Part shown: one piece after another, positions 1 to 64,000 of the stretch
Layout of the letters: each line of letters starts with the position of its first letter
Numbering within the stretch: position 1 is the stretch's first letter
Source of the DNA: an uncultured Campylobacterales bacterium
GTDB taxonomy: Bacteria > Campylobacterota > Campylobacteria > Campylobacterales > CACVAW01
Length of the DNA stretch: 64,000 nt
Direction: 5' to 3'
Assembly (NCBI GenBank): GCA_902727925.1
Contig: CACVAW010000010.1
Coordinates: 72,726-136,725 of the forward strand
Position numbers and translations under genes: made by a program
Notes under the pieces: model-generated
The model's database searches: none
Told to the model about the DNA's origin: nothing
What the model saw: only the letters and a program-made list of their open reading frames with translations

Positions 1-392
1 GTGGTGGAGCTGCACTTATAAAAGCAGCTTCGAATATATCTCTTGAGCTTGACGGTGATCAATTAATAGGTGCTGATATAGTTAAACGTGCCGTAACTGC
101 ACCTCTAAGACAAATATCACAAAACGCTGGATATGATGATGGCGTAGTTGTGAATAAAGTAAGCGAAAGCAAAGAAGCTAATTATGGATTTAACGCTGCA
201 ACTGGTGAATATGTAGATATGTTTGCAGCTGGTATAATTGATCCATTAAAAGTGGAAAGAATAGCTCTTAAAAATGCTGTAAGTGTATCAAGCTTACTTC
301 TTACAACTGAAGCAGCAGTAAGCGAAATACCAAAAGAAGAAGCTCACGCACCTGCTATGCCAGATATGGGCGGAATGCCAGGCATGATGTAA
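1..392 (+). CDS. groEL: Chaperonin GroEL, C-terminal fragment (5' end lies outside the window)
   Basis: Frame is open from nt 3 to TAA at 390-392. Translation reads ...[30 protein letters not shown]... and ends in the Gly/Met-rich tail [10 protein letters not shown] typical of GroEL. Confidence 0.95.
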
Positions 393-432
393 GAAGCGGA
401 AAAGAGCAAATTTCTTTGCTCTTTTCCGCTTC
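393..432 (+). terminator. Stem-loop directly after the groEL stop (18-bp perfect stem, 4-nt loop)
   Basis: GAAGCGGAAAAGAGCAAA-tttc-TTTGCTCTTTTCCGCTTC read directly. No clean U-tract follows, so terminator function is inferred from position only. Confidence 0.5.
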
Positions 433-444
433 GAACCGAACTAT
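409..444 (+). repeat. Direct repeat copy A (right arm of the groEL hairpin plus TCGAACCGAACTAT)
   Basis: aatttctttgctcttttccgcttcgaaccgaactat aligns with 544-578 at 31 of 36 positions with one indel. Confidence 0.85.
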
Positions 445-543
445 CGATGTATTAGCGTAGCGAATACCGATAGTCGGAACACCATAATGTCGCAAAAACT
501 TGTTTTTGCAATAAAAACACACGAACGGATATCAGAGAACATG

Positions 544-578
544 AATTTCTTCACTCTTTTCCGAGTCGAACCAACTAT
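544..578 (+). repeat. Direct repeat copy B of 409-444
   Basis: aatttcttcactcttttccgagtcgaaccaactat lies ~135 nt downstream of copy A in the same orientation. Confidence 0.85.
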
Positions 579-770
579 GCATAAATTTTCCTTATACATT
601 ATTTTGAACTGTTTCTAAGCTATTTCAATGTAGATTTACAAATCTTGTATGAATATTTTATATCTCTTCTTTTATCCTTCCTTAGTTTCTTTAATTAACT
701 CCACTTTTCTAAATCTATTTATCAAATAAACTAATTAGTCTTATTTCGCTAAAATATCTCATATTAAATA

Positions 771-3707
771 ATGAGGAATAATACTATTAACTTCACACAG
801 TATCACTCAAAATATTATGCTGAAATATTGACACTTCAAAGTAGTGCGAACTCTATTGACAGACTGTCTCAGTCAATCTTTAATGCTCAGATTGACTTGA
901 ACCCTCATCAAGTTGAAGCAGCTCTATTCGCTTTTAAGTCACCTTTGTCGAGTGGTGTTATATTAGCTGATGAAGTTGGACTGGGGAAGACAATAGAAGC
1001 TGGTCTTGTTCTTACTCAGTATTGGAGTGAGAGAAAAAGAAAGATTATTATCATAGCACCATCGAGTCTTAGAAAACAGTGGTCCATGGAGCTTAGAGAG
1101 AAATTCTTTTTAGATAGCTTCATCTTAGATGGTAAAAGCTACAAAGAAGAAATAGTAAAAGGCAATAAAAATCCTTTTGAACAAAAAGATAAGATAGTTA
1201 TCACTTCATACCAATTTGCTTCAAGACATAATGAAGCGATGTTTTTAGCAGATTTTCAACTAAGTGTTATTGATGAAGCTCACAAACTTAGGAACTACCA
1301 CAAAGGCGAAAAAGCAAAAATGTCATTTGCTATTGCCAATGCTTTGAGAGATACAAAAAAAGTATTACTCACAGCTACACCTCTTCAAAACTCTTTACTT
1401 GAAATATTTGGTCTTGTAAGTGTTATAGATGATTTTGTATTTGGAGATAAGAAGTCGTTTCAAAAACAATTCTCTTCAACTGCTTTAACCACAAGCGATA
1501 TGAACGACCTTAAAGATAGACTAAAACCAATAGTAAAAAGAACACTTAGAAAAGATGTCATTGAGTATATCAACTACACTAAGAGAATACCAATAGTAGA
1601 AGAATTTACACCCTCATATGAAGAAGTTGCTCTCTATGACTTAATCTCAGACTTTATACTTAATGAAGATTTATTCTCTATACCTCGTGCGCAAAGAAGT
1701 CTTATCACTTTAGTTGTTAGAAAACTACTTGCTTCATCTACTACTGCCATTATGGGAACACTTTCAACACTTATAAACCGACTTAGAAAAATGGTCGTTG
1801 AAAAGAAAATAACTCAAGAAGACAAGGTGAATGGCGAAGCCAGAGAAGGTAGCCTGGGCTATTTAAACTTTATAATAGATGATGAAGATGAACTGATAGA
1901 AGATTATCTTGAAGAAGAAAATGATACTCAACCTAAAATATCATTTCAAGAAGTTAGACTACTTGAAGAAGATGTTGAAGCTATTGAAAGAGAGATAGAA
2001 GAACTTGAAACATTTATAGAGTTAGCAAAAACCATAGAGATAGACACTAAGGCTAAATCACTTATGAGTGCTTTAACAAAAGGTTTTGAAGCTCAAAATA
2101 CTCTTGGAGTTAAAGACCAAAAAGCAATCATCTTTACGGAGAGCAGAAGAACTCAACAGTTTTTATTTGACTATCTTAGTGCTAATGGATTTTCAGAAAA
2201 GATAGTATTATTCAACGGAACAAATACAGACCCTAAGTCAAAAGAGATTTATAAAGCTTGGTTAGAAAAATATAAAGATAGTGATAGAGCAACTGGTGCC
2301 AAAAGTGCTGATATGAAACAAGCCATAGTAGATTACTTTAGAGAAACAGCTTCTATTATGATAGCGACTGAAGCAGGGAGTGAGGGTATAAACTTACAGT
2401 TTTGTAATATGCTAATAAACTATGACCTACCTTGGAACCCACAACGAATAGAACAAAGAATAGGTAGAGTTCATAGATATGGACAAAAGTTTGATGTAGT
2501 AGTTATCAACTTCTTAAATAAAAAGAATGCCGCAGATAGACGAGTATATGAGTTACTATCAACAAAGTTCAATCTATTTGAGGGTGTATTTGGTGCTTCT
2601 GATGAAGTGCTTGGAAGTATTGAAAGTGGAGTTGATTTTCAAGATAGAATATTAAAAATATATGAAACTTGTAGAGATGATAAAGCCATAGAAGAAGCCT
2701 TTAATATTCTTCAAGATGAGATGAGAGAGCAAATAGAAGAAACAACACTAAAAACAAGACAATCACTCTTAGATAACTTTGATGAAGATGTTCATCTAAG
2801 ATTAAAAGATACAGAGTTAAGAAGCAATGAAACAGTAGATAGATTTTCAACTATTTTCTGGGATATAACAAAAGCAGAACTAAATGATGCAGCTACATTT
2901 TATGATGAAAAACAAGAGTTTGAATATAAAGGTAATCACTACCAACTTATATCAGCTTCTAAAATAAATCCAAATCAAAATGCTCACACTTATAGACTAA
3001 ATAGTTCTCTTGGCGAAGAAGTAATTGATAGAGCAAAACAAAGAGAACTGAGACTTACTAAACTTATCTTTGACCTTACTCATAACAAATACAAAATATC
3101 TGTTCTTGATGACTACAATGGTAAAAGAGGTTTTCTTAGAGCTACTAAAGTATCTATACAGTCTTATGATACTGAAGAGTATGTAATCATTACAGCACTC
3201 ACAAGTGATTACAAACTGCTAAATGAAGAAGTAGCTACAAAGCTATTATCTCTTGAAGCCAAAGAAGATAATGGAAGAAATACAAAAGTTAATATTGACA
3301 CCAATGATACTGAAAAGTTAGAGTATGAATACATCAAACAAAAAGATATAATTCTAATAGAAAATGAAGCTACAAATCAAACTCATTTCATTAGCCAAAG
3401 TACCAAGCTATATAAGTGGGCTGAGGATAAATTAGCAAGTATTGAGAAAGAGCTAAAAGATACTAGGGGTAAAATCAAAGAGCTAAATCGCCAAAGTATA
3501 GTTACTCAAAGTATTACTCAACATTCAGATATACAGCTACAAATAAAAGCTCAAGAGAAGAAAAGAAGAAAAATACAAAGAGAAATTTTTGATATTGAAG
3601 AAGAGATTGAAGAACAAAGAGATGAATTGATAGAAGAACTCAAACTTGCTAAAGAACAAACGATTACAACAAATGAATTATTTACAATAGAGTGGGAGAT
3701 TATATAA
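771..3707 (+). CDS. SNF2/RapA-family helicase-like ATPase (DISARM DrmD-like), 978 aa
   Basis: Motif I ADEVGLGKT (about nt 978-992), motif II DEAH (1272-1283) and motif III LLTATPLQNSL. C-lobe motifs ATEAGSEGINLQ and YDLPWNPQRIEQRIGRVHRYGQ. Coiled-coil E/K-rich C-terminus. The stop TAA abuts the ATG of the next gene. Confidence 0.9.
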   Translation: MRNNTINFTQYHSKYYAEILTLQSSANSIDRLSQSIFNAQIDLNPHQVEAALFAFKSPLSSGVILADEVGLGKTIEAGLVLTQYWSERKRKIIIIAPSSLRKQWSMELREKFFLDSFILDGKSYKEEIVKGNKNPFEQKDKIVITSYQFASRHNEAMFLADFQLSVIDEAHKLRNYHKGEKAKMSFAIANALRDTKKVLLTATPLQNSLLEIFGLVSVIDDFVFGDKKSFQKQFSSTALTTSDMNDLKDRLKPIVKRTLRKDVIEYINYTKRIPIVEEFTPSYEEVALYDLISDFILNEDLFSIPRAQRSLITLVVRKLLASSTTAIMGTLSTLINRLRKMVVEKKITQEDKVNGEAREGSLGYLNFIIDDEDELIEDYLEEENDTQPKISFQEVRLLEEDVEAIEREIEELETFIELAKTIEIDTKAKSLMSALTKGFEAQNTLGVKDQKAIIFTESRRTQQFLFDYLSANGFSEKIVLFNGTNTDPKSKEIYKAWLEKYKDSDRATGAKSADMKQAIVDYFRETASIMIATEAGSEGINLQFCNMLINYDLPWNPQRIEQRIGRVHRYGQKFDVVVINFLNKKNAADRRVYELLSTKFNLFEGVFGASDEVLGSIESGVDFQDRILKIYETCRDDKAIEEAFNILQDEMREQIEETTLKTRQSLLDNFDEDVHLRLKDTELRSNETVDRFSTIFWDITKAELNDAATFYDEKQEFEYKGNHYQLISASKINPNQNAHTYRLNSSLGEEVIDRAKQRELRLTKLIFDLTHNKYKISVLDDYNGKRGFLRATKVSIQSYDTEEYVIITALTSDYKLLNEEVATKLLSLEAKEDNGRNTKVNIDTNDTEKLEYEYIKQKDIILIENEATNQTHFISQSTKLYKWAEDKLASIEKELKDTRGKIKELNRQSIVTQSITQHSDIQLQIKAQEKKRRKIQREIFDIEEEIEEQRDELIEELKLAKEQTITTNELFTIEWEII
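1821..1860 (+). repeat. GC-rich 40-nt in-frame repeat, copy 1 (encodes DKVNGEAREGSLGY)
   Basis: 33 of 40 nt match 4221-4260, including a 23-nt perfect core aaggtgaatggcgaagccagaga (1824-1846). 23 of 40 nt are G/C, set in AT-rich coding sequence. Confidence 0.95.
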
Positions 3708-6686
3708 ATGGCACAAACAGAAAATCAAAAGAAATTATTAAAAATACTAAACGAGATATTCCAACTTGACCAAAGTGATTTAGACTTTGGTATCTACCGT
3801 ATTATGAATACTAAGAGCAAAGAGATAAATGAGTTCTTAGATAAAGACCTTTTATCAAGTGTATCAAAGGCTTTTAGTTCAAACGATAACAGTGCTATTC
3901 AAAAAGAATTAGATGAGCTTATTAAAACTTTAACAAATGCTGGTATGAATGCCGATGACAGTCCTAAAGTTCAAGAGTTAAAAGATAGTTTATCTTCAAG
4001 TTCAACTTCTTCAAATCTTGAAAATGAAGTCTTTTCTCACTTAGCGAACTTCTTTAAGAGATACTATAAAGATGGGGATTTTGTAAGCCTTAGAAGATAC
4101 AAAAAAGATACTTATGCCATACCTTACGAGGGTGAAGAAGTAAAACTCCACTGGGCGAATAGCGACCAATACTATATAAAAAGTGGAGAGTATTTTAGAG
4201 ATTATACTTTTACTGTAAATGATAAGGTGAATGGCGAAGCCAGAGAGAATGCCCTGGGGTGCAAAACCATACACTTGAAACTTAGCGATGCCGAAACAGA
4301 GAGTAATAACAATAAAGCCACAAGTGATAAAGAGAGAAGATTTGTAGTCTTAGAAGATAATCCTTGTGAAGTGATAGATGATGAGTTATACATCAACTTT
4401 GAGTATAAAGCCATAGGTAAAGAGAACCAAGACAAGTTAAATGAAAAAGCTATTGCTAAAGCACTTGAAAGTATTGAAGATTTAGATTTTATCAGTGCTT
4501 TGAATACTTTAGCAGCAACAGAAAAAAATAAGAAACGAACTATTTTTGAAAAGCACTTGAAGAGCTATACAAGTAGAAATAGTTTTGACTACTTTATCCA
4601 TAAAGATTTAGGTGGATTCTTAGGTAGAGAGTTGGACTTCTATATCAAAAATGAAATGTTGTTTTTAGATGATATTATGGATAGTCCTATTAAATATGAT
4701 GAAGTGATGGGTAAGATTAAAATCTTTAAGAATGTTTCTCAAAAAATAATAGCATTTCTTACACAACTTGAAGAGCTACAAAAGAAGTTATGGGAAAAGA
4801 AAAAGTTTATCATAGAAACAAACTACTGTATCACTCTTGATAAAATAGAAGAGAAACATTATAGTCATATATTTGAGAACAAAGAACAGTTAGAAGAGTG
4901 GAAAATACTTTTTGATGTAGATGTTCAAAGTGTTGATGACTTGAAAAAAGAAAAATATTTACTTTTAGATACTAAGTTTTTTGATACAAAATTCAAATAC
5001 AAGCTACTTAGTCAGTTTGATAACCTTGATGAAGATATAGATGGAGTGCTTATCAACAGTGAAAATTTTGGAGCATTAAACTTACTTCAAGATAGATATA
5101 AAGAACAAGTCAAAACTGTATATATTGACCCACCTTACAATACTGGAAGTGATGGCTTTTTATATGCTGATACATATCAACATAGTTCTTGGATGAGTTT
5201 TATGTATGATAGATTGGCTTTGGGTAGAGAGTTAATGAGTGATGATGGGGTTATTTTTAGTAGTATTGATGATAAAGAACAGCATAATTTAAAAGTTATT
5301 AATGACTTGGTTTTTGGTATCAATAATTTTAATACTAATATTGGATGGCAAAAAAGATATACAAGGAGTAATAATACAATAGATTTTACAACCGTATTAG
5401 AATTTATATTAGTTTTTTCTAAAACAGATGATTTTATAGTGAATTTATTACCGAGAACTAAAGAAGCAGATGATAGATATACAAATCCTGATAAGGATAA
5501 AAGAGGTTCATGGAAAGGTGCTTCTTTTTTAAATCCTGCAACACCAAAAGAAAGACCTAATTTATGTTATCCAATTATTAATCCAAATACTAATATTGAA
5601 ACTAATCCAACAACTAATGCATGGAGACGCTCAAAAGAAGAATTTGCAAAATTATTAATAGAGAATAAATTATATTGGGGTATTGATGGAAAACAAGCAA
5701 TACCATCAATAAAAATGTTTTTGTCAGAAGCAAGAGGCTTGACACCAACTAATTTTTGGGAACATGGATATGCAGGAAATACCGATGAAGGAACTTTAGA
5801 TTTATTTAAACTATTTAATAATAAATTGTTTAATAATCCTAAGCCAATAAAACTTATTAAGCGAGTTTTTGAACATGGTTCAAATAAAAGTTCAACAGTC
5901 TTAGACTATTTCGCAGGTTCAGGAACAACAGGGAATGCCGTTATTAACTTAAACCGTGAAGATAATGGAACAAGAAAATATATCTTAGTTGAAATGGGAG
6001 AATATTTTGATAGTGTTACAAAGCCAAGAATACAAAAAGTAATTTACACAGACAGTTGGAAAGATGGCAAACCTCAAACTAAGAATGGTATATCTCAAAT
6101 CTTCAAATACTTCAAACTTGAAAGCTATGAAGACACTCTAAATAACCTTGAATTCAAAAGAACAAAAGAGCAAGAAGAAACGTTAGATATGTATGATAAA
6201 GCTAAAGATGATTATATACTCAACTACTCTTTGCGATTTGAGAGCCAAGCTTCACTGCTAAATATAGATACTTTCAAAACTCCATTTGATTATAAGCTCA
6301 AAATTGCTACTTCAAGTGTTGGCGAAACAAAAGATACTCCTGTTGATTTAGTAGAAACATTTAACTATCTTTTAGGTCTTGTTGTTAAGCGAATAGAACT
6401 ACTCTACCCCAAGGGTACTTCTTCGCAAGCTCAGGGCGAAAGCTACCTTGTAATAGAAGGGCAAAACCTTAAAAAAGAGAAAATCCTTATCATTTGGAGA
6501 GATGGTCAAAGTAGTGAAGAACTAAATGAGTTCTTCAAAAAAATGGATTGGTCTGTAAAGACAAGCGAGTTTGATACTATCTATGTAAATGGCGATAACA
6601 ACTTAGATAATCTTAGAAAAGATGAAGACCACTATAAAGTTAAGTTGATAGAGCAAGAGTTTAAAAAATTGATGTTTGGAGAATAA
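3708..6686 (+). CDS. Site-specific DNA methyltransferase, N6/N4 beta-class (type III Mod-like order) with a ~470-aa N-terminal extension, 992 aa
   Basis: Motif IV VYIDPPYNTG (DPPY at 5127-5138) precedes motif I DYFAGSGTTG (about 5910-5930), which is the beta-class order. The N-terminal ~470 aa have no motif I recognise. Confidence 0.9.
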   Translation: MAQTENQKKLLKILNEIFQLDQSDLDFGIYRIMNTKSKEINEFLDKDLLSSVSKAFSSNDNSAIQKELDELIKTLTNAGMNADDSPKVQELKDSLSSSSTSSNLENEVFSHLANFFKRYYKDGDFVSLRRYKKDTYAIPYEGEEVKLHWANSDQYYIKSGEYFRDYTFTVNDKVNGEARENALGCKTIHLKLSDAETESNNNKATSDKERRFVVLEDNPCEVIDDELYINFEYKAIGKENQDKLNEKAIAKALESIEDLDFISALNTLAATEKNKKRTIFEKHLKSYTSRNSFDYFIHKDLGGFLGRELDFYIKNEMLFLDDIMDSPIKYDEVMGKIKIFKNVSQKIIAFLTQLEELQKKLWEKKKFIIETNYCITLDKIEEKHYSHIFENKEQLEEWKILFDVDVQSVDDLKKEKYLLLDTKFFDTKFKYKLLSQFDNLDEDIDGVLINSENFGALNLLQDRYKEQVKTVYIDPPYNTGSDGFLYADTYQHSSWMSFMYDRLALGRELMSDDGVIFSSIDDKEQHNLKVINDLVFGINNFNTNIGWQKRYTRSNNTIDFTTVLEFILVFSKTDDFIVNLLPRTKEADDRYTNPDKDKRGSWKGASFLNPATPKERPNLCYPIINPNTNIETNPTTNAWRRSKEEFAKLLIENKLYWGIDGKQAIPSIKMFLSEARGLTPTNFWEHGYAGNTDEGTLDLFKLFNNKLFNNPKPIKLIKRVFEHGSNKSSTVLDYFAGSGTTGNAVINLNREDNGTRKYILVEMGEYFDSVTKPRIQKVIYTDSWKDGKPQTKNGISQIFKYFKLESYEDTLNNLEFKRTKEQEETLDMYDKAKDDYILNYSLRFESQASLLNIDTFKTPFDYKLKIATSSVGETKDTPVDLVETFNYLLGLVVKRIELLYPKGTSSQAQGESYLVIEGQNLKKEKILIIWRDGQSSEELNEFFKKMDWSVKTSEFDTIYVNGDNNLDNLRKDEDHYKVKLIEQEFKKLMFGE
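4221..4260 (+). repeat. GC-rich 40-nt in-frame repeat, copy 2 (encodes DKVNGEARENALGC)
   Basis: Same 23-nt perfect core at 4224-4246. It sits exactly 2400 bp downstream of copy 1, in the same codon phase. Confidence 0.95.
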
Positions 6687-6687
6687 A

Positions 6688-9273
6688 ATGAATGATAAAT
6701 TTATAAATGGCTCACAATGGGTCAGGTTTGATTGCCATTTACATACAGATAGTGATAATGAGTTTAAATATAATGAAGATAAAAATTATTATATTAGCTC
6801 TTATGTAAATAAATTAAAAGAAAAAAATATTTCTGTTGGAGTTATAACAAATCATAATAAATTTAATTTAGAAGAATTTAAAGCTATTAAAAAAACTGCA
6901 AACAAAAAAGATATATTTGTTATGCCAGGTGTGGAACTATCAGTAAATGATGGAGCAAATGGGATTCATACTCTTATAGTCTTTGATGAAAAAGAATGGT
7001 TAGAAGATGGCAATAATTATATTCAGCAGTTTATTGATGAATCTTTTGTAACTCAAAATCCAAATAATTATCAAAATGAAAATGGAAGAAGTAATGATAA
7101 TCTAATAACTACAATAAAAAAATTAAATGATTATCATAGAGGCTATTTTATTATATTAGCTCATGTTGAAGATAAAAGTGGATTTTTCAATGCATTAGAA
7201 GGTGGAAGAGTTACGGAATTTGGTAAAAACAAGCTATTTAGAGATAGTGTTATAGGTTTTCAAAAAGTTAGAACACGAGATAATATAATAAAGTGGAATA
7301 AATGGCTAGATAATAATTTACCTGCTTTTGTTGAAGGTTCAGATCCTAAAAAAATAGAAGAGATTGGTAAAGGCAAAAAATCATATATCAAGATTGGCGA
7401 TTATAATTTTGAAGCTGTAAAGTTTGCATTACAAGATAATAAGTATAGAGTAAGTAAAGAAACTCAAAATAGAGAAAACTCATTTATTAAATCTATTGCA
7501 TTTGATGGTGGTAAACTAAATGGACAGATAATAGAACTCTCTTCATCTATGAATAATCTTGTAGGGGTTAGGGGTAGTGGAAAATCATCTATAATTGAAG
7601 CTGTTAGATATGGATTAGATTTACCATTTGGAAGTAATAGTGTAGATATTGATTATAAAAATAATTTAGTAAAAGAACTGCTTGGAAGTGCAGGAAAAAT
7701 ATCTATTAAAGCTATAGATAAGGATGATAGAGAGTATCTTATAGAGCGAGTTTATGGACATAGCTTAGAAATAAAAAAAGATGGCGAACTTAAAAATGTC
7801 GGTATTTTGTCAATTTTAAATAAACCTCTATACTTTGGACAAAAAGATTTATCAAGTTATAAAAGTGGTTTTGAGGGAGACCTAATCAATAAATTGATTG
7901 GAGATAAAACAAAAGATATTCAAGTTAGTATTGATGTTAAAAAGCAAGAAGTGAAGTCATTACTTGAAAATATAAAAAAGTATGATAATTTAGATGATAA
8001 AAAAGAAGAGATAACGAGAAAAATCGCAGAGCTCAACTTGAAAATTGATGAGTTTAAAAAACATAAAATAGAAGAGAAATTACAAAAACAGATAGAGTTT
8101 AATAAAGATAAGACTTCTTTGCAAAGTATTAAAAAAAGGCTAAAAGAGTTTAGAAGTGATGTTGATGAATTTTTGTCACAATATGAAAAAGAGAATTTCT
8201 TTGAAAAAATGAAAAATTATGAGTCAAAAGAAAATCAAGATACATTTGATGAAATTTACAAAATTGTTGATGAGACTGAAAAAAGTTTTATAGATATTAC
8301 AGCTGGACTTCATAAATTAATTAATAGTTTTAAAAATATTAATGGTATTGAAAATGATTTTAATACTAAAGCTAAAGAATTAGAGGTTGAGTTTCTTGAA
8401 ATCCAAAGAGAGATAAGCATTCCTAATTTAAGAGCAGATGACTTTATGACTTATACAAAATCTTTACATACACAAAAGATGATGTTGGCTGAGTTAGAAA
8501 AGTCAGGGGCAATAAAAAAAGATATGAATAGCAAACTTGTAAAGCTATTGTCAGAACTTAATGATTTGTATAGAGAAGAGTTCAAAATTATTGAGGTAGA
8601 AATAAACAAAATCAATAGCACTCAAAAGTTTATAAAATTAAAGTCTGAATTTAAAGGAGACAAATCATCTTTTGAACAGTATTTAAAAAATATTTTTGGT
8701 GGAAGTGGTTTAGGTAAGGCTGATTATGAAAAATTATGTACCTATGTAGATTGTAGTGAAGTTTACAATGATTTTGAAAATATTTCATTTGGTGGTAATA
8801 AATTATTAGTATTTAGAGAAAGATTTATGAATTCACTATCTTCGTTATTAACTTTTAAAGTTCCGAATAAAATTGAAATTTTTTATAATGGAAAAGAGTT
8901 AACTAAACATTCACTTGGTCAAAGGTCATCTGCTTTAATTATATTTATATTAACACAGCAAGATAACGACATAATAGTAATCGACCAACCAGAAGATGAT
9001 TTAGATAATCAAACTATTTACAATGAAGTTATAAAAGAGTTAGTTAAACTAAAAAATAAGACTCAGTTTATATTTGCAACACACAATGCAAACATACCAG
9101 TTTTAGGAGATTGTGAACAGATAGTTGTGTGTGATTATGATGAAAATAAAATCAATACAGAGCTTGGAAGTATAGATAACCACGACATTCAAGAGAAGAT
9201 AATAAATATTATGGAGGGCGGAGAAGAAGCCTTTGATAAAAGAAGGGAGATATATAATTTATGGAAACATTAG
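6688..9273 (+). CDS. PHP-domain phosphoesterase fused to a coiled-coil SMC/Rad50-like ABC ATPase
   Basis: N-terminal PHP-like His/Asp/Glu motifs: CHLHTD (about 6733-6750), ITNHN, PGVELS, GIHTLIVF, LAHVED. Walker A GVRGSGKSS (about 7564-7590), then a ~300-aa K/E-rich coiled-coil-like insert, then SLGQRS, Walker B IVIDQPEDDLD (about 8977-9006) and FATHNANI. I prefer ATG 6688 (GGAG 6 nt upstream, 1 nt after the methylase stop) over the track's TTG 6676. Confidence 0.8.
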   Translation: MNDKFINGSQWVRFDCHLHTDSDNEFKYNEDKNYYISSYVNKLKEKNISVGVITNHNKFNLEEFKAIKKTANKKDIFVMPGVELSVNDGANGIHTLIVFDEKEWLEDGNNYIQQFIDESFVTQNPNNYQNENGRSNDNLITTIKKLNDYHRGYFIILAHVEDKSGFFNALEGGRVTEFGKNKLFRDSVIGFQKVRTRDNIIKWNKWLDNNLPAFVEGSDPKKIEEIGKGKKSYIKIGDYNFEAVKFALQDNKYRVSKETQNRENSFIKSIAFDGGKLNGQIIELSSSMNNLVGVRGSGKSSIIEAVRYGLDLPFGSNSVDIDYKNNLVKELLGSAGKISIKAIDKDDREYLIERVYGHSLEIKKDGELKNVGILSILNKPLYFGQKDLSSYKSGFEGDLINKLIGDKTKDIQVSIDVKKQEVKSLLENIKKYDNLDDKKEEITRKIAELNLKIDEFKKHKIEEKLQKQIEFNKDKTSLQSIKKRLKEFRSDVDEFLSQYEKENFFEKMKNYESKENQDTFDEIYKIVDETEKSFIDITAGLHKLINSFKNINGIENDFNTKAKELEVEFLEIQREISIPNLRADDFMTYTKSLHTQKMMLAELEKSGAIKKDMNSKLVKLLSELNDLYREEFKIIEVEINKINSTQKFIKLKSEFKGDKSSFEQYLKNIFGGSGLGKADYEKLCTYVDCSEVYNDFENISFGGNKLLVFRERFMNSLSSLLTFKVPNKIEIFYNGKELTKHSLGQRSSALIIFILTQQDNDIIVIDQPEDDLDNQTIYNEVIKELVKLKNKTQFIFATHNANIPVLGDCEQIVVCDYDENKINTELGSIDNHDIQEKIINIMEGGEEAFDKRREIYNLWKH

Positions 9274-10418
9274 AATTAATTGAAAGAATTTCAAATGGGG
9301 AAGATAGTTATACTCAGTTTAAAGAAAACATAACTAATAATGATAAATTAGCGGAGGAATTAGTTGCTTTTTCAAATTCAAAGGGTGGTGTATTGATTAT
9401 TGGAGTTACTGATAATAACGATATAGCTGGTCTTAGTGATGATGATATTAGACGATTAAATCAACTGGTAGGAAATGTAATTAATTCTAATATAACACCT
9501 CCTATATATCCTATTACAGAAATCAAAATAATTGAACAAAAAAAATTGTTAATAGTTACTGTAGAAGATGGAAGTAATAAACCATACTCTACTAATAAAG
9601 GTATATATCTAACTAAAGCAGGTAGTGATAAAAGAAAAGTTTCACCAGAAGAATTAAAAAGATTATTTGCAGAGTCAAAAAGATTATATGCTGATGAAGA
9701 AATAGTTGTAGGTAGCGATATTAGTGATTTAAATAGTGAACAATTTTATAATTTTTTAGAAAAAGATGATAGTAAAATTTATGAAGAAGTAAAACAAGAC
9801 ACTCTAAGTCTTTCAAGTGTTTTAGAAAATCGTGAGTTATTAAGAAATGACCAATTAACATTAGCAGGAAATTTAATATTTGGTATGAACCCACAAAAGT
9901 ATAATACTTCATTTTATGTAGATTGTGTATATTTTGATGGAGATGAAATATCAGTAGATAAATTTATCTCTAAAAAGACTCTCAAAGGAAGTTTTGAAAA
10001 ATTATTTAATGATAGTTTAGCTTTTGTTGTTAGTAATTTGACTAAAAAACAAGTTGATGATGAGTTTAATACTAAGGGAGAGCTTGAAGTAGATGAACGA
10101 GTATTAACAGAGTTAATCGTAAATGCTTTAGTTCATAGGGATTACTATATTAACTCTTCTATTAAAATTTTTATGTTTCATAATCGTATAGAAATAGTTA
10201 GTCCAGGGAAGTTAACAAATTCTTTAACGGTTGATAAAATTAAGAGTGGTATATCAATTCATAGAAACCCAATCTTAAACTCAATATGTAAAACGGTGTT
10301 GCCATATAGTGGTTATGGGAGTGGTATTAAACGGGCAATTGGTATAAATCCAAGTATTGAATTTATAAACGATATTGATAAAGAAGAGTTTAAGTGTATT
10401 ATTCCAAGAGAAGTGTAG
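9261..10418 (+). CDS. Schlafen/AlbA_2-type putative DNA-binding protein with a C-terminal HATPase_c_4-like region (often annotated RecG-like regulator)
   Basis: N-terminal GEDSYTQFKE...VAFSNSKGGVLIIGV matches the AlbA_2 pattern (E-x-x-x-[EQ]-F-K ... N-x-x-G-G-x-[IL]-x-[IL]-G-[IV]). C-terminal LIVNALVHRDYYINSSIKIFMFHNRIEIVSPGKL is the typical HRDY...PG block. Its ATG overlaps the upstream gene by 13 nt. Confidence 0.7.
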   Translation: METLELIERISNGEDSYTQFKENITNNDKLAEELVAFSNSKGGVLIIGVTDNNDIAGLSDDDIRRLNQLVGNVINSNITPPIYPITEIKIIEQKKLLIVTVEDGSNKPYSTNKGIYLTKAGSDKRKVSPEELKRLFAESKRLYADEEIVVGSDISDLNSEQFYNFLEKDDSKIYEEVKQDTLSLSSVLENRELLRNDQLTLAGNLIFGMNPQKYNTSFYVDCVYFDGDEISVDKFISKKTLKGSFEKLFNDSLAFVVSNLTKKQVDDEFNTKGELEVDERVLTELIVNALVHRDYYINSSIKIFMFHNRIEIVSPGKLTNSLTVDKIKSGISIHRNPILNSICKTVLPYSGYGSGIKRAIGINPSIEFINDIDKEEFKCIIPREV

Positions 10419-10421
10419 ATA

Positions 10422-13400
10422 ATGAAATTTAATGAAAAATTAGTATTAAATTCATACCTATTATCACTTTTAGGTGTAGAAAATTTTGAAGAGTTAGCTA
10501 AAGACTTAAAAGCTTCACGACTTGAAGAGCTTGATGAAAATGATAACTCACTTTTCTATCACGAGTTAAAAGATAAACTTGTAAGCACTCACAAAATCAT
10601 TAGCGATGATAAGCTTCAAGAGTATGATGAAAATATTGTAAGACACACCAAAACTATGGGTCGTGGTATAAAGTGGAAATATTTTCAATACCTATCACTT
10701 CTGTTTATTGAGATTTATTTAGATAAATATTTTGATGATAAAGAACAACTTCTTGAAGACCTAAATATATATCTAAGAGAGTTTAATACAGACATAGATA
10801 AAAAAGAGAAGCTTACAGAATACAATGAAACAGAGTTAAATAAATTAGCTCTATACAATGCTACTGGGTCTGGTAAAACTTTATTACTTCAAATGAACAT
10901 ATTACAGTTTAATCATTATGCTAAAGGTAAAATCAAAATTAATAAAACAGTTTTGATTACTCCTAATGAGGGATTGTCAAATCAACATTTAGAAGAGTTC
11001 AAAGCTTCAAACATAGAAGCAGAAATATTTGATAAAAACAGACAGAACACACTTGTGAATAGTGCTATTGAAATTATTGAAACAACAAAGCTTGGAGATG
11101 AAACTAAAGATAAAACGATTGCTGTTGATAGTTTTGAAGATAATAATTTAGTTTTTATAGATGAAGGACATAATGGAGTAAAAGGCGAAGTAAGAAAAGA
11201 GAACAGAGATAAGCTAAGTGAAAATGGTTTTGCTTTTGAATACTCAGCAACTTTTGCTCAAGCAATAAATAGTGCTGCTGGAACAAAGAAAAAAGAGCTT
11301 GAAAATGAATATACAAAAGCTATTATATTTGATTATAGCTATAAGTATTTTTATAATGATGGCTATGGTAAAGACTATTCAATACTTAACCTAAGTGAAG
11401 ATAGTGATGACATAAAACAGACTTACTTAACAGCTGCACTTCTTAGCTTTTATCAACAGATGAAAATCTATGAGAGTTCAAAGACAACACTAAAGCCTTA
11501 TCTTATTGAAAAGCCTTTGATGGTATTTGTTGGTTCAAGTGTAAATGCCGTTAGAACAGAGAGCAAAAAGCAAGTGTCTGATGTAGTTGATGTATTGTTA
11601 TTTATAGATGAGTTTATCAAGAGTAAGAGTGAAAGTATTGCTAATATAGATAAAATAATGAGCTTTGATAGTGGTCTTCGTAATTCTAAAGGAGTAGATA
11701 TATTTGAGAACAAGTTTAGTTTTTTAGAAAATACAAAACTAAATGCTGCTCAACTGTTTGATGATATGTTAAATCTTATCTTTAATGCAACAAACGGAAC
11801 TCTTCATATAGAGAACCTAAAAGGTGTCGATGGAGAGATAGCCCTTCGTATTGGAGAGAATGAATACTTTGGTGTTATCAATGTAGGCGATAGTCAAAGC
11901 CTTGTAAAGTTATGTGAAGCAAATGGTATGAGTATAGCAAGTAGAGATTTTTCAAGCTCACTGTTTAAGACTATAAATGATACTACTTCAAATCTAAATA
12001 TACTTGTAGGTTCAAAGAAGTTTAGTGAAGGTTGGAGTTCTTGGAGAGTATCCACTATGGGGCTTATGAATATAGGTAAAAAAGAGGGTTCTCAGATTAT
12101 TCAACTATTTGGTCGTGGTGTTAGATTAAAGGGTTATGACTTTTGCTTGAAAAGAAGTAGAGCTATTAGAGGTAAAGAGCTGATGCGAAAATATCAAGCA
12201 GTTGAAACATTAAATATATTTGGACTAAAAGCTGATTATATGAAAGCTTTTAAGGACTACCTAAAAGATGAGGGTGTTCCTACTGATGAGAGAGTTGAAT
12301 TTGTTTTACCTTTGATTTATGATAAAAGCTACAAAACTAAAAAGTTAAAAGTGTTAGACCTTCAAGTTGGTAAAAATTACAAAAAAGAAGTTAAACTTGA
12401 TTTAGAATATAGTGATATTAGAGGTATTAGTAAGAAAGTAGTTCTTAGCTTGTATAAACAAGTTGATATATTAGAGAGTGAAAGCAGAACTGGAAATAAG
12501 TATGATTTAAACAGCGAGATACTCGATAAAGTTCATCTTAGCTTTATGAGTATTGATAATATATTTTTCGCACTACAACAATTCAAAAATGAAAAAAGTT
12601 GGAGTAATCTGAATATCTCAAAAGATGATGTAAATGATTTAATCAATAGAAATGATTGGTATAAACTATTTATTCCAAGCGATGATATGAAAGTAAGTAG
12701 CTTCAAAAATATTTCTAACTTTGAACAGATAATGATTACACTACTTAAAAAGTATATGAAGTCATTTTATGAGTATAAAAAGAGTGAGTGGGAGAGCCAA
12801 TTTTTAGAATATAGAGAATTGGACGAGACAAAGGATACTTCAAACTTAATAGACAACTATACCATTACAGTAGAAGACAAAGAAATAGAGCTTATAGAGA
12901 GGTTAGAAGCTCTTAGAACTATGCTTGAGAGTGGTGTTATAGATGATGCTGAACTTCACAGACTATCTAAGAAAGATTTTAAGGCTTTTAGATTTGATAA
13001 ACACCTATACAATCCACTTGTATTCAAAGACAGAGGTGAAACAGCTCTACAAATAAAACCAATAGAGCTAAACGATGGCGAAAAAGATTTTGTGGAAGAT
13101 TTAGATAGCTACTTGAAACGAAATGGCTCTACTTATGAAGATACAGAGATATATCTACTAAGAAACCAAAGTAAAACAGGACTTGGATTTTTCACAGAGG
13201 GTAATTTCTACCCCGACTTCATTATGTGGATAAAAAAAGATGAAAAACAATATATTAGTTTTATAGACCCTAAAGGGATAAGAAACTTAAACCCAAGTAA
13301 TGACCCAAAAATTAATTTATCAAAAAAAATCAAAGAGATTGAAAATAATCTTGGAGATACGAATATAATATTAAACTCTTTTATAGTTTCTAATACATCA

Positions 13401-13526
13401 TATAATGATATTTTAGACTTACATAATAATATTTCATTAGAAGAATTAGAAGATAAAAATGTGTTATTCCAGCAAGATGATAAGAATGGTTATATTGGTA
13501 AAATGTTTAGTAAGGTATTGAGTTAA
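10422..13526 (+). CDS. Type III Res-like DExH helicase with a C-terminal PD-(D/E)xK nuclease motif, 1034 aa
   Basis: Walker A NATGSGKT (about 10860-10880), motif II FIDEGH (11160-11171), motif III YSATF, FSEGWS, and motif VI QLFGRGVR. C-terminus reads YPDF...(17 aa)...FIDPKG (13211-13274), a PD...DxK pattern. Starts 3 nt after the upstream stop. Confidence 0.8.
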   Translation: MKFNEKLVLNSYLLSLLGVENFEELAKDLKASRLEELDENDNSLFYHELKDKLVSTHKIISDDKLQEYDENIVRHTKTMGRGIKWKYFQYLSLLFIEIYLDKYFDDKEQLLEDLNIYLREFNTDIDKKEKLTEYNETELNKLALYNATGSGKTLLLQMNILQFNHYAKGKIKINKTVLITPNEGLSNQHLEEFKASNIEAEIFDKNRQNTLVNSAIEIIETTKLGDETKDKTIAVDSFEDNNLVFIDEGHNGVKGEVRKENRDKLSENGFAFEYSATFAQAINSAAGTKKKELENEYTKAIIFDYSYKYFYNDGYGKDYSILNLSEDSDDIKQTYLTAALLSFYQQMKIYESSKTTLKPYLIEKPLMVFVGSSVNAVRTESKKQVSDVVDVLLFIDEFIKSKSESIANIDKIMSFDSGLRNSKGVDIFENKFSFLENTKLNAAQLFDDMLNLIFNATNGTLHIENLKGVDGEIALRIGENEYFGVINVGDSQSLVKLCEANGMSIASRDFSSSLFKTINDTTSNLNILVGSKKFSEGWSSWRVSTMGLMNIGKKEGSQIIQLFGRGVRLKGYDFCLKRSRAIRGKELMRKYQAVETLNIFGLKADYMKAFKDYLKDEGVPTDERVEFVLPLIYDKSYKTKKLKVLDLQVGKNYKKEVKLDLEYSDIRGISKKVVLSLYKQVDILESESRTGNKYDLNSEILDKVHLSFMSIDNIFFALQQFKNEKSWSNLNISKDDVNDLINRNDWYKLFIPSDDMKVSSFKNISNFEQIMITLLKKYMKSFYEYKKSEWESQFLEYRELDETKDTSNLIDNYTITVEDKEIELIERLEALRTMLESGVIDDAELHRLSKKDFKAFRFDKHLYNPLVFKDRGETALQIKPIELNDGEKDFVEDLDSYLKRNGSTYEDTEIYLLRNQSKTGLGFFTEGNFYPDFIMWIKKDEKQYISFIDPKGIRNLNPSNDPKINLSKKIKEIENNLGDTNIILNSFIVSNTSYNDILDLHNNISLEELEDKNVLFQQDDKNGYIGKMFSKVLS

Positions 13527-13578
13527 TACAATTTTTTGGTTTTGTTCTGATTATAACTGTAATATGTTACTTTTTAAT

Positions 13579-13600
13579 GAAGTGTCAATTAATACACTTC
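13579..13600 (+). terminator. Weak stem-loop downstream of the five-gene operon
   Basis: GAAGTGT-caattaat-ACACTTC (7-bp stem) lies 53 nt after the stop, with no strong U-tract. Confidence 0.3.
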
Positions 13601-13730
13601 TTAAACAAAAAATTAACAAATTAGCCGATACAAAGACTTAACACACCTAAACAAGCATAAAAGATATAGATATACAAATATTCATTTTTTTGCTAAAATA
13701 GTAATGTATACTATTTTATAAAGGATTAAA

Positions 13731-14201
13731 ATGAAGAAATTAAACTTTTCGGTACTCTTGGCTGGTGTTGCCTTATTTATGGCTTTTGGGATGACTTCTC
13801 TTAGTGCTTGTGCTACTAAAACAGAAACTAAATGTGGATCTGAGAAAATCACTAAATGTGATTCTGGGAAATGTGGTAAAGCAGAGAGAAAAACTAAAAA
13901 ATGTGACAAGTCTAAAAAATGTGATTACAAAAAGAAATGTGATAAGTCTAAAAAGTGTGACTACAAAAAGAAATGTGACAAGTCTAAAAAGTGTGACTAC
14001 AAAAAGAAATGTGATAAGTCTAAAAAGTGTGACTACAAAAAGAAATGTGACAAATCTAAAAAGTGTGACTACAAAAAGAAGTGTGACAAGTCTAAAAAAT
14101 GTGACTACAAAAAGAAATGTGACAAATCTAAAAAGTGTGACTACAAAAAGAAATGTGACAAATCTAAAAAAAGCGATAAATCTAGATTAAATATGTTTTA
14201 A
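13731..14201 (+). CDS. Cys/Lys-rich repeat lipoprotein (KCDKSKKCDYKK x7), HvfA-like low-complexity precursor-type protein
   Basis: Signal peptide MKKLNFSVLLAGVALFMAFGMTSLSAC carries the lipobox L-S-A-C. It is followed by KCGSEKITKCDSGKCG, seven exact 12-aa repeats, and the tail SRLNMF. RBS-like aaagga lies upstream. Confidence 0.75.
   Translation: MKKLNFSVLLAGVALFMAFGMTSLSACATKTETKCGSEKITKCDSGKCGKAERKTKKCDKSKKCDYKKKCDKSKKCDYKKKCDKSKKCDYKKKCDKSKKCDYKKKCDKSKKCDYKKKCDKSKKCDYKKKCDKSKKCDYKKKCDKSKKSDKSRLNMF
13899..14150 (+). repeat. 36-bp in-frame tandem repeat, 7 full copies (a partial 8th extends to ~14171)
   Basis: Copies start at 13899, 13935, 13971, 14007, 14043, 14079 and 14115. They differ only at gac/gat and aaa/aag wobble positions. 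Confidence 0.95.
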
Positions 14202-14388
14202 TCTTAGTAGAGGTGGGTTCTATACTCATCTCTATACCAATATATTCTATATACTCCTTTCTTAAACACAATATTAACAAAACTTCAGAATAAACATTTA
14301 ACCATCCTAATAATACAAGGTCTAGGTATGTATACTTAATTACTATTTTTTAGATAGAATATTGATGTATAAAATTAAAAGGACAGAA

Positions 14389-14748
14389 ATGAAAAAATTA
14401 AATTTTTCGTTATTATTCGTTGGAGTTGCTTTATTTATAGGTCTTGGTATAACCACTCTTAGTGCTTGTGGCAGTAAAAGTGGTGATGCTAAATGTGGTT
14501 CTGATAAAGTAACTAAATGTGATAGTGGAAAATGTGGAGCTTCTAAAAAAGCTACAAAATGTGGAAGTAAATGTGGTGATGCAAAATGTGCTTCAGACAA
14601 ATCTTCAAAATGTGGTGATGCTAAATGTGGCGCTAAAAAAGCTACTAAGTGTGGAACTGCTAAATGTGGTACAGAAAGCAAAGCAGCTACAAAATGTGGT
14701 GCTGGTAAATGTGGAAGTGACAAAGAATCTAAATTAGATATGTTTTAA
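14389..14748 (+). CDS. Cys-rich KCG-repeat lipoprotein, paralogue of 13731-14201 (HvfA-like)
   Basis: MKKLNFSLLFVGVALFIGLGITTLSAC (lipobox) is followed by 12 K-C-[GDA] motifs and the tail SKLDMF. I prefer ATG 14389 (aaaagga upstream) over the track start 14362, because it aligns with the paralogue's N-terminus. Confidence 0.75.
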   Translation: MKKLNFSLLFVGVALFIGLGITTLSACGSKSGDAKCGSDKVTKCDSGKCGASKKATKCGSKCGDAKCASDKSSKCGDAKCGAKKATKCGTAKCGTESKAATKCGAGKCGSDKESKLDMF

Positions 14749-14754
14749 TTTTTT

Positions 14755-14780
14755 TAAGGAGTGACATTGTTCACTCCTTA
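14755..14780. terminator. Stem-loop shared by convergent genes (10-bp stem)
   Basis: TAAGGAGTGA-cattgt-TCACTCCTTA is preceded by a T-run on the + strand. It sits 7 nt after the KCG gene stop and overlaps the end of the extended minus-strand frame. Confidence 0.5.
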
Positions 14781-15110
14781 GTCTAGTTTATTAAGAGCTT
14801 TTAAAGTTTCTACCTTCACATTATCAATATCTTTTATAATTAAGTTTACACTCGTTTGATTGATCTCAATATTTTCCCAATTATCTTCCTACGTATTTAG
14901 TAGTTTGTTTGTGATTGACGGAATTGGCTGGGCTAGTACTTTTGACAAATCTGAAATTGTAAGCATATAGCTCCATCCGACAATAGCGTTTCCTTTGTTA
15001 TCATATCTTTTTAGAAATACAAGTTGTTGAAGTTTATTGAGCTTTGAGATAATCTCAAACGAAGCATTTCTTTGATTTCTGTTATGTTCTGTTATGTTCT
15101 GTTTTTTCAT
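14778..15110 (-). pseudogene. Small orphan ORF interrupted by an in-frame TAG (73 codons + TAG + 36 codons)
   Basis: The track ORF 14889-15110 ends at TAG (14889-14891). The same frame stays open for 36 more codons (EDNWENIEINQTSVNLIIKDIDNVKVETLKALNKLD) up to TAA at 14778-14780 in the terminator hairpin. A 10-bp tandem duplication cagaacataa x2 lies near the 5' end. Confidence 0.3.
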
Positions 15111-15549
15111 TACGCCAAGTATTATAACTAAGGCTTGATACTGCTACAATAAGACTGATTATAGCTACAAGGTTTCTTCATATTTGGCTAAGTATAGTTC
15201 TTTTCATTAATTACTTCTTTTGTTCATTATTATGTATAAATTTTATTTCAACTGTTGTTGTATAATAGATACTTTGAGTATCTGAGAGAATACCATTTAC
15301 TTTTATTTGCTCTATTATTTTATCAGGAAAAACTTTTTGAAGGATTTTTGTTAGTTTACTTATAAATAAACCTTTGTTTAATATTACTGTAATAATACTT
15401 TTGAGCTTTTTAAAGCACTTATTTTGTCGATTAACTCTTTTCCTTTAAAAAAGAAAGAAATTCATTATTTTTTAGGTGTAAAAAGGGAAGGAAAAACCTC
15501 TAATATAAAATTCATCTTTTATTTTAGCGTTTATAGAGTGGACAAAAAG

Positions 15550-15655
15550 ATTATTACTCCACTATTAAAATATAGAAAATAATTTTTTCTATGATACCCT
15601 AAAAATAGTACTCTTATGCCATTTAAATTGCTATATTTAATTGGTGCGGTAATAA
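15550..15655. repeat. 106-bp perfect inverted repeat, left copy
   Basis: Exact reverse complement of 32014-32119, checked base by base. It contains the short ORF ATG 15617 MPFKLLYLIGAVII-stop. Confidence 0.95.
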
Positions 15656-15824
15656 TTTAATTCGTGAAACCTTTTTCTACATTTAGGTACAAGATTTTTA
15701 CTCTTTTTTCAAAATTAACTAAGAACAGATAGATACCTAATAAAATTCTATACAAAAAACATCTTCTTAATTAGATATAATAAACCAATTATTAAAACTG
15801 ATATAAAATCAAATAAGGACTCTA

Positions 15825-16994
15825 ATGCTTTCAAAATTTTCTTTTGGTACATACAGAACCACAAATAAAGACACTTCACACAAAGAAGCTCTAAAACACG
15901 CTATTGATGTAGGTATAAGAGACATCGATACATCATCAAACTATATGTTCGGAGACGCAGAACTCTTGATAGCAGATGTACTAAAAGAAACTAATAAAAA
16001 AGTCAAAGTAGTTTCAAAAGGTGGATATATACAAGGACCAACTCTTGAGCGTGTAAAAAATGGCTACAAAGTGGAAGACCTAGTAGAGTACGACCCAAAT
16101 TGCTTTCACTCTATATCTCCTGATTTTTTAGATGACCAAATAGAAAAATCTTTACAAAGACTTGGAACTGAATGCATAGATACCTACCTACTACATAATC
16201 CAGAATATTATTTAATGGCTGAGTTGAAAAAATCTGAAGATATAAAACATCATCAAAACATCATGCAAGAGCGTATCAAAAAAGCGTTTGGTACACTCGA
16301 ACAAAAAGTTAAAGAGGGCAAAATAAAAAACTATGGTATCAGTTCAAACTCGTTTGCCAAAAAAAGTGATGATAAGTACTTTTTAGAGTACAAAAACTTG
16401 ATAAAACACGCAAAAAATATAGCGGGAGAAGGTCACCATCTAAAAGTACTACAACTTCCTATGAACTTACTTGAAACTCATGGAGAGGCCTGTGCAAAGT
16501 GGGGATATGAAAACAACCTTGAAATCCATATAAACAGACCACTAAACGCTTTTCATCCTAAACTAGGAATGGTAAGACTAGCTAATTATTCAAGATGTAG
16601 CGAATATTTAGAACTACTACAAAAGTCCAAAGACCTATCACCAGAGCTTACTCCAATCATAACTCAACTTGAATCAATACTCACAGACTTTAGATGGGCA
16701 GGAGATATTGATGATACATTGACATACAAAGTCATCCCTCATATCAACAAAAATGTCACTTTAAATACAAATGAAGAGATAGATATATTAAGTGATTTTT
16801 TAGATTGTTATAAGGCTGAAGCAAAACATTTATTATCAGTAAAAACAAAATATGAACTTAAAAAAAGAGATATAAACGTACAAGAATCCATAGATAAAAC
16901 TGCTATAAAATACCTCAAAGATAACCCACACATAACAAAAATATTAATAGGTATGAGAAGCAAAGAATATGTAGACAGAGTCTTACAATACTAG
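15825..16994 (+). CDS. Aldo/keto reductase family oxidoreductase
   Basis: N-terminal FGTYRT...ALKHAIDVGIRDIDTSSNYMFGDAE and later IDTYLLHNPE follow the AKR pattern. Confidence 0.75.
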   Translation: MLSKFSFGTYRTTNKDTSHKEALKHAIDVGIRDIDTSSNYMFGDAELLIADVLKETNKKVKVVSKGGYIQGPTLERVKNGYKVEDLVEYDPNCFHSISPDFLDDQIEKSLQRLGTECIDTYLLHNPEYYLMAELKKSEDIKHHQNIMQERIKKAFGTLEQKVKEGKIKNYGISSNSFAKKSDDKYFLEYKNLIKHAKNIAGEGHHLKVLQLPMNLLETHGEACAKWGYENNLEIHINRPLNAFHPKLGMVRLANYSRCSEYLELLQKSKDLSPELTPIITQLESILTDFRWAGDIDDTLTYKVIPHINKNVTLNTNEEIDILSDFLDCYKAEAKHLLSVKTKYELKKRDINVQESIDKTAIKYLKDNPHITKILIGMRSKEYVDRVLQY

Positions 16995-17047
16995 CTTAAA
17001 ATCCACTATTTAACATATTTTGCTAAAATCCCAAAACTATTATAATA

Positions 17048-17314
17048 GAGACCTCTGAACAATTATAGTGATTCATAGCATTAAATACTTTTTAGTATAG
17101 TTCTTTTGCAGATTGAAGTACTAGCCATAGTTAATACGAAAGCTGCAAAGGGATTATACTGAGAAGTATTTATTGCCCAAAGGGAAGGATTGTTTTGGCG
17201 ATTTTTAGAAAAATAAAATCTTGCATTAGCTATGGCTAGTGCTTCTATTTTCTTTTTCTAAAACTCATCCAAAACCTATCCTTCTATGGACCACTATAAT
17301 TGTTCAGAGGTCTC
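17048..17314. repeat. 267-bp element bounded by 23-bp perfect terminal inverted repeats (MITE-like, or a long structured RNA)
   Basis: GAGACCTCTGAACAATTATAGTG (17048-17070) pairs with CACTATAATTGTTCAGAGGTCTC (17292-17314). A nested inner inverted repeat is gtactagccatagttaat / attagctatggctagtgc. AATA flanks both ends. No ORF lies inside. Confidence 0.5.
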
Positions 17315-17332
17315 AATACCAAGGAATAAATA

Positions 17333-18247
17333 ATGATGTATACAGTCGGACATAAAATACCTGATTCAGATTCAACTTGTAGTGCACTCTCACTTGCCTA
17401 TCTTATGAATAAGCTAGGACGCGAAGCAACTCCTGCTGTTCAAGGTAAACTCAACCCTGAAACAAAATTCATACTTAAAACTTTTGGCTTTGAGGCTCCT
17501 CAGCTGAAACAAAATTTTGATGGAGACAATGTGTTTATCACTGATCACTCAGACCGTGCTCAAAGTCATGATTTAACAAAGGCTACAATTGTAGGTATCG
17601 TAGATCATCATAAGCTAGGAGACATGACAAGTAAAGCTCCACTTGAATGCTGGATAAGACCTGTGGGATGTACAAATACTATAGTAAAAGAGATGTATGA
17701 CTTTCATAAAGTTGCCATTCCAAAGGGTATTGCAGGACTAATGATGAGCGCAATTCTTAGTGATACTGTGATATTTAAGTCTCCTACTTGTACACCTGTT
17801 GATATTGCGGCTGTTGAAGAACTAGCCCTCATAGCAGAAGTTGACGACTACAGAGCATTTGCACTTGAGATGTTCAAAGTAAAATCAAAAATCGAAGGAA
17901 CTCCAACTAAAGACCTTGTACTAAGAGATTTTAAAGATTTTGAGATGAATGGTAAAAAAATAGGTGTTGGACAACTTGAGGTTGTAGATATATCACTTTT
18001 TGACGATATAAAAGATGACTTAATGAATGACTTAAAAACATTCAAAAACGATGGACGAAACAGTATGTTACTACTTCTTACAGATATTATAAAAGAGGGA
18101 AGTGAACTTCTTGTTGTTAGTGATGATGAAGCAAAAATAGAAGATGCCTTTGATGTAAAACTTACAAATAATAAAGCTTGGCTAGAGGGTGTACTAAGCC
18201 GTAAAAAGCAAGTGATTCCAAATCTTGAAACCGCATTTGCAAACTAA
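17333..18247 (+). CDS. ppaC: Manganese-dependent inorganic pyrophosphatase (family II, DHH)
   Basis: GHKIPDSDSTCSA, ITDHSD, VDHHKLGD and SAILSDTVIFKSPT are DHH/DHHA2 family II PPase motifs. Confidence 0.9.
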   Translation: MMYTVGHKIPDSDSTCSALSLAYLMNKLGREATPAVQGKLNPETKFILKTFGFEAPQLKQNFDGDNVFITDHSDRAQSHDLTKATIVGIVDHHKLGDMTSKAPLECWIRPVGCTNTIVKEMYDFHKVAIPKGIAGLMMSAILSDTVIFKSPTCTPVDIAAVEELALIAEVDDYRAFALEMFKVKSKIEGTPTKDLVLRDFKDFEMNGKKIGVGQLEVVDISLFDDIKDDLMNDLKTFKNDGRNSMLLLLTDIIKEGSELLVVSDDEAKIEDAFDVKLTNNKAWLEGVLSRKKQVIPNLETAFAN

Positions 18248-18256
18248 AGGTACTTA

Positions 18257-19846
18257 ATGCTCAATATAAAAAACTTAACTAAACAGTATGGAAAAAGAAA
18301 ACTATTTGATAATATCAATCAAAGCCTTGATGTTGGTAAAAGATATGGTCTAATAGGAGCAAACGGAGCAGGTAAGTCAACTCTTGTAAAAATAATGGGA
18401 GGTGAGGAAGATAGTACCTCTGGAGAGATACAACTACAAAATGGTCTTAAAATGGGAGTTCTTGGTCAAAACCAATATGCCTATGAAGAGTTCACATTAA
18501 AAGACGCAGTTCTAAAAGGGAACCAAAGACTTTTTGACGCGATTAAAGAGAAAGAGGCACTATACGAAGCTGGAGATTTTAGCGACAAGGTTAATGATAG
18601 ACTAGGTATACTTGAGATGGTATGTGTTGAAGAAGATCCAATGTATGAAGCAGAAGTAAGAATAGAAAAACTTCTTGAAAACCTAGGTTTTGAAGCATCT
18701 ATGCAAAACGATAAAATGAGTTCAATCTCAAATGCAAATAAATTCAAAATCTTACTTGCACAAGTACTATTCCCAAAACCTGATGTACTACTACTTGATG
18801 AGCCTACAAACAACCTTGATATCGAAACCATCTCATGGCTAGAAAATGAGCTTAAAAACCATGAGGGAACAATGCTCATAATCTCACATGATAGACATTT
18901 TTTAAACTCAGTAGTTACACATATATTAGATCTTGACTTTGGAACACTTAGAGAGTTCAAAGGCACTTATGACGACTGGTATATAGCAGCAAATGTAATT
19001 CAAAAACAAAATGAACTTGACCGCGGCAAAAAATTAAAAGAGAAAAAAGAACTTGAGAGCTTCGTAGCAAGATTTAGCGCAAACGCCTCAAAAGCAAAAC
19101 AAGCAACAAGTAGACAAAAACAACTTGACAAACTAGACATCGGAGCAATCCAAGTGTCAACTAGAAGAAACCCAAATATAGTGTTTAACAAATCAAGAGA
19201 TGTAGGTAAAGTAATCCTAGAAATAGAAAATCTATCAAAATCTTATGATGATGTAAAAGTGTATGATAATTACGATTTCAAAGTAGAAAAAGATGACAAA
19301 ATAGCCATCATAGGCTCAAATGGTGTAGGTAAAACTACATTCTTAGAATTAATAACAAAGAATATATCCGCTGATAGTGGAACTATAAAATGGGGTGAGA
19401 CAATATCACACTCATACTTCCCACAAAATACAACAGAAATGATAACAGGCGAAGACAAACTATACGACTGGGTACAAGGCTTTAATCCCAAATGGCATAT
19501 AGATGATATAAGAAAAGCCCTAGGACGTATGCTATTCTCAGGTGAAGATCAAGACAAAAAAGTCTCAGCACTAAGTGGTGGAGAAAAACACCGTATGATG
19601 ATATCAAAAATGATGATGGAAAGCTCAAACTTCATAATATTTGATGAACCAGACAATCACTTAGACCTTGAAGCTATAATCGCACTTGGAGAGAGCTTAT
19701 ACAACTATGAAGCAAATGTAATATGCGTAACTCACGATAGAGAACTAATAGATGCTTTTGCAAATAGAATAATAGAAATCAAAAATGACGGAACAATAAC
19801 TGACTTCAAAGGGAGTTATGAAGAGTATAAAGAAGTGAATGAATAA
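18257..19846 (+). CDS. ABC-F family ATPase (two ABC domains, no TM domain)
   Basis: Two Walker A sites (GANGAGKST, GSNGVGKTT), two signature/Walker B sets (LLLDEPTNNLD, LSGGEKHR...IFDEPDNHLD) and a charged linker. Confidence 0.9.
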   Translation: MLNIKNLTKQYGKRKLFDNINQSLDVGKRYGLIGANGAGKSTLVKIMGGEEDSTSGEIQLQNGLKMGVLGQNQYAYEEFTLKDAVLKGNQRLFDAIKEKEALYEAGDFSDKVNDRLGILEMVCVEEDPMYEAEVRIEKLLENLGFEASMQNDKMSSISNANKFKILLAQVLFPKPDVLLLDEPTNNLDIETISWLENELKNHEGTMLIISHDRHFLNSVVTHILDLDFGTLREFKGTYDDWYIAANVIQKQNELDRGKKLKEKKELESFVARFSANASKAKQATSRQKQLDKLDIGAIQVSTRRNPNIVFNKSRDVGKVILEIENLSKSYDDVKVYDNYDFKVEKDDKIAIIGSNGVGKTTFLELITKNISADSGTIKWGETISHSYFPQNTTEMITGEDKLYDWVQGFNPKWHIDDIRKALGRMLFSGEDQDKKVSALSGGEKHRMMISKMMMESSNFIIFDEPDNHLDLEAIIALGESLYNYEANVICVTHDRELIDAFANRIIEIKNDGTITDFKGSYEEYKEVNE

Positions 19847-20302
19847 ATCTCTTATATCTTTGTAACAAAACTAGCAATTGAGGACGGAGTAAATATAATT
19901 ATGTTTACTCTGTAAACTCTTATCATAAGCTGGGCGATATTTCTTATAATCGTAATCAAAAACAATTTAAAAGAGTTCAAAAAAATATCTTTGAAGCTGA
20001 CTTAATTAAAAAAACCTATGAATGTTTACCTTGATTTTATACAAAAACCGGCATAATTCATAAAGATAAAAGGTGGAAATAAATCTTCACTAAATCCTGT
20101 TTAGATAAATCAGGGCATTATCCACTATCTATGTATTAATATTTAACAATGATTTTTATAGGTTTGATCACACGTATGGTTATGGGTATTTTATGGATTA
20201 TAGGTATGTTAAGTATATCATTCAAACTACTATAGAAGAGGATTTTTCTGCAACTATGAATCAATTTATTGAAAAATATATGTATTAAAAGTATAACAGT
20301 TT

Positions 20303-21412
20303 ATGTTTTTTAAAACCTCTGCTTTTTATTTCTTTTACTTTTCTTCTGTTGGGATACAAGTAATATTTCTTGCTGATATTCTTAAGAATATCGGTTATAG
20401 CCCTTATCTCGTAGGTATTGTATTTGCAATGCCTGGTATTATGAAGTTTGTTTTGCCTTTTTTGTTTATACGAATGAGGATAACTAAGTTCCAGCTGTAC
20501 TTTTATCAAGTACTTTTTATTCTTGCGAGTACAAGTTTGTATTTTACAATTGAGAATTTTTATTTACTTCTTATTAGTATATCCGTAATTGCATTTTGTA
20601 GTGGAGTATTGCTTCCGTTAGTTGATAGTATATCTATGCAAGTGTTTGGAAGTGGAAGATATGGGAAAACTAGACTTTGGGGTTCTATTGGATTTATTCT
20701 TATAGGACTTTTTTTAGGTGAAGTTCTTAGTGGATATTTTTTGGCACTTCATTGTTATTTGCTTTGTACAATTATGATAGTGTTGTTTTCTTATCTTTGT
20801 ATTGATGATGAACATTTGGTATTACCAAAATATGATTTTAATAGTAAAATAACTTCAAGAATTAATCAAAATAATTTTTGGATATCTATATTTTTATTGC
20901 AAGTAAGTTTTGGTGCGATGTATGGATTTTTTACTATATATGAGAGGTCTTTTGGTGTATCTCTTAGTACTATTAGTTATTTTTGGACAGTAGCTGTTGT
21001 GTGTGAGATAGTTATGCTTAATTATCAATCTTCAGTACTTAAGAGATTTGATCTTCTTAGTCTTATTAAGTTTTGTATAGGCGTGACTGTTATTCGGTGG
21101 TTTATACTTTACTTATATCCAGCGAGCGAGATCCTTGTGTATCTATCACAAGGATTACATGCTTTTAGTTTTGCTCTATTTTTAAGTGCAAGTTTGGCAT
21201 ATTTACACAAATATTATCATAATAAGAATTTGGTTCAAATGTTTTTTCAAGGTATAGTTTTCGGGCTTGGAAGTTTTGTAGGCTTTTATCTTTTTGGACT
21301 TTTATATGGACGAGAACTGTTTTTATATGCTGCTATTATAGCTTTTGTTTCGTTTGTAGTCTTAGCTTACCAGAAGAAAGAAACACATTTAAAAAAGGAT
21401 ATTGATGTTTGA
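20303..21412 (+). CDS. MFS-type transporter (12-TM-like hydrophobic profile)
   Basis: Hydrophobic throughout, with a GxLxDRxGxxR-like loop (GSGRYGKTRLWGS). Family assignment is tentative. Confidence 0.65.
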   Translation: MFFKTSAFYFFYFSSVGIQVIFLADILKNIGYSPYLVGIVFAMPGIMKFVLPFLFIRMRITKFQLYFYQVLFILASTSLYFTIENFYLLLISISVIAFCSGVLLPLVDSISMQVFGSGRYGKTRLWGSIGFILIGLFLGEVLSGYFLALHCYLLCTIMIVLFSYLCIDDEHLVLPKYDFNSKITSRINQNNFWISIFLLQVSFGAMYGFFTIYERSFGVSLSTISYFWTVAVVCEIVMLNYQSSVLKRFDLLSLIKFCIGVTVIRWFILYLYPASEILVYLSQGLHAFSFALFLSASLAYLHKYYHNKNLVQMFFQGIVFGLGSFVGFYLFGLLYGRELFLYAAIIAFVSFVVLAYQKKETHLKKDIDV

Positions 21413-21857
21413 TATGATTTTGAATTCTAGAGCTGATTGGGTTGTTAACTTTGTAATCTTTTGCTCTTTTATTTTGCCATTTGCTTTAGTGTTTTCTTTC
21501 AAGTTAGCACGTAAGAAGAAGTATTTATTACACAAGTATACTCAAATAGGGCTTTTTGTAGTGGCTACGCTAGCAGTTATTTTACTTGAAGTTGATATTA
21601 GGTTTTTTCATCTCAATGACGCAATTGAGGTTAGTAAGTATTATGGGACTACTTATTTATTAGTACTGTTTGTGATACATCTTGTATTTGCATTTTCTTC
21701 GTATATTTTATGGATATATATGCTTATAAAGTCTTCAAAACAATACCCAAAGAAATTCAATTTTAATCATAAATTATATGGAATGATTTTGTTTTTTGAT
21801 TTACTTATGACTTCGGTTACGGGTATTTGGTTATATGTATTGTTGTTTATCTATTAA
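21402..21857 (+). CDS. Small integral membrane protein, function unknown
   Basis: About four predicted TM segments. Overlaps the upstream gene by 11 nt, suggesting co-transcription. Confidence 0.5.
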   Translation: MMFDMILNSRADWVVNFVIFCSFILPFALVFSFKLARKKKYLLHKYTQIGLFVVATLAVILLEVDIRFFHLNDAIEVSKYYGTTYLLVLFVIHLVFAFSSYILWIYMLIKSSKQYPKKFNFNHKLYGMILFFDLLMTSVTGIWLYVLLFIY

Positions 21858-21964
21858 TATTTTATATATAAACTATATAAGATAGTTATGGAGTTATTAT
21901 GGAGTTACTTATTTTTAAGTATTAAGTGTTAAACTTTTACTAATAATTAAATAGGAGTTGCTAA

Positions 21965-22705
21965 ATGGCATATAAACTAGATGAAGATTTAGAGTTTTTA
22001 CAATATTGTAGTAATGATGAATTAGATGTATTGGTAGAAACATTAACTAAAGATAAAAATGGAAAAAAAAGAGTAACTGAAAATCTTACTAAGAAAAATG
22101 GATATATACAACATAACCCAAATCATTTAATGTATTTAAATGAAATTTGTGAAGAAGTGCAAAGGTTTGGAGGAAATTCGTTCACTAATATTTTTTGGAG
22201 AAGAGGAAGTGGAGTTCAGTATAGAGAAGTTCTACTTGATGTTTGTAACAAGATGAAAGTAAATTACAATAAAAAATCAGAAACCAAAAATATTGAACAA
22301 AATTTATTAATGAAACTTTTAGAAGATGCCATGAAAAATATGTCAGAAAAAGAATTAAAAGAAATATCACAAGAGTTAAATCTGAAAACTACAAATTTCA
22401 CTTCTAATGGAGTTACTATTGCTTTACAAATAGCTATTAAACAAAGTGGCTTTCTTGCATATAAAGTTGCATTAATAGTTGCTAATTCAATTGCAAGAGC
22501 ATTATTAGGACATGGTCTAAAGTTTGGTACAAACATATTTATAACACGATCCATATCTATTTTTGCTGGGCCAATTGGCTGGGTTATAACTGGTTTATGG
22601 ACGGCTTTAGATATAGCTGGACCAGCATATCGAGTTACTATTCCAGTTACAATACAAATTGCATATTTAAGACAAAAATATATAAACAAAGAATTTTTGG
22701 AGTAA
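21965..22705 (+). CDS. YaaW-like (UPF0174/DUF3944-type) protein
   Basis: N-terminal DEDLEFLQYCSNDELDVLVETLTKDKNGKKR and later FGGNSFTNIFWRRGSGVQYREVLLDVCNKMKV resemble the E. coli YaaW sequence as I recall it. Confidence 0.6.
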   Translation: MAYKLDEDLEFLQYCSNDELDVLVETLTKDKNGKKRVTENLTKKNGYIQHNPNHLMYLNEICEEVQRFGGNSFTNIFWRRGSGVQYREVLLDVCNKMKVNYNKKSETKNIEQNLLMKLLEDAMKNMSEKELKEISQELNLKTTNFTSNGVTIALQIAIKQSGFLAYKVALIVANSIARALLGHGLKFGTNIFITRSISIFAGPIGWVITGLWTALDIAGPAYRVTIPVTIQIAYLRQKYINKEFLE

Positions 22706-22711
22706 TAAATT

Positions 22712-22870
22712 ATGGATAATGTATCAACAAAAAAAACTGACACAGTAAAACTGAGTTGCTATATTGATAAACTGTCTTATGCTAAATTTAAAAATAAATC
22801 GTTAAATAAAGGGCTGTCAATATCTGCATATTTAAGGTTTTTAATTAAAAAAGATTTAAAAGAGGGATGA
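22712..22870 (+). CDS. 52-aa ribbon-helix-helix (CopG-like) small protein; below the ORF-track cutoff
   Basis: My own translation is MDNVSTKKTDTVKLSCYIDKLSYAKFKNKSLNKGLSISAYLRFLIKKDLKEG. The beta-strand (VKLSCYID) plus two helices fits the RHH pattern. Confidence 0.4.
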   Translation: MDNVSTKKTDTVKLSCYIDKLSYAKFKNKSLNKGLSISAYLRFLIKKDLKEG

Positions 22871-22896
22871 TTTTTTAATTAAATTTTGCTTAGACA

Positions 22897-22930
22897 ATAG
22901 TCTTCTAAATAAATTTATTTAGAAGACTAT
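22897..22930. terminator. 34-nt perfect palindrome between convergent genes (bidirectional terminator candidate)
   Basis: atagtcttctaaataaa/tttatttagaagactat lies between the RHH ORF (+) and the dodecin gene (-). Confidence 0.6.
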
Positions 22931-22939
22931 ATAAGTTTT

Positions 22940-23146
22940 TTACTTATCTAACACAAAAGATATTTTTGCATTAATTCTATAGTTTACTATTTTGTCGCCA
23001 TCAACTTCTGCACTCATGTTATTTACATTAATAGACTTGATATTTTTGATAGTTTTTCCTGCCATTTTAACAGCGTCTTGTGCTGCATCTTCCCAACCTT
23101 TTTTTGATTGAGCTAGAATTTCTACTACTTTTACTACTTGTGACAT
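22940..23146 (-). CDS. Dodecin family flavin-binding protein
   Basis: The 68-aa sequence VVKVVEILAQSKKGWEDAAQDAV...INAKISFVLDK matches the dodecin length and pattern. Confidence 0.75.
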   Translation of the reverse strand: MSQVVKVVEILAQSKKGWEDAAQDAVKMAGKTIKNIKSINVNNMSAEVDGDKIVNYRINAKISFVLDK

Positions 23147-23325
23147 ATTGTTTCCTTAATTATAAATTTGAGTATATTATAGTAGAGTAAACCTAAAAAT
23201 ATCTATTTGTAATTGTAAATCTTTAAATAAACATATTTTAATCAGGCATAAAATAAATGAAGTTATAATTCGAACATTAAATTCTCAATTACGAGAGTTA
23301 TATTTTTAACTTAGGAGTTAATTAA

Positions 23326-24144
23326 GTGAAAAAAGAAATGATTACCATGGCTATAGTTGCAACACTTTTTAGTGCTTGTGCTAGTACAAATACTGTAGTA
23401 AAAAGTAGTGTATCTGAACAAAAAACAAATCTTACATTAAGTACGGCAGGTAAAGGATTTGGTCCTCAATCTCCTCGTGATATTGATGTTGTTTCAGGAA
23501 GTAATACAATAAAATTTAGTACTGCACCTAAATATCAAGAGATGAATCTTTGTAATATTCATTTCCATAAAAATGCAGAACATAAAGGTGGAGAGTTTAC
23601 TACTAGTACAAAAAGTGGATATAAGTATTCTGGAAGTCTAAATACCAAAGAACTTACACAACTACCAAATGATGTTTGTTCAGGTAAATATGGTGGGTTA
23701 AATGCAGGTGATACTATCGAGTTACATTATGTACATTCAACTGCCAAAGTTAATCCAGGTCCTACTCTTGGAGCGTGTTTAAGTGATGCTATAAAAAACC
23801 CTCAGCTTCGTGTAGAAGCTCAAGTATATGTTCTTGTAAACGATAAGAATGCTCTTGATTTTACTGAACTTACAAAAAATGAAAAGATTAATGGCTTTAA
23901 TCAAGCAGTTAATATTCCAAATACCACTGGTACACCGGTTGAGTATGCAGGTTCAACAACAGGTCCTAGCTATAATGAACAAGGCTCACCATTTCAAGTT
24001 ACTTGGAACGTAAGACCAAAAATCGCTAAAGTGAATATTAAAAGTGTTGGTAAGTGGTGTGAAGCAAATATATATAATGAAGATCATGCTCATGGTGTAA
24101 GAAACCTTGTGACAAACCCAGATCTTATTTCAGAGATTAAGTAA
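23326..24144 (+). CDS. Lipoprotein with a carbonic-anhydrase-like zinc-site motif pattern (alpha/delta-type)
   Basis: Lipobox LFSAC. NIHFHKNAEHKGGEF ... GDTIELHYVHST parallels the alpha-CA pattern HFHWG...EH...ELHLVH. Confidence 0.5.
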   Translation: MKKEMITMAIVATLFSACASTNTVVKSSVSEQKTNLTLSTAGKGFGPQSPRDIDVVSGSNTIKFSTAPKYQEMNLCNIHFHKNAEHKGGEFTTSTKSGYKYSGSLNTKELTQLPNDVCSGKYGGLNAGDTIELHYVHSTAKVNPGPTLGACLSDAIKNPQLRVEAQVYVLVNDKNALDFTELTKNEKINGFNQAVNIPNTTGTPVEYAGSTTGPSYNEQGSPFQVTWNVRPKIAKVNIKSVGKWCEANIYNEDHAHGVRNLVTNPDLISEIK

Positions 24145-24213
24145 CTAAAGTCAAATATACCTCGTAGTTAAATTACTATGGAGGTATATTTATTAATATT
24201 ATTTCCATAAGAG

Positions 24214-25035
24214 GTGTTTTTAATGAATTTTTATGATAGATTAGATACTGCTTGGAAGTTCAACAATTCGGTTCTTTGTATAGGTCTTGACGCTGATATT
24301 GAGATTATCAAAGATTATGAAAAGTCCATTTTTGAGTTCAACAAAAATATTATCGATGCTACGCACGACCTTGTATGTGCATATAAACCTCAGATATCCT
24401 ATTATAATGCTTATGGTCTTGAGCGTGAACTTGAAATGACTATAGAATATATCAAGACAAAATATCCAGATATTTTAGTGATATTAGACTCAAAAAGAGG
24501 GGATATTGGTAAGACTAGTGAGCTTTATGCTATTGAAGCATATGATAGGTACAAAGCTGATTGCGTTACAGTGAATCCATATATGGGAAGTGATAGTGTT
24601 GAGCCATTTACAAGATATAAAGACAAAGGTGTAATAGTACTTTGTAAAACATCAAATCCAAGTTCAAGTGAAATTCAAAGTCTTAGAATAAAAAATGAAA
24701 CAGAAGAGAAAAAAGTATATGAAGAAATACTTGATCTATGTATAAACAAATGGAATTCAAATAAAAATATAGCTGTCGTTATGGGTGCTACTCAAGTAGA
24801 AGAGTTGGCTCACATAAGAAGTCTAAGTGATGAAGTACCTTTTTTAATTCCAGGAGTTGGAGCGCAGGGTGGAGATATCGAAGATGTCGTAAATAACGCA
24901 AAAACTTCTAAGAATAAAGGTATGATAATAAATTCAAGTAGAGCTATAATATATGCTTCAAAAGATGTAGATTACGCAAAAAATGCACGAATAATTGCCA
25001 AACAAACAAGAGATGAAATAAACCAATATATATGA
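24214..25035 (+). CDS. pyrF: Orotidine 5'-phosphate decarboxylase, type 2
   Basis: LCIGLDAD, ILDSKRGDIGKT and IPGVGAQGG motifs. The start may be ATG 24223. Confidence 0.9.
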   Translation: MFLMNFYDRLDTAWKFNNSVLCIGLDADIEIIKDYEKSIFEFNKNIIDATHDLVCAYKPQISYYNAYGLERELEMTIEYIKTKYPDILVILDSKRGDIGKTSELYAIEAYDRYKADCVTVNPYMGSDSVEPFTRYKDKGVIVLCKTSNPSSSEIQSLRIKNETEEKKVYEEILDLCINKWNSNKNIAVVMGATQVEELAHIRSLSDEVPFLIPGVGAQGGDIEDVVNNAKTSKNKGMIINSSRAIIYASKDVDYAKNARIIAKQTRDEINQYI

Positions 25036-25571
25036 AACTTTGCGGTATAGATGAAGCTGGAAGAGGTCCACTTGCTGGGCCACTTGTTTTTGCCGGAGTA
25101 GTCCTAAGCAAACCTATTGATGGTTTGGCTGATTCTAAAAAACTTAGTCAGAAAAAACGAGAGTTTTTTTATGAAGAGATTATTCAAAATAGTATTTATA
25201 AAATAATATTCACTAATTCAGCTAAGATAGATAAAGATGGTCTTTCATCTTGTATATCAAACTCTTTAGAAGAGTTAAAAGAGTTCTTTTTAGACTATGA
25301 TATACTTTTTGATGGTAATAGTAATTATAAAGTTGAAGGTATAAGAACACTTATAAAAGCAGATACACTAATAGCTGAAGTAAGTGCTGCAAGTATTTTG
25401 GCAAAAGTATCAAGAGATAGGTATATGACTAAAGTTGATGATTCATATCCAGAATATGGTTTTGCTAAACATAAGGGGTATGGAACAAAAATGCATAGAG
25501 ATGCAATTTTAAAATATGGTGTTTGTCCTCTTCATAGAATGAGTTTCTTAAAAAATATTTTAGTTCTTTAA
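25032..25571 (+). CDS. rnhB: Ribonuclease HII
   Basis: CGIDEAGRGPLAGPLVFAGV and ADSKKLS motifs. ATGA overlap with the pyrF stop. Confidence 0.9.
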   Translation: MKLCGIDEAGRGPLAGPLVFAGVVLSKPIDGLADSKKLSQKKREFFYEEIIQNSIYKIIFTNSAKIDKDGLSSCISNSLEELKEFFLDYDILFDGNSNYKVEGIRTLIKADTLIAEVSAASILAKVSRDRYMTKVDDSYPEYGFAKHKGYGTKMHRDAILKYGVCPLHRMSFLKNILVL

Positions 25572-26507
25572 AAAGTCATAAGGTGCACTTTCACCAAGTA
25601 GTGCTTTAATTCTATTTTTTACATTAGGATGAGTTGAAAATATACTATCACCTTTGACAAAGATATAAGCTGCTTTTCTTGCTTTATTATTATCATTTGG
25701 ATAATCATTTTTTTCATAATCACCTGAGATTTTTCTTAGTGCACTTGCCATTGCGTCAGGGTTTCTTATAAGTTCAACTGCTCCACTGTCAGCCATATAT
25801 TCACGGCTACGCGAAAGGTACATTTGAAGCATTATAGTTATAATAGGTAAGATGAATTGCAAAAGTAATAGAATCATTTTTGCATTTTGTGCACCTTTGC
25901 TTCTACTCCCTCGCATAAAGAAATAAACAATATTGTTAACCACAAAAAGCATTATATTTGTAAGTACACCTACAACTAAAGTAAGCTTTATATCCTCATT
26001 TCTAACATGTGTTATCTCATGTGCCATTACGGCTTGAATTTCTTCTCTGTTGAGTTTGTTTATCAGACCTGTAGTGATTGCTACAAGAGAGTTGTCTCCC
26101 CAACCACTTGCAAAGGCATTCATATAATCAGCATTGACAATATATACTTTTGGTATTTTTTGTATGCCTCCTGCTACGCAAAGCTCTTCTACTATATTAT
26201 AAATCTGTTTTGCTGTGTAGTCAGTTGATTTGGCATTTACCTCTATATATTCATCGCCTTTTAGTAGTACCTTGTGAAAGAATTTGGTGGATATATAGAT
26301 ACTTATAATTGCGACACCAAGCATTATAAGTGTAGCTATAGGAGTAACTTCAAAGTTAATAAGCATCTTTAAAGACTCGCTAAGTGTTCCTTGATTAAGT
26401 ATAATAACATCAAGTAAAAGACCTATACAGCAGTATATAAAGATATATATAGCTAAAACTATTTTTGTTTTTTTACGGTTTTTTCTAATTATATCTTTAT
26501 ATGACAT
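25560..26507 (-). CDS. htpX: M48-family zinc metalloprotease HtpX
   Basis: HEITHV zinc motif with flanking TM segments and a downstream REYMADSGA block. Confidence 0.85.
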   Translation of the reverse strand: MSYKDIIRKNRKKTKIVLAIYIFIYCCIGLLLDVIILNQGTLSESLKMLINFEVTPIATLIMLGVAIISIYISTKFFHKVLLKGDEYIEVNAKSTDYTAKQIYNIVEELCVAGGIQKIPKVYIVNADYMNAFASGWGDNSLVAITTGLINKLNREEIQAVMAHEITHVRNEDIKLTLVVGVLTNIMLFVVNNIVYFFMRGSRSKGAQNAKMILLLLQFILPIITIMLQMYLSRSREYMADSGAVELIRNPDAMASALRKISGDYEKNDYPNDNNKARKAAYIFVKGDSIFSTHPNVKNRIKALLGESAPYDFLKN

Positions 26508-26520
26508 TTGTTATATACCT

Positions 26521-27870
26521 TTATCCTATTTTTGACTTTTTCATTATATCAGAAATCAAAAATGCAAGTTCTAATGCTTGTGAAGCATTCAGCCTTGGAT
26601 CACAAGTTGTTGTATATTTTTCGCCTAATTTTTCTTCTGTGATATCTTGAAAACCTCCAACACATTCAGTTACATTTTTACCAGTCATTTCAAGATGTAT
26701 TCCTCCGGGAATTGTACCTTCAGCTTTATGTATCTCGAAGAATTTCTTTACTTCAAAAAGTACTTTATCGAACATTCTTGTTTTATAGTTTGTTGAAGAG
26801 TTAAAAGTATTTCCGTGCATTGGATCACTGCTCCATATTACATTTCTTCCCTCTTTTTTGATAGCTCTTATTAGTGATGGTAAATTTTCTTCTATTTTAT
26901 CCGCACCCATTCTTACAATCAGAGTAAGTCTTCCTTCTTCATTTGTTGGGTTTAATACTTGCGTTAATTTTATCAGTTCATCTGGACTTATCTTATCACT
27001 GATTTTTACGCCTATTGGGTTTTGTATACCTCTAAAGAATTCTATATGAGCACCATCAAGGTCTCTTGTACGTTCACCTATCCATACAAAATGCGCAGAA
27101 CAGTCATACCATCCACCTTTTGTACTATCTTCTCTTGTTAGCGCTGTTTCATAAGGCATAAGAAGAGCTTCATGTGAAGTATATAGTGTAGTTTCAGCGA
27201 TTTGTGGAGATGAAGATGGGTTTATTCCACACGATTCCATAAATTTTAGAGTTTGTTCTATTTGTTTTGCCATTTCTTGATATTTTAAGCCTAGTGTTGA
27301 GTTTTTTACGAAATCTAGATTCCACTTGGTTACTTCGTGTAAGTCAGCAAGACCACCTCTAGCAAAACCTTTTAGTAAGTTTTGAGTAACGGCTGCTTGA
27401 TTATATGCTTTTATCATACGGCTTGGATCAGGTATTCTTGCATTTTGGTTAAATTCAGACGAATTTATGATATCACCTCTAAAGCTAGGAAGTTCTAGTC
27501 CATCTTTTGATTCGATATCGCTACTTCTTGGTTTTGCAAATTGTCCAGCTACACGTCCAATTTTTACAACTGGTTTTTCTCCAGCGTAAGTTAGGACTAC
27601 AGCCATTTGAAGTAGTATTTTGAATAAGTCTTTTATGTTGTTTGCACTAAACTGATCAAAGCTTTCAGCACAATCACCACCTTGAAGTAGATATGCTTCA
27701 CCTCTACAAACTTTTGCTAGTTCTTTTTTTAAGTTTCTTGTTTCACCTGCAAATACTAGTGGAGGTAAATTTGAGAGTTCTTTTTCTATAATTGAGAGTT
27801 CTTTTATATCCTGATAAGTTGGTTGTTGCTTAATAGGTTTTTTCTTCCAACTTTCCTTTGACCAATTCAT
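26521..27870 (-). CDS. 3-deoxy-7-phosphoheptulonate (DAHP) synthase, class II
   Basis: 449 aa. WSKESWKKKPIKQQPTY..., LLQGGDCAESF and KPRSS motifs are characteristic of class II DAHP synthase. Confidence 0.9.
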   Translation of the reverse strand: MNWSKESWKKKPIKQQPTYQDIKELSIIEKELSNLPPLVFAGETRNLKKELAKVCRGEAYLLQGGDCAESFDQFSANNIKDLFKILLQMAVVLTYAGEKPVVKIGRVAGQFAKPRSSDIESKDGLELPSFRGDIINSSEFNQNARIPDPSRMIKAYNQAAVTQNLLKGFARGGLADLHEVTKWNLDFVKNSTLGLKYQEMAKQIEQTLKFMESCGINPSSSPQIAETTLYTSHEALLMPYETALTREDSTKGGWYDCSAHFVWIGERTRDLDGAHIEFFRGIQNPIGVKISDKISPDELIKLTQVLNPTNEEGRLTLIVRMGADKIEENLPSLIRAIKKEGRNVIWSSDPMHGNTFNSSTNYKTRMFDKVLFEVKKFFEIHKAEGTIPGGIHLEMTGKNVTECVGGFQDITEEKLGEKYTTTCDPRLNASQALELAFLISDIMKKSKIG

Positions 27871-27956
27871 ATTGTTCCTTATTTAATGTTTAATGTTTTA
27901 ATTATACTTAATTGCTTTTAGCTTTTGTGAAGTTTACGTAAAATAGATTATTTAGA

Positions 27957-28700
27957 TCAGTGTTCATTTATATTTTTGTGAATCTCTTCAAGTGTTTTTA
28001 AAAAATCTTCTCTTACATCATAAGCAAAAGGGTTTTCATTTTGGATAGTATAAAAAAGCTCATCAGAGTCGTTTTTGACTATATTCTTTGCACTTTGTAA
28101 GTATTCATAAGTTTTTGTTTGTTGATCTTCATACACAGGTAAATCAAACTTAACTAAAGCTTTTGATACAAAGTGGCTTAGGGCTTGGATGTATGCCATT
28201 TGCTTGTCGTGTTCCTTCGCTGTTGTTTTAATTATTTTTAGATGTAATTTTTGGGTTAAGAAGTTTGTTATCTCTTTTTCTTGTGTTGTTCTTATTGGGA
28301 ATATTGCTATTTTTTTGTCTTTAAGACCGTCTTTTGTGCTTTCAGGTCCAAAAAGAGGGTGCGTAGCAAAGATTTCTACATCTTTGTGCAAATGTTTTTC
28401 TAGTAAATCAATTGCTTTTACTTTGATTGAAAGCACATCTATGACAAGCGTATTAGGTGCTATTAAGTGTGCGTTTTGTTCTATGAAATTTTTAAATCCA
28501 GTATATGGAATAGCTAAGATTATAATATCTTGTTTGAGTGCATTTTCCAGAGTTGAGGATTCTATATCATTTGGTACTAAGCTATGAGTATCATAAACAT
28601 ATATGTCGAAAAATTCTTTTAAGTGTGAAGCTATTAGTTTACCAAAGTTCCCATAGCCTATTAAGCCTATGGTTTTTGTACAGTTTTTTTTATCAATCAT
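27957..28700 (-). CDS. tyrA: Prephenate/arogenate dehydrogenase
   Basis: Rossmann motif IGLIGYGNFGK and FATHPLFGP. Adjacent to the DAHP synthase gene. Confidence 0.75.
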   Translation of the reverse strand: MIDKKNCTKTIGLIGYGNFGKLIASHLKEFFDIYVYDTHSLVPNDIESSTLENALKQDIIILAIPYTGFKNFIEQNAHLIAPNTLVIDVLSIKVKAIDLLEKHLHKDVEIFATHPLFGPESTKDGLKDKKIAIFPIRTTQEKEITNFLTQKLHLKIIKTTAKEHDKQMAYIQALSHFVSKALVKFDLPVYEDQQTKTYEYLQSAKNIVKNDSDELFYTIQNENPFAYDVREDFLKTLEEIHKNINEH

Positions 28701-28789
28701 AATTGTGTAATAACCTATAAAATAAGAGATAGTAGAAGTTTAGCATAAGTAAGTTTCAATATAATTAACGCCTATAAATATAGATGTAA

Positions 28790-29224
28790 GTGAATAGGAC
28801 TTTTATAATGATTTTTGATAAATTAGATAAATATAGTGATTTGGGACTTTTGATACTTAGAGTAGGTATAGGAATAATGTTTATATGTCATGGATACCCT
28901 AAAATTTTGGATGGAGTTGATGAGTGGACAAGACTTGGTAGTAATCTTAGTCATCTTGGAATTAATTTTGCTCCTACTTTTATGGGTCTTAGTGCTGCTT
29001 TAGCAGAATTTGTTGGTGGGGTACTTCTAGTTTTAGGGTTACTAACTAGGCCTGCGTGTATATTTTTATGTATCACTATGACGGTAGCTACTGTTATGCA
29101 TATTAGTGAAGAACATGATTTCAAGAAATATTCTCACGCACTTGAAGCTGCGATATTGTTTTTCAGTCTTGTTTTTATTGGGCCTGGTAAATATTCGTTT
29201 GATAGAAAATTTTCTATGCACTAA
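28790..29224 (+). CDS. DoxX family membrane protein
   Basis: LLILRVGIGIMFICHGYPK... with four TM segments, typical of DoxX. The start may be the internal ATG 28808. Confidence 0.7.
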   Translation: MNRTFIMIFDKLDKYSDLGLLILRVGIGIMFICHGYPKILDGVDEWTRLGSNLSHLGINFAPTFMGLSAALAEFVGGVLLVLGLLTRPACIFLCITMTVATVMHISEEHDFKKYSHALEAAILFFSLVFIGPGKYSFDRKFSMH

Positions 29225-29235
29225 AGATTAGATTA

Positions 29236-30240
29236 ATGCAAGTAACAACAAAGAAAAAATGTGTAGCTCTTTTTAGTGGTGGACTTGATAGTATGATATC
29301 TATGAAGCTTATGAGTGATCAAGGTATTGATGTAACTGCTCTTCATATAGATATGGGCTTTGGTGCAAAAAAGTCAAAAAAAGATTTATTAGAAAAACGA
29401 GCTACTAGTGTAGGTGCGAAACTTAGAATCGCAGATATCACAGAACAATATATAAAAGATATACTCTTTACTCCAAAATATGGTTATGGAAAGAATTTGA
29501 ACCCTTGTGTTGATTGTCATGGGAATATGCTTGCAGTTGCAAAAAAAGTTATGGTTGAAATTGGAGCTGACTTTATTGTTACCGGTGAAGTAATAGGGCA
29601 AAGACCAAAAAGTCAAAAAAAAGATGCTATGAAAATAGTTACTGAAATTGGTGTAGGTATTGATGATGTTGATTTGGTACTTCGTCCAATGAGTGCAAAA
29701 CTACTTGAACCTACAAAAGCTGAAATAAAAGGTTGGGTAGATAGAGAGAAACTTCTAGGACTTAGCGGAAGAAATAGAGAAGTTCAACTAAATTTTGCAA
29801 AAGAGTATGGTTTTGAAGACTATGAAACTCCAGGAGGAGGGTGTCTTCTTACTGATATTGGGTTTACTAAGAAGATTAAAGAATCAGTGAAATTTTCAAA
29901 GTTTGATGTAGAAGAGCTTTCAGTTCTTAAAGTTGGGCGTCACTTAAGACTTCCTGATGGAGCAAAGCTTGTTCTTGGCAAGGATCAAAAAGATAATGAA
30001 ACTATGAGAACTTTAGAACTTACTAAATATAACGTTATGGATGTTGTAGATGTTCCTAGTCCTCTTGCTTTACTTTCTTCTAATATTAGTGATCAAGATA
30101 GAAATCTTGCTATTAAAATTATTCTTACGCATACAAAAGCGCTTGCTAGTAATAAGTATGATGTAAATATTGCAGGTACAATATACTCAGATAGTCCGTT
30201 TGAAGCAAAAGAGGCAACAAGAGAGTATTTTGTAAATTAA
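29236..30240 (+). CDS. PP-loop ATP pyrophosphatase family protein (tRNA thiolation-type, ThiI/MnmA-like)
   Basis: SGGxDS PP-loop (ALFSGGLDSM) and NPCVDCH cysteine motif. Confidence 0.6.
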   Translation: MQVTTKKKCVALFSGGLDSMISMKLMSDQGIDVTALHIDMGFGAKKSKKDLLEKRATSVGAKLRIADITEQYIKDILFTPKYGYGKNLNPCVDCHGNMLAVAKKVMVEIGADFIVTGEVIGQRPKSQKKDAMKIVTEIGVGIDDVDLVLRPMSAKLLEPTKAEIKGWVDREKLLGLSGRNREVQLNFAKEYGFEDYETPGGGCLLTDIGFTKKIKESVKFSKFDVEELSVLKVGRHLRLPDGAKLVLGKDQKDNETMRTLELTKYNVMDVVDVPSPLALLSSNISDQDRNLAIKIILTHTKALASNKYDVNIAGTIYSDSPFEAKEATREYFVN

Positions 30241-30247
30241 GTAAATT

Positions 30248-31975
30248 TTATTTTACTTGTGTTCTATATATTAGAGTAAAACAAGGTATTGGTCCAGTAG
30301 TAGTTCTTGCATTCATAATTCCAGAAAATTGTATTTCAAAAGATTTTACATCATCATCAAAGTCTGGTGATGGGGATATTGTTATATTTGAGTCATTTTT
30401 AAATGTGACATCAGATGGATAATCTAGGCTTAGTCCACTATTCATAGTACTTGTCTCTGGAGAACAATTATTGTCACTGAAGATAAATGGTGTTCCAGTA
30501 GAATTTAGATTTCCAACAAAAAGACTTAAATTTTCGGGTAGGGTATCTCTTATAGTTACTGTGCCTGTATCTGGAGATTTGTCTCCTAAATTTTTTATTA
30601 TGAGAGTATAATCAATATATGCTCCTGGAATTGCCTTAGCATTATCTTCATTGTTTACATTGTCCCAAATAGTTTGATTTGTTTTGCTTAGTGTTAGAAT
30701 CACTTCTCTTTTTTTACCCACTGTATAAACTCCATCACTAGGTAAGTAAGAAAAGTTTATTTTCCCATCACTCATTACAGCTGTACTAACTTCACTAAAG
30801 TTTCCTGTTGTTCCTGATCTATAAAGAAGTCCATAAGTTTCACCGTTTTCTATATCTAATCCTATTGTAGAAGCATTAAACTCTAGGTTAACAAGTCCAT
30901 CTGTACCTGTAGTATCTATGTACCATGTTCTACTGGCTCTATCTGTGTAATTGCTACTAATTGCTAAATCAGATGACGTAACAGAAGTTGGAGGAGTAGT
31001 TGTAAGATAGTTTACTCCTACAGTCATATATTTACCATTGGAAAGAAAAGTATTGTTAGTAATAGTTATTCCTTGCGAAGTTGCTACGCTCTGAATACCA
31101 TCACTTTCTTCTCCAATACCAGCAACAAAAAAATCATATTTTCCATTAGCGCTTGTATCACCATTATATATGTCTATATAAGTAGAAATATTTTGAAAAG
31201 ATTTATCCCATTTTGATGATAGGTAGTTGTTTAAAATATTTTTTTGAGCGGAGTTTAGAGTAGCTTGATAAAAAATGGCTTCAAATATACGTCCGTTAAA
31301 AGCTAAGTTTGTTGAAGTCGCAAAATTACCAAGAGCAAAACTAGAATTTATGTTTACATATGGTCCAGCTCCTCCGTCAGATAGTTGAATTCTTCCATCT
31401 CTAAGTACTTGTTGAGAGGTAGTGTTAGCAATAAAATTCCAAATATATTGTTGAGCTATTGTAATAGAAAATACACCTGAAAGTCTAGCTGGATTACCAC
31501 AACATGTGCCATGGTCAAAATAAGTTCTATTATTCCCCCAAGGTGTATGGGCACTTATCCTACTGTTTGTTTGAAGTGCTGAGTTTGATGAGAATAAAAA
31601 ATGATTTTCTATTCTATCCGTAGCTGCTACAATATATATTTCTGCTATTCGTATAGGTGTACCTGTATAAATATCGGTAGCTCTTCTAAGAGAATCATTA
31701 GCCCCATCATAGTCAACTCCATGTCTTTCTGCTGAAATAGAATTTTGTCTATATCTTGGTCTTGATACATTAGCAGGAGCTGATAAATCATTGTTATTGA
31801 CTGATTTATCAGACCAGTCTTGAATAAAGGAATTATTATTTGGATTGTTTGTATAGTTATTATCTGCATCAAGATCAACTGCGTCATACCATGCCCGTTG
31901 GCTAGTACTAATATCATCAGGAGCTGCTGAGTTAAGAAGCGTAATTAATGTGAATACGGCGAGTAGTACTTTCAC
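30248..31975 (-). CDS. Secreted LamG-like (concanavalin-type jelly-roll) domain protein with beta-rich C-terminal domains
   Basis: I prefer GTG 31975, preceded by AAAGGGA, which gives the signal peptide VKVLLAVFTLITLLNSAAP. The track's ATG 32053 has no SD and lies inside the 106-bp repeat. LamG-like block ...FNGRIFEAIFYQATLNSAQKNILNNYLSSKW. Confidence 0.7.
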   Translation of the reverse strand: MKVLLAVFTLITLLNSAAPDDISTSQRAWYDAVDLDADNNYTNNPNNNSFIQDWSDKSVNNNDLSAPANVSRPRYRQNSISAERHGVDYDGANDSLRRATDIYTGTPIRIAEIYIVAATDRIENHFLFSSNSALQTNSRISAHTPWGNNRTYFDHGTCCGNPARLSGVFSITIAQQYIWNFIANTTSQQVLRDGRIQLSDGGAGPYVNINSSFALGNFATSTNLAFNGRIFEAIFYQATLNSAQKNILNNYLSSKWDKSFQNISTYIDIYNGDTSANGKYDFFVAGIGEESDGIQSVATSQGITITNNTFLSNGKYMTVGVNYLTTTPPTSVTSSDLAISSNYTDRASRTWYIDTTGTDGLVNLEFNASTIGLDIENGETYGLLYRSGTTGNFSEVSTAVMSDGKINFSYLPSDGVYTVGKKREVILTLSKTNQTIWDNVNNEDNAKAIPGAYIDYTLIIKNLGDKSPDTGTVTIRDTLPENLSLFVGNLNSTGTPFIFSDNNCSPETSTMNSGLSLDYPSDVTFKNDSNITISPSPDFDDDVKSFEIQFSGIMNARTTTGPIPCFTLIYRTQVK

Positions 31976-32013
31976 TAAATTCCCTTTTTGTTCTATATGT
32001 TGTATATTATAAT

Positions 32014-32119
32014 TTATTACCGCACCAATTAAATATAGCAATTTAAATGGCATAAGAGTACTATTTTTAGGGTATCATAGAAAAAATTATTTTCTATATT
32101 TTAATAGTGGAGTAATAAT
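32014..32119. repeat. 106-bp perfect inverted repeat, right copy
   Basis: Exact reverse complement of 15550-15655. It lies 39 nt upstream of the preferred GTG start of the LamG-like gene. Confidence 0.95.
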
Positions 32120-32158
32120 AAACTTTATTATTAATATTTTTGATATAATCTATGTATT

Positions 32159-32695
32159 ATGAAGAGTTATTTTATTACAGATTTATTAGTACCTAATGTC
32201 AGTAAATATCTAAAAGAAGTATACAAAAAGTATAGCCCTGATTTTGTATGCTACCGAGATAAGTCGGGGAATAGTGACTTTATGAAAAAAGCAGAAATCT
32301 TTCTTCAAACTTCTAAAGAATATGGAATTAAAAATATATATTTAAATAGTAATTTTAAATTAGCATCTAGTTTAGGTTATGATGGTGTGCATCTTACTTC
32401 ATTTCAAATTGACTTGATAGATAAAGTTAAAAAGATAAAGTTAAAAGTAATTGTTAGTACTCATAATGAAAATGAGATTAAGAGATCTAAAGAAGCTGAC
32501 TTCATAACATATAGCCCGGTATTTAAGACTCCTAATAAGGGGGTTTCAAAGGGAATTATAGATTTAAAAGAGATAGTTTTAAAATATAAAGATGTCAAAA
32601 TATTTGCTCTTGGTGGTATAATATCACCTATACATATTGAACAAATTAAGAGTACAAATGCTTATGGGTTTGCTTCAATAAGATATTTTCAATAG
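32159..32695 (+). CDS. thiE: Thiamine-phosphate synthase
   Basis: GYDGVHLTS, VSTHN, ADFITYSPVFKTPNK and ALGGI motifs. Confidence 0.75.
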   Translation: MKSYFITDLLVPNVSKYLKEVYKKYSPDFVCYRDKSGNSDFMKKAEIFLQTSKEYGIKNIYLNSNFKLASSLGYDGVHLTSFQIDLIDKVKKIKLKVIVSTHNENEIKRSKEADFITYSPVFKTPNKGVSKGIIDLKEIVLKYKDVKIFALGGIISPIHIEQIKSTNAYGFASIRYFQ

Positions 32696-32738
32696 AATTA
32701 TATATTTAAATAAAATATAAAAATTAAAAGGGTTTAAA

Positions 32739-33185
32739 ATGGATTTTTTAGTAGATTATTATTTGGAGCTTAAAGTATTACATATATTATCATTTGTATC
32801 ATGGTTTGCAGCACTTTTTTACCTGCCTAGACTTTTTGTTTATCATAGTGCAAATTTACAAACAAAAGCGTATACAGACATTGTAGAAGTTCAAGAAGCA
32901 AAGCTTTATAAATATATAGCGATGCCAGCGATGATAGGTACAATTTTAAGTGGATTTTTACTTCTTATGGGGAATTTATCAATTATGAGTGGTGCTGGAT
33001 TTATGCATGCGAAATTAATGTTAGTTCTTTTATTGATTGGTTTTCACTTTAGTTTGGGGTATTATAAAAATGCACTTACAAATAAGACTTGTAAAAGAAG
33101 TGGAAAGTTTTTTAGATTTTATAATGAAATTCCAACATTATTACTAGTAGGAATTGTTGTTTTAGTAGTTCTTCGACCATTTTAA
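32739..33185 (+). CDS. hemJ: Protoporphyrinogen IX oxidase HemJ (UPF0093 family)
   Basis: LKVLHILSFVSWFAALFYLPRLFVYH and HAKLMLVLLLIGFH are typical HemJ motifs. Confidence 0.8.
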   Translation: MDFLVDYYLELKVLHILSFVSWFAALFYLPRLFVYHSANLQTKAYTDIVEVQEAKLYKYIAMPAMIGTILSGFLLLMGNLSIMSGAGFMHAKLMLVLLLIGFHFSLGYYKNALTNKTCKRSGKFFRFYNEIPTLLLVGIVVLVVLRPF

Positions 33186-33195
33186 TAGCTACGCT

Positions 33196-34056
33196 TTGAT
33201 TGATTCTAAGGTAGAGGAAGTATCATTCAAGGGTAAGCAAATATTCATCAAAAGAGATGATTTACTTCATTCCTCTTTTGATGGAAACAAAGCAAGAAAA
33301 CTTCATTATTTATTTTCTAAAGATTTATCTTCATATCAAGCGATAGTATCTTTTGGCTCAAATCAATCAAATTCAATGTATTCATTATCCTCTCTTTGTA
33401 AACTCAAAAATATTAGATTTATTTATATCACTCACAAGCTATCATCTTATTTAGAAAATAATATTCAGGGTAACTTGAAATACGCGCTTGATAATGGGAT
33501 GGAATTAATTCAGAGTAATGACAAAGAAGAAATAACCAAATATAAAAATAATGTAAAATATTTAGTTATAGATGAAGGAATAGCTACAAAAGAAGCTAGC
33601 CAAGGATTAAAAATACTTGCAAATGAGATTGAAGAATTTAGTATCAGCAGTAAGCTCTCAAATTTGAATATATTTTCTCCCTCAGGAACAGGAACTACAT
33701 CTTTATATTTGCAAAAATATTCAAAGTTCAATGTGTTTACAACGCCTTGCGTAGGGAATAAAGAGTATCTATTTAAACAGATGCAACTTTTAGAGGAAGA
33801 TAGTTCTATTTATCCTACTATTTTGACACTAGAAAAGAAATATCATTTTGGAAAACTATATAAAGAGTTTTATGCGCTTTGGTTGGAATTAAAGAATGAT
33901 ACTAAAATAAAATTTGATTTATTATATGATCCATTAGGTTGGATGGTAGTATTAAAACATCTTTATTCTGATGAAAAAAATTTGTTATATATTCACTCTG
34001 GAGGGATAAGAGGAAATATTAGTATGATAAAAAGGTATGAGAATTTTTTGAAATAG
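33196..34056 (+). CDS. PLP-dependent ACC deaminase / D-cysteine desulfhydrase family protein
   Basis: IFIKRDDLLHSSFDGNKARKL contains the family's Lys motif. TTG start. Confidence 0.7.
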   Translation: MIDSKVEEVSFKGKQIFIKRDDLLHSSFDGNKARKLHYLFSKDLSSYQAIVSFGSNQSNSMYSLSSLCKLKNIRFIYITHKLSSYLENNIQGNLKYALDNGMELIQSNDKEEITKYKNNVKYLVIDEGIATKEASQGLKILANEIEEFSISSKLSNLNIFSPSGTGTTSLYLQKYSKFNVFTTPCVGNKEYLFKQMQLLEEDSSIYPTILTLEKKYHFGKLYKEFYALWLELKNDTKIKFDLLYDPLGWMVVLKHLYSDEKNLLYIHSGGIRGNISMIKRYENFLK

Positions 34057-34083
34057 TTGTCCATATCTATTTGATATGGACAA
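34057..34083. terminator. Bidirectional stem-loop between convergent genes (11-bp stem)
   Basis: TTGTCCATATC-tattt-GATATGGACAA lies between 33196-34056 (+) and rpsO (-). Confidence 0.7.
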
Positions 34084-34092
34084 TTAGAAGAT

Positions 34093-34365
34093 TTATTTGT
34101 CTCTTATTTTTAAGATAGCAATAACTTCTTGATATTTAGTGTAGTTAGTCTTTTTTAGGTATCTTAGTAGTCTTTTTCTTTGACCTACTAATTTTAAAAG
34201 TCCTAGCCTTGAAGAGTGATCTTTTTTGAACTCTTTTAAGTGTTCAGTTAGACCCCATATTCTCTCACTTAATAGTGCGATTTGTACTTCTGGAGAACCT
34301 GTATCTTTCTCATCTCTTGCGAATTTGTTAATGATTTCTAGCTTTTTAGCCGAATCTAAAGCCAT
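34093..34365 (-). CDS. rpsO: 30S ribosomal protein S15
   Basis: [36 protein letters not shown]...[30 protein letters not shown] take the start at the MALDS methionine, not the track's upstream ATG. Confidence 0.95.
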
Positions 34366-34421
34366 ATTGACCTCCTGATTGGTATTTGTGAATGTGTATT
34401 CTAGCATATATTAATAAAAAT

Positions 34422-34790
34422 TTATTTAATACTACTACTTAATATAGCTCCATCGATTGGATACAAGGTATTTATCTCTTTAATATGAGAAATCTTGAGA
34501 AGTATTCGTGAGTCAAAAAGATATTCATTTGCAATTGTTTGAATTTCTTTAGCTAGAGGTAAAATATTTATTATGATGAACTTTGCACCTGCGAGGTTTG
34601 ATAGAATAGCTTCTTGTTTGTTTGTAGCAGATATCGCAAAGTTGATATTATTTTGTTGTAAGTACTCAATCATATTTTCATCATATTTGAGATGAACGAT
34701 ACTATTATTAGGTGTATTTTTAACATCAGATATACTATCAATTGTATATATGTTTTTAATTTCTGAGAATTTATGACCTATTATTATCAT
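34422..34790 (-). CDS. Hypothetical protein (122 aa)
   Basis: ORF within a co-directional gene string. No motif recognised. Confidence 0.45.
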   Translation of the reverse strand: MIIIGHKFSEIKNIYTIDSISDVKNTPNNSIVHLKYDENMIEYLQQNNINFAISATNKQEAILSNLAGAKFIIINILPLAKEIQTIANEYLFDSRILLKISHIKEINTLYPIDGAILSSSIK

Positions 34791-34950
34791 TTCTACACTC
34801 TTTACATTTTTGGTTTATAGTTTCTTCTGAATAGACGCCACAAGTTTTACATTTTATTAATGTATTGGGACTTTCATCAAAAGATTTTGGTTTAAAAAAA
34901 ATCTTATAGATAAAAACTAGTATTATTATAAGAACTACTATTTTTAACAT
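34771..34950 (-). CDS. 59-aa TM-helix plus CxxC...CxxC zinc-ribbon small protein; below the ORF-track cutoff
   Basis: My own translation is MLKIVVLIIILVFIYKIFFKPKSFDESPNTLIKCKTCGVYSEETINQKCKECRNDNNRS. Its ATG overlaps the rsmG stop (aaATGTTAA) and its 3' end overlaps the next gene by 20 nt. Confidence 0.45.
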   Translation of the reverse strand: MLKIVVLIIILVFIYKIFFKPKSFDESPNTLIKCKTCGVYSEETINQKCKECRNDNNRS

Positions 34951-35474
34951 TTAAGATTCTTTATTAGTACATAGTTTCTATTTTTGTTATTATGTATAGT
35001 ATGCTTTATATTACTTAGCTCTTCTTTTGCATTAGAGCCTTTATATAGCAATATCGATGTATTCTTAGCAGTTACATTTGATGTGATTTTTAAGAATTTA
35101 TCTGCATTACATACGGCTCGTGAGGTAATTAAGTCAAAAGTACTGTTTAACTCTTCAACTCTTTTAGTCTCAATTGTAATGTTTTTGATATCAAGCTCAA
35201 CTTTACAAAGTCTTAAAAAAGCTGATTTTTTGTGCATAGGTTCACAAAGAGTGTACTCAATATTTGGGTTTTGTATAGCTATAAGAAGACCTGGAAACCC
35301 AGCTCCCGTACCAACATCCAGAGCTGTTTTGATATCTTTTAGTTTAAGATATTTTAGAGGGTATAAGCTATCAGTTATATTTGATTTGATGTCAGATGCA
35401 CTTTTTAGCCCGGTTATATTGTGAACTTGGTTATATTCCATAAGTAGTTCTATAAATTGTTTAAATTGATTCAA
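34944..35474 (-). CDS. rsmG: 16S rRNA (guanine527-N7)-methyltransferase
   Basis: HNITGLKS..., DVGTGAGFPGLLIAI and ITSRAV motifs. Confidence 0.85.
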   Translation of the reverse strand: MNQFKQFIELLMEYNQVHNITGLKSASDIKSNITDSLYPLKYLKLKDIKTALDVGTGAGFPGLLIAIQNPNIEYTLCEPMHKKSAFLRLCKVELDIKNITIETKRVEELNSTFDLITSRAVCNADKFLKITSNVTAKNTSILLYKGSNAKEELSNIKHTIHNNKNRNYVLIKNLKC

Positions 35475-35782
35475 ATTGCCTCATTACTTAAGATATGAAA
35501 ATGTAAGTGCATCACTTCTTGACCTGCTTTTTCACCATTATTTATCTGTATTTTATAGTTATTTTCTATATTCTTCTCTTTTGCCAATGCTTGTATAAAA
35601 CTACTTACTTTTGCTATTGTCTCAGGTTCTGTCATCTGGAAGTTTTCGCTATGAACTTTTGGGATTACTAATAGATGAGTTTTTGCTTTTGGGTTTATAT
35701 CTTTAAAAGCTATAAACTCTTCATCTTCTTTTACAATATTAGCTGGAATTTTTTTGTTCACTATACTACAAAATATACACAT
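35471..35782 (-). CDS. HIT (histidine triad) family protein
   Basis: CIFC...AFKDINPKAKTHLLVIPK and the histidine triad HLHFHIL. Confidence 0.85.
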   Translation of the reverse strand: MCIFCSIVNKKIPANIVKEDEEFIAFKDINPKAKTHLLVIPKVHSENFQMTEPETIAKVSSFIQALAKEKNIENNYKIQINNGEKAGQEVMHLHFHILSNEAI

Positions 35783-35794
35783 ATAAAACCTTTA

Positions 35795-36412
35795 TTATTC
35801 TAAAATTTCTATATATCCAGTCTCTTTTTTGATAGATATTGTAAAATTATTATCTTTACTATCATAAAAAGTGATGTTACAATCATCAGTTATTAGGTTG
35901 CTATATAGTTCCTTGTTACCACCATGAAGTCTTCCAAGTTTATCAAAGGTAAGTGTTGCACCTAATCCACAAGTATTTGTAAAGGTGTCTTGAATATCAA
36001 ACTTTTCAGTGAGTAGTACATTTGGAGAGTTTTTTTCTTGTATGGTTCTACAATTTCCATTATTATATAGAGATCTTCCATTAAGTGGATCGGTTGCAGG
36101 TTCATCATCCTGATCTATATTAAATCCCTTATCTAAGTTACTAAAGATAATATAAAAAAAATCATCTGAGTCTCTGCACTTTTTGAATTGTATACTCCAT
36201 CTTTTTTTGTACCAGTCAGGTTCATTAGGATTATAGAGTTCATCTTGGAGGGCTAGTTGTTGAGTATGTTTCATATGAAGAAGTACTTGCTTTGATGCTT
36301 CTTTTATATTGTTTTTACTAAGTAATTTAGGAGTTGCTATATAGCCTATAATACCCATTATCACAACTATGAAAACAATTTCTATTACTGTAAAGGCTTT
36401 TTTAGGCATCAA
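35795..36412 (-). CDS. Prepilin-type N-terminal cleavage/methylation domain protein (pseudopilin-like)
   Basis: The N-terminus KKAFTVIEIVFIVVIMGIIG matches the type IV pilin-like leader/hydrophobic helix. Confidence 0.7.
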   Translation of the reverse strand: MMPKKAFTVIEIVFIVVIMGIIGYIATPKLLSKNNIKEASKQVLLHMKHTQQLALQDELYNPNEPDWYKKRWSIQFKKCRDSDDFFYIIFSNLDKGFNIDQDDEPATDPLNGRSLYNNGNCRTIQEKNSPNVLLTEKFDIQDTFTNTCGLGATLTFDKLGRLHGGNKELYSNLITDDCNITFYDSKDNNFTISIKKETGYIEILE

Positions 36413-36428
36413 ATTTCCTTATTTATAT

Positions 36429-38408
36429 TTAAAATATCATATCATCATCAAGCAAAATTTTCTCTTCATTAGAATACTTTATTTGTGATTTGTTGGTGAA
36501 GTATACTTTTTTACCATCAATATATGTCTCTTTTACTTCATTTGGGATTCTAAACTCTCTATTATCTTGAGGCTTATAGGTGATATATTGTTCAAAAAAG
36601 TGTTTAAATACAGGAGCTGCTACTTTCCCTCCAGATTCATTATGTCCTATTGGTTTATTGGTATCTCTTCCATACCAGACTACAGCTTGAATATTAGGCG
36701 AAAATCCACAAAAAAGGGCATCTACATAGTTATTACTTGTTCCTGTTTTCCCTGCAATTTCTATTCCTCTTACTCTTGCTTTTTTACCAGTTCCTTTGTC
36801 TACTACTTTTTTCATTATATCTATCATTAAGAATGCTTGAGCTTCATCATTTATAGGTATTTGTTTATTTGTAAATGTTTGTACATTACCTTTTTTGTCT
36901 ACGATTTTTTTGATTAGGATTGGTTCAAGCATAGTTCCATAGTTTGAAAAGGCTGTATATACGCCTGAGAGTTCAAGTAAAGATATTCCAAAGCTTCCAA
37001 GTGTGATGGACAGATCCATTGGAACTCCAGTAAACCCGATTTCTTGCATATTGTTATATAAGTTTTGAAGACCGATTTCAGATACAAGATTTATTGTTGC
37101 CAAGTTTCTTGAGTGTACTAGGGCATACTCTAAAGAGATTAGCCCTTTATTAGTTTTTCCATAGTTTTGAGGTTTCCATAGTTTTCTTTTTCCATTAATT
37201 TTTGCTTCAAAAGTTCTTGAGATATCTGGGATCTTTGATACTGATGAGTATCCTGAATTAATAGCATATTGATATATGAATGGTTTAAATGCACTTCCTG
37301 GTTGTCTTTTACTTTGCGTAGCTCTATTAAAGGCACTTTTTTTATAGTCAACCCCACCTACAAGGGCAAGTACTTCTCCTGTGTTATTCTCTAAAACGAC
37401 CATAGCCCCGTTAAGGTCAGTTACATTATTGTCATATTTGTCGCCATCTTTTAGCTTAGTTAGGTTCTGTTCTTGTATTCTTTTTATTGTCTCGTCGTAA
37501 CCTTGTTTAATAGATTTTTGAGCCATATCTTGGATTGTGATATCGACGGTTGTATATATTTGATAGCCACCAGTTTTAAGGTCTTTTATGTGACTGAGGT
37601 TTCTTAGTACTTCATCAGAGATAAAAGGAGCTTTTCTATTAGATAAAGTATTATTGTAGACTTTTGGTTTTAGTTTTGTAGCTCTTTGGTATTCGTTTCT
37701 CGTTATCCAGCCTAGAGTTTGCATTCTATTTACTACTCTATTTGCACGTGAGAGTGAAAGTTCGTAGTTTTTAATTGGGCTATATGTACTTGGAGCTTTA
37801 GGTAATCCCATCAGCATTGCAATCTCTTTTAGGTTAAGCTCGTCAAGATTTTTATTGAAGTACCCTAAAGCTGCTGTTTTTACTCCATAAAATCCATTTC
37901 CAAAATAGATTTCATTAAGGTATCTTTCAAGAATCTGTTCTTTTGTTAATTTTCTTTCTATATTAATTGCTAAAAGAACTTCTTTTATTTTTCTCATTAT
38001 TTTTTTATCTCTTGTTAAAAGTGTATTTTTAACAAGTTGTTGGGTTATTGTACTCGCACCTTCAGCAAATTTCCGTGCTTTTATATCTTTAAGGATTGCT
38101 CTTAAAATTGCTTCAAAGTTAATACCAATATGCTCAAAAAACACTGTATCTTCGATAGCAACAAGTGCTTCTATAACTCTAGGAGGAATATCATCATAAG
38201 GTACATATAGTCTATAGTGATCTTGAAAAATATTTGCAATGAGTTTTTCATTTCTATCATATATTTGGGTAGCAATTTTAGGCTTATAGTCAACTAGGTT
38301 TTGGGTTTTGTGTTGTATTTTTTCATAGATATTCCAGACAAATAGTCCTATAATAATTGCTGAAAAAAATAGCAAATAAAAAACTGCTTTTGCAATTATC
38401 TTTAACAT
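36429..38408 (-). CDS. Bifunctional penicillin-binding protein 1A (glycosyltransferase + transpeptidase)
   Basis: GT51 motifs EDTVFFEHIGI and GASTITQQLVKN. Transpeptidase motifs SAFKPF and KTGTSN. Confidence 0.9.
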   Translation of the reverse strand: MLKIIAKAVFYLLFFSAIIIGLFVWNIYEKIQHKTQNLVDYKPKIATQIYDRNEKLIANIFQDHYRLYVPYDDIPPRVIEALVAIEDTVFFEHIGINFEAILRAILKDIKARKFAEGASTITQQLVKNTLLTRDKKIMRKIKEVLLAINIERKLTKEQILERYLNEIYFGNGFYGVKTAALGYFNKNLDELNLKEIAMLMGLPKAPSTYSPIKNYELSLSRANRVVNRMQTLGWITRNEYQRATKLKPKVYNNTLSNRKAPFISDEVLRNLSHIKDLKTGGYQIYTTVDITIQDMAQKSIKQGYDETIKRIQEQNLTKLKDGDKYDNNVTDLNGAMVVLENNTGEVLALVGGVDYKKSAFNRATQSKRQPGSAFKPFIYQYAINSGYSSVSKIPDISRTFEAKINGKRKLWKPQNYGKTNKGLISLEYALVHSRNLATINLVSEIGLQNLYNNMQEIGFTGVPMDLSITLGSFGISLLELSGVYTAFSNYGTMLEPILIKKIVDKKGNVQTFTNKQIPINDEAQAFLMIDIMKKVVDKGTGKKARVRGIEIAGKTGTSNNYVDALFCGFSPNIQAVVWYGRDTNKPIGHNESGGKVAAPVFKHFFEQYITYKPQDNREFRIPNEVKETYIDGKKVYFTNKSQIKYSNEEKILLDDDMIF

Positions 38409-39304
38409 AAGGTGTCTCCTAAGTTTAATCTCTTGCCTCTTATATAGCTTAGACTATCAACTTCTTTTTTTGATGGAGCAGCTACAGATTGTATCTCTAT
38501 AGAGCCAGTTTGACAGCCTACAAGAATAGAAGATTTGTTAATTCCTAATATCTCACCTTGCTTATTTATAGATGTGTTTTCTTTTAGTGTGAGTTTTTTT
38601 AATTTGAGTCCATTTTCTAGGTTTATTCCAGGCCATGGATAAAAAGCTCTATATTTTAAGCTTAGAGTTAATGCATCACTAAAATCAACCAAAGCGTCTT
38701 TCTTTGATATCTTTTTGCAATGGTTTGATTTAAAATCAAATTGTGATAATGGTTTTATTTGGTAAAAATTTTTTAGAGTTTTGATTGTTAGATTCGATGC
38801 CACACTCCCAAGTTCATCAAATAATTCATTACTTTTTTTATTTTTGGAATCTATAAATGAGAATGCTAATATATCTCCCGTATCAAGTCCTTCATTCATA
38901 AGCATAGATGTCACACCTGTGAATGTTTCATTATTTAGTATACTTGATTGGATAGGAGATGCTCCTCTATGAGTGGGTAGTATTGAAGCATGTAAGTTAA
39001 TACAAGGAGCAATATTTAAAATATGAAGAGGCAGTATATTTCCATAAGCAGCAACAACTATAAAGTCTACTTTTATGTTGTTAAGTTCCTTATATTCTTT
39101 TAGACTTTTGGGTTGATATAAAGGAATATCTATATCATTATCAATCAAGTATTGCTTTGTGTTTGGTGGAGTAAGTATTTGTTTACGCCCAACAGGACGG
39201 TCAGGCATACATACAAGACCTACTACCGAAATAGCAGAATCTTGTAAAAGAGATTTTAGTATTTGTGTAGCATATTCAGGTGTACCAAAAAAGAGTACTT
39301 TCAT
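38402..39304 (-). CDS. fmt: Methionyl-tRNA formyltransferase
   Basis: MKVLFFGTPEYA..., NLHASILPTHRGASPIQ. I take the start at the MKVLFFG methionine. Confidence 0.9.
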   Translation of the reverse strand: MKVLFFGTPEYATQILKSLLQDSAISVVGLVCMPDRPVGRKQILTPPNTKQYLIDNDIDIPLYQPKSLKEYKELNNIKVDFIVVAAYGNILPLHILNIAPCINLHASILPTHRGASPIQSSILNNETFTGVTSMLMNEGLDTGDILAFSFIDSKNKKSNELFDELGSVASNLTIKTLKNFYQIKPLSQFDFKSNHCKKISKKDALVDFSDALTLSLKYRAFYPWPGINLENGLKLKKLTLKENTSINKQGEILGINKSSILVGCQTGSIEIQSVAAPSKKEVDSLSYIRGKRLNLGDTLC

Positions 39305-39329
39305 GAAACTGCTACTTTTGTCATTTGTA

Positions 39330-40598
39330 TTATTTACCAATGTAGAGTTGTCTAGGTCTTGTGATTTTTGTTTTTGGATCTCTTTTTTGTTCCATCCACT
39401 GTGTTATCCAACCTACTGTTCTGCCTATCACAAAGATAGGAGTAAACATAGTACTTGGGATATCAAGAGCTGTAAGAATAGTCCCTGAATAAAAGTCTAT
39501 ATTTGGATATAAGTTTCTACTAACAAAATATTCATCATTTAGTGCAATTTCTTCTACCTTGTCAGCTATTTGCATGATATTTGTATCAAGGTCTAGTTCA
39601 GTTTTTAATTGATCTCTTAGTTTTTTGAGTTCAGTTGCTCTTGGATCAAAGCTTTTGTATACTCTATGTCCAAATCCCATTAGTCTTACACTGTCATTAG
39701 GGTCTTTTACTTTTTTGATAAATTCATCTACTTTGTCAACACTTCCGATTGATGAGAGTTGAGCTATAACAGATTCGTTTGCTCCTCCATGTGCTCTTCC
39801 CCAAAGAGCTGATATCCCAGCTGAGATTGATACATATGGGTGTGCTCCAGTTGAACCTACAGTTTTTACTGTAGTTGTAGATGCATTTTGTTCGTGATCT
39901 GCGTGAAGAGAGAATATTGTATCAAGTGCACGTACTTCTATATCTTTTATAGGGGCTCTTAGCTTTCCATTAGGATAAGCTCTAAGCATATATAAGAAGT
40001 TCTCAGTGAAGTATCTACCAATATCAGGATGTACATAAGGAATACCTACTGAGTGCCGATGTGCAAATGCAGCGATTGTAGGGATTTTAGAAACTATTCT
40101 TCTTGCCATTTCTTGAAACTCATCTTCTGTTTCAACGTTAAGATGTTTGTAATAAAAAGAAGCAAGAGCAGCAACAGCTGAAGACAAGGTAGACATAGGG
40201 TGTGCCCCTGCAGGAAAAGCTTGGAAAAGGTATCTTAGCCCTTCAGGCAAATATGATCTATATCTTATTTCTGTATCAAATGATTTTGACTCATTTGCTG
40301 TTGGTAGTTTTGAATTAAGTAATAAGTATACAACATCTAAATAACTATGATTTTGTACAAGGTCAGAGATATGATAACCTCTATGTATTAGCTCACCTTT
40401 CTTACCGTCAATAAAGGTAATATCAGATTTACAATTGGCAGTAGAAGTAAATCCTGGATCATATAAAAACATATTTGTTTTACTATAAAAAGATGAAGAA
40501 TCTATTACAGAAGGACCTCTTGTCCCATTTATAATATCAAAATCGTAACTTTTGCCATCTCTATTATCTGTAAAGGTAAATGTGTTTTTCTTATCCAT
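39330..40598 (-). CDS. gltA: Citrate synthase
   Basis: LHADHEQNASTTTV, GFGHRVYK and the overall length match type II citrate synthase. Confidence 0.95.
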   Translation of the reverse strand: MDKKNTFTFTDNRDGKSYDFDIINGTRGPSVIDSSSFYSKTNMFLYDPGFTSTANCKSDITFIDGKKGELIHRGYHISDLVQNHSYLDVVYLLLNSKLPTANESKSFDTEIRYRSYLPEGLRYLFQAFPAGAHPMSTLSSAVAALASFYYKHLNVETEDEFQEMARRIVSKIPTIAAFAHRHSVGIPYVHPDIGRYFTENFLYMLRAYPNGKLRAPIKDIEVRALDTIFSLHADHEQNASTTTVKTVGSTGAHPYVSISAGISALWGRAHGGANESVIAQLSSIGSVDKVDEFIKKVKDPNDSVRLMGFGHRVYKSFDPRATELKKLRDQLKTELDLDTNIMQIADKVEEIALNDEYFVSRNLYPNIDFYSGTILTALDIPSTMFTPIFVIGRTVGWITQWMEQKRDPKTKITRPRQLYIGK

Positions 40599-40624
40599 CG
40601 ATATTTTCCTTGTTAAAGTTTTGC

Positions 40625-41944
40625 TTAATTATCTCTTATTAATTCTTTTTCAATTAAGTCGCAATCTAGTTCTATTCCTAGACGGTCAGTCACTAGTTTT
40701 GCATCTTTATAGGCATTACCAAGACAGCTTGTTGCTCCAGGGCTAGGAGTCATATTAAATATAATATTATCTCCATCATCAATTCTTGCTTCACCTAAAA
40801 GTAACTGTCTATTTTTCTTATCAATCACTTGTGGTCTTAGACCTCCAACTTTTTCAGCGAACTCTAAGTCTTTAGATTCTATTGAAGGAAGTATTTTTTG
40901 AACTTCTTTGGTGAAAAGTTTTCTTCCAAAATAAGGTATTTCAAAAAGTAAGTTTTTGATTAAATAGTTTCTTATATCTTTTTCTTTTAATAATCCAAAT
41001 CCAACGCTCACAACACTTGCATCAAATTTCATAGTTGTGAGAAATTCTCTTATTTTAGCAGGCTTGTAACGCTCAAGCTTTGGTATAATAGGTGCTGTTG
41101 GTCCAAATCTTACTCTACCGTTTGTGATGTCAGGATCACCATGAATTGCGGCGAATGGGAGTTTTGGATTTTGTACTGTATATATTTTTGAATCTATTAT
41201 ATTCTTTTTGGAGTAGTAAAAGCTTCCTCCAACAGGAAGACATGAAAGCTCCATTCCTCTACCCATCTTATGTGCAAAGTACAGTGAATGAGCACCTGCA
41301 TCAACAACTACAAAGTCAGCTGTATATTCTTCATCTTTTGTTTTAAGTCTAAATTTTTCATTTTCTTTTGTGATATCAATTATTTGAGTATTAAGGAATA
41401 CATCAGCGTCTTCTTTGATATCTTTTGCATTTTTAACAAATGTTTTTGAAATCTCACCCCAATCTACTATTGGATAGTGTTCATGTGAACCCATAGCCAT
41501 TACATTTTCTTTTCTGCCGTCTAGTACTGCTGGTTCTATTTCTTTTATTTGGTCAGCATTCCAGAGTTCCATATATGGGAAAAGTTCTTTAAAGTCTTCA
41601 TGTCTTTTTTTGATATAGGCTACCTCTTCGTCACCCACACCTAAAGCCATTTTGGTACATTTCAAATGATATTTATCTTTATATCCATACATATCAGTAT
41701 AGTGATCAGTCATAAAAGCTGTTTTTTTAACTTTTCTTGCTTTTTCTAGAGTATAGTTTGTCTCAATATCACCACAGTGCATTGTTTGAGAATTACCTTT
41801 TGCATTTGAGTTAAGTGTAGCGAAATCATCATATTTTTCAAAAAGAGCAATACTACCAACTTTTGAGTATTTTGATAACATAAAAAGTAAAGCAGTACCA
41901 GTGATACCACCACCTACAATAGCTACATTGTAATGATTAGACAT
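40625..41944 (-). CDS. mqo: Malate:quinone oxidoreductase (FAD-dependent)
   Basis: YNVAIVGGGITGTAL dinucleotide fold, ~440 aa. I prefer ATG 41944, with GGAG 9 nt upstream. Confidence 0.75.
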   Translation of the reverse strand: MSNHYNVAIVGGGITGTALLFMLSKYSKVGSIALFEKYDDFATLNSNAKGNSQTMHCGDIETNYTLEKARKVKKTAFMTDHYTDMYGYKDKYHLKCTKMALGVGDEEVAYIKKRHEDFKELFPYMELWNADQIKEIEPAVLDGRKENVMAMGSHEHYPIVDWGEISKTFVKNAKDIKEDADVFLNTQIIDITKENEKFRLKTKDEEYTADFVVVDAGAHSLYFAHKMGRGMELSCLPVGGSFYYSKKNIIDSKIYTVQNPKLPFAAIHGDPDITNGRVRFGPTAPIIPKLERYKPAKIREFLTTMKFDASVVSVGFGLLKEKDIRNYLIKNLLFEIPYFGRKLFTKEVQKILPSIESKDLEFAEKVGGLRPQVIDKKNRQLLLGEARIDDGDNIIFNMTPSPGATSCLGNAYKDAKLVTDRLGIELDCDLIEKELIRDN

Positions 41945-42123
41945 ATTTATTTTCTCCATTGGATTTTGTACAATAAGAATTAGCATTCTAGCAAAGATAT
42001 TGTAAGTTTTTAATGAAACTTTTTACTCAAACTATTCAAAATGAAATTATTAATGATTTTGGAGGTGGATTTAAGTAAAATTATCCTACATTTACGCTTC
42101 AATTACAATCAAAAGGAAACTTA

Positions 42124-42711
42124 ATGACACACAAATTACCAGAACTTAAATATGCAAAAGACGCATTAGCACCTCACATAAGTGCTGAAACACTAGACTA
42201 TCATCACGGAAAGCATCATAATGCTTATGTTACAAATTTAAATAATTTAATAGTTGGAACAGAATATGAAGATAAATCTTTAGAAGAAATTATAAAGTCA
42301 GCTCCAGCAGGTGGAATATTTAATAACGCTGCTCAGGTTTGGAATCATACATTTTACTTTAATGGTATATCTCCAAATGGTGGAGGAAAACCAACAGGTG
42401 AATTAGCTAAAGCTATAGACAAAGCTTTTGGTTCATTTGAAGATTTTAAATCAAAATTCAGTACTTCTGCAGCTACAAACTTTGGTTCAGGATGGACATG
42501 GTTAGTAAAAGATAGTGATGGTTCAGTATCTATTCACAACACATCAAATGCAGATACAACTATCACATGTGACAAATCAATTCCTGTTTTAACAATAGAT
42601 GTTTGGGAACATGCATACTATGTAGACAAAAGAAATGCAAGACCTTCATATATTGAGTCTTGGTGGAATCTAGTAGACTGGGAAGAAGCTAATAAAAACT
42701 TTATAGCGTAA
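42124..42711 (+). CDS. sodB: Fe/Mn superoxide dismutase
   Basis: LPELKYAKDALAPHISAETLDYHHGKHH, FNNAAQVWNHTFY and DVWEHAYY motifs. Confidence 0.95.
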   Translation: MTHKLPELKYAKDALAPHISAETLDYHHGKHHNAYVTNLNNLIVGTEYEDKSLEEIIKSAPAGGIFNNAAQVWNHTFYFNGISPNGGGKPTGELAKAIDKAFGSFEDFKSKFSTSAATNFGSGWTWLVKDSDGSVSIHNTSNADTTITCDKSIPVLTIDVWEHAYYVDKRNARPSYIESWWNLVDWEEANKNFIA

Positions 42712-42717
42712 TTACAT

Positions 42718-42750
42718 AGGTACTCTTTTTTAGAGTACCTTCTCTTATTT
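42718..42750 (+). terminator. Rho-independent terminator after sodB
   Basis: AGGTACTC-tttttta-GAGTACCT followed by the T-rich tract tctcttatttt. Confidence 0.7.
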
Positions 42751-43130
42751 TGATAACAAAACCCAACTTTAATTTTTCTTTTAATCCTAACAAATGTGAT
42801 GAGTGTGGCGGTAAATGCTGTATTGGTAGCTCTGGATATGTTTGGGTAAATAGTGAAGAGATCCTTAATATTTCAAATACACTAGACATAACAGTTAATA
42901 AACTCAAAATTGATTATCTCAAAAAATATGGCTCAAAATATTCAATCAAAGAAGTAAAGACGAAAAACAATTATGAATGTATATTTTTTGATAGTGGAAG
43001 ATGTAATATCTACGAATCACGCCCAGTACAATGTAAAAGCTTTCCCTTTTGGAATGATTTTAAAGACAAAGATGAAGATGAACTTGATTATTTAAAAGAT
43101 GAATGTATTGGAGTTGATTTTAAAAGTTAA
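42750..43130 (+). CDS. YkgJ-family cysteine-cluster protein (UPF0153)
   Basis: CDECGGKCCIG ... CIFFDSGRCNIYESRPVQCKSFPFW. TTG start. Confidence 0.7.
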   Translation: MITKPNFNFSFNPNKCDECGGKCCIGSSGYVWVNSEEILNISNTLDITVNKLKIDYLKKYGSKYSIKEVKTKNNYECIFFDSGRCNIYESRPVQCKSFPFWNDFKDKDEDELDYLKDECIGVDFKS

Positions 43131-43131
43131 T

Positions 43132-44073
43132 TTAAAAAAAGTTAATAATTGTTTGTTCCATTTCATTTGCTGATATAATAGTATTTACTTTATCCCTAAA
43201 TTCAGACGAATCAGTTTGTCCTTTTGAGTATGTATGTAAATGCTTTCTAAATGTTCTTATCCCTGTGTCTTCTCCATAAAATTCTATAATACTATGAAAA
43301 TGTTCTAGTACTATCTCTTTTATTTTGTCTTTAGGTGTTACTCCAAGCGAATTTTTAATTTGATAAAATATCCATGGATTACCAATAGCACCACGACCTA
43401 TCATTATACCGTCAGCCTTAGTATGCTCTTTGACGTGTTTTGCTGTATCGTAGTCTGTTATGTCACCATTTGCAAATAGAGGTATACTTATAGCCGCTTT
43501 AGCTTCTTTGATAGCGTCCCAGTCAGCATTACCCTTGTACATTTGTGCAGCGGTTCTTCCGTGAATTGCCATAAAATCTGCACCTGCAGATTCAACTGCT
43601 TTAGCAATATTTACATGGTTTTTTTCTTTGAATCCAAGTCTTACTTTTACGCTTGTGTACTCTTTATTTGAATACTCTTTGATAGTTTCTATTACTCTTT
43701 TAAATTGATCAAGGTCATCAAGAAGAGCTGACCCTGATCCTGTTTTAATTATCTTTTTTACTGGACATCCACAGTTTAAGTCAATTCCATCAATTCCGTC
43801 AATTTCATTTAGTATTAATACAGCTTTTTTTACGATCTCAGGTTCATTACCTGCAATTTGTACAATATAAGGAGTCTCATTTGGTGCTTTTTCAATCATA
43901 TGAAAAGTTTTTTTTGAGTGATGGACTAGTGCATTTGAGTTTATCATTTCACTATATGTCAAATCTACACCAAATTTTTTGGCTACACTTCTAAAAGGCA
44001 AGTCAGTAAATCCTGCTAATGGAGCAAGAACTACTAGGTTGTCAAAGCTTTTTATTGTTCCCATATTAGACAA
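43132..44073 (-). CDS. tRNA-dihydrouridine synthase
   Basis: LAPLAGFTDLPFR, DLNCGCP and HGRT motifs. Confidence 0.9.
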   Translation of the reverse strand: MSNMGTIKSFDNLVVLAPLAGFTDLPFRSVAKKFGVDLTYSEMINSNALVHHSKKTFHMIEKAPNETPYIVQIAGNEPEIVKKAVLILNEIDGIDGIDLNCGCPVKKIIKTGSGSALLDDLDQFKRVIETIKEYSNKEYTSVKVRLGFKEKNHVNIAKAVESAGADFMAIHGRTAAQMYKGNADWDAIKEAKAAISIPLFANGDITDYDTAKHVKEHTKADGIMIGRGAIGNPWIFYQIKNSLGVTPKDKIKEIVLEHFHSIIEFYGEDTGIRTFRKHLHTYSKGQTDSSEFRDKVNTIISANEMEQTIINFF

Positions 44074-45094
44074 ACAGGTTTATATCAAAGTGTTCGCCAG
44101 CTCTTTTGAGCTTTAGAAGTAAAGTATATTTGATATATTCATATCTATTTTGAATTAGTGTTTCTACGGTATCAAGTTTTTCGTATTCGAAGTTAATATA
44201 TATAAGAGCTTCATAAGCTTTTTCATTAACAATTGAAAGTTCGGTGAATATATCTATCATTCTTGATGGAACAAATTTTGCTTTAAATGTTTTAGCAATA
44301 TCAATAAAATCTTCTTTTGTGAAATCTTCTTGATTAGCAAAATATATGAAGTCTAAATCTGTATCTACTCTTTTGAGTATTTTTAATATATTTTTTTTAT
44401 TTAAATTTGGATTTATTTTTTTTATTGTTTTAATATCTTTTTGTGAGACTATTATATTTGTAATATATTCTTTTAATTCAACATCTTTTATTTTATCGTA
44501 GTTTTTTATATACTTATCAGCATAGATGGGGTCAATATCTAGTTTATTTAATTCATTTTTTATATATAGTTCATCTTTACTACTGAGTTTTGCTGTTTTG
44601 AAAAACTTTTCTTCTACTACTTCGTGATTTTGAATTTTATTTATATTTACTAGGAGATCAGACATAGTTTTGTCGTTTATTTCTAGTTTGTCTACAGAAG
44701 AGTTATGAAGTTTTAGTTTTTCAATTGATCTGATAAAATCTACAAAAAAACCAAAATGATTAGTTCTAAAGTTACTTTTTTGAACTATTTCTTTTCCAAG
44801 AGTCTTTTGAACTAATATATTAGCTAACATTTTTTTATCATGTGCTAATTTATTTTCATTTCTTTTTTTTATGTTGAGATTAAAAAGTAGGTGTAATATG
44901 GTTAATATATATATTAATACTGCAGGAAGTAACACCCAAAGAGCATTCAATATATTAAATTTATTATTGATATTAATATACTCTAATCCAAATAAAGAAA
45001 TTTCGCTAGTTGAACTATCTACAAAGTAATACACATAAGCAAAAATGGCAACTAATAGTAGTCCACCGTAAATAATAAATCGTTTTATTCCCAT
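44066..45094 (-). CDS. Hypothetical membrane-anchored protein (342 aa)
   Basis: Two N-terminal TM segments, then a K/E/N-rich helical region. No motif recognised. Confidence 0.45.
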   Translation of the reverse strand: MGIKRFIIYGGLLLVAIFAYVYYFVDSSTSEISLFGLEYININNKFNILNALWVLLPAVLIYILTILHLLFNLNIKKRNENKLAHDKKMLANILVQKTLGKEIVQKSNFRTNHFGFFVDFIRSIEKLKLHNSSVDKLEINDKTMSDLLVNINKIQNHEVVEEKFFKTAKLSSKDELYIKNELNKLDIDPIYADKYIKNYDKIKDVELKEYITNIIVSQKDIKTIKKINPNLNKKNILKILKRVDTDLDFIYFANQEDFTKEDFIDIAKTFKAKFVPSRMIDIFTELSIVNEKAYEALIYINFEYEKLDTVETLIQNRYEYIKYTLLLKLKRAGEHFDINLFV

Positions 45095-45152
45095 TTTAGC
45101 TTCCTTGCATATTAAATTTTGTAAATATTATATTCTAATATAATTTAGTTTA

Positions 45153-45515
45153 TTATAAGTTTTGTTCAATTGCATTTTTACAGTCAATACAATATTTTGC
45201 GTAAGGTTTAGCTAATAGTCTTTCAAACCTAATGCTTTCACTACACATTTCACAAACACCAAAATTCTTTTTATTTATTTTTAAAAGAGCATATTCTACT
45301 TTTTTTAGTTCTTGTGATTGTTTATCTAGAATTACAGAATTTCTAAATCTTGTATTCATATGATTCGCTTCATCTCCCTCATCAAGTACATTTCTATTTG
45401 CACTTATTCCTTTTACTTCTTTTAGTATTTGTTCCATATCTGATACCAGTTGCTCTTTTGTATCTAGTAGTTTTTCATTTATTTGTTTTATTTCAGCTTT
45501 TTTTAGTTTTGACAT
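45153..45515 (-). CDS. DksA/TraR-family C4 zinc-finger protein
   Basis: Coiled-coil N-terminus and CEMCSESI...YCIDC four-Cys finger. Confidence 0.8.
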   Translation of the reverse strand: MSKLKKAEIKQINEKLLDTKEQLVSDMEQILKEVKGISANRNVLDEGDEANHMNTRFRNSVILDKQSQELKKVEYALLKINKKNFGVCEMCSESIRFERLLAKPYAKYCIDCKNAIEQNL

Positions 45516-45524
45516 TTTATATCC

Positions 45525-47261
45525 TTATATAATTTTTGTATGGAGCTTTTCTTCAAAGTACTCGTCTACTTCAAAGTATATTTTATTGTTTTTCATATAT
45601 GTCAAGTTACTTTTATTAGCTTGTTTAACATTATTAAGACCCATTATAGCAAGTAATGAAGTTACACCTTTTATTAGGTTATTATGATAGTTTGCAACAC
45701 TATGACTTTTTTGTCTTGTTAGAAAAGAAGCTCTTTTTTTCTTGTTTTGAGTGGCTAGTCCTACTGGACAATCTCTTCCATTCGCACCCGAACACTCACG
45801 TGCACGGATACATCCTGCACTTATCATAAAGCCTCTTGCTATTGATATGAAGTCAGCACCTAGGCACTTAAGTAGTAATACATCATCTGGTGTAAGAACC
45901 TTTTCACTAGCGATGATTTTAACTTTGTCTCTAATTCCAAGTGTTTCTAGTTTTTTTTGTACTATATAAAGAGCTGATTGAATAGGAATTCCTACTTTTG
46001 TCATCATCTCAAGTGGTGCTGTAGCACTCCCACCATCTCCACCATCAATTGTTATAAAGTCAGGATAAGGTTTTCCTTCATCAATTCGTTTTTTAAGCTC
46101 ATCAGCTATCGGAACGAAGTTTTCTTTACCTGAAATTACTATTTTAATTCCGACAGGTTTTTCTGAAGCTTCTTGTAAAGTTCCTACATAGTCAAAAAGA
46201 TCAGATGTTGAAGTAGCATAAGGAAATCTATTTGGACTTATCACATCTTTATATGGTTCTATTCCTCTATAGTATGCAACTGCTGGAGTTACTTTACTTG
46301 CTAGAAGTTTACCTCCAGTTTGTTTTGCACCTTGAGCTAATTTGATCTCTGTCATTTTAGAAAATCTCATTATCTTTTTGTATTTTTCATAGTTGAAGTT
46401 ACCTTCAGCATCTCTAACTCCATAAAGACCACTTCCCATTTGAAAAATAATATCAGGTAAATCGTGTGGTACATCTTCAGGAAAATACTCTAATGGTTGA
46501 TCCCAGTCAATTCTAAAAAATTGAAGTTTTTTATTATCAAAACTATAAGTCTCAACTTCATCTATATTATCTATAATTAGTCTTCTATATGTCTTTTTTG
46601 CTAGTTCTGCATTAAAGAAAAACTTTACTACATAATATACAGCTTTTGAGAGCTTAGTTCCTTTTTTTATATCCATATATCTATTTTTGGTTTCATCATC
46701 AGTACAGTTTTGTGATCTTAAAAAGTTACTTGTAAGTCCACCTTCTCCTGTATTTATAGGGAATTTTGCCATATAGGCACCCATAGCAAAAGCTTGTGTT
46801 CCCTCAGGAGAGATTGACCCATCACTCATAGCACTTCTTCCGATTATGGATTTTGTTTTAAAGGGATATTTTTTGTCGTCTCCAAATACTACAGAAAAGT
46901 CGGGGCTCACTTCATCATTATTATAAGCAGTATTAGCATGCTTAAACAAAAACTTTCCACGACTATCATACTTTGATGGTGAAAACGCGCTAAAAAGAGT
47001 TTTATTCTCTGATGCCTTTTCTACCCATGCTATTTGGTCATGACTTTTATAGAATTTTTCATCTCCAAAGTATTGGCGCATAGGATCACGTAAAAGATAA
47101 AAAAAGTGTCTCATATGACCTATTATTGGAAAATTGATTAAAATTTGATTTTTTCTTTGTACATATCTGTCATAAACAAATAGAGCAAAGAAAGCAAGTA
47201 GTATCAGTAAAAAAAGAAGTAACTTATAATGCTCAGCAATAAAGTTTAATATATATTCCAC
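45525..47261 (-). CDS. FMN-binding glutamate-synthase-family protein (GltB central-domain-like) with an N-terminal TM anchor
   Basis: LAQGAKQTGGKL and IDGGDGGSATAP motifs resemble the GltS FMN domain. Confidence 0.75.
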   Translation of the reverse strand: MEYILNFIAEHYKLLLFLLILLAFFALFVYDRYVQRKNQILINFPIIGHMRHFFYLLRDPMRQYFGDEKFYKSHDQIAWVEKASENKTLFSAFSPSKYDSRGKFLFKHANTAYNNDEVSPDFSVVFGDDKKYPFKTKSIIGRSAMSDGSISPEGTQAFAMGAYMAKFPINTGEGGLTSNFLRSQNCTDDETKNRYMDIKKGTKLSKAVYYVVKFFFNAELAKKTYRRLIIDNIDEVETYSFDNKKLQFFRIDWDQPLEYFPEDVPHDLPDIIFQMGSGLYGVRDAEGNFNYEKYKKIMRFSKMTEIKLAQGAKQTGGKLLASKVTPAVAYYRGIEPYKDVISPNRFPYATSTSDLFDYVGTLQEASEKPVGIKIVISGKENFVPIADELKKRIDEGKPYPDFITIDGGDGGSATAPLEMMTKVGIPIQSALYIVQKKLETLGIRDKVKIIASEKVLTPDDVLLLKCLGADFISIARGFMISAGCIRARECSGANGRDCPVGLATQNKKKRASFLTRQKSHSVANYHNNLIKGVTSLLAIMGLNNVKQANKSNLTYMKNNKIYFEVDEYFEEKLHTKII

Positions 47262-47277
47262 AAAAATCTCCTAGGAT

Positions 47278-48300
47278 TTATAATTTGTCTTGAACTAGTT
47301 TTACAAAATATTTTGCATTTTCTACTGGTACATCAGGAAGTATTCCGTGACCAAGGTTAAAAATATGCCTTTTGTTTTGCATTACTTTTTTAATCTTTTC
47401 TACGCCTTCTTTTATGGCGTCTTTACTATATAGTCTTGTAGGCTCAAGATTACCTTGAAGGACATACTTACTTCCAAGTTTTTTATGAGCCAAATCAATT
47501 GGAGTTGACCAATCAACTCCAAAAACATCAAAATCTCCATCAATTTCTTCTAAATAACCACTTACTCCTTTTGGAAAAGCGATTATTGGGATATGAGGAT
47601 ATTTGGATTTTATGTAAGTTGAAATTTCTTGAATATATTTCCACCCAAATTCTAGATAAGTGTCTTTTTCCAAAGCACTTGCCCATGAATCAAATATCAT
47701 AACAGCGTCTGCACCTGAAAGTATCTGTTTTTCAAGGTATAGTTTAAGAGATTCGGTTAGTACTTTGAGTAGGCTATGAATGAATTCAGGGTTTGTATAA
47801 ATAAGTTTTTTTACATTTGCATAGGTTTTAGATCCAGTGCCTTCAATCATGTAGGTCACAAGTGTCCAAGGAGCTCCACAAAAACCTATCAAGGCTTTTG
47901 AATCATCTAGCCTATCTCTTGTGATTTTGAGCATATCATATACATAAGAAAGATTGTTTGCACATTTGACAGGATCAAAGTCTTGTATATCTTTAATACT
48001 TTTAATAGGATCTGAAAATACAGGTCCGACATTTGGTATGAAGTCTAGTTTCATACCAAGTTCAAGTGGTACAACTAAAATATCAGAAAACATTATAGCT
48101 GCGTCCACATCAAGTATATCTATGGGTTGAAGTGTTACATCAGATGCAAGTTTAGGGTTTTTGCAAAGTGACAAAAAATCACCAGCATCTTTTCTTACTG
48201 CTCTATATTCTGGCAAATACCTACCAGCTTGTCTCATCATCCATACAGGTGAGTATGGAACATCTTTACCTTGACAAGCATCTATGAAAATTTTGTTCAA
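47278..48300 (-). CDS. hemE: Uroporphyrinogen decarboxylase
   Basis: [16 protein letters not shown] signature and length. Confidence 0.95.
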
Positions 48301-48321
48301 TATAATTCCTAATCTATAGAG

Positions 48322-49356
48322 TTAAGCATTTTGCTGTTCTATCCATTTAAGAGCGATTCTTACAGAATTTGTAGCAGCTCCCACTCTTACTTGATCAGCA
48401 ACATTGAAAAAATGAATAACATTAGGAGAATATATATCACGTCTTATTCTTCCTACATATGTCATATCAGTATCTGTTGCGATAGTTGGCATTGGGTATT
48501 CGTTTGCTTCAAGATCATCTATTACTACTAGATTTTCAAAGTTTTCAAACGCATTTCTTACGGCGTCAATATCTGCTTCAACACCATCTTCAAATGTCAC
48601 AGTGATACTTTCACTATGACTTCTTAAGATTGGCACTCTTACACAAGTTGCAGCAACTGCTATATCTTTATGTAATATCTTTTGAGTCTCTTGCACCATT
48701 TTCATCTCTTCTTTTGTGAAGCCATTATCTTGAGCTACATCAATTTGAGGAATAAGGTTTAGAGCTATTTGATGAGCAAAAGTTTCTATTTTACTTGAGT
48801 CAAGTTTGAATTCAAAAAAATCTTTCATTTGAGTCACAAGTTCTTCCATACCAGCTTTACCTGCGCCACTTACTGCTTGATATGTACTAACATCAACTCT
48901 TTTGATACCATATAAATCATCAAGTGGTTTAAGTGCTTGAACCATTTGTATAGTTGAACAGTTTGGATTTGCGATGATTCCACTATCTTCATATCCTGCG
49001 ATATCTTCTGGGTTTACTTCAGGCACAACAAGAGGAACATTCTCATCCATTCTAAAGTGACTTGTATTATCTACTACAACAGCACCAGCACTAACTGCAC
49101 TTTTAGCAAACTTTGCACTGATATCACCACCAGCAGAGAAAAATGCGATTTCAACATTTTCTTCCATGAAAACATCATGAGTTAATTCTTTTACTTGTAT
49201 TTCTTGATTAGCAAATTCGATATATTTTCCAGCACTTCTAGTACTTGCTAGTGGAACTAACTTATTTATAGGGAAGTTTAATATTTCTAATACTTTGAAT
49301 AATTCTTCACCTACAGCGCCAGTAGCACCTACAACAGCTACATTATATTTTTTCAT
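48322..49356 (-). CDS. asd: Aspartate-semialdehyde dehydrogenase
   Basis: VAVVGATGAVG, IANPNCSTI (active-site Cys) and VRVPILRSHS motifs. Confidence 0.95.
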   Translation of the reverse strand: MKKYNVAVVGATGAVGEELFKVLEILNFPINKLVPLASTRSAGKYIEFANQEIQVKELTHDVFMEENVEIAFFSAGGDISAKFAKSAVSAGAVVVDNTSHFRMDENVPLVVPEVNPEDIAGYEDSGIIANPNCSTIQMVQALKPLDDLYGIKRVDVSTYQAVSGAGKAGMEELVTQMKDFFEFKLDSSKIETFAHQIALNLIPQIDVAQDNGFTKEEMKMVQETQKILHKDIAVAATCVRVPILRSHSESITVTFEDGVEADIDAVRNAFENFENLVVIDDLEANEYPMPTIATDTDMTYVGRIRRDIYSPNVIHFFNVADQVRVGAATNSVRIALKWIEQQNA

Positions 49357-49413
49357 TATTATAACCTCGTCTTGTAATTATTTTGATGAAATTATATCAA
49401 AGTATGTTAAAGA

Positions 49414-50880
49414 CTATTTTCTAAGGAAGTATATGAACGCAACTGGAACAAAAAATCCTATTGAGATTACAATACTCATAAGTATTCCAAGATTAGAATA
49501 GTCAGCAGTTGATATTGTAACTCCATCAGATATTACTTCTCTACTTATTACAAATATTTTATTTAAGTATTTAGTCAAAAGTCCACTTGCCATAAGAGCT
49601 AAATTCATTAAGCTTGTCATCAAAGCAAACCAAGTACCTTTTCTTCCCTCAGGTGCATTAACGGCGACCAAGGTAAGCAGTACAACCATAGAAAGATAAT
49701 CAAAAGGACTATCAAGTGCTACATCAATAAGAGCTATATCTCTTGCACTTATTCCAAAAGCAGCTGTATATTCATGTAAGCCATAATACATTCCTAAAAT
49801 AGGAAGAGAAAGTACCGTGGAAATTAAAACTAAGATGATTAAGACTTTTGAAATAGAGAGCTTAACAATGAGGTCACTCATAAACCAAAGTCCAAAAAGA
49901 GCAAGTACTGCTCCAATTTGTTTTAGCACTCCAAAGAATTGTTCATCAAATCCTAAAACATCTATCTCCCACCATAAAAGTCCAGGTCCAACTGATGGAA
50001 CTGCTCGGTAGATAAATATAATCACAATGGCACTTACCATGAATTTGATTTGTTTATTGCTTAAGTCCTTAATTAGTTCATAGATCATAAAGAGTATTAC
50101 AAAGAGAGACACAAAAAATATTATTTCTTGAGAGTAGGCAAAATTGTTATACCCCATAAATATTACAAAAAATGCAAAGGTTATACCACCAAAGAATATT
50201 TTATTGTTTAGGGGAGACTTTAATGGAGTATCAAGCTTGACTAGCATTGCACCAGCTATTGATATGAATGGTATGATAAGAGCAATTATGAACACTAGTT
50301 CATATGAATGTTTTGCTACTATGCCACCTAGACCAACTACAAGTATTCCAGCAAGTCCAAGAGCTAGACGTCCAAGAACTTGAATGATAGCTAGTTCTCT
50401 TTTTTGTTCTTCTTTTGAAGCAGATTTGTCAATGACCTCTGTACTCATAGTATCGGCCACAACATCTTGAAGGACAAATCCAATCACAGCTATGACAGAT
50501 GATAATATGAATGTAAACTCTTTAGAAAATGGTAGTATTTGATGTTCTCCTACCATATCTATCATCATTAGTGTACTAACTAATATAAGAGTAGCTCCAA
50601 GATAGATAAAGCCTTTTCTTCTTGAACCTATAAGAGAAAATGAATCAACAATTTGACCAAAAACCATTTTAATAGACCAAGGAATCATTAGCCAGACACC
50701 AAGAGTTATGAGTTCTGATGAATCAAGGTCTAAGTGACTTTTAATCCAAAAACTCTCAGCTATACTAGTAAAAGCACTTGCTCCATAAGCAAAATATATA
50801 CAAAGAAGAGGTAAGTATCTAGCCCGAATAGATTTTATAGGAAGTAAGAATTTAAGAAGTAAGCTATTCAAAGAGTCCAT
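49414..50880 (-). CDS. Multi-pass membrane transporter (MFS-like; possibly the folate/biopterin transporter family)
   Basis: About 12 hydrophobic segments. Family guess is tentative. Confidence 0.5.
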
Positions 50881-51874
50881 CCTCTAACAGGTCGCTTAGT
50901 CCCATCTCTTGATAAGTTTTTCTTGTAGCAATTCTTCCACGAGAAGTTTTTTCGATATATCCATTAGCTATTAAAAATGGCTCTAATACATCTTCAATAG
51001 TTGCTTCATCTTCACTTAGACTTGCAGCTATTGTACTTAGTCCTAGAGGTCTGTTCTTGGATTCAATTAAAAGATTCAAAAACTTTATATCAAGTTCATC
51101 AAATCCTTTATTATTTATACCCAGCTCATCAAGACCGTATTTTGCTCGTTCTAGGCTTATTGTCTCTTCATCTTCAACTTCTGCGAAGTCTCTTACACGT
51201 TTGAGTAGTCTTAGTGCTATTCTTGGAGTTCCTCTTGATCTTTTTGCTATTTCTTTGCTTGAGTGAGTATCTGTTAGTTTGTTTAGTTTTACACTTGCAT
51301 TATTTATTATCTTTGCAAGTTCGTCTTCATTATAAAACTGCAAGCGAAAGTGCATACCAAATCTATCTCTTAAAGGAGAACTTATCATTCCAGCACGTGT
51401 CGTTGCTCCTATAAGTGTGAATTTTGGAAGGTCAACTTGAAGAGTTTGTGCAGCTGGTCCACTTCCTACTATGATGTCAAGCTTGAAGTCTTCCATCGCA
51501 GGATAGAGTATCTCTTCAATAGCAGGACTAAGACGGTGTATCTCATCAATAAAAAGTATATCACCATCTGTAAGGTTTGTAAGAATTGCAGCTAAGTCTC
51601 CGCTTTTTTCTATCATGGGAGCTGCTGTTGTTTTGATATTGGCACTCATTTGGTTGGCTATGATATGAGCTATGGTGGTTTTCCCCAGACCTGGAGGTCC
51701 AAAGAAGAGTATATGATCTATGCATTCGCTTCTTTTAAGGGCTGCTTTTATGAAAATATTTAGGTTTTTCTTGATTTTTTCTTGACCTATATATTCATCC
51801 CAAGCAGAGGGTCTAAGAGTAATTTCATCAGAGTCTTCAAAATATTGTTTTTCTACTTCTACTATTCGTTCCAT
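50864..51874 (-). CDS. ruvB: Holliday junction branch migration helicase RuvB
   Basis: [34 protein letters not shown] and GTPRIA motifs. Confidence 0.95.
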
Positions 51875-51973
51875 GAGTATATAACCTAATGAGTTTTTGA
51901 GATTATATATAAACAGACATAAAATTACTACGAAAGTTTTTTTGATAATGATATAATTACGTATTTAGGAAAG

Positions 51974-52930
51974 GTGAGACAAGTGAAATCAAAAAAAGCA
52001 ATTTTATTATTAAATATGGGTGGACCAAATAATATAGATGAAGTAAAAGTATTTCTAAACAATATGTTTAATGATAAAGCCATCATAGGTGCACCAAAAC
52101 CCATAAGAAAAATGATAGCTTTTTTGATAACTACTCTAAGACTTAAAGAAGCTAAGTCAAACTATAAAAAACTAGGTGGAAAATCACCAATAGTCGCGTA
52201 TACTAAAAACTTGGTAAAAAAACTTGCAGGTGAGTTAGACGAAGATGTATATTATGTGATGAGGTATACTCCACCATTTGCTGATGATGTGTTAAAAGAT
52301 ATTAAAGACTATGATAAATTTTATCTTATACCTATGTACCCACACTACTCATCAACTACTACAGCATCTTCACTAGATCATATATATAAAAGTGCAAAAA
52401 AATTTGGGATAGATAGAAGTAAATTTGTCTCACTTGATAAGTACTATAATAACAAGGTCTATAATAATAGTATAATCAGTAGAATAAAAGAGTCTTTAGC
52501 AGACAAAAATGCAAATGATTATGAATTAATATTCTCAGCTCATGGGTTACCTAAAAGTATCATTGATAAAGGTGATGTATATCAAAACCATATCAAGCAA
52601 AATGTATTAACTCTTAGAAAGATGTTATTAGCAAATAGTATTAACTTCAATAACACACATATCGCATATCAATCAAGACTTGGTCCCGTTGAATGGATAA
52701 AACCATATTTAGACGATAAACTAAAAGAGATATCAAAAAACACAAAGTCTAAGAAAAAAGTACTTATATATCCTATAGCTTTTACTATCGATAATTCTGA
52801 GACTGAATTTGAACTAGATGTCGAGTATAAAGAGATAGCAGATGAGCTAAAACTAGAAGACTATCAAGTAATAAAAGCTCCAAATGAGATGATGAGTGAT
52901 AGTATTAAAGATTTGTATCAGAAGATGTAA
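51974..52930 (+). CDS. hemH: Ferrochelatase
   Basis: AILLLNMGGPN, LIPMYPHYSSTT and FSAHGLP motifs. GTG start; the exact start is uncertain. Confidence 0.85.
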   Translation: MRQVKSKKAILLLNMGGPNNIDEVKVFLNNMFNDKAIIGAPKPIRKMIAFLITTLRLKEAKSNYKKLGGKSPIVAYTKNLVKKLAGELDEDVYYVMRYTPPFADDVLKDIKDYDKFYLIPMYPHYSSTTTASSLDHIYKSAKKFGIDRSKFVSLDKYYNNKVYNNSIISRIKESLADKNANDYELIFSAHGLPKSIIDKGDVYQNHIKQNVLTLRKMLLANSINFNNTHIAYQSRLGPVEWIKPYLDDKLKEISKNTKSKKKVLIYPIAFTIDNSETEFELDVEYKEIADELKLEDYQVIKAPNEMMSDSIKDLYQKM

Positions 52931-52967
52931 AATAGCTTTTACTTTAAATATTTAATGCTAAAGTTTC

Positions 52968-52996
52968 ATTTGTTGACTGACGGTCGGTCAACAAAT
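52968..52996. promoter_or_regulatory. 29-bp near-perfect palindrome upstream of the TetR gene (operator candidate overlapping a TTGACT...TTTAAT promoter-like pair)
   Basis: ATTTGTTGACTGAC-g-GTCGGTCAACAAAT has one mismatch between its arms and ends 17 nt before ATG 53014. Confidence 0.5.
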
Positions 52997-53013
52997 TTAA
53001 TCAAAGATATTTA

Positions 53014-53631
53014 ATGGCACCAAAAGTTATAGACAAAGCTAAAAAAAGAAAAGATATGGCACTTGCATGTAGTAATCTAATTCATGATGTAGGTATAAAA
53101 AACTTAACTATACAAAAAGTAGCGGATAGTGCTGGTATAGGTAAAGGTACTGTTTACGAGTATTTTGAAAATAAAGAAGATATTATTTTTGAGATTATTA
53201 ATATTCATATTGAAAACTATCAAAATCAATTTTTAAAAGATATCACAACTTTTAGTTCTATAAAAGAGAAGATTTTTTATTTTTTTAATTTTGTTTTAAA
53301 TGATGATGAAGAAACATCAAAACACTTTAACGGATACCGAGAATATTTATCTATCATTTTTACTGATGGCAATGAAGGTATGTGGGACTTTAATGAAGAG
53401 TGTAATATTTTTATTGAAGAGCAGTTAAATCAGATAATTCAAGAGGGAATCGATAAAAACGAGTTAAATCCTATTTCTAAAAAATTCATCAAACCTATTA
53501 TGATTTTTGAAAAAGGACTTGTCCTTGTCAAAATGACTCAAAAAAATCAAAATGTAAAAAAAGAGTGTGAGAATTTCATAAATGAACTTTTTGCTCTAAT
53601 ATCTACAAAAGAAGGAATTAAAAATGTTTAA
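53014..53631 (+). CDS. TetR/AcrR family transcriptional regulator
   Basis: N-terminal HTH LTIQKVADSAGIGKGTVYEYFENKEDI. Confidence 0.85.
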   Translation: MAPKVIDKAKKRKDMALACSNLIHDVGIKNLTIQKVADSAGIGKGTVYEYFENKEDIIFEIINIHIENYQNQFLKDITTFSSIKEKIFYFFNFVLNDDEETSKHFNGYREYLSIIFTDGNEGMWDFNEECNIFIEEQLNQIIQEGIDKNELNPISKKFIKPIMIFEKGLVLVKMTQKNQNVKKECENFINELFALISTKEGIKNV

Positions 53632-54667
53632 AAAATTGTTTATTATTATGTTACCTGGATTTATACTCTGTGCAGCTCCAGCTTCACTTGTAGAACTTAC
53701 ATCTTTAAAAAAAGGTCAAATTAATCCTTTAGTTAGATTTGTAGGTAGTGTTATGTACTCACAAAAATCAGAGATTGCGTCACAAAGTTCAGGAATAATA
53801 ACAAAAGTGAATTTTGAAATAGGTGATGAGGTCAAAAAAGGTCAAGTTTTAGCTCATATTGATAGTGAACTCTTAGATGCAAAAATGCAGTCACTAAAAG
53901 CAAATTTAGCAACAATGAAAGATGAAGAAAGAAGTTCATATAAAGATATAAGTAGATACAAAAAGCTTTTTGCTTCAGGTTCAGTCACGCAAAAAGAGTA
54001 TGAGAATATGGAGCTAAAATATAGTTCAGCAAAAAATATGTCTATAGTCTCAAATGCAAACCTAAAAGAGCTTCAAATACAAAAGAATCAAAAAATCATC
54101 AAAGCTCCATATAGTGGGGTAATAGTCTCAAAAGATATAAACTTAGCAGAATGGGTAAAAGATGGTTCAAAAATAGCAACTATAGTTGACACTAATAATC
54201 TTGAAATAGTAGTTAATGTACCAATTGATTTTGTAAATGAACTTGATAAAAGTAAAGAGTATGATATAGAAATAGGAAGTAAAATATATAAAGCTTCTTT
54301 AAAAGGTGCAATCCCTAGTGGAGACAAGCTAACAAGAACCTTACCAGTGATATTCAAAGTAACTCTTAAAGATGTATTTACTTATGAGGGACAAGAAGCT
54401 TCTATAGAACTAGCTAAAAATATACAAAAAGAAGTAATACTTGTAAAAAGAGACGCTGTTATCAAGAAGTTTGGTCAAGATGTAGTATTTGTAGTAGATG
54501 ACAATCTTATAGCTATAATGACACCTGTGAAAATTCTTGGATATGATGGAGCTTATATAGGTATATCAGCTCCAAATCTAAGCGAAAAAACAAAAGTGAT
54601 ATTAAAAGGAAATGAACGAGTGTTTCCAAACTCACCAGTTAAAGTAATAAATGAGGCTTCAAAATGA
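53624..54667 (+). CDS. RND efflux periplasmic adaptor (membrane fusion protein)
   Basis: Signal/anchor followed by lipoyl-like GDEVKKGQVLAHID, a coiled-coil hairpin and IKAPYSGVI. Confidence 0.85.
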   Translation: MFKKLFIIMLPGFILCAAPASLVELTSLKKGQINPLVRFVGSVMYSQKSEIASQSSGIITKVNFEIGDEVKKGQVLAHIDSELLDAKMQSLKANLATMKDEERSSYKDISRYKKLFASGSVTQKEYENMELKYSSAKNMSIVSNANLKELQIQKNQKIIKAPYSGVIVSKDINLAEWVKDGSKIATIVDTNNLEIVVNVPIDFVNELDKSKEYDIEIGSKIYKASLKGAIPSGDKLTRTLPVIFKVTLKDVFTYEGQEASIELAKNIQKEVILVKRDAVIKKFGQDVVFVVDDNLIAIMTPVKILGYDGAYIGISAPNLSEKTKVILKGNERVFPNSPVKVINEASK

Positions 54668-55230
54668 AAAATATATTAATAATTACAGCACACCCAAGTT
54701 CAAGAAACTTAACAAAAGAGATAGCTTCTATTTATAAAAAAGAAAAAGAAAAACAAAACAAAAAAGTAGAACTTATAGATTTATATAGTGCTAAACAACT
54801 TGAGTTTTTAAATTTTGAAGATTCTAATAATATTGAGATAAATGATACTCAAAAATATTATCAAGAAAAAATCAAAAATGCTAGTGAAATTGTCTTTGTG
54901 TATCCATTTTGGTGGGGTAGTATGCCAGCAATATTGAAAAATTGGATAGATAGTGTATTAACTATAAATTTTGCTGCAAAATATAATGGAAAAGGACTGC
55001 CTGTAGGACTACTTAAAGGAAGAAGTGTAAAAATAATAGTAACTTCTGGTGCACCAACTTTTTTCTATATACTAAATGGTATAAAAAGAGCAAATAAAAA
55101 AATATGGAAACAGACTATAGTAGAATTTTGTGGAATGAAGTTTGATGGGTATTATCTTTTTGGGGGTATGGATACAAAAGGTAAAAATGTACCCAAAATG
55201 TTTAAAGTAATAAAAACTATAGCAAATTAA
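54664..55230 (+). CDS. Flavodoxin-like-fold NAD(P)H-dependent oxidoreductase (quinone reductase / azoreductase-type)
   Basis: KNILIITAHPSS... and FVYPFWWGSMPAILKNWID are typical of the Flavodoxin_2 family. ATGA overlap with the adaptor gene stop. Confidence 0.75.
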   Translation: MKNILIITAHPSSRNLTKEIASIYKKEKEKQNKKVELIDLYSAKQLEFLNFEDSNNIEINDTQKYYQEKIKNASEIVFVYPFWWGSMPAILKNWIDSVLTINFAAKYNGKGLPVGLLKGRSVKIIVTSGAPTFFYILNGIKRANKKIWKQTIVEFCGMKFDGYYLFGGMDTKGKNVPKMFKVIKTIAN

Positions 55231-55242
55231 TAAGGTATTTTT

Positions 55243-58200
55243 ATGATAAAGTTTTCTATAAAAAATCCAGTTACTATTATTGTATCTGTTCTTTTGGTCG
55301 TTTTGTTTGGGTTTATATCTCTTAATAAGCTTCCATATCAATTAACACCATCAGTGACAAAACCACAAATAAAAGTTACTACTATATGGCCAGGTGCTAC
55401 TCCTTATGAAGTAGAGCGAGAGATTATAGAAGAGCAAGAAAGTGCGTTAAAAGATTTGAACAATCTTTTGAAGTATGAATCATCTAGCAAAGATAATATG
55501 GGGGATATAACTTTAACTTTTTCTTTAGGAACAGACTTAAGAGCAGCTCTTCAAGATGTTTCAAACAAGCTAAATGAAGTTAGTTCATACCCTACAGATG
55601 TGTTAAAGCCATCAATCGCAAGTGCAACTGCAAGTCCTGTGATATGGATGATGCTTCAAACAACAGATGAAAACCCAAAACATATAGATGAGTATAAAAC
55701 ATTTTTTGACGATGAAATAATCCCAATAATCAAAAGAGTAGACGGCGTTAGTGGTACTATGGGTGGAGGTGGACGAAAACAACAGATGCAAATCATCTTT
55801 GATAATGAAAAACTTGCATCATATAACCTCACAATCCCAGCTATCATCCAAATCCTTCAAAGTGAAAATATAAATGTCTCAGCAGGTGTATTAAACGTAG
55901 CAAGAAAAGCATATAGAATAAGAACGGTAAATAAGTTCTCCTCCCAAAAAGATATAGAAGATGTAATACTCATATCAAATAGAGAACAAAGAGTAAGAAT
56001 AAGTGATATAGCAAATGTCACTATGGGCTACGAAGATGCAAGTAGTGTTGCTATGTTCTTAGGAAAAGATGGAATATTCTTAGGTGTTCAGCCTAGCTCA
56101 TCAGCAAACCTAGTAACACTTACTAATGAAGTTGAAGTGCAAGTAAACAAACTAAATAACGGTATTTTAAAAGAAAAAGAATTAAAACTAAAATGGATTT
56201 ATGATCAAAGACCTTATATAGTAGGAGCAGTTGACCTTGTAAAACAAAACATAATGATAGGAGCAATTCTAGCGATATTAATGCTTTTATTGTTTTTAAG
56301 AAGTTTTACTCCGACAGCTGTTGTATCTATGGCAATACCTATATCAATAATAGGTACATTTATAATACTTGATCTTATGAATAGAAGTCTTAATACTATA
56401 TCTTTAGCAGGTATATCCTTTGCTGTGGGGATGCTTGTAGATAGTGCTATTGTGGTGCTTGAAAATATTGATAGACTACGAAAAAAGGGTCTTAGTATAG
56501 CTCAGGCTTCTTATGAGGGTGCAAAAGAAGTATATGGTGCACTTATAGCTAGTTCACTTACAACTATAGCTGTTTTTTTACCTATTATATTTCTTGAAGA
56601 TGAAGCTGGTCAGCTTTTTAAAGATATTGCAATTGCAGTTACATCTGCTGTCGTGTTCTCTTTGTTTGTTTCTATTACTGTTATTCCTATGCTTTGGAAG
56701 AGTTTATCAAGTGTTTTAGCTAGTAAAGAAGTAAAAAGTTCAAAACTAGTGAACTTTGGTAATAAAATAGTTGATTTTATAATGAGTATAGTTGAAATAT
56801 CTTTAAAAAACTTATATACAAAACTAATCACTATATTTTCATTAGCTATTTTTTCTTGTTTGAGTATCTATTTGCTTTTTCCAAAGCTAGAATATCTTCC
56901 TCAAGGTAATAAGAACTTAATCTTTAATATCCTAATAACTCCTCCAGGACTCTCGTATAATGAAAGATATGACATGGGTACACACCTAATGGATAGTATC
57001 AAACCTCATATAAATAAAGATGTTGGAGATATTCCAGGACTTAATAGAGCGTTTTTTGTATCTTATGGGGACTTTAATATATTTGGTGGGACATCTATGT
57101 ATGAAGATAGAGCCAAAGAGCTTATTCCGATGTTTAGACCTATTGTGAACTCCTTGCCTGCTGTGTTTGGTATATCTATTCAGTCAGGAGTATTTGAAAG
57201 TGGAATAGGAGAGGGTAATACTGTAAATATAGATATAAGTGGAGAAAAAATAGAAGATTTAGCAAATACTGGGGGGATGCTATTTGGTGCTACTATGGGA
57301 GCAATCAAAGGTGCACAAGTAAGGCCAGTACCTTCAATAGAACTTCTTTATCCAGAAGTAAGGATATCTCCTAACGCAGACGCGCTAAAAGCTCTTAATA
57401 TGAGTACATATCAGTTTGCAACTTCTATTGATACTCTCATGAATGGCAAAAAGATAGGTGACTATGAACAAGAGGGTAAGAAAAAAATTGATCTTATATT
57501 AAAAGCCTCAACTACAAATATACAAACACCACAAGACCTAATGCAAGCTCAGCTTAGAACTCCTGCTTCAGGACTACTTCCTATATCATCTCTAGCAAGT
57601 TTTGAAAATACCACAGGGATATCAGAAATCAGACACTTAAACGGTAAAAGAACAATAACTCTTCAAGTAACTCCACCTGATGGCACAACAATAGATGAAA
57701 GTATAAAAATAGTAACAGGTATGATAGGTGGAATGAAATCAGAAATTAGTGATGACGTTGATATAGGGATATCTGGAACAGCAGATAAACTTTCTCAGAC
57801 TATTGGTATGCTTAGTATGAATTTTATTTTGGCACTTTTTATTACATATCTTCTTATGTCAGCACTTTTTGGTAATTTCTTGTATCCATTAGTGATAATG
57901 TTTACTGTACCACTTGCAACGGCTGGTGGGTTTATAGGACTTGCTTTGACTAATAAGTTTCTTAGTCCTCAACCTCTTGATATACTTACTATGCTTGGGT
58001 TTATTATATTAGTTGGTATTGTTGTCAATAATGCTATTTTGATAGTACATCAGAGTTTAAACTATATCAAGAATGAAGCGATGGATTATAAAGAAGCTGT
58101 ACTATTATCTACAAGAACAAGAATTAGACCTATATATATGAGTTCTCTTACTTCTATATTTGGGATGCTTCCGCTTGTACTTTTACCTGGACCTGGTAGT

Positions 58201-58335
58201 GAATTTTATAGAGGGTTAGGTTCTGTTATTACTGGGGGACTTGCTTTTTCTACCGTGTTTACTATCTTTGTCACTCCTGCACTTCTTATGTTTTTTATTA
58301 AGATGGAGAAGAAAAATTTAGGAGAAGAGAAATGA
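55243..58335 (+). CDS. RND efflux permease (AcrB/HAE1-like)
   Basis: 1030 aa with a 12-TM plus two large periplasmic loop layout. N-terminus resembles FSIKNPVT. VVLENI and VNNAILIV blocks. Confidence 0.95.
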   Translation: MIKFSIKNPVTIIVSVLLVVLFGFISLNKLPYQLTPSVTKPQIKVTTIWPGATPYEVEREIIEEQESALKDLNNLLKYESSSKDNMGDITLTFSLGTDLRAALQDVSNKLNEVSSYPTDVLKPSIASATASPVIWMMLQTTDENPKHIDEYKTFFDDEIIPIIKRVDGVSGTMGGGGRKQQMQIIFDNEKLASYNLTIPAIIQILQSENINVSAGVLNVARKAYRIRTVNKFSSQKDIEDVILISNREQRVRISDIANVTMGYEDASSVAMFLGKDGIFLGVQPSSSANLVTLTNEVEVQVNKLNNGILKEKELKLKWIYDQRPYIVGAVDLVKQNIMIGAILAILMLLLFLRSFTPTAVVSMAIPISIIGTFIILDLMNRSLNTISLAGISFAVGMLVDSAIVVLENIDRLRKKGLSIAQASYEGAKEVYGALIASSLTTIAVFLPIIFLEDEAGQLFKDIAIAVTSAVVFSLFVSITVIPMLWKSLSSVLASKEVKSSKLVNFGNKIVDFIMSIVEISLKNLYTKLITIFSLAIFSCLSIYLLFPKLEYLPQGNKNLIFNILITPPGLSYNERYDMGTHLMDSIKPHINKDVGDIPGLNRAFFVSYGDFNIFGGTSMYEDRAKELIPMFRPIVNSLPAVFGISIQSGVFESGIGEGNTVNIDISGEKIEDLANTGGMLFGATMGAIKGAQVRPVPSIELLYPEVRISPNADALKALNMSTYQFATSIDTLMNGKKIGDYEQEGKKKIDLILKASTTNIQTPQDLMQAQLRTPASGLLPISSLASFENTTGISEIRHLNGKRTITLQVTPPDGTTIDESIKIVTGMIGGMKSEISDDVDIGISGTADKLSQTIGMLSMNFILALFITYLLMSALFGNFLYPLVIMFTVPLATAGGFIGLALTNKFLSPQPLDILTMLGFIILVGIVVNNAILIVHQSLNYIKNEAMDYKEAVLLSTRTRIRPIYMSSLTSIFGMLPLVLLPGPGSEFYRGLGSVITGGLAFSTVFTIFVTPALLMFFIKMEKKNLGEEK

Positions 58336-59561
58336 GAAATATAATTATATTTTTATTATTGCTTGTTAATTTAAAGGCACTAACTTTAGATGATGCTATA
58401 AAAAAAGCTCTAAAAAATAACACTCAAATAAAAAGTCAAGGATACTTAAGCCAGATTGCTAAAGAGAATATAAATATATCCAAATCTTCGTTTAAGCCAT
58501 CATTAGATGTGGCATATTCAAAAGAACAAAGAAAAGAAAACTTAGGATTCGGGAAAAAAGAATCAAGTTCAAGTGCATCTATTACATATAATGTATTTAA
58601 TGGATTTAAAGACTTTTATAGTCTTAAAAGTACAAAAAACTTAGCCTATAATGAAGAGTTGAATCTAAAACTAAAAAAGCTTGATATTGTTTATAATACA
58701 AAAGTTGCTTTTATAAATTATCTGAAAAACAAAAAAAACATAGCTACAGTAACAAATGCTTATGAACTCTTTGAGAAACAATATCAAGACGCTAAAAATA
58801 AATTTGATGAGGGGTTACTTGCAAAAAATGATTTACTTCAAATAAATGTTCGTAAACTTGAAGCCAAACAAAACTTAGCACTAAGTAAGTCAAATGCAAA
58901 AATAGCTAAATACAAATTAAAAAATATACTAGGAAGCTCTTTTGATATAAATGAAGAGCTTGAAGATGTAGCAAGAAATGAACTATTGAATGAATACAAT
59001 GTCTCAAAATTAGGTGAAAAACTTGAGATACAAGTATTAGAAACTTTGAAAAATTCTATCTTAAATCAAAAAAAATCAAATAGAGGGGATAACTATCCTA
59101 CTATAGATATAGGGGCAAATTATATAAAGTACCATGAGCGTACAACTTCTTTTAGTGCGGATCTTCAAGATGAACAAGCATCACTCTTTTTGAATATCAA
59201 GTGGAACTTATATGGTGGAAATAAACAATCATATCAAGATGTAAAGCTTAGTAAACAGATATTACAAATAAATGAAGATTTAACTCAGTTAAAACTTGAT
59301 ACTGATATGATGTATCAAGAAGCGGTTGATAGACTAAGGGTAGCAGAACTAAACTACCAAACAGCTCTTATATCTTTAGACCAAGCAGAAGAAAATTACT
59401 CATTAGTTAATTCAAGATTAAAAGAGGGTTTACTCCGCCAGAGCGATCAGATAGATGCGAACTATCTACTATCTGAGGCAAAACAAAATGTAGATAATGC
59501 GTATTATGATATCTTTCTAGCTGACGCTCTTTTGCAAAGATTGTTTGAGAGGTCTTATTAA
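58332..59561 (+). CDS. TolC-family outer membrane efflux protein
   Basis: Signal peptide, LTLDDAIKKALKNN opening, and duplicated coiled-coil/beta repeat organisation. ATGA overlap with the RND gene. Confidence 0.85.
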   Translation: MRNIIIFLLLLVNLKALTLDDAIKKALKNNTQIKSQGYLSQIAKENINISKSSFKPSLDVAYSKEQRKENLGFGKKESSSSASITYNVFNGFKDFYSLKSTKNLAYNEELNLKLKKLDIVYNTKVAFINYLKNKKNIATVTNAYELFEKQYQDAKNKFDEGLLAKNDLLQINVRKLEAKQNLALSKSNAKIAKYKLKNILGSSFDINEELEDVARNELLNEYNVSKLGEKLEIQVLETLKNSILNQKKSNRGDNYPTIDIGANYIKYHERTTSFSADLQDEQASLFLNIKWNLYGGNKQSYQDVKLSKQILQINEDLTQLKLDTDMMYQEAVDRLRVAELNYQTALISLDQAEENYSLVNSRLKEGLLRQSDQIDANYLLSEAKQNVDNAYYDIFLADALLQRLFERSY

Positions 59562-59752
59562 AAGCTTGTGATATATATTTATACTTTATAAGTTTTGAAC
59601 TTTGACTAAATAAATCCCTTTTAGACCCGATACTATAAGACTTAATTTAACTTTTCAGCAACGCAAAACCTTACTTTAACTCATTATTCTTGATATGAAA
59701 TAATTTGTTGCTTTAAACTCGCTAATTCTTTCTTGCTCCCAGTAAAAGAGAA

Positions 59753-60301
59753 TTAGCTCTTCCACTTGATAGAACATCCCATAGATGGTATTTGATTGTC
59801 TACTTCAGTATCATTAATATTAAGCATAGCATTTAGTAGTTCAGGAATCCTTTCCCTTGGTTCATGAGTACTTATATCTAGATTATCTAATCTTCCACGA
59901 TATCCCAATTTTAGCTCTCTATCAAAACCAAAAAAATCAGGTGTACAAACTGCATTATATTTTTTTGCAATTTCTTGAGTATCATCAATTAAATAAGGAA
60001 ATGAAAAGCCATTTTTTAGAGTAAACTCTTTCATCTTCTCTGGAGAATCTTCTGGATACTCTTCACAGTTATTTGACATAATTGCTACCACTCCAAAACC
60101 ATTTTTTTGAAGTACTTTTACATCATCTACAAACCTATCAACTATCGCTTTTACGTAAGGGCAATGATTACAAATAAAAGCGACAAGAGTCCCATTCTTA
60201 CCTCTGATATCATCTAAAGTATAAACCTTACCACTAAAATCTTTCAATTCAAACTTAGGAGCATCAAAATCAAAATCACAAATAGGTGTTTCTAAAAGCA
60301 T
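59753..60301 (-). CDS. Thioredoxin-fold (AhpC/TSA-like redoxin) family protein
   Basis: VAFICNHCPYV motif in a ~180-aa thioredoxin-like protein. Confidence 0.7.
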   Translation of the reverse strand: MLLETPICDFDFDAPKFELKDFSGKVYTLDDIRGKNGTLVAFICNHCPYVKAIVDRFVDDVKVLQKNGFGVVAIMSNNCEEYPEDSPEKMKEFTLKNGFSFPYLIDDTQEIAKKYNAVCTPDFFGFDRELKLGYRGRLDNLDISTHEPRERIPELLNAMLNINDTEVDNQIPSMGCSIKWKS

Positions 60302-60376
60302 ATTTTTTCCTTTGTATTTAGTATAAACATAACTTTAACATTTTTAATTAAACAAACTTAAGCTAAAATCTATGCT

Positions 60377-62242
60377 ATGAACAAAGAAATGCAAACCTCA
60401 CAGTGGGAACACTATTTTAATTCACTAAAAACAATACTAAAAAACAAGCCTAATATCGACATAGACCTAATACAAAAAGCTTTTTATTTTGCTGGAGATG
60501 CTCATAGCTCACAGTATAGACGTAGTGGTGAGCCATATATCATGCATCCTACAGCAGTTGCAAAAATTGTAGCTGAGCAGGGTCTTGGGATTGAGAGTAT
60601 CATAGCAGCACTTCTTCACGATACTGTAGAAGATACAAAAGTTACGCTTCAAGATATCGTAGACACTTTTGGTGAAGATGTTGGTTTTTTAGTAGATAGT
60701 TTGAGTCATTTTGATAATACACTTAACAAAACTGACAAAAGAGATGTACAAACTCTACGAAAAATACTCTTTTCTATGAGCAAAGATTTTCGTACTGTAT
60801 ATATCAAGATTGCAGACCGATTACACAATATGTCTACACTAAAACACATGCCCCCTGAAAAACAGATTCAAAAAGCTACCGAAACACAAGAGATATATAT
60901 AGGGCTAGCCAAAAATCTCAATCTATGGGAATGGAAAACAGACTTAGAAAATTATTGCTTAAAATATCTAGACCCTAAGAAATATAAAAACTATAATACA
61001 AAAATAAAAATAGCAAATAAAAAAGACGAAAAAATAAATGATATAGTAAAAATATTACAAGATACATTAAACTCAGATTACATACTATCTGTAATACCTC
61101 ATAAATACTCAGTTAAAGAAGTAGCCCAAAAATTTCCAAGAGAAAATAGCTTCATAGATATAAACAATACATACTTTATAGAAGTAGTAAGCAAAGAAGA
61201 CAAAGCATACCACAACCTAAGAACCTTACATCAAAAGTTCAAGTCTTTTGATACCAGATTCAAAGACTATATCTCAAAACCAAAAGAAAATGGCTACAAC
61301 GCCCTACATACAACTATATTTAGTACCTTTGGTCTCATAGATATCAAAATCAAGAACGAAGATAGCTTCGCAAACTCTCAAAAACACAATCAAGAGCAAT
61401 GGGTCGAGAAAATTCTTATAAGAGAAAAAAACCTCAAAGATGATGATACCTTTCATAACTCTGTGGTAAACGAAGTATTAAGTAAATCAATCAAAGTATA
61501 TTCCTCATTTGGTGAAGAAATACGCATACCTAAAAACTCAACTACATTAGATTTTTTGTTGCTTTTATATGGCAAAAAAGGTTTATTAGTAAATGACTTA
61601 TATATAGAAGATACAACTGTAGGATTAGATTTTGTTTTATCACACAAAGATATTATAGAAGTTAATTTTTTAAGTGAGAAAAGAGCCATTAGACTAGAGT
61701 GGTTTGAGATGTTAACTTCATACGAAGCAAAACAAGTACTAATAGATGAACTAGGAGGAGAACAAAACTTTGACAGTCTTTTTAAAGGATATGAAGAGTT
61801 TAAGCCTTGGATGAAAATATTTCAAATATCAAACCTAGAATATATTTATATCAATTTTGAAAAACACTTACCAAAAAACAAGTATACAACTTTTGAAGAT
61901 GTGCTAATAGCCTTAGGTAAAAATCTGATCACAATAAAAGAAGTTTTATTACTGATTATTCCATTAAACATATTTAGGAAAACACCAAGAAGTGAAGTAT
62001 TTAAATTCGCATTATTAATAAATAATACTCCTAGTCCAAAAATAAGTGTTTTGTTTAAAATACTTGAATGCAATCTCAAAGAATATCTACCAATATATAT
62101 TCAAGATGACTACTATATAGCGATATATGAAGATTCTCTAAAAGTCAAATACTATTTTAAGAATCTTGAAAATCTAATTAGTTCTATAGAAGCGATAAAA
62201 ACAGATATATCACAGGACTTACAAATAAGATATATATTATAA
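60377..62242 (+). CDS. spoT: RelA/SpoT homologue: intact HD hydrolase domain, divergent synthetase motifs, TGS-like region
   Basis: HD domain motifs GEPYIMHPTAVA, HDTVEDT and ADRLHNM. Synthetase-region block RFKDYISKPKENGYNALHTTIF. TGS-like IKVYSSFGEEIRIPKNSTTLDF. Confidence 0.75.
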   Translation: MNKEMQTSQWEHYFNSLKTILKNKPNIDIDLIQKAFYFAGDAHSSQYRRSGEPYIMHPTAVAKIVAEQGLGIESIIAALLHDTVEDTKVTLQDIVDTFGEDVGFLVDSLSHFDNTLNKTDKRDVQTLRKILFSMSKDFRTVYIKIADRLHNMSTLKHMPPEKQIQKATETQEIYIGLAKNLNLWEWKTDLENYCLKYLDPKKYKNYNTKIKIANKKDEKINDIVKILQDTLNSDYILSVIPHKYSVKEVAQKFPRENSFIDINNTYFIEVVSKEDKAYHNLRTLHQKFKSFDTRFKDYISKPKENGYNALHTTIFSTFGLIDIKIKNEDSFANSQKHNQEQWVEKILIREKNLKDDDTFHNSVVNEVLSKSIKVYSSFGEEIRIPKNSTTLDFLLLLYGKKGLLVNDLYIEDTTVGLDFVLSHKDIIEVNFLSEKRAIRLEWFEMLTSYEAKQVLIDELGGEQNFDSLFKGYEEFKPWMKIFQISNLEYIYINFEKHLPKNKYTTFEDVLIALGKNLITIKEVLLLIIPLNIFRKTPRSEVFKFALLINNTPSPKISVLFKILECNLKEYLPIYIQDDYYIAIYEDSLKVKYYFKNLENLISSIEAIKTDISQDLQIRYIL

Positions 62243-62253
62243 AGGTAAATTAA

Positions 62254-63216
62254 ATGTCTATTTCATACAACCATTATATTACAAGCGAAGACCTAGATAC
62301 AGGGTATCTTGATTGTCTACAATCAAGAATAATCAAACCTCAATATAGATTCACAGGAAAAGCTCAAGCTCAATCTTGGGTTGATATATGGGATGATGCA
62401 AATAGCCCTTATTTTAATAACCTGTATACCTTTATAAACCAAATCAAGGAAGATATAACAAAGCATATAAAAACAGATGTAAACTTCATTGCTCTAGGTG
62501 GGTCAAATGGAGTTAAAAATAAACCTATACTGGAAGAATTACTCAAAAAAAGAAAAACTACTTTTTCAATTATTGCATCCTCTAAAGATCTAATGAATCA
62601 TTCATTAGAAAAAATATCAGATATAAACATTCCAAAAGAAGTATTTATATCACACTTCAAATCAAAAAACTTAAAACTACTAAGTAGACAAATAAAAGAA
62701 AATCATCATGATACTAATTTTTTTGTAATGCTTAGTAATACTTTTGGCTTACACCCCCAAGAGACTATAAGTAAATCACTTAGAGATGCTATGAATAAAA
62801 ATGACTATCTACTAATAGAAGCTCATATTGCACCTGATAAAATAGACCCCAACTATATAGAAGCTATGCTAAACAACTATAAAAACTCATCTTTTAAAAA
62901 ACATGTATTATTATCTTTGTCACAAATAAATATCACTGAAGATGATGGATTTTTGGAATTAGAATATAGTAATGATAAGTTTTTTACAGATCTAAGTGTA
63001 GTAAGCTACTACTTTAGGTTCAAAAAATCAAAAGTAGTAAAATACCTAAACGAAGAGATATACTTCGCCAAAAATGAAAGAATTCTTCTCTTTTCATCAA
63101 ACAAATACAAAGTAAAGGTACTAAGAAGAATACTAAATGATCATGGCTTTGATATAAAAGAAGAGTTCATCAACCATGAATTAGGCTGTGCTGAAATATT
63201 ATGCCAACTAGCTTAA
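62254..63216 (+). CDS. Hypothetical protein, possibly an EgtD-like (Methyltransf_33-type) SAM-dependent methyltransferase
   Basis: Weak resemblance only: FIALGGSNGVKNKPILEELL and FFVMLSNTFG versus the ELGSG...K and GSTIGN blocks of EgtD-like enzymes. Confidence 0.35.
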   Translation: MSISYNHYITSEDLDTGYLDCLQSRIIKPQYRFTGKAQAQSWVDIWDDANSPYFNNLYTFINQIKEDITKHIKTDVNFIALGGSNGVKNKPILEELLKKRKTTFSIIASSKDLMNHSLEKISDINIPKEVFISHFKSKNLKLLSRQIKENHHDTNFFVMLSNTFGLHPQETISKSLRDAMNKNDYLLIEAHIAPDKIDPNYIEAMLNNYKNSSFKKHVLLSLSQINITEDDGFLELEYSNDKFFTDLSVVSYYFRFKKSKVVKYLNEEIYFAKNERILLFSSNKYKVKVLRRILNDHGFDIKEEFINHELGCAEILCQLA

Positions 63217-63939
63217 ATCTATGAAGTGCTCTAACCCATAATAAAGCTTGTCTCTATTCATAACCTCTTGGCATGACAAAAATATACCTTTAGTAAAGCA
63301 CTCTTGATTTATAGCAGTTGATTTTATCTGTAGCGTCTCTCCAGGCTCACCAAAAAGTATCTCTTGATTGGCTAGTACTCCAGGCATTCTTATAGAGTGT
63401 ATAGGTATATTTTGGTACTCTCCTCCAAGAACATTAGGTATAGACTCTTCACCTCTTTGTCTTGAGTTCACATTACTTTTTGCTGTCATTTCGGCTAGTT
63501 TTCTTACTGTTGATGATGGAGCTTCTAGCTTCTTATCATGGTAATACTCTATAATCTCTGCATTTTTTAAATATTTTGAAGCTTTTTGTGCGAATATCAT
63601 CATCAAAACAGCAGTAACTGAAAAACTTGGTACAACTATACCTCCAAGCTTTTTTGCTTCACATATCTTTTTAAATTCATTAATCTGATCAAGAGTCAAT
63701 CCACTTGTACCAATTACAGGTCTAACACCTGCGTCAATAATAGTCTTTGTATTTTCATAAACTGATGAAGACCAAGTCAGATCTAAAACTACATCAGGTT
63801 TTGTTAATTTTATTTGTTCAGATAAGTTATCTTCAATATCATCTAATCCGACAATTTTAAACTTAGGATTATTTGAAATTATTTTTTGGCTAAAAGTACC
63901 CATCTTGCCTTTTGCACCATTAATCAATATCTTTATCAA
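63208..63939 (-). CDS. dapB: 4-hydroxy-tetrahydrodipicolinate reductase
   Basis: KILINGAKGKMG dinucleotide motif, VIGTSGL and EYYHDKKLEAPSST (the E-x-H-H/K-x-K-x-D-APSGTA-like block). Confidence 0.85.
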   Translation of the reverse strand: MIKILINGAKGKMGTFSQKIISNNPKFKIVGLDDIEDNLSEQIKLTKPDVVLDLTWSSSVYENTKTIIDAGVRPVIGTSGLTLDQINEFKKICEAKKLGGIVVPSFSVTAVLMMIFAQKASKYLKNAEIIEYYHDKKLEAPSSTVRKLAEMTAKSNVNSRQRGEESIPNVLGGEYQNIPIHSIRMPGVLANQEILFGEPGETLQIKSTAINQECFTKGIFLSCQEVMNRDKLYYGLEHFIDLS

Positions 63940-64000
63940 TTATAATCCCTTGTATTTCATATAATAAAATTGTAACATTTAAAAGATTTAAGTTAAAGCC

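What the first reader, a model, noticed from the sequence alone, without database searches (positions are those of the whole stretch)
13600..14748. Tandem pair of Cys/Lys-rich KCG/KCD-repeat lipoproteins resembling HvfA/MNIO-type RiPP precursors, with no modifying enzyme nearby
Seen: the two adjacent genes share a near-identical signal peptide with lipobox (MKKLNFS[VL]LL...[ST]LSAC). They also share a block KCGS[ED]K[IV]TKCDSGKCG and a C-terminal tail [RK]L[ND]MF-stop. Their upstream regions are collinear, including a 21-nt box cttaaaca.a..attaacaaa (13600-13620 and 14261-14281, 19 of 21 matching), each ~130 nt before its ATG. So the whole cassette, promoter included, was duplicated. The second protein has 12 K-C-[GDA] motifs and the first has 17 Cys after the lipobox Cys. 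Established, as I recall it: Haemophilus HvfA and related bufferin-type precursors are signal-peptide-bearing, low-complexity proteins with repeated (E)GKCG motifs. Their Cys residues are converted to metal-binding heterocycle/thioamide groups by a DUF692 multinuclear non-haem iron (MNIO) enzyme and a DUF2063 partner, usually encoded next door. Seen here: no DUF692- or DUF2063-like ORF is in the window. Inference: these are orphan precursors modified in trans, unmodified Cys-rich periplasmic metal buffers, or a new lipid-anchored variant. The KCDKSKKCDYKK version has no counterpart I know of.
Basis: partly seen in the sequence, partly recalled or inferred. Interest (0 to 1): 0.7.

Follow-up and report, generated by a model that had tools for sequence, protein, structure and literature searches.

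The report
Orphan Cys/Lys-repeat lipoprotein gene pair
Two neighbouring genes in an uncultured Campylobacterales genome encode small, probably lipid-anchored, cysteine- and lysine-rich proteins from a branch of the copper-binding HvfA family that seems to work without the iron enzyme that normally modifies it chemically.

Summary
Two paralogous genes, P1 (13731-14201) and P2 (14389-14748), share a signal peptide with an LSAC lipobox, a KCGSxKxTKCDSGKCG block, an L[ND]MF tail and a collinear upstream region with a 21-nt box. One detail is wrong: P1 has 18 Cys after the lipobox Cys, not 17.

P2 passes NCBI's HvfA-family domain model. P1 does not, and its KCDKSKKCDYKK repeat has no counterpart among 1.84 billion representative proteins.

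All close relatives come from Sulfurimonas or related Campylobacterota. In 18 informative loci of that clade, none has an MNIO or DUF2063 gene nearby, against 12 of 15 canonical EGKCG loci. The 12 Campylobacterota reference genomes I could see in a published census have neither gene.

The relatives sit in copper-resistance islands (CusCBA, CopA ATPase, CopB, multicopper oxidase) beside an HvfX-like DoxX gene, and these genes share a direct-repeat promoter motif.

Best reading: unmodified, thiolate-based, membrane-tethered metal buffers. Modification in trans is unlikely but not excluded, because the rest of the genome could not be searched. Lipidated HvfA-type proteins are already known (NedA).

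Verdict: a new variant of a known kind, of moderate interest.

The parts
13600..13620 (+). Upstream box 1, CTTAAACAAAAAATTAACAAA. It reads as a direct repeat, TTAAACA-N5-TTAACAA.
   Evidence: Only two copies exist in the window, against 0.01 expected by chance. Both differences from box 2 fall in the spacer between the half-sites.
13691..13699 (+). Extended -10-like element TGCTAAAAT upstream of P1
   Evidence: It resembles the TGCTACAAT found about 30 nt before the ATG of the Sulfurimonas homologues. This is a consensus match only.
13721..13725 (+). Ribosome-binding site AAGGA of P1
   Evidence: Read directly from the sequence.
13731..14201 (+). P1 gene, 156 aa. Signal peptide and lipobox (Cys27), a KCGSEKITKCDSGKCG block, 7 KCDKSKKCDYKK units, and the tail SRLNMF.
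13731..13811 (+). P1 signal peptide ending in the lipobox L-S-A-C
   Evidence: Sequence motif, plus homology to the family's signal peptides.
13899..14170 (+). In-frame 36-nt tandem repeat, 7.6 copies, 94% matches
   Evidence: All variation between units is synonymous.
14261..14281 (+). Upstream box 2, CTTAAACACAATATTAACAAA
14379..14383 (+). Ribosome-binding site AAGGA of P2
   Evidence: Read directly from the sequence.
14389..14748 (+). P2 gene, 119 aa. Signal peptide and lipobox (Cys27), 12 K-C-[GDA] motifs, and the tail SKLDMF.
14754..14781 (+). Terminator-like hairpin after P2, 11 pairs followed by a T-rich tail
   Evidence: It is the only terminator-like site in 13450-15900.

Best explanation
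P1 and P2 are real, recently duplicated genes. They encode small secreted proteins that are probably lipid-anchored (type II signal peptide) and intrinsically disordered. They derive from a Campylobacterota (Sulfurimonas-type) branch of the HvfA/oxazolin 'KCG-repeat' family. That branch keeps the Sec signal, the K-C-G core and the C-x4-C pairs. It has Ala where HvfA has Glu at position -3, and it has no HvfB (MNIO) or HvfC (DUF2063) gene next door. In Sulfurimonas the branch belongs to a copper-resistance island and regulon. I therefore infer that the cysteines stay as thiols and bind soft metal ions, Cu(I) first and possibly Ag, Zn or Cd, directly as thiolates. The proteins would then act as membrane-tethered periplasmic or surface metal buffers, in the manner of a metallothionein or of unmodified HvfA. 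P1 is a lineage-specific derivative. An in-frame 36-nt unit expanded to seven KCDKSKKCDYKK copies, giving 18 evenly spaced Cys (C-x5-C) in a polycationic chain. Shown here: gene reality, family relationship, absence of MNIO/DUF2063 in cis, and the copper context of the relatives. Inferred: lipidation, metal binding, absence of modification, and the role of the 21-nt box as a regulator site.
For: Gene reality. P1 and P2 are paralogues (E = 1e-23). Both have ribosome-binding sites and a terminator follows P2. All repeat variation in P1 is synonymous. Family. P2 hits NF050137 at 36.5 bits against a 19.5-bit cut-off. It has 52 homologues, all Sulfurimonas or Helicobacteraceae. In the family, K at -1 is 94% conserved and G at +1 is 89%. 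Position -3 is Ala in 48% of cases, versus Glu in canonical proteins. No MNIO. HMMs built from 30 MNIO and 24 DUF2063 proteins of canonical loci found nothing in 372,821 nt of the window plus Campylobacterota loci, nor in four further loci. Pfam identity of the HMM sources was checked. Precomputed Pfam annotation agrees. MNIO is adjacent in 0 of 18 loci against 12 of 15 canonical loci, p = 1.3e-6. All 12 Campylobacterota reference genomes seen in PMC12452194 Table S2 have DUF692 = 0 and DUF2063 = 0. Copper link. Type-1 KCG genes lie beside an HvfX-like DoxX (133-145 bits with a DoxX HMM built from hvf loci). They lie within 10 kb of a CopA-type ATPase, CopB, a multicopper oxidase or CusCBA. 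Lipobox KCGAGKCG proteins follow directly after CusA or CopA. A TACACA-N5-TACACA promoter motif is shared by the KCG, DoxX and cus promoters. Tandem partners of the KCG genes in L007 and L018 are metallothionein-like and rich in CxC motifs. Unmodified HvfA itself binds about 2-3 Cu(I) (PMC11252979). The mature part of P2 is predicted to be disordered.
Against: In the window the pair is not in a copper context. It abuts a restriction/defence island. The only DoxX is 14 kb away and only distantly related to the hvf type (58 bits). The window's RND pump is a TetR-regulated multidrug type. The rest of the MAG could not be searched, so an MNIO elsewhere is not excluded. About 20% of canonical EGKCG loci also lack an adjacent MNIO, and stand-alone precursor genes are known (PMC12452194). 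P1 departs from the family in every respect except Lys at -1: it has Asp at +1, C-x5-C spacing and 42% Lys. It fails the HvfA model, so its chemistry could differ. Free thiols in a periplasm may oxidise to disulfides. Lipidation is inferred from a motif only, and in the homologues the same LSA is a type I cleavage site.
Confidence: 0.55

Rival explanations
1. They are orphan RiPP precursors modified in trans. An MNIO/DUF2063 pair encoded elsewhere in the genome converts the Cys residues to 5-thiooxazoles before export, as HvfBC does for HvfA and NedBC does for the lipidated NedA.
For: P2 passes the HvfA-family domain model. HvfB modifies even very small HvfA fragments (PMC11252979). Stand-alone precursor genes exist (PMC12452194). 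3 of 15 canonical loci lacked an adjacent MNIO. Lipidated oxazolins exist (PMC13056109).
Against: 0 of 18 Campylobacterota loci have MNIO or DUF2063 within 6-10 kb. All 12 Campylobacterota genomes seen in the census have none, including two Sulfurimonas genomes. The Glu at -3 of the EGKCG motif is missing. P1 lacks the CG dipeptide and the C-x4-C spacing.
Confidence: 0.1
2. A different, non-MNIO enzyme set modifies or charges the cysteines. Candidates are products of the co-regulated neighbours in Sulfurimonas: DoxX, the glutamate-synthase-like FMN protein, the GMC oxidoreductase with Gluconate_2-dh3, or the MBL-fold hydrolase. Alternatively the Cys residues carry sulfane sulfur (persulfide or polysulfide) in these sulfur oxidisers.
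For: DoxX, the Glu_synthase-family gene, GMC/Gluconate_2-dh3 and MBL genes are conserved neighbours that share the promoter motif. Lactamase_B_2 genes also accompany 54% of the CxxxxC-type MNIO clusters (PMC12452194). DoxX/DoxD proteins are linked to thiol or thiosulfate:quinone redox chemistry (PMC11252979 discussion).
Against: None of these genes is next to P1/P2 in the window. The Glu_synthase homologue is 31 kb away and DoxX is 14 kb away. No precedent or direct evidence exists. The shared regulon is equally well explained by a general copper or redox stress response.
Confidence: 0.12
3. They are not metal proteins. They are polycationic, repeat-variable surface lipoproteins that mediate adhesion, bind polyanions or vary antigenically, with the 36-nt repeat serving as a length-variation device.
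For: Mature P1 is 42% Lys. The near-identical in-frame tandem repeat is prone to copy-number change. The pair lies at the edge of a variable defence island. There is no metal gene in the window.
Against: Cys is strictly periodic and conserved, and the relatives are embedded in copper loci. P2 has no comparable near-identical repeat; its repeats are only 73-78% matching.
Confidence: 0.15
4. They are spurious or decaying ORFs produced by a low-complexity repeat, with no function.
For: Neither protein is present in the 15-billion-protein collection, although neighbouring proteins of the same MAG are. Long antisense ORFs overlap both genes.
Against: Both have a signal peptide, a ribosome-binding site and a terminator. 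They are homologous to at least 52 proteins. All repeat variation is synonymous. The paralogue pair keeps its frame, lipobox and tail.
Confidence: 0.03

Closest known systems
HvfA / oxazolin (Buf_EGKCG family; NCBIfam NF050137 and NF050188), Haemophilus influenzae and about 2,000 mostly Pseudomonadota proteins
   Same: A small Sec-exported low-complexity protein with repeated K-C-G and paired Cys five residues apart. P2 passes the NF050137 domain model. Relatives keep an HvfX-like DoxX neighbour and a copper association.
   Different: No hvfB (MNIO) or hvfC (DUF2063) lies nearby, either here or anywhere in the Campylobacterota clade sampled. Position -3 is Ala or variable rather than Glu. The 17-residue double-EGKCG repeat is absent. 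The equivalog model NF050188 is failed (13 bits against 95). P1 fails both models.
NedA, the lipidated oxazolin of Neisseria dentiae (a DAG-RiPP; PMC13056109)
   Same: A type II signal peptide with a lipobox, followed by KCG-type Cys repeats. It is a membrane-tethered copper-binding peptide.
   Different: NedA is encoded with NedB (MNIO) and NedC and is modified by them. It has canonical EGKCG motifs. P1 and P2 have no such partners and a different flanking sequence.
Sulfurimonas-type 'type-1' KCG proteins (unnamed; for example P0001, P0028, P0051; some labelled HvfA family by NCBI)
   Same: These are the closest true homologues, at 40-56% identity. They share the MKKLN signal peptide, the AGKCG-type motifs, the terminal KCGAGKCG, and tandem duplication in some genomes (L007, L018).
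   Different: They have a type I cleavage site (LSA followed by a non-Cys residue), no lipobox and no L[ND]MF tail: 0 of 52 have either. They sit next to DoxX in copper islands, whereas the window pair sits beside a defence island.
Campylobacterota 'type-2' lipobox KCGAGKCG proteins encoded after CusA or CopA (for example P0138, P0142, P0214, P0240)
   Same: They are lipoproteins of the same phylum with KCGAGKCG motifs and no MNIO. An NMF motif directly follows the first KCGAGKCG, reminiscent of the L[ND]MF tail of P1 and P2.
   Different: They have a conserved, non-repetitive central domain of about 60 residues with two Cys and a different signal peptide. They are embedded in efflux operons.
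Metallothioneins, Csp copper-storage proteins and CusF-type periplasmic metallochaperones
   Same: The proposed mode of action is the same: many thiolates bind soft metal ions with no cofactor or modification, and the apo form is disordered.
   Different: There is no sequence homology. Metallothioneins and Csp3 are mostly cytosolic, and CusF uses Met, His and Trp. P1 and P2 are exported, probably lipidated and extremely Lys-rich.

Membership tests
HvfA family (NCBIfam NF050137, KCGExKCG_twice domain) | Score above the curated cut-off of the domain model | tested here: met
   P2 scores 36.5 bits against a 19.5-bit cut-off. P1 has no hit, so the feature is met for P2 only.
HvfA proper (NCBIfam NF050188, equivalog) | Score above the equivalog cut-off of 95 bits | tested here: not met
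   P2 scores 13 bits and P1 has no hit.
HvfA / oxazolin (Buf_EGKCG) | [quoted passage not shown] | tested here: not met
   Neither protein contains an EGKCG motif. In the Campylobacterota family, position -3 is Ala in 48% of cases and Glu is not among the five commonest residues. In canonical proteins it is nearly always Glu, at 296 sites. This comparison set was selected by the EGKCG pattern itself.
HvfA / oxazolin (Buf_EGKCG) | Paired Cys five residues apart (C-x4-C) | tested here: inconclusive
   In P2, 5 of 11 Cys-Cys intervals are 5 residues. In P1, 14 of 17 are 6 residues, that is C-x5-C.
HvfA / oxazolin (Buf_EGKCG) | MNIO (PF05114) and DUF2063 (PF09836) genes adjacent to the precursor gene | tested here: not met
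   None is found in the 64-kb window. Among related loci the count is 0 of 18, against 12 of 15 canonical loci.
HvfA / oxazolin (Buf_EGKCG) | MNIO/DUF2063 present somewhere in the genome, allowing modification in trans | not testable with these tools
   Only 64 kb of the 163.8-kb contig was available, and no other part of the MAG. Indirect evidence: the 12 Campylobacterota genomes seen in PMC12452194 Table S2 have none.
HvfA / oxazolin (Buf_EGKCG) | N-terminal Sec signal peptide | tested here: met
   Both proteins have an MKK n-region, a hydrophobic core of about 20 residues and an LSA|C site. The region aligns with the signal peptides of 45 homologues and is the only confident helix in the AF2 model. 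No dedicated signal-peptide predictor was available.
HvfA / oxazolin (Buf_EGKCG) | DoxX (HvfX) gene in the locus | tested here: not met
   The nearest DoxX is at 28790-29221, 14 kb away, and scores 58 bits with the hvf-locus DoxX HMM. In Sulfurimonas relatives it lies 0.1-3.5 kb away and scores 133-145 bits.
HvfA / oxazolin (Buf_EGKCG) | Cys converted to 5-thiooxazole (-4 Da per Cys, ~302-305 nm absorbance) and Cu(I) binding | not testable with these tools
   This needs mass spectrometry, UV-visible spectroscopy and metal titration.
DAG-RiPP / lipidated oxazolin (NedA type) | Lipobox with an invariant Cys at the type II signal peptidase site | tested here: met
   L-S-A-C27 is present in both paralogues. 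This is motif-level evidence only. None of the 52 type-1 homologues has it.
DAG-RiPP / lipidated oxazolin (NedA type) | Co-encoded MNIO that modifies the core before export | tested here: not met
   Same evidence as for the adjacent MNIO test.
Campylobacterota type-1 KCG proteins (unnamed clade) | Homologous MKKLN signal peptide plus a K-C-G-rich mature part ending in KCGxGKCG | tested here: met
   P2 shows 40-56% identity to 52 proteins, with E-values down to 2.6e-13. P1 is linked through P2 and through P0114.
Campylobacterota type-1 KCG proteins (unnamed clade) | Location in the DoxX / Glu_synthase / copper-resistance island with the TACACA-N5-TACACA promoter motif | tested here: not met
   The window pair lies between a type III R-M/DrmD-like island and housekeeping genes. 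The motif pattern (regex) does not match upstream of P1 or P2.
Metallothionein (Pfam and NCBIfam families) | Sequence match to any metallothionein family | tested here: not met
   There are no Pfam hits for P1 or P2. The resemblance is functional only.

The most novel reading that the evidence does not exclude
The Campylobacterota KCG proteins, including this lipobox pair, would be a 'de-RiPPed' or differently processed offshoot of the oxazolin family. In one version they bind copper with bare thiolates as exported, lipid-anchored metallothionein analogues. In the more novel version, the co-regulated non-MNIO neighbours (DoxX, the glutamate-synthase-like FMN protein, the GMC oxidoreductase, the MBL hydrolase) install or maintain a so far unknown cysteine chemistry. 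P1's C-x5-C KCDKSKKCDYKK array would then be a new metal- or sulfur-binding module.
Probability: 0.12. Interest if true: 0.8.

Novelty: new variant of a known kind. Interest (0 to 1): 0.5.

Why it matters
HvfA, oxazolin and bufferin proteins are currently understood, and automatically annotated, as RiPP metallophores whose copper binding depends on MNIO-made heterocycles. A phylum-wide branch keeps the KCG scaffold, the DoxX partner and the copper context but has no MNIO. Such a branch would show that the scaffold can work unmodified or with other chemistry. It would explain why DoxX is conserved in these operons. It would also flag a systematic over-annotation: NCBI and UniRef label these proteins 'oxazolone/thioamide-modified RiPP metallophore'. 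The window pair adds two things: a lipid-anchored form derived independently, and a new Lys/Cys/Asp repeat. Metal handling matters for vent and sulfidic-habitat Campylobacterota. The practical test is simple: intact mass plus metal titration.

Tried and rejected
- Exact look-ups of P1 and P2 (including the 128-aa TTG-start form) found nothing. Neither protein is on record in the gene-position index or in the 15-billion-protein collection, although RuvB, HemE and the pyrophosphatase of the same MAG are. The source contig could not be retrieved.
- A word-indexed homologue search with P1 returned no hit at E <= 1e-3.
- An exhaustive phmmer search with P1 returned 82 hits. All were periodic low-complexity proteins, apart from one N-terminal relative (P0114) and one look-alike (P0118).
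- tblastn of P2 against plasmids gave no match, probably because of low-complexity filtering. It therefore could not supply MNIO sequences. I obtained those instead from a metagenome scan for the EGKCGEGKCG coding pattern.
- AlphaFold2 of P2 with 46 sequences gave pLDDT 48, with the mature part disordered. No fold search was worthwhile.
- PDB sequence searches found no relatives. Rfam and tRNA scans around the locus found nothing.
- A YcaO gene lies 1.2 kb upstream of the KCG gene in L002-L004. I considered it as an alternative Cys-modifying enzyme and rejected it. It is the long E. coli-type YcaO and is not conserved in other loci.
- P1's upstream region shares the 9-mer ACAAAGACT with the Sulfurimonas motif. 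I rejected this as evidence because the 9-mer occurs 17 times in 325 kb and the full motif pattern does not match.
- The window's RND pump was checked as a possible metal link. It is a TetR-regulated multidrug type 40 kb away.
- The paper library holds nothing on this MAG or on Sulfurimonas KCG proteins.
Full report
**1. What is in the sequence**

The region holds two same-strand genes. P1 is 13731-14201 (156 aa). P2 is 14389-14748 (119 aa), counted from the ATG that follows an AAGGA ribosome-binding site.

- Both proteins start MKKLNFS, followed by about 20 hydrophobic residues and L-S-A-C27.
- Both share the block KCGS[ED]K[IV]TKCDSGKCG.
- They end in SRLNMF (P1) and SKLDMF (P2).
- BLASTP of one against the other gives 60% identity over 78 residues, E = 1e-23.
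- The cassettes repeat every 658-661 nt.

It occurs nowhere else in the window, against 0.01 matches expected by chance. The rest of the upstream region is only 70% identical, against 61 +/- 4.6% for shuffled sequence. So the box is the one clearly conserved upstream element. Both differences between the two boxes fall between two half-sites, TTAAACA and TTAACAA.

A terminator-like hairpin follows P2 at 14754-14781.

P1 contains a 36-nt tandem repeat of 7.6 copies. Seven units encode exactly KCDKSKKCDYKK. The five variable DNA columns are all synonymous third-position changes, although only 13% of possible single-base changes in the unit are synonymous. This is good evidence that P1 is translated and under selection.

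**2. Source and surroundings**

Neighbouring proteins are identical to entries of a MAG called 'uncultured Campylobacterales bacterium', on a contig of 163,805 bp. P1 and P2 themselves are absent from the 15-billion-protein collection. They were probably never called as genes.

- Upstream (771-13526) lies a defence island: a DrmD-like SNF2 helicase, a type III methyltransferase, a Ppl-like PHP-ATPase, a Schlafen/AlbA_2 protein and a type III restriction enzyme.
- Downstream are housekeeping genes.
- Pfam scans of essentially every non-overlapping ORF of 100 aa or more found no PF05114 (MNIO/DUF692) and no PF09836 (DUF2063).
- The only DoxX is at 28790-29221.
- The only RND pump is a TetR-regulated multidrug type at 53014-59561.

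**3. Family**

P2 passes NCBI's HvfA-family domain model NF050137 (36.5 bits against a 19.5-bit cut-off). It fails the HvfA equivalog model (13 bits against 95). P1 matches neither model, and Pfam has nothing for either protein.

P2 has 52 homologues at 40-56% identity, 81-120 aa long. All that carry an organism name come from Sulfurimonas or Helicobacteraceae. A scan of one genome per species found 16 loci, 15 of them titled Sulfurimonas and one an unclassified bacterial MAG. I call this group 'type 1'. Its consensus is MKKLNLxALLLGAALFxGLGATSLSA, then KCGAGKCG, a variable stretch, and a terminal KCGAGKCG.

In this clade Lys at -1 is 94% conserved, Gly at +1 is 89% conserved and the C-x4-C spacing is kept. 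Position -3, however, is Ala in 48% of cases, where canonical proteins have Glu. None of the 52 has a lipobox or the L[ND]MF tail.

P1 has no homologue in the word-indexed search. An exhaustive phmmer search of 1.84 billion representative proteins found only periodic low-complexity proteins. The exceptions were one N-terminal relative (P0114) and one look-alike with KKCDKKKCDGKK motifs (P0118). The KCD repeat therefore appears lineage-specific. Its Cys spacing is C-x5-C.

AlphaFold2 predicts only the signal helix of P2, and the mature part is disordered. No relative has a solved structure.

**4. Is the modifying enzyme really missing?**

I built a positive control. A metagenome scan for DNA encoding EGKCGEGKCG gave 80 loci. 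Their conserved neighbours are an MNIO (PF05114, 348 bits), a DUF2063/NGO1945_C protein and DoxX. MNIO and DUF2063 are present in 23 of 30 loci with at least 2 kb downstream, and in 12 of 15 with at least 2 kb on both sides. The MNIO gene starts 2-267 nt from the precursor gene.

HMMs made from 30 of these MNIO proteins and 24 of the DUF2063 proteins were then run against six-frame translations.

- In 372,821 nt of the window plus the Campylobacterota loci they found nothing. The best MNIO E-value was 2.9. The best DUF2063 hit was E = 0.0099, on a 45-residue fragment at 14 bits.
- In four further loci they also found nothing.
- Precomputed Pfam annotation of nine loci agrees.
- Adjacency is 0 of 18 against 12 of 15, Fisher p = 1.3e-6.

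A published census lists per-genome counts of DUF692 and DUF2063 (PMC12452194, Table S2). All 12 Campylobacterota rows I could see have zero of each. They include Sulfurimonas denitrificans and S. autotrophica, Sulfuricurvum, Sulfurovum, Nitratiruptor, Nautilia, Wolinella, Helicobacter, Aliarcobacter, Sulfurospirillum and Nitratifractor. Those particular genomes also lack KCG proteins by the authors' model. The KCG-bearing genomes and this MAG could not be searched whole, and that remains the main gap.

**5. What the relatives are associated with**

The DoxX HMM built from hvf loci scores the DoxX genes beside Sulfurimonas type-1 genes at 133-145 bits. It scores the window's DoxX at only 58 bits. 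So Sulfurimonas keeps an hvfA-like gene plus an hvfX-like gene without hvfB or hvfC.

The wider type-1 locus is conserved. In order it holds:

- a DUF234 protein on the opposite strand;
- the KCG gene, sometimes as a tandem pair whose second member is metallothionein-like and rich in CxC motifs (L007, L018);
- an MBL-fold hydrolase and/or an HD-GYP protein;
- DoxX;
- a glutamate-synthase-family FMN protein;
- Gluconate_2-dh3 and a GMC oxidoreductase.

In S. aquatica, S. paralvinellae and another Sulfurimonas, this block runs into cusCBA, a CopA-type P-ATPase with a heavy-metal-binding domain, CopB and a multicopper oxidase.

A second family, 'type 2', has at least 467 proteins. Its members have a lipobox, then KCGAGKCG-ANMFDG, a central domain of about 60 residues, and a further KCGAGKCG. 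All 12 members I inspected have a lipobox. In all four contexts examined, the type-2 gene directly follows CusA or the CopA ATPase, and in two of the four (L146, L147) an OmpR-type two-component system follows the ATPase.

A direct-repeat motif, TACACA-N5-TACACA, sits 8-10 nt before a TAnAAT element. It precedes the type-1 KCG genes, DoxX, the MBL gene, the small-ORF/Gluconate_2-dh3/GMC operon and the cus operon. That suggests a single regulon, probably under a response regulator.

**6. Mechanism**

Shown:
- The genes are real.
- They belong to the Campylobacterota branch of the HvfA-like family.
- No MNIO or DUF2063 gene lies in cis.
- The branch lives in copper loci.

Established elsewhere:
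- HvfA binds Cu(I), and even unmodified HvfA binds about 2-3 Cu(I) (PMC11252979).
- The modification is now assigned as 5-thiooxazole (bioRxiv 10.64898/2026.07.17.739211).
- Lipidated oxazolins exist (NedA, PMC13056109).

Inferred: P1 and P2 are exported, are acylated at Cys27, and act as tethered thiolate metal buffers. P1 would be a high-capacity polycationic derivative made by repeat expansion. The 21-nt box has the architecture of a response-regulator site, with two 7-nt half-sites 12 nt apart, but it does not match the Sulfurimonas motif. I put this explanation at 0.55.

The rivals and their probabilities are:
- Trans-modification by an unseen MNIO: 0.10.
- A different modifying or sulfur-charging chemistry involving the co-regulated neighbours: 0.12.
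- A non-metal role as a polycationic, repeat-variable surface lipoprotein: 0.15.
- Spurious ORFs: 0.03.

The main weakness is that the window pair, unlike its relatives, sits beside a defence island with no copper gene or hvf-type DoxX nearby.

**7. Comparison and novelty**

The pair works like, and descends from, the HvfA/oxazolin family. It fails several defining features of that family: the EGKCG motif, the adjacent MNIO and DUF2063 genes, and the equivalog model. I therefore do not file it as an oxazolin.

Lipid anchoring is not new, given NedA and the type-2 family. Stand-alone precursor genes are also known (PMC12452194).

Three things are new:
- The whole Campylobacterota branch appears to lack the MNIO enzyme while databases name it a 'modified RiPP metallophore'.
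- A type-1 protein here has acquired a lipobox and an L[ND]MF tail.
- The KCDKSKKCDYKK C-x5-C array has no counterpart.

I rate it a new variant of a known kind, with interest 0.5.

Noticed in passing
window 771-13526: A five-gene defence island lies immediately upstream of P1. It holds a DrmD-like SNF2 helicase (682 bits), a type III methyltransferase (749 bits), a Ppl-like PHP-ATPase, a Schlafen/AlbA_2 + HATPase_c_4 protein and a type III restriction enzyme (675 bits). This is a type III R-M system with DISARM-like and Ppl-like additions.
   Followed up: partly
L011 4679 and 5148; L016 9939 and 10388; L013 13477(-) and 13869; L001 11333(-) and 11370; L145 654 and 11285(-); L148 10214(-); others: In Sulfurimonas a direct repeat TACACA-N5-(C)TACACA sits 8-10 nt before a TAnAAT box. 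It precedes the type-1 KCG genes, DoxX, the MBL gene, the 63-aa/Gluconate_2-dh3/GMC operon and the OEP-CusB-CusA-KCG-lipoprotein operon. This looks like a response-regulator regulon linking all of them.
   Followed up: partly
L002 9928-9943; L018 9929-9944 (variants in L007, L010): A perfect 16-nt palindrome, TGTAACATATGTTACA, lies about 20 nt upstream of the -10 element of some type-1 KCG genes. It may be a repressor operator that replaces or adds to the direct-repeat motif.
   Followed up: no
L014 18439-18807(-); L145 6001-6360; L146 6001-6453; L148 6001-6381; L149 18379-18753(-): A large Campylobacterota family (at least 467 proteins) of lipobox proteins has KCGAGKCG at both ends of a conserved central domain. 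Its genes lie directly after CusA or a CopA-type ATPase. The family is uncharacterised, and NCBI/UniRef label some members HvfA family.
   Followed up: partly
L007 10348-10668; L018 10414-10836: The tandem partners of the type-1 KCG genes carry metallothionein-like CKCGxxCKCGDNCxCG clusters behind the same signal peptide. They get no NCBIfam or Pfam hit.
   Followed up: no
window 13731-14748: P1 and P2 are absent from the 15-billion-protein collection, although proteins encoded further along the same contig (for example 17333-18247, 47278-48300 and 50864-51874) are present. The two genes seem to have been missed by the MAG's annotation.
   Followed up: partly
window 14790-15824: About 1 kb has no convincing gene. 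The only sizeable ORF (14889-15110, minus strand, 73 aa) has no Pfam or PADLOC match. A short duplication, tgttatgttc x2, sits at 15081-15100. There is no tRNA or Rfam match. This may be the decayed edge of the island.
   Followed up: partly
P0118 (132 aa): An unrelated signal-peptide protein carries KKCDKKKCDGKK motifs twice. It is the nearest look-alike of the P1 repeat (E = 2.4e-4) and is probably convergent. Its context was not examined.
   Followed up: no
window 14183-14198 and 14730-14745; type-2 proteins: The L[ND]MF C-termini of P1 and P2 resemble the invariant NMF that directly follows the first KCGAGKCG in type-2 lipoproteins (KCGAGKCGANMFDG). This could be a shared short functional motif or a coincidence.
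   Followed up: no
window 30248-32053(-), 44066-45094(-), 35795-36412(-), 34422-34790(-): Four ORFs of 601, 342, 205 and 122 aa have no Pfam match at the thresholds used.
   Followed up: no
L002-L004 6993-8762: A long E. coli-type YcaO gene (YcaO + YcaO_C) lies 1.2 kb upstream of the KCG gene in one Helicobacteraceae lineage. It is not conserved in other loci.
   Followed up: partly

Follow-up and report, generated by a model that had tools for sequence, protein, structure and literature searches.

The stretch of DNA analysed here (the window, 64 kb from a contig of an uncultured Campylobacterales metagenome-assembled genome, MAG) carries two copies of a 106-bp sequence in inverted orientation. 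Consistent with the earlier note, which had described an exact inverted repeat with abrupt edges, the left copy (15550..15655, + strand) equals the reverse complement of the right copy (32014..32119, - strand) at 106/106 bases, and similarity falls to background outside both ends. Allowing one mismatch lengthens the match to 110 nt (15550-15659 / 32010-32119). The number of perfect 106-nt pairs expected by chance is ~7e-49, the longest exact inverted repeat in ten shuffles of the window was 17-20 nt, and no third copy was found in the 64-kb window beyond chance A+T-rich matches.

Both copies are intergenic and their flanks are unrelated. The left copy lies in a non-coding stretch of ~1 kb that runs from genes for Cys/Lys-rich lipoproteins to an aldo/keto reductase gene, 169 nt before the ATG at 15825. 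The right copy makes up 106 of the 183 nt that separate the divergent starts of a secreted-protein gene (GTG 31975, minus strand) and a thiE-like gene (ATG 32159, plus strand), leaving 38 and 39 nt between the copy and the two start codons. The spacings previously given for the GTG (right copy) and for the ATG at 15825 (left copy) were thus each one nucleotide too long; the Shine-Dalgarno-supported GTG start at 31975, the 14-codon ORF in the left copy (MPFKLLYLIGAVII-stop) and the ATG of the right copy (32053) that reads in frame into the downstream gene, giving a 601-aa ORF, were all found as described. The ATG and the mini-ORF within the element are incidental.

The segment between the copies (15656..32013, 16.4 kb) lies outside the element and provides its context. 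It encodes an aldo/keto reductase, a DHH/DHHA2 phosphoesterase, an ABC-F ATPase, an MFS-like protein, a DUF420 protein, a DUF3944 protein, a delta-type carbonic anhydrase, PyrF, RnhB, an M48 peptidase, a class-II DAHP synthase, prephenate dehydrogenase, DoxX, a PP-loop/ThiI-like protein and the secreted protein. The last of these is of unassigned family; the label 'LamG-like' that it had been given finds no match in Pfam or among PDB sequences at E<=1, and a sub-threshold match to a DUF11 repeat (NCBIfam) is the only one obtained. The genes between and beside the copies are all housekeeping genes. A Pfam scan of every gene of at least 100 aa between 10.4 and 34.1 kb returned no recombinase, and the segment contains no transposase. 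The intergenic region between the reductase and DHH genes holds a second, different foldback element of MITE-like form (MITE, miniature inverted-repeat transposable element, a non-autonomous DNA transposon), 273 bp long with 34-nt terminal inverted repeats (17045..17317). Its interior resembles that of ~272-bp metagenome elements with TTACCGCACC ends.

The repeated sequence has the anatomy of a small transposable element. An A+T-rich core of 99 bp, bounded by imperfect terminal inverted repeats of ~27 nt (TTACCGCACCAATTAAATAT...), is flanked on each side by TA, so that the element measures 103 bp with both TAs, and its sole ORF is the one of 14 codons. Placed by the termini of the wider family described below, the core occupies 15554-15652 in the left copy (99 bp, with TA at 15552-15553 and 15653-15654) and 32017-32115 in the right copy (with TA at 32015-32016 and 32116-32117), such that TA flanks both ends of both copies. 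The duplicated sequence in the window starts AT-TA-TTAC and stops GTAA-TA-A, which is the family boundary to within 1-2 nt. The two ends are mutually inverted (ATTATTACTCCAC...GTGCGGTAATAAT), and the whole element aligned to its own reverse complement shows 62% identity. One of the two termini of the 106-bp form is degenerate. In the left copy, the consensus-type terminus lies at 15628..15654 (+ strand, ...TTGCTATATTTAATTGGTGCGGTAA followed by TA) and its other strand agrees with TTACCGCACCAATTAAATAT at 20/20 positions, while comparison of the ends and the predicted fold place the degenerate terminus at 15552..15578 (+ strand, TA followed by TTACTCCAC-TATTAAAATATAGAA); ~22/27 aligned positions match between them, with two 1-nt gaps. 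The right copy has its consensus-type terminus at 32015..32041 (+ strand, TA followed by TTACCGCACCAATTAAATATAGCAA) and, from the same comparison of ends, its degenerate one at 32091..32117 (- strand). In the predicted fold of the element the termini pair, and its energy of -19.5 kcal/mol (z = -3.2) was equalled by 0/200 shuffles. Neither the window nor seven loci of the wider family gave an Rfam match at the gathering threshold, and no tRNAs were found in them.

The same termini occur in other genomes around different interiors. A 20-nt anchor from one end of the element matched two Campylobacterales MAG contigs among GTDB genomes, in both of which two inverted copies of the terminus enclose an element of 272-278 bp whose interior is unrelated to that of the 106-bp form. 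A 21-nt terminus pattern matched 19 metagenome contigs; here paired ends lie 268-293 bp apart, except for one element of 52 bp that consists of two termini only, and many copies are cut by contig ends. Unrelated interiors are found within the same termini on ~20 contigs, from other Campylobacterales MAGs and from metagenomes of unchecked taxonomy. The ~270-bp members are 81-99% identical to one another despite different flanks and backgrounds of 34-49% GC. Copies sit at unrelated sites, with similarity stopping at the element ends, as is expected of MITEs. The 106-bp form is known from two copies, and its interior matched nothing else in searches of metagenome, plasmid and viral sequences; the plasmid and viral collections likewise held no match for the 272-bp element or the terminus pattern.

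Alignment of ~31 oriented family ends from ~21 other contigs shows conservation that begins abruptly at the TA, with random columns outside it. The family terminus reads TA followed by TTACCGCACCAA..., and TTACCGCACCAAYTAAATA is nearly invariant. TA is present in 30-31/32 rows of aligned family ends, a count that is partly forced by the search pattern, and in 4/6 of the unforced ends in fetched loci. Termini that are common to unrelated interiors, with conservation starting at the TA, are the signature of a MITE family. This family is defined by TA-flanked TTACCGCACCAAYTAAATA termini and includes three or more size classes (52, 106 and ~270 bp). We found no description of such a terminus family in the searchable literature.

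We looked for the enzyme and the target site of the family. Neither the window genes scanned nor the surroundings of any family member yielded an autonomous element or a transposase with these termini, and the plasmid and viral collections contained no autonomous insertion sequence that has them. An IS630-family element or a DDE_3 transposase was likewise not found, and the TA is the one trait behind an IS630/Tc1-mariner assignment. Several candidates for a partner were discarded. An IS1595-like ORF beside a terminus motif in one locus (L031) is a 197-aa gene with conserved synteny next to argininosuccinate lyase, and the 'solo terminus' of this locus is a 12-nt indel relative to orthologous loci. 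True IS1595-family relatives have ends (GGGTCATGACAC...) that are unrelated to those of the element. The termini do not bound the IS110 transposase of L016 or the zinc-ribbon ORF of L026, both of which lie kilobases away from the elements.

No target-site duplication of more than TA fits the four best-defined copies, and longer direct repeats are absent. If TA were duplicated on insertion, the empty sites would read ...GTTTAT-TA-AATTATAAT... and ...AAAGAT-TA-ATTTAATT..., with a single TA. No empty site was recovered among the nearest relatives, which share 61-70% protein identity and little synteny, and hence a TA that is a target-site duplication is indistinguishable from a TA that is part of the element. 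The neighbourhood of the reductase's closest homologues (61-62% identity) is completely different, and that of the closest homologue of the PP-loop/ThiI-like protein (70%) keeps the order prephenate dehydrogenase-DoxX-ThiI but continues into large surface-protein genes and not thiE; the ancestral junctions are not reconstructable from relatives that differ in this way. Given that neither a transposase with these ends nor an empty site was recovered, both the TA duplication and the mobilising enzyme are features that we infer.

We conclude, with a probability of roughly 80%, that both arms of the inverted repeat are copies of a non-coding MITE. A transposase encoded elsewhere would recognise the termini, and the element would insert at TA with duplication of the TA, as in elements of the IS630/Tc1-mariner type. 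The suggestion that zero divergence between the copies points to a recent duplication holds, and recent transposition would account for the identity of the copies. The inverted orientation of the copies, and their pointing at a downstream gene, would then be incidental; a pair of copies can lie direct or inverted with equal likelihood. In size, terminal inverted repeats, terminal 5'-TA-3', A+T richness and a transcript able to form a hairpin, the element of the window agrees with bacterial MITEs as they have been described (Delihas review, PMC2229807).

The earlier note had offered two functional explanations of the repeat, of which one sees a portable promoter/leader module. Portability is borne out by the family; the tie of a promoter or leader to these two genes is not, given that the same ends enclose different interiors elsewhere. 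We consider it improbable that the copies are a 106-bp cassette kept identical by selection or gene conversion in order to co-regulate the reductase and the secreted protein. Both copies are oriented alike relative to the next downstream gene, but with n=2 copies, one of them in a divergent region, this agreement is almost uninformative, and the start codon lies four times as far from the left copy as from the right (169 vs 38 nt). The element contains a T-tract followed by TATGAT, and the left copy has a -35-like TTGCTA 17 nt from an AATAAT at its junction; however, the junction site is absent at the right copy, promoter-like matches are no commoner than in shuffles (8 vs 7.0 and 9 vs 7.7 for two regions), and both genes have a TATAAT-type box of their own in the native sequence that separates element and start, namely GATATAAT ~45 nt before ATG 15825 for the reductase gene and, for the secreted-protein gene, a TATAAT just beyond the edge of the element and ahead of GTG 31975. 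MITEs such as Correia elements have been reported with putative promoters (PMC2229807). The right copy fills most of the 183-nt divergent promoter region and must therefore influence at least the upstream promoter context there. The other explanation is that the arms exist to flip the 16.4-kb segment and so exchange the sequence upstream of the reductase and secreted-protein genes, and this is very unlikely. Perfect inverted identity over 106 bp is long enough for homologous recombination, and a secreted or surface protein, a type of gene that is often phase-variable, lies beside one arm. Flipping is in these terms physically possible, but it finds no support in the segment, which has no invertase, integrase or recombinase in or beside it and is made up of 16 kb of housekeeping genes and not of a small promoter cassette. 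Moreover, the GC skew at third codon positions (GC3 skew) of the genes at 20.3-32 kb is positive on both strands, as it is in the flanks, which argues that the present orientation is long-standing and prevailing, and the arms are already accounted for by a mobile-element family. Likeness to known invertible systems is limited in the same way. Invertons of the fimS type also have inverted repeats beside a surface-protein gene, but their repeats are short, enclose a few hundred bp with a promoter and are served by a dedicated recombinase, in contrast to 16.4 kb of housekeeping genes with no recombinase. Where RecA-dependent chromosomal inversion takes place between insertion sequences or other repeats, two identical sequences likewise lie inverted on one replicon; for the window, however, no inversion was observed, the identity is short (106 bp), and the skew argues that the present orientation is a long-term one.

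Two further explanations are more doubtful still. Two inverted ends of ~25 nt that lie ~50 nt apart and form a hairpin recall a REPIN, that is, two inverted REP sequences mobilised by a RAYT (IS200/IS605-like), and the core starts with TTAC, the target tetranucleotide of IS608, as would suit an IS608-like element that targets it. REPs, however, are themselves hairpins, whereas each terminus here folds alone at 0 to -1.1 kcal/mol and is not palindromic. The TTAC belongs to the inverted repeat and is symmetric between the two ends, while IS200/IS605 ends are asymmetric; the conserved TA flanks are a better fit for cut-and-paste elements; and no RAYT or TnpA gene was found among the window genes scanned. 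We regard an origin of this kind as scarcely credible, and give no more credence to the repeat, or the orientation of the segment it encloses, having been made by the metagenome assembler. The source is a MAG contig, in which only reads or read pairs that span an inverted repeat of 106 bp can fix the orientation of what it encloses. An artefact is made less likely by independent short-k assemblies of two runs, in which both of the unique junctions checked recur and breaks fall at the repeat edges: in ERR3801502 and ERR3801603, Logan contigs with either the aldo/keto reductase or the thiE-like gene end 29-31 nt inside the element, which, going by the assembly method, is probably the usual behaviour of short-k graph assembly at a repeat. 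The repeat also has the anatomy of a real element family in unrelated data sets, and the GC3 skew agrees with the assembled orientation over most of the segment.

Close counterparts of a MITE of this form exist in other phyla. RUP, the repeat unit of pneumococcus, is a 107-bp MITE of Streptococcus pneumoniae with IS630-Spn1 as its proposed mobiliser, and shares with the element of the window a near-equal length, terminal inverted repeats, a terminal TA, A+T richness, an intergenic location, a lack of coding capacity and highly conserved copies that are read as recent insertions (PMC2229807). It belongs to another phylum and is likened here by function only, without an evident sequence relationship; there are ~108 copies of RUP against two known for the element of the window, whose partner insertion sequence was not found, and RUP ends have 9 contiguous pairs against termini of ~27 nt. 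The Correia elements (NEMIS) of Neisseria have forms of ~107 and ~155 bp with common termini of 24-26 bp. Like the family described here, they comprise several size classes with long terminal inverted repeats and TA ends, often lie just upstream of genes, can alter promoter context and give hairpin-forming transcripts (PMC2229807). They differ from it in terminus sequence and host clade, and are functional analogues only. The interiors of the size classes are unrelated in the present family, whereas the Correia forms differ by one internal insert. For Correia elements, an IHF site, RNase III processing and promoter activity have been shown.

The kind of feature found is thus an ordinary one, MITE copies in two intergenic regions, and a striking perfect inverted repeat that seemed to be a regulatory or inversion device is recast as a pair of small transposon insertions. 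Two divergent genes now have the right copy upstream of their -10 boxes, where it possibly affects promoter activity, and the pair of copies is a possible substrate for rare RecA-dependent inversion. A phase-variation switch built from MITEs without a dedicated recombinase, in which the element supplies the sequence upstream of the surface-protein promoter and a subpopulation flips the 16.4 kb, has little to recommend it; if true, the reductase and surface-protein genes would exchange contexts. MITEs like these break short-read assemblies, such that the orientation of enclosed segments in MAGs can become ambiguous, and they can change promoter context.

All 106 of 106 bases agree between window positions 15550-15655 and the reverse complement of 32014-32119, so that the exact inverted repeat described in an earlier note on this DNA is confirmed. 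Allowing one mismatch extends the inverted match to 110 nt, and beyond that the flanks are unrelated. About 7e-49 perfect 106-nt pairs would be expected by chance, and the longest exact inverted repeat in ten shuffles of the window was 17-20 nt; no further copy of the element was found elsewhere in the 64-kb window. The mini-ORF, the in-frame ATG (32053) and the Shine-Dalgarno-supported GTG (31975) reported previously are likewise present in the window sequence, with spacings each one nucleotide shorter than had been given (the right copy lies 38 nt from the GTG, the left copy 169 nt from the reductase ATG). The window derives from a 163.8-kb contig of an uncultured Campylobacterales MAG. Logan contigs carrying the reductase or the thiE-like gene (runs ERR3801502 and ERR3801603) stop 29-31 nt into the element, which would fit a repeat breaking a short-k assembly graph.

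Because the same ends are found on different cargo, with sharp boundaries and at unrelated insertion sites, we consider each arm of the repeat to be a copy of a MITE, with a probability of roughly 0.8. The element has the layout AT, TA, TTACTCCACTATTAAAATATAG ... CTATATTTAATTGGTGCGGTAA, TA, A, and its two ends, each about 27 nt long, form imperfect inverted repeats in which about 22 of 27 positions agree when two single-base gaps are allowed; over its full length it is 62% identical to its own reverse complement. It is A+T-rich, with a longest coding capacity of 14 codons. The predicted RNA fold pairs the termini with an energy of -19.5 kcal/mol, compared with a shuffle mean of -11.1 (z = -3.2); not one of 200 shuffles reached this energy. 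An Rfam search of the window returned no known RNA, and no tRNAs were found there.

The termini recur outside the window. We scanned GTDB, taking one genome per species, with a 20-nt anchor (TTTAATTGGTGCGGTAATAA) representing the better of the element's two ends, which matched two Campylobacterales MAG contigs and six contigs in unrelated phyla, the latter presumably by chance. Both Campylobacterales contigs carry the anchor twice, inverted, enclosing 278- and 272-bp elements with interiors unrelated to that of the window element. A 21-nt terminus pattern retrieved 19 JGI metagenome contigs, with paired termini 268-293 bp apart, single termini truncated or cut by contig ends, and one 52-bp element (L026:7821-7876, on a fetched contig) formed by just two termini placed back to back and flanked by TA at either end. 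We aligned 32 oriented ends, of which one is probably spurious. The sequence outside the ends is random and TTACCGCACCAAYTAAATA hardly varies; 30-31 of the 32 carry TA, as do 4 of the 6 fetched-locus ends at which the search pattern did not force it. The alignment thus defines the family boundary independently, and the edge of the window duplication coincides with it to within 1-2 A/T bases, an offset that chance or a preference for T-TA-A targets would produce.

The larger members, of about 270 bp, share 81-99% identity, yet their flanks differ and the GC content of their surroundings ranges from 34 to 49%. Seven fetched copies (L005:157-428, L010:999-1269, L016:3600-3871, L021:4702-4971, L023:648-942, L024:1752-2023 and L030:350-621) represent a family whose predicted fold is a single long hairpin (for L005, -119.6 kcal/mol), in which 33 of 110 predicted pairs have both sides changed with pairing kept in at least one sequence, including terminus-terminus and internal-stem pairs. 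Rfam held no match to this family. The 16.4-kb segment between the two copies contains, in the reductase-DHH intergenic region (17045-17317), another MITE-like foldback element, 273 bp long. Its terminal inverted repeats are 34 nt long and 91% complementary, its interior modules (ACTAGCCATAGCTAAT and ATTAGCTATGGCTAGT) and central CCC-loop-GGG are common to the metagenome elements of about 272 bp, and its own ends differ from the TTACCGCACC ends that those carry.

Bacterial MITEs are described as being under about 200 bp and A+T-rich, with terminal inverted repeats, a terminal 5'-TA-3' and hairpin transcripts (PMC2229807), with which the features of the window element agree. Candidate analogues, as distinct from relatives, are RUP of pneumococcus (107 bp, TA, IS630-linked) and the Correia elements of Neisseria, which have two size classes with common termini of about 25 bp and often lie upstream of genes (PMC2229807). 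A REPIN was rejected, as neither end of the element folds by itself. A transposase bounded by such ends was found neither in the window nor beside any family member, nor in the plasmid or viral collections. As no empty site was found either, we infer from the TA flanks alone that the TA would be a target-site duplication, made by an IS630/Tc1-mariner-type enzyme. One candidate partner, an IS1595-like ORF on a fetched locus, 340 nt away from the terminus motif at L031:756-775, was rejected: its 197-aa product (P0241) has an N-terminal helix-turn-helix of IS1595 type, and the gene lies in conserved synteny beside argininosuccinate lyase. Among the orthologous loci compared (L038-L045), some carry the motif upstream of this gene and others a 12-13-nt gap, so that it appears as a 12-nt indel; a footprint, a remnant and a binding site are all possible readings of it. 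Genuine IS1595 relatives end in the unrelated GGGTCATGACAC. Protein identity between the source MAG and its nearest sampled relatives is 61-70%, and gene order is little conserved. A literature search turned up no MITEs described from Arcobacter or Campylobacterota, and the family with these termini may be undescribed so far.

The repeat had been read as a portable, recently duplicated sequence, which the MITE assignment supports, and as either an inversion switch or a shared promoter, neither of which was upheld. That the repeats flip the 16.4-kb segment is very improbable. All genes of at least 100 aa between 10.4 and 34.1 kb encode housekeeping or defence functions, with no recombinase among them, and a segment of 16 kb lacking a recombinase is at odds with an inverton. 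Genes between 20.3 and 32 kb have positive third-position GC skew on both strands, like those of the flanks up to 59.7 kb, and the assembled orientation is therefore long-standing for most of the segment, although rare homologous inversion across 106 bp is possible. The skew is negative at 15825-19846 (reductase -0.36, DHH -0.04, ABC-F -0.31), positive in all remaining genes up to 59.7 kb on both strands, and again negative in every gene of 59753-63939 (-0.29 to -0.46); this last change of sign could reflect a switch in replication skew or a block of foreign DNA. Slightly less improbable, but still doubtful, is that the 106 bp serve as a promoter/leader module common to the reductase and secreted-protein genes. 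An outward-facing junction site (TTGCTA-17-AATAAT) does occur at the left copy, but the right copy lacks it; promoter-like matches around the copies are at shuffle level (8 against 7.0 and 9 against 7.7), and both downstream genes have a TATAAT-type box of their own, in the native DNA that separates the element from the start codon.

The left MITE copy lies about 2 kb past the end of a defence island (771-13526) of five large co-directional genes, encoding a DrmD-like SNF2 helicase, a type III methyltransferase, a Ppl-like PHP+AAA protein, a Schlafen/AlbA_2 protein and a type III restriction enzyme. Two adjacent lipoprotein-like ORFs (13731-14201 and 14362-14748) are extremely Cys- and Lys-rich and have no Pfam match, the former being made of 18/36-nt tandem repeats, (KKCDKS/KKCDYK)n. 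Beside the right copy, the minus-strand gene at 30248-31975 has a clear N-terminal signal-peptide-like stretch; its previous label of LamG-like is not supported, as neither Pfam (E<=1) nor PDB sequences gave a match, and only a sub-threshold DUF11-repeat match was obtained. The closest relative has large CARDB-like surface proteins at this position, which therefore looks like a variable surface-protein slot. In the start region (32120-32161) of the thiE-like gene, on the other side of the right copy, TTTTTGATATAAT ends about 9 nt before the ATG with no visible Shine-Dalgarno; the mRNA may be leaderless, or the true start may lie further downstream. The right copy fills 106 of the 183 nt between the two divergent starts and thus now forms the sequence upstream of both -10 boxes, an arrangement from which an effect on the expression of the divergent genes is plausible.
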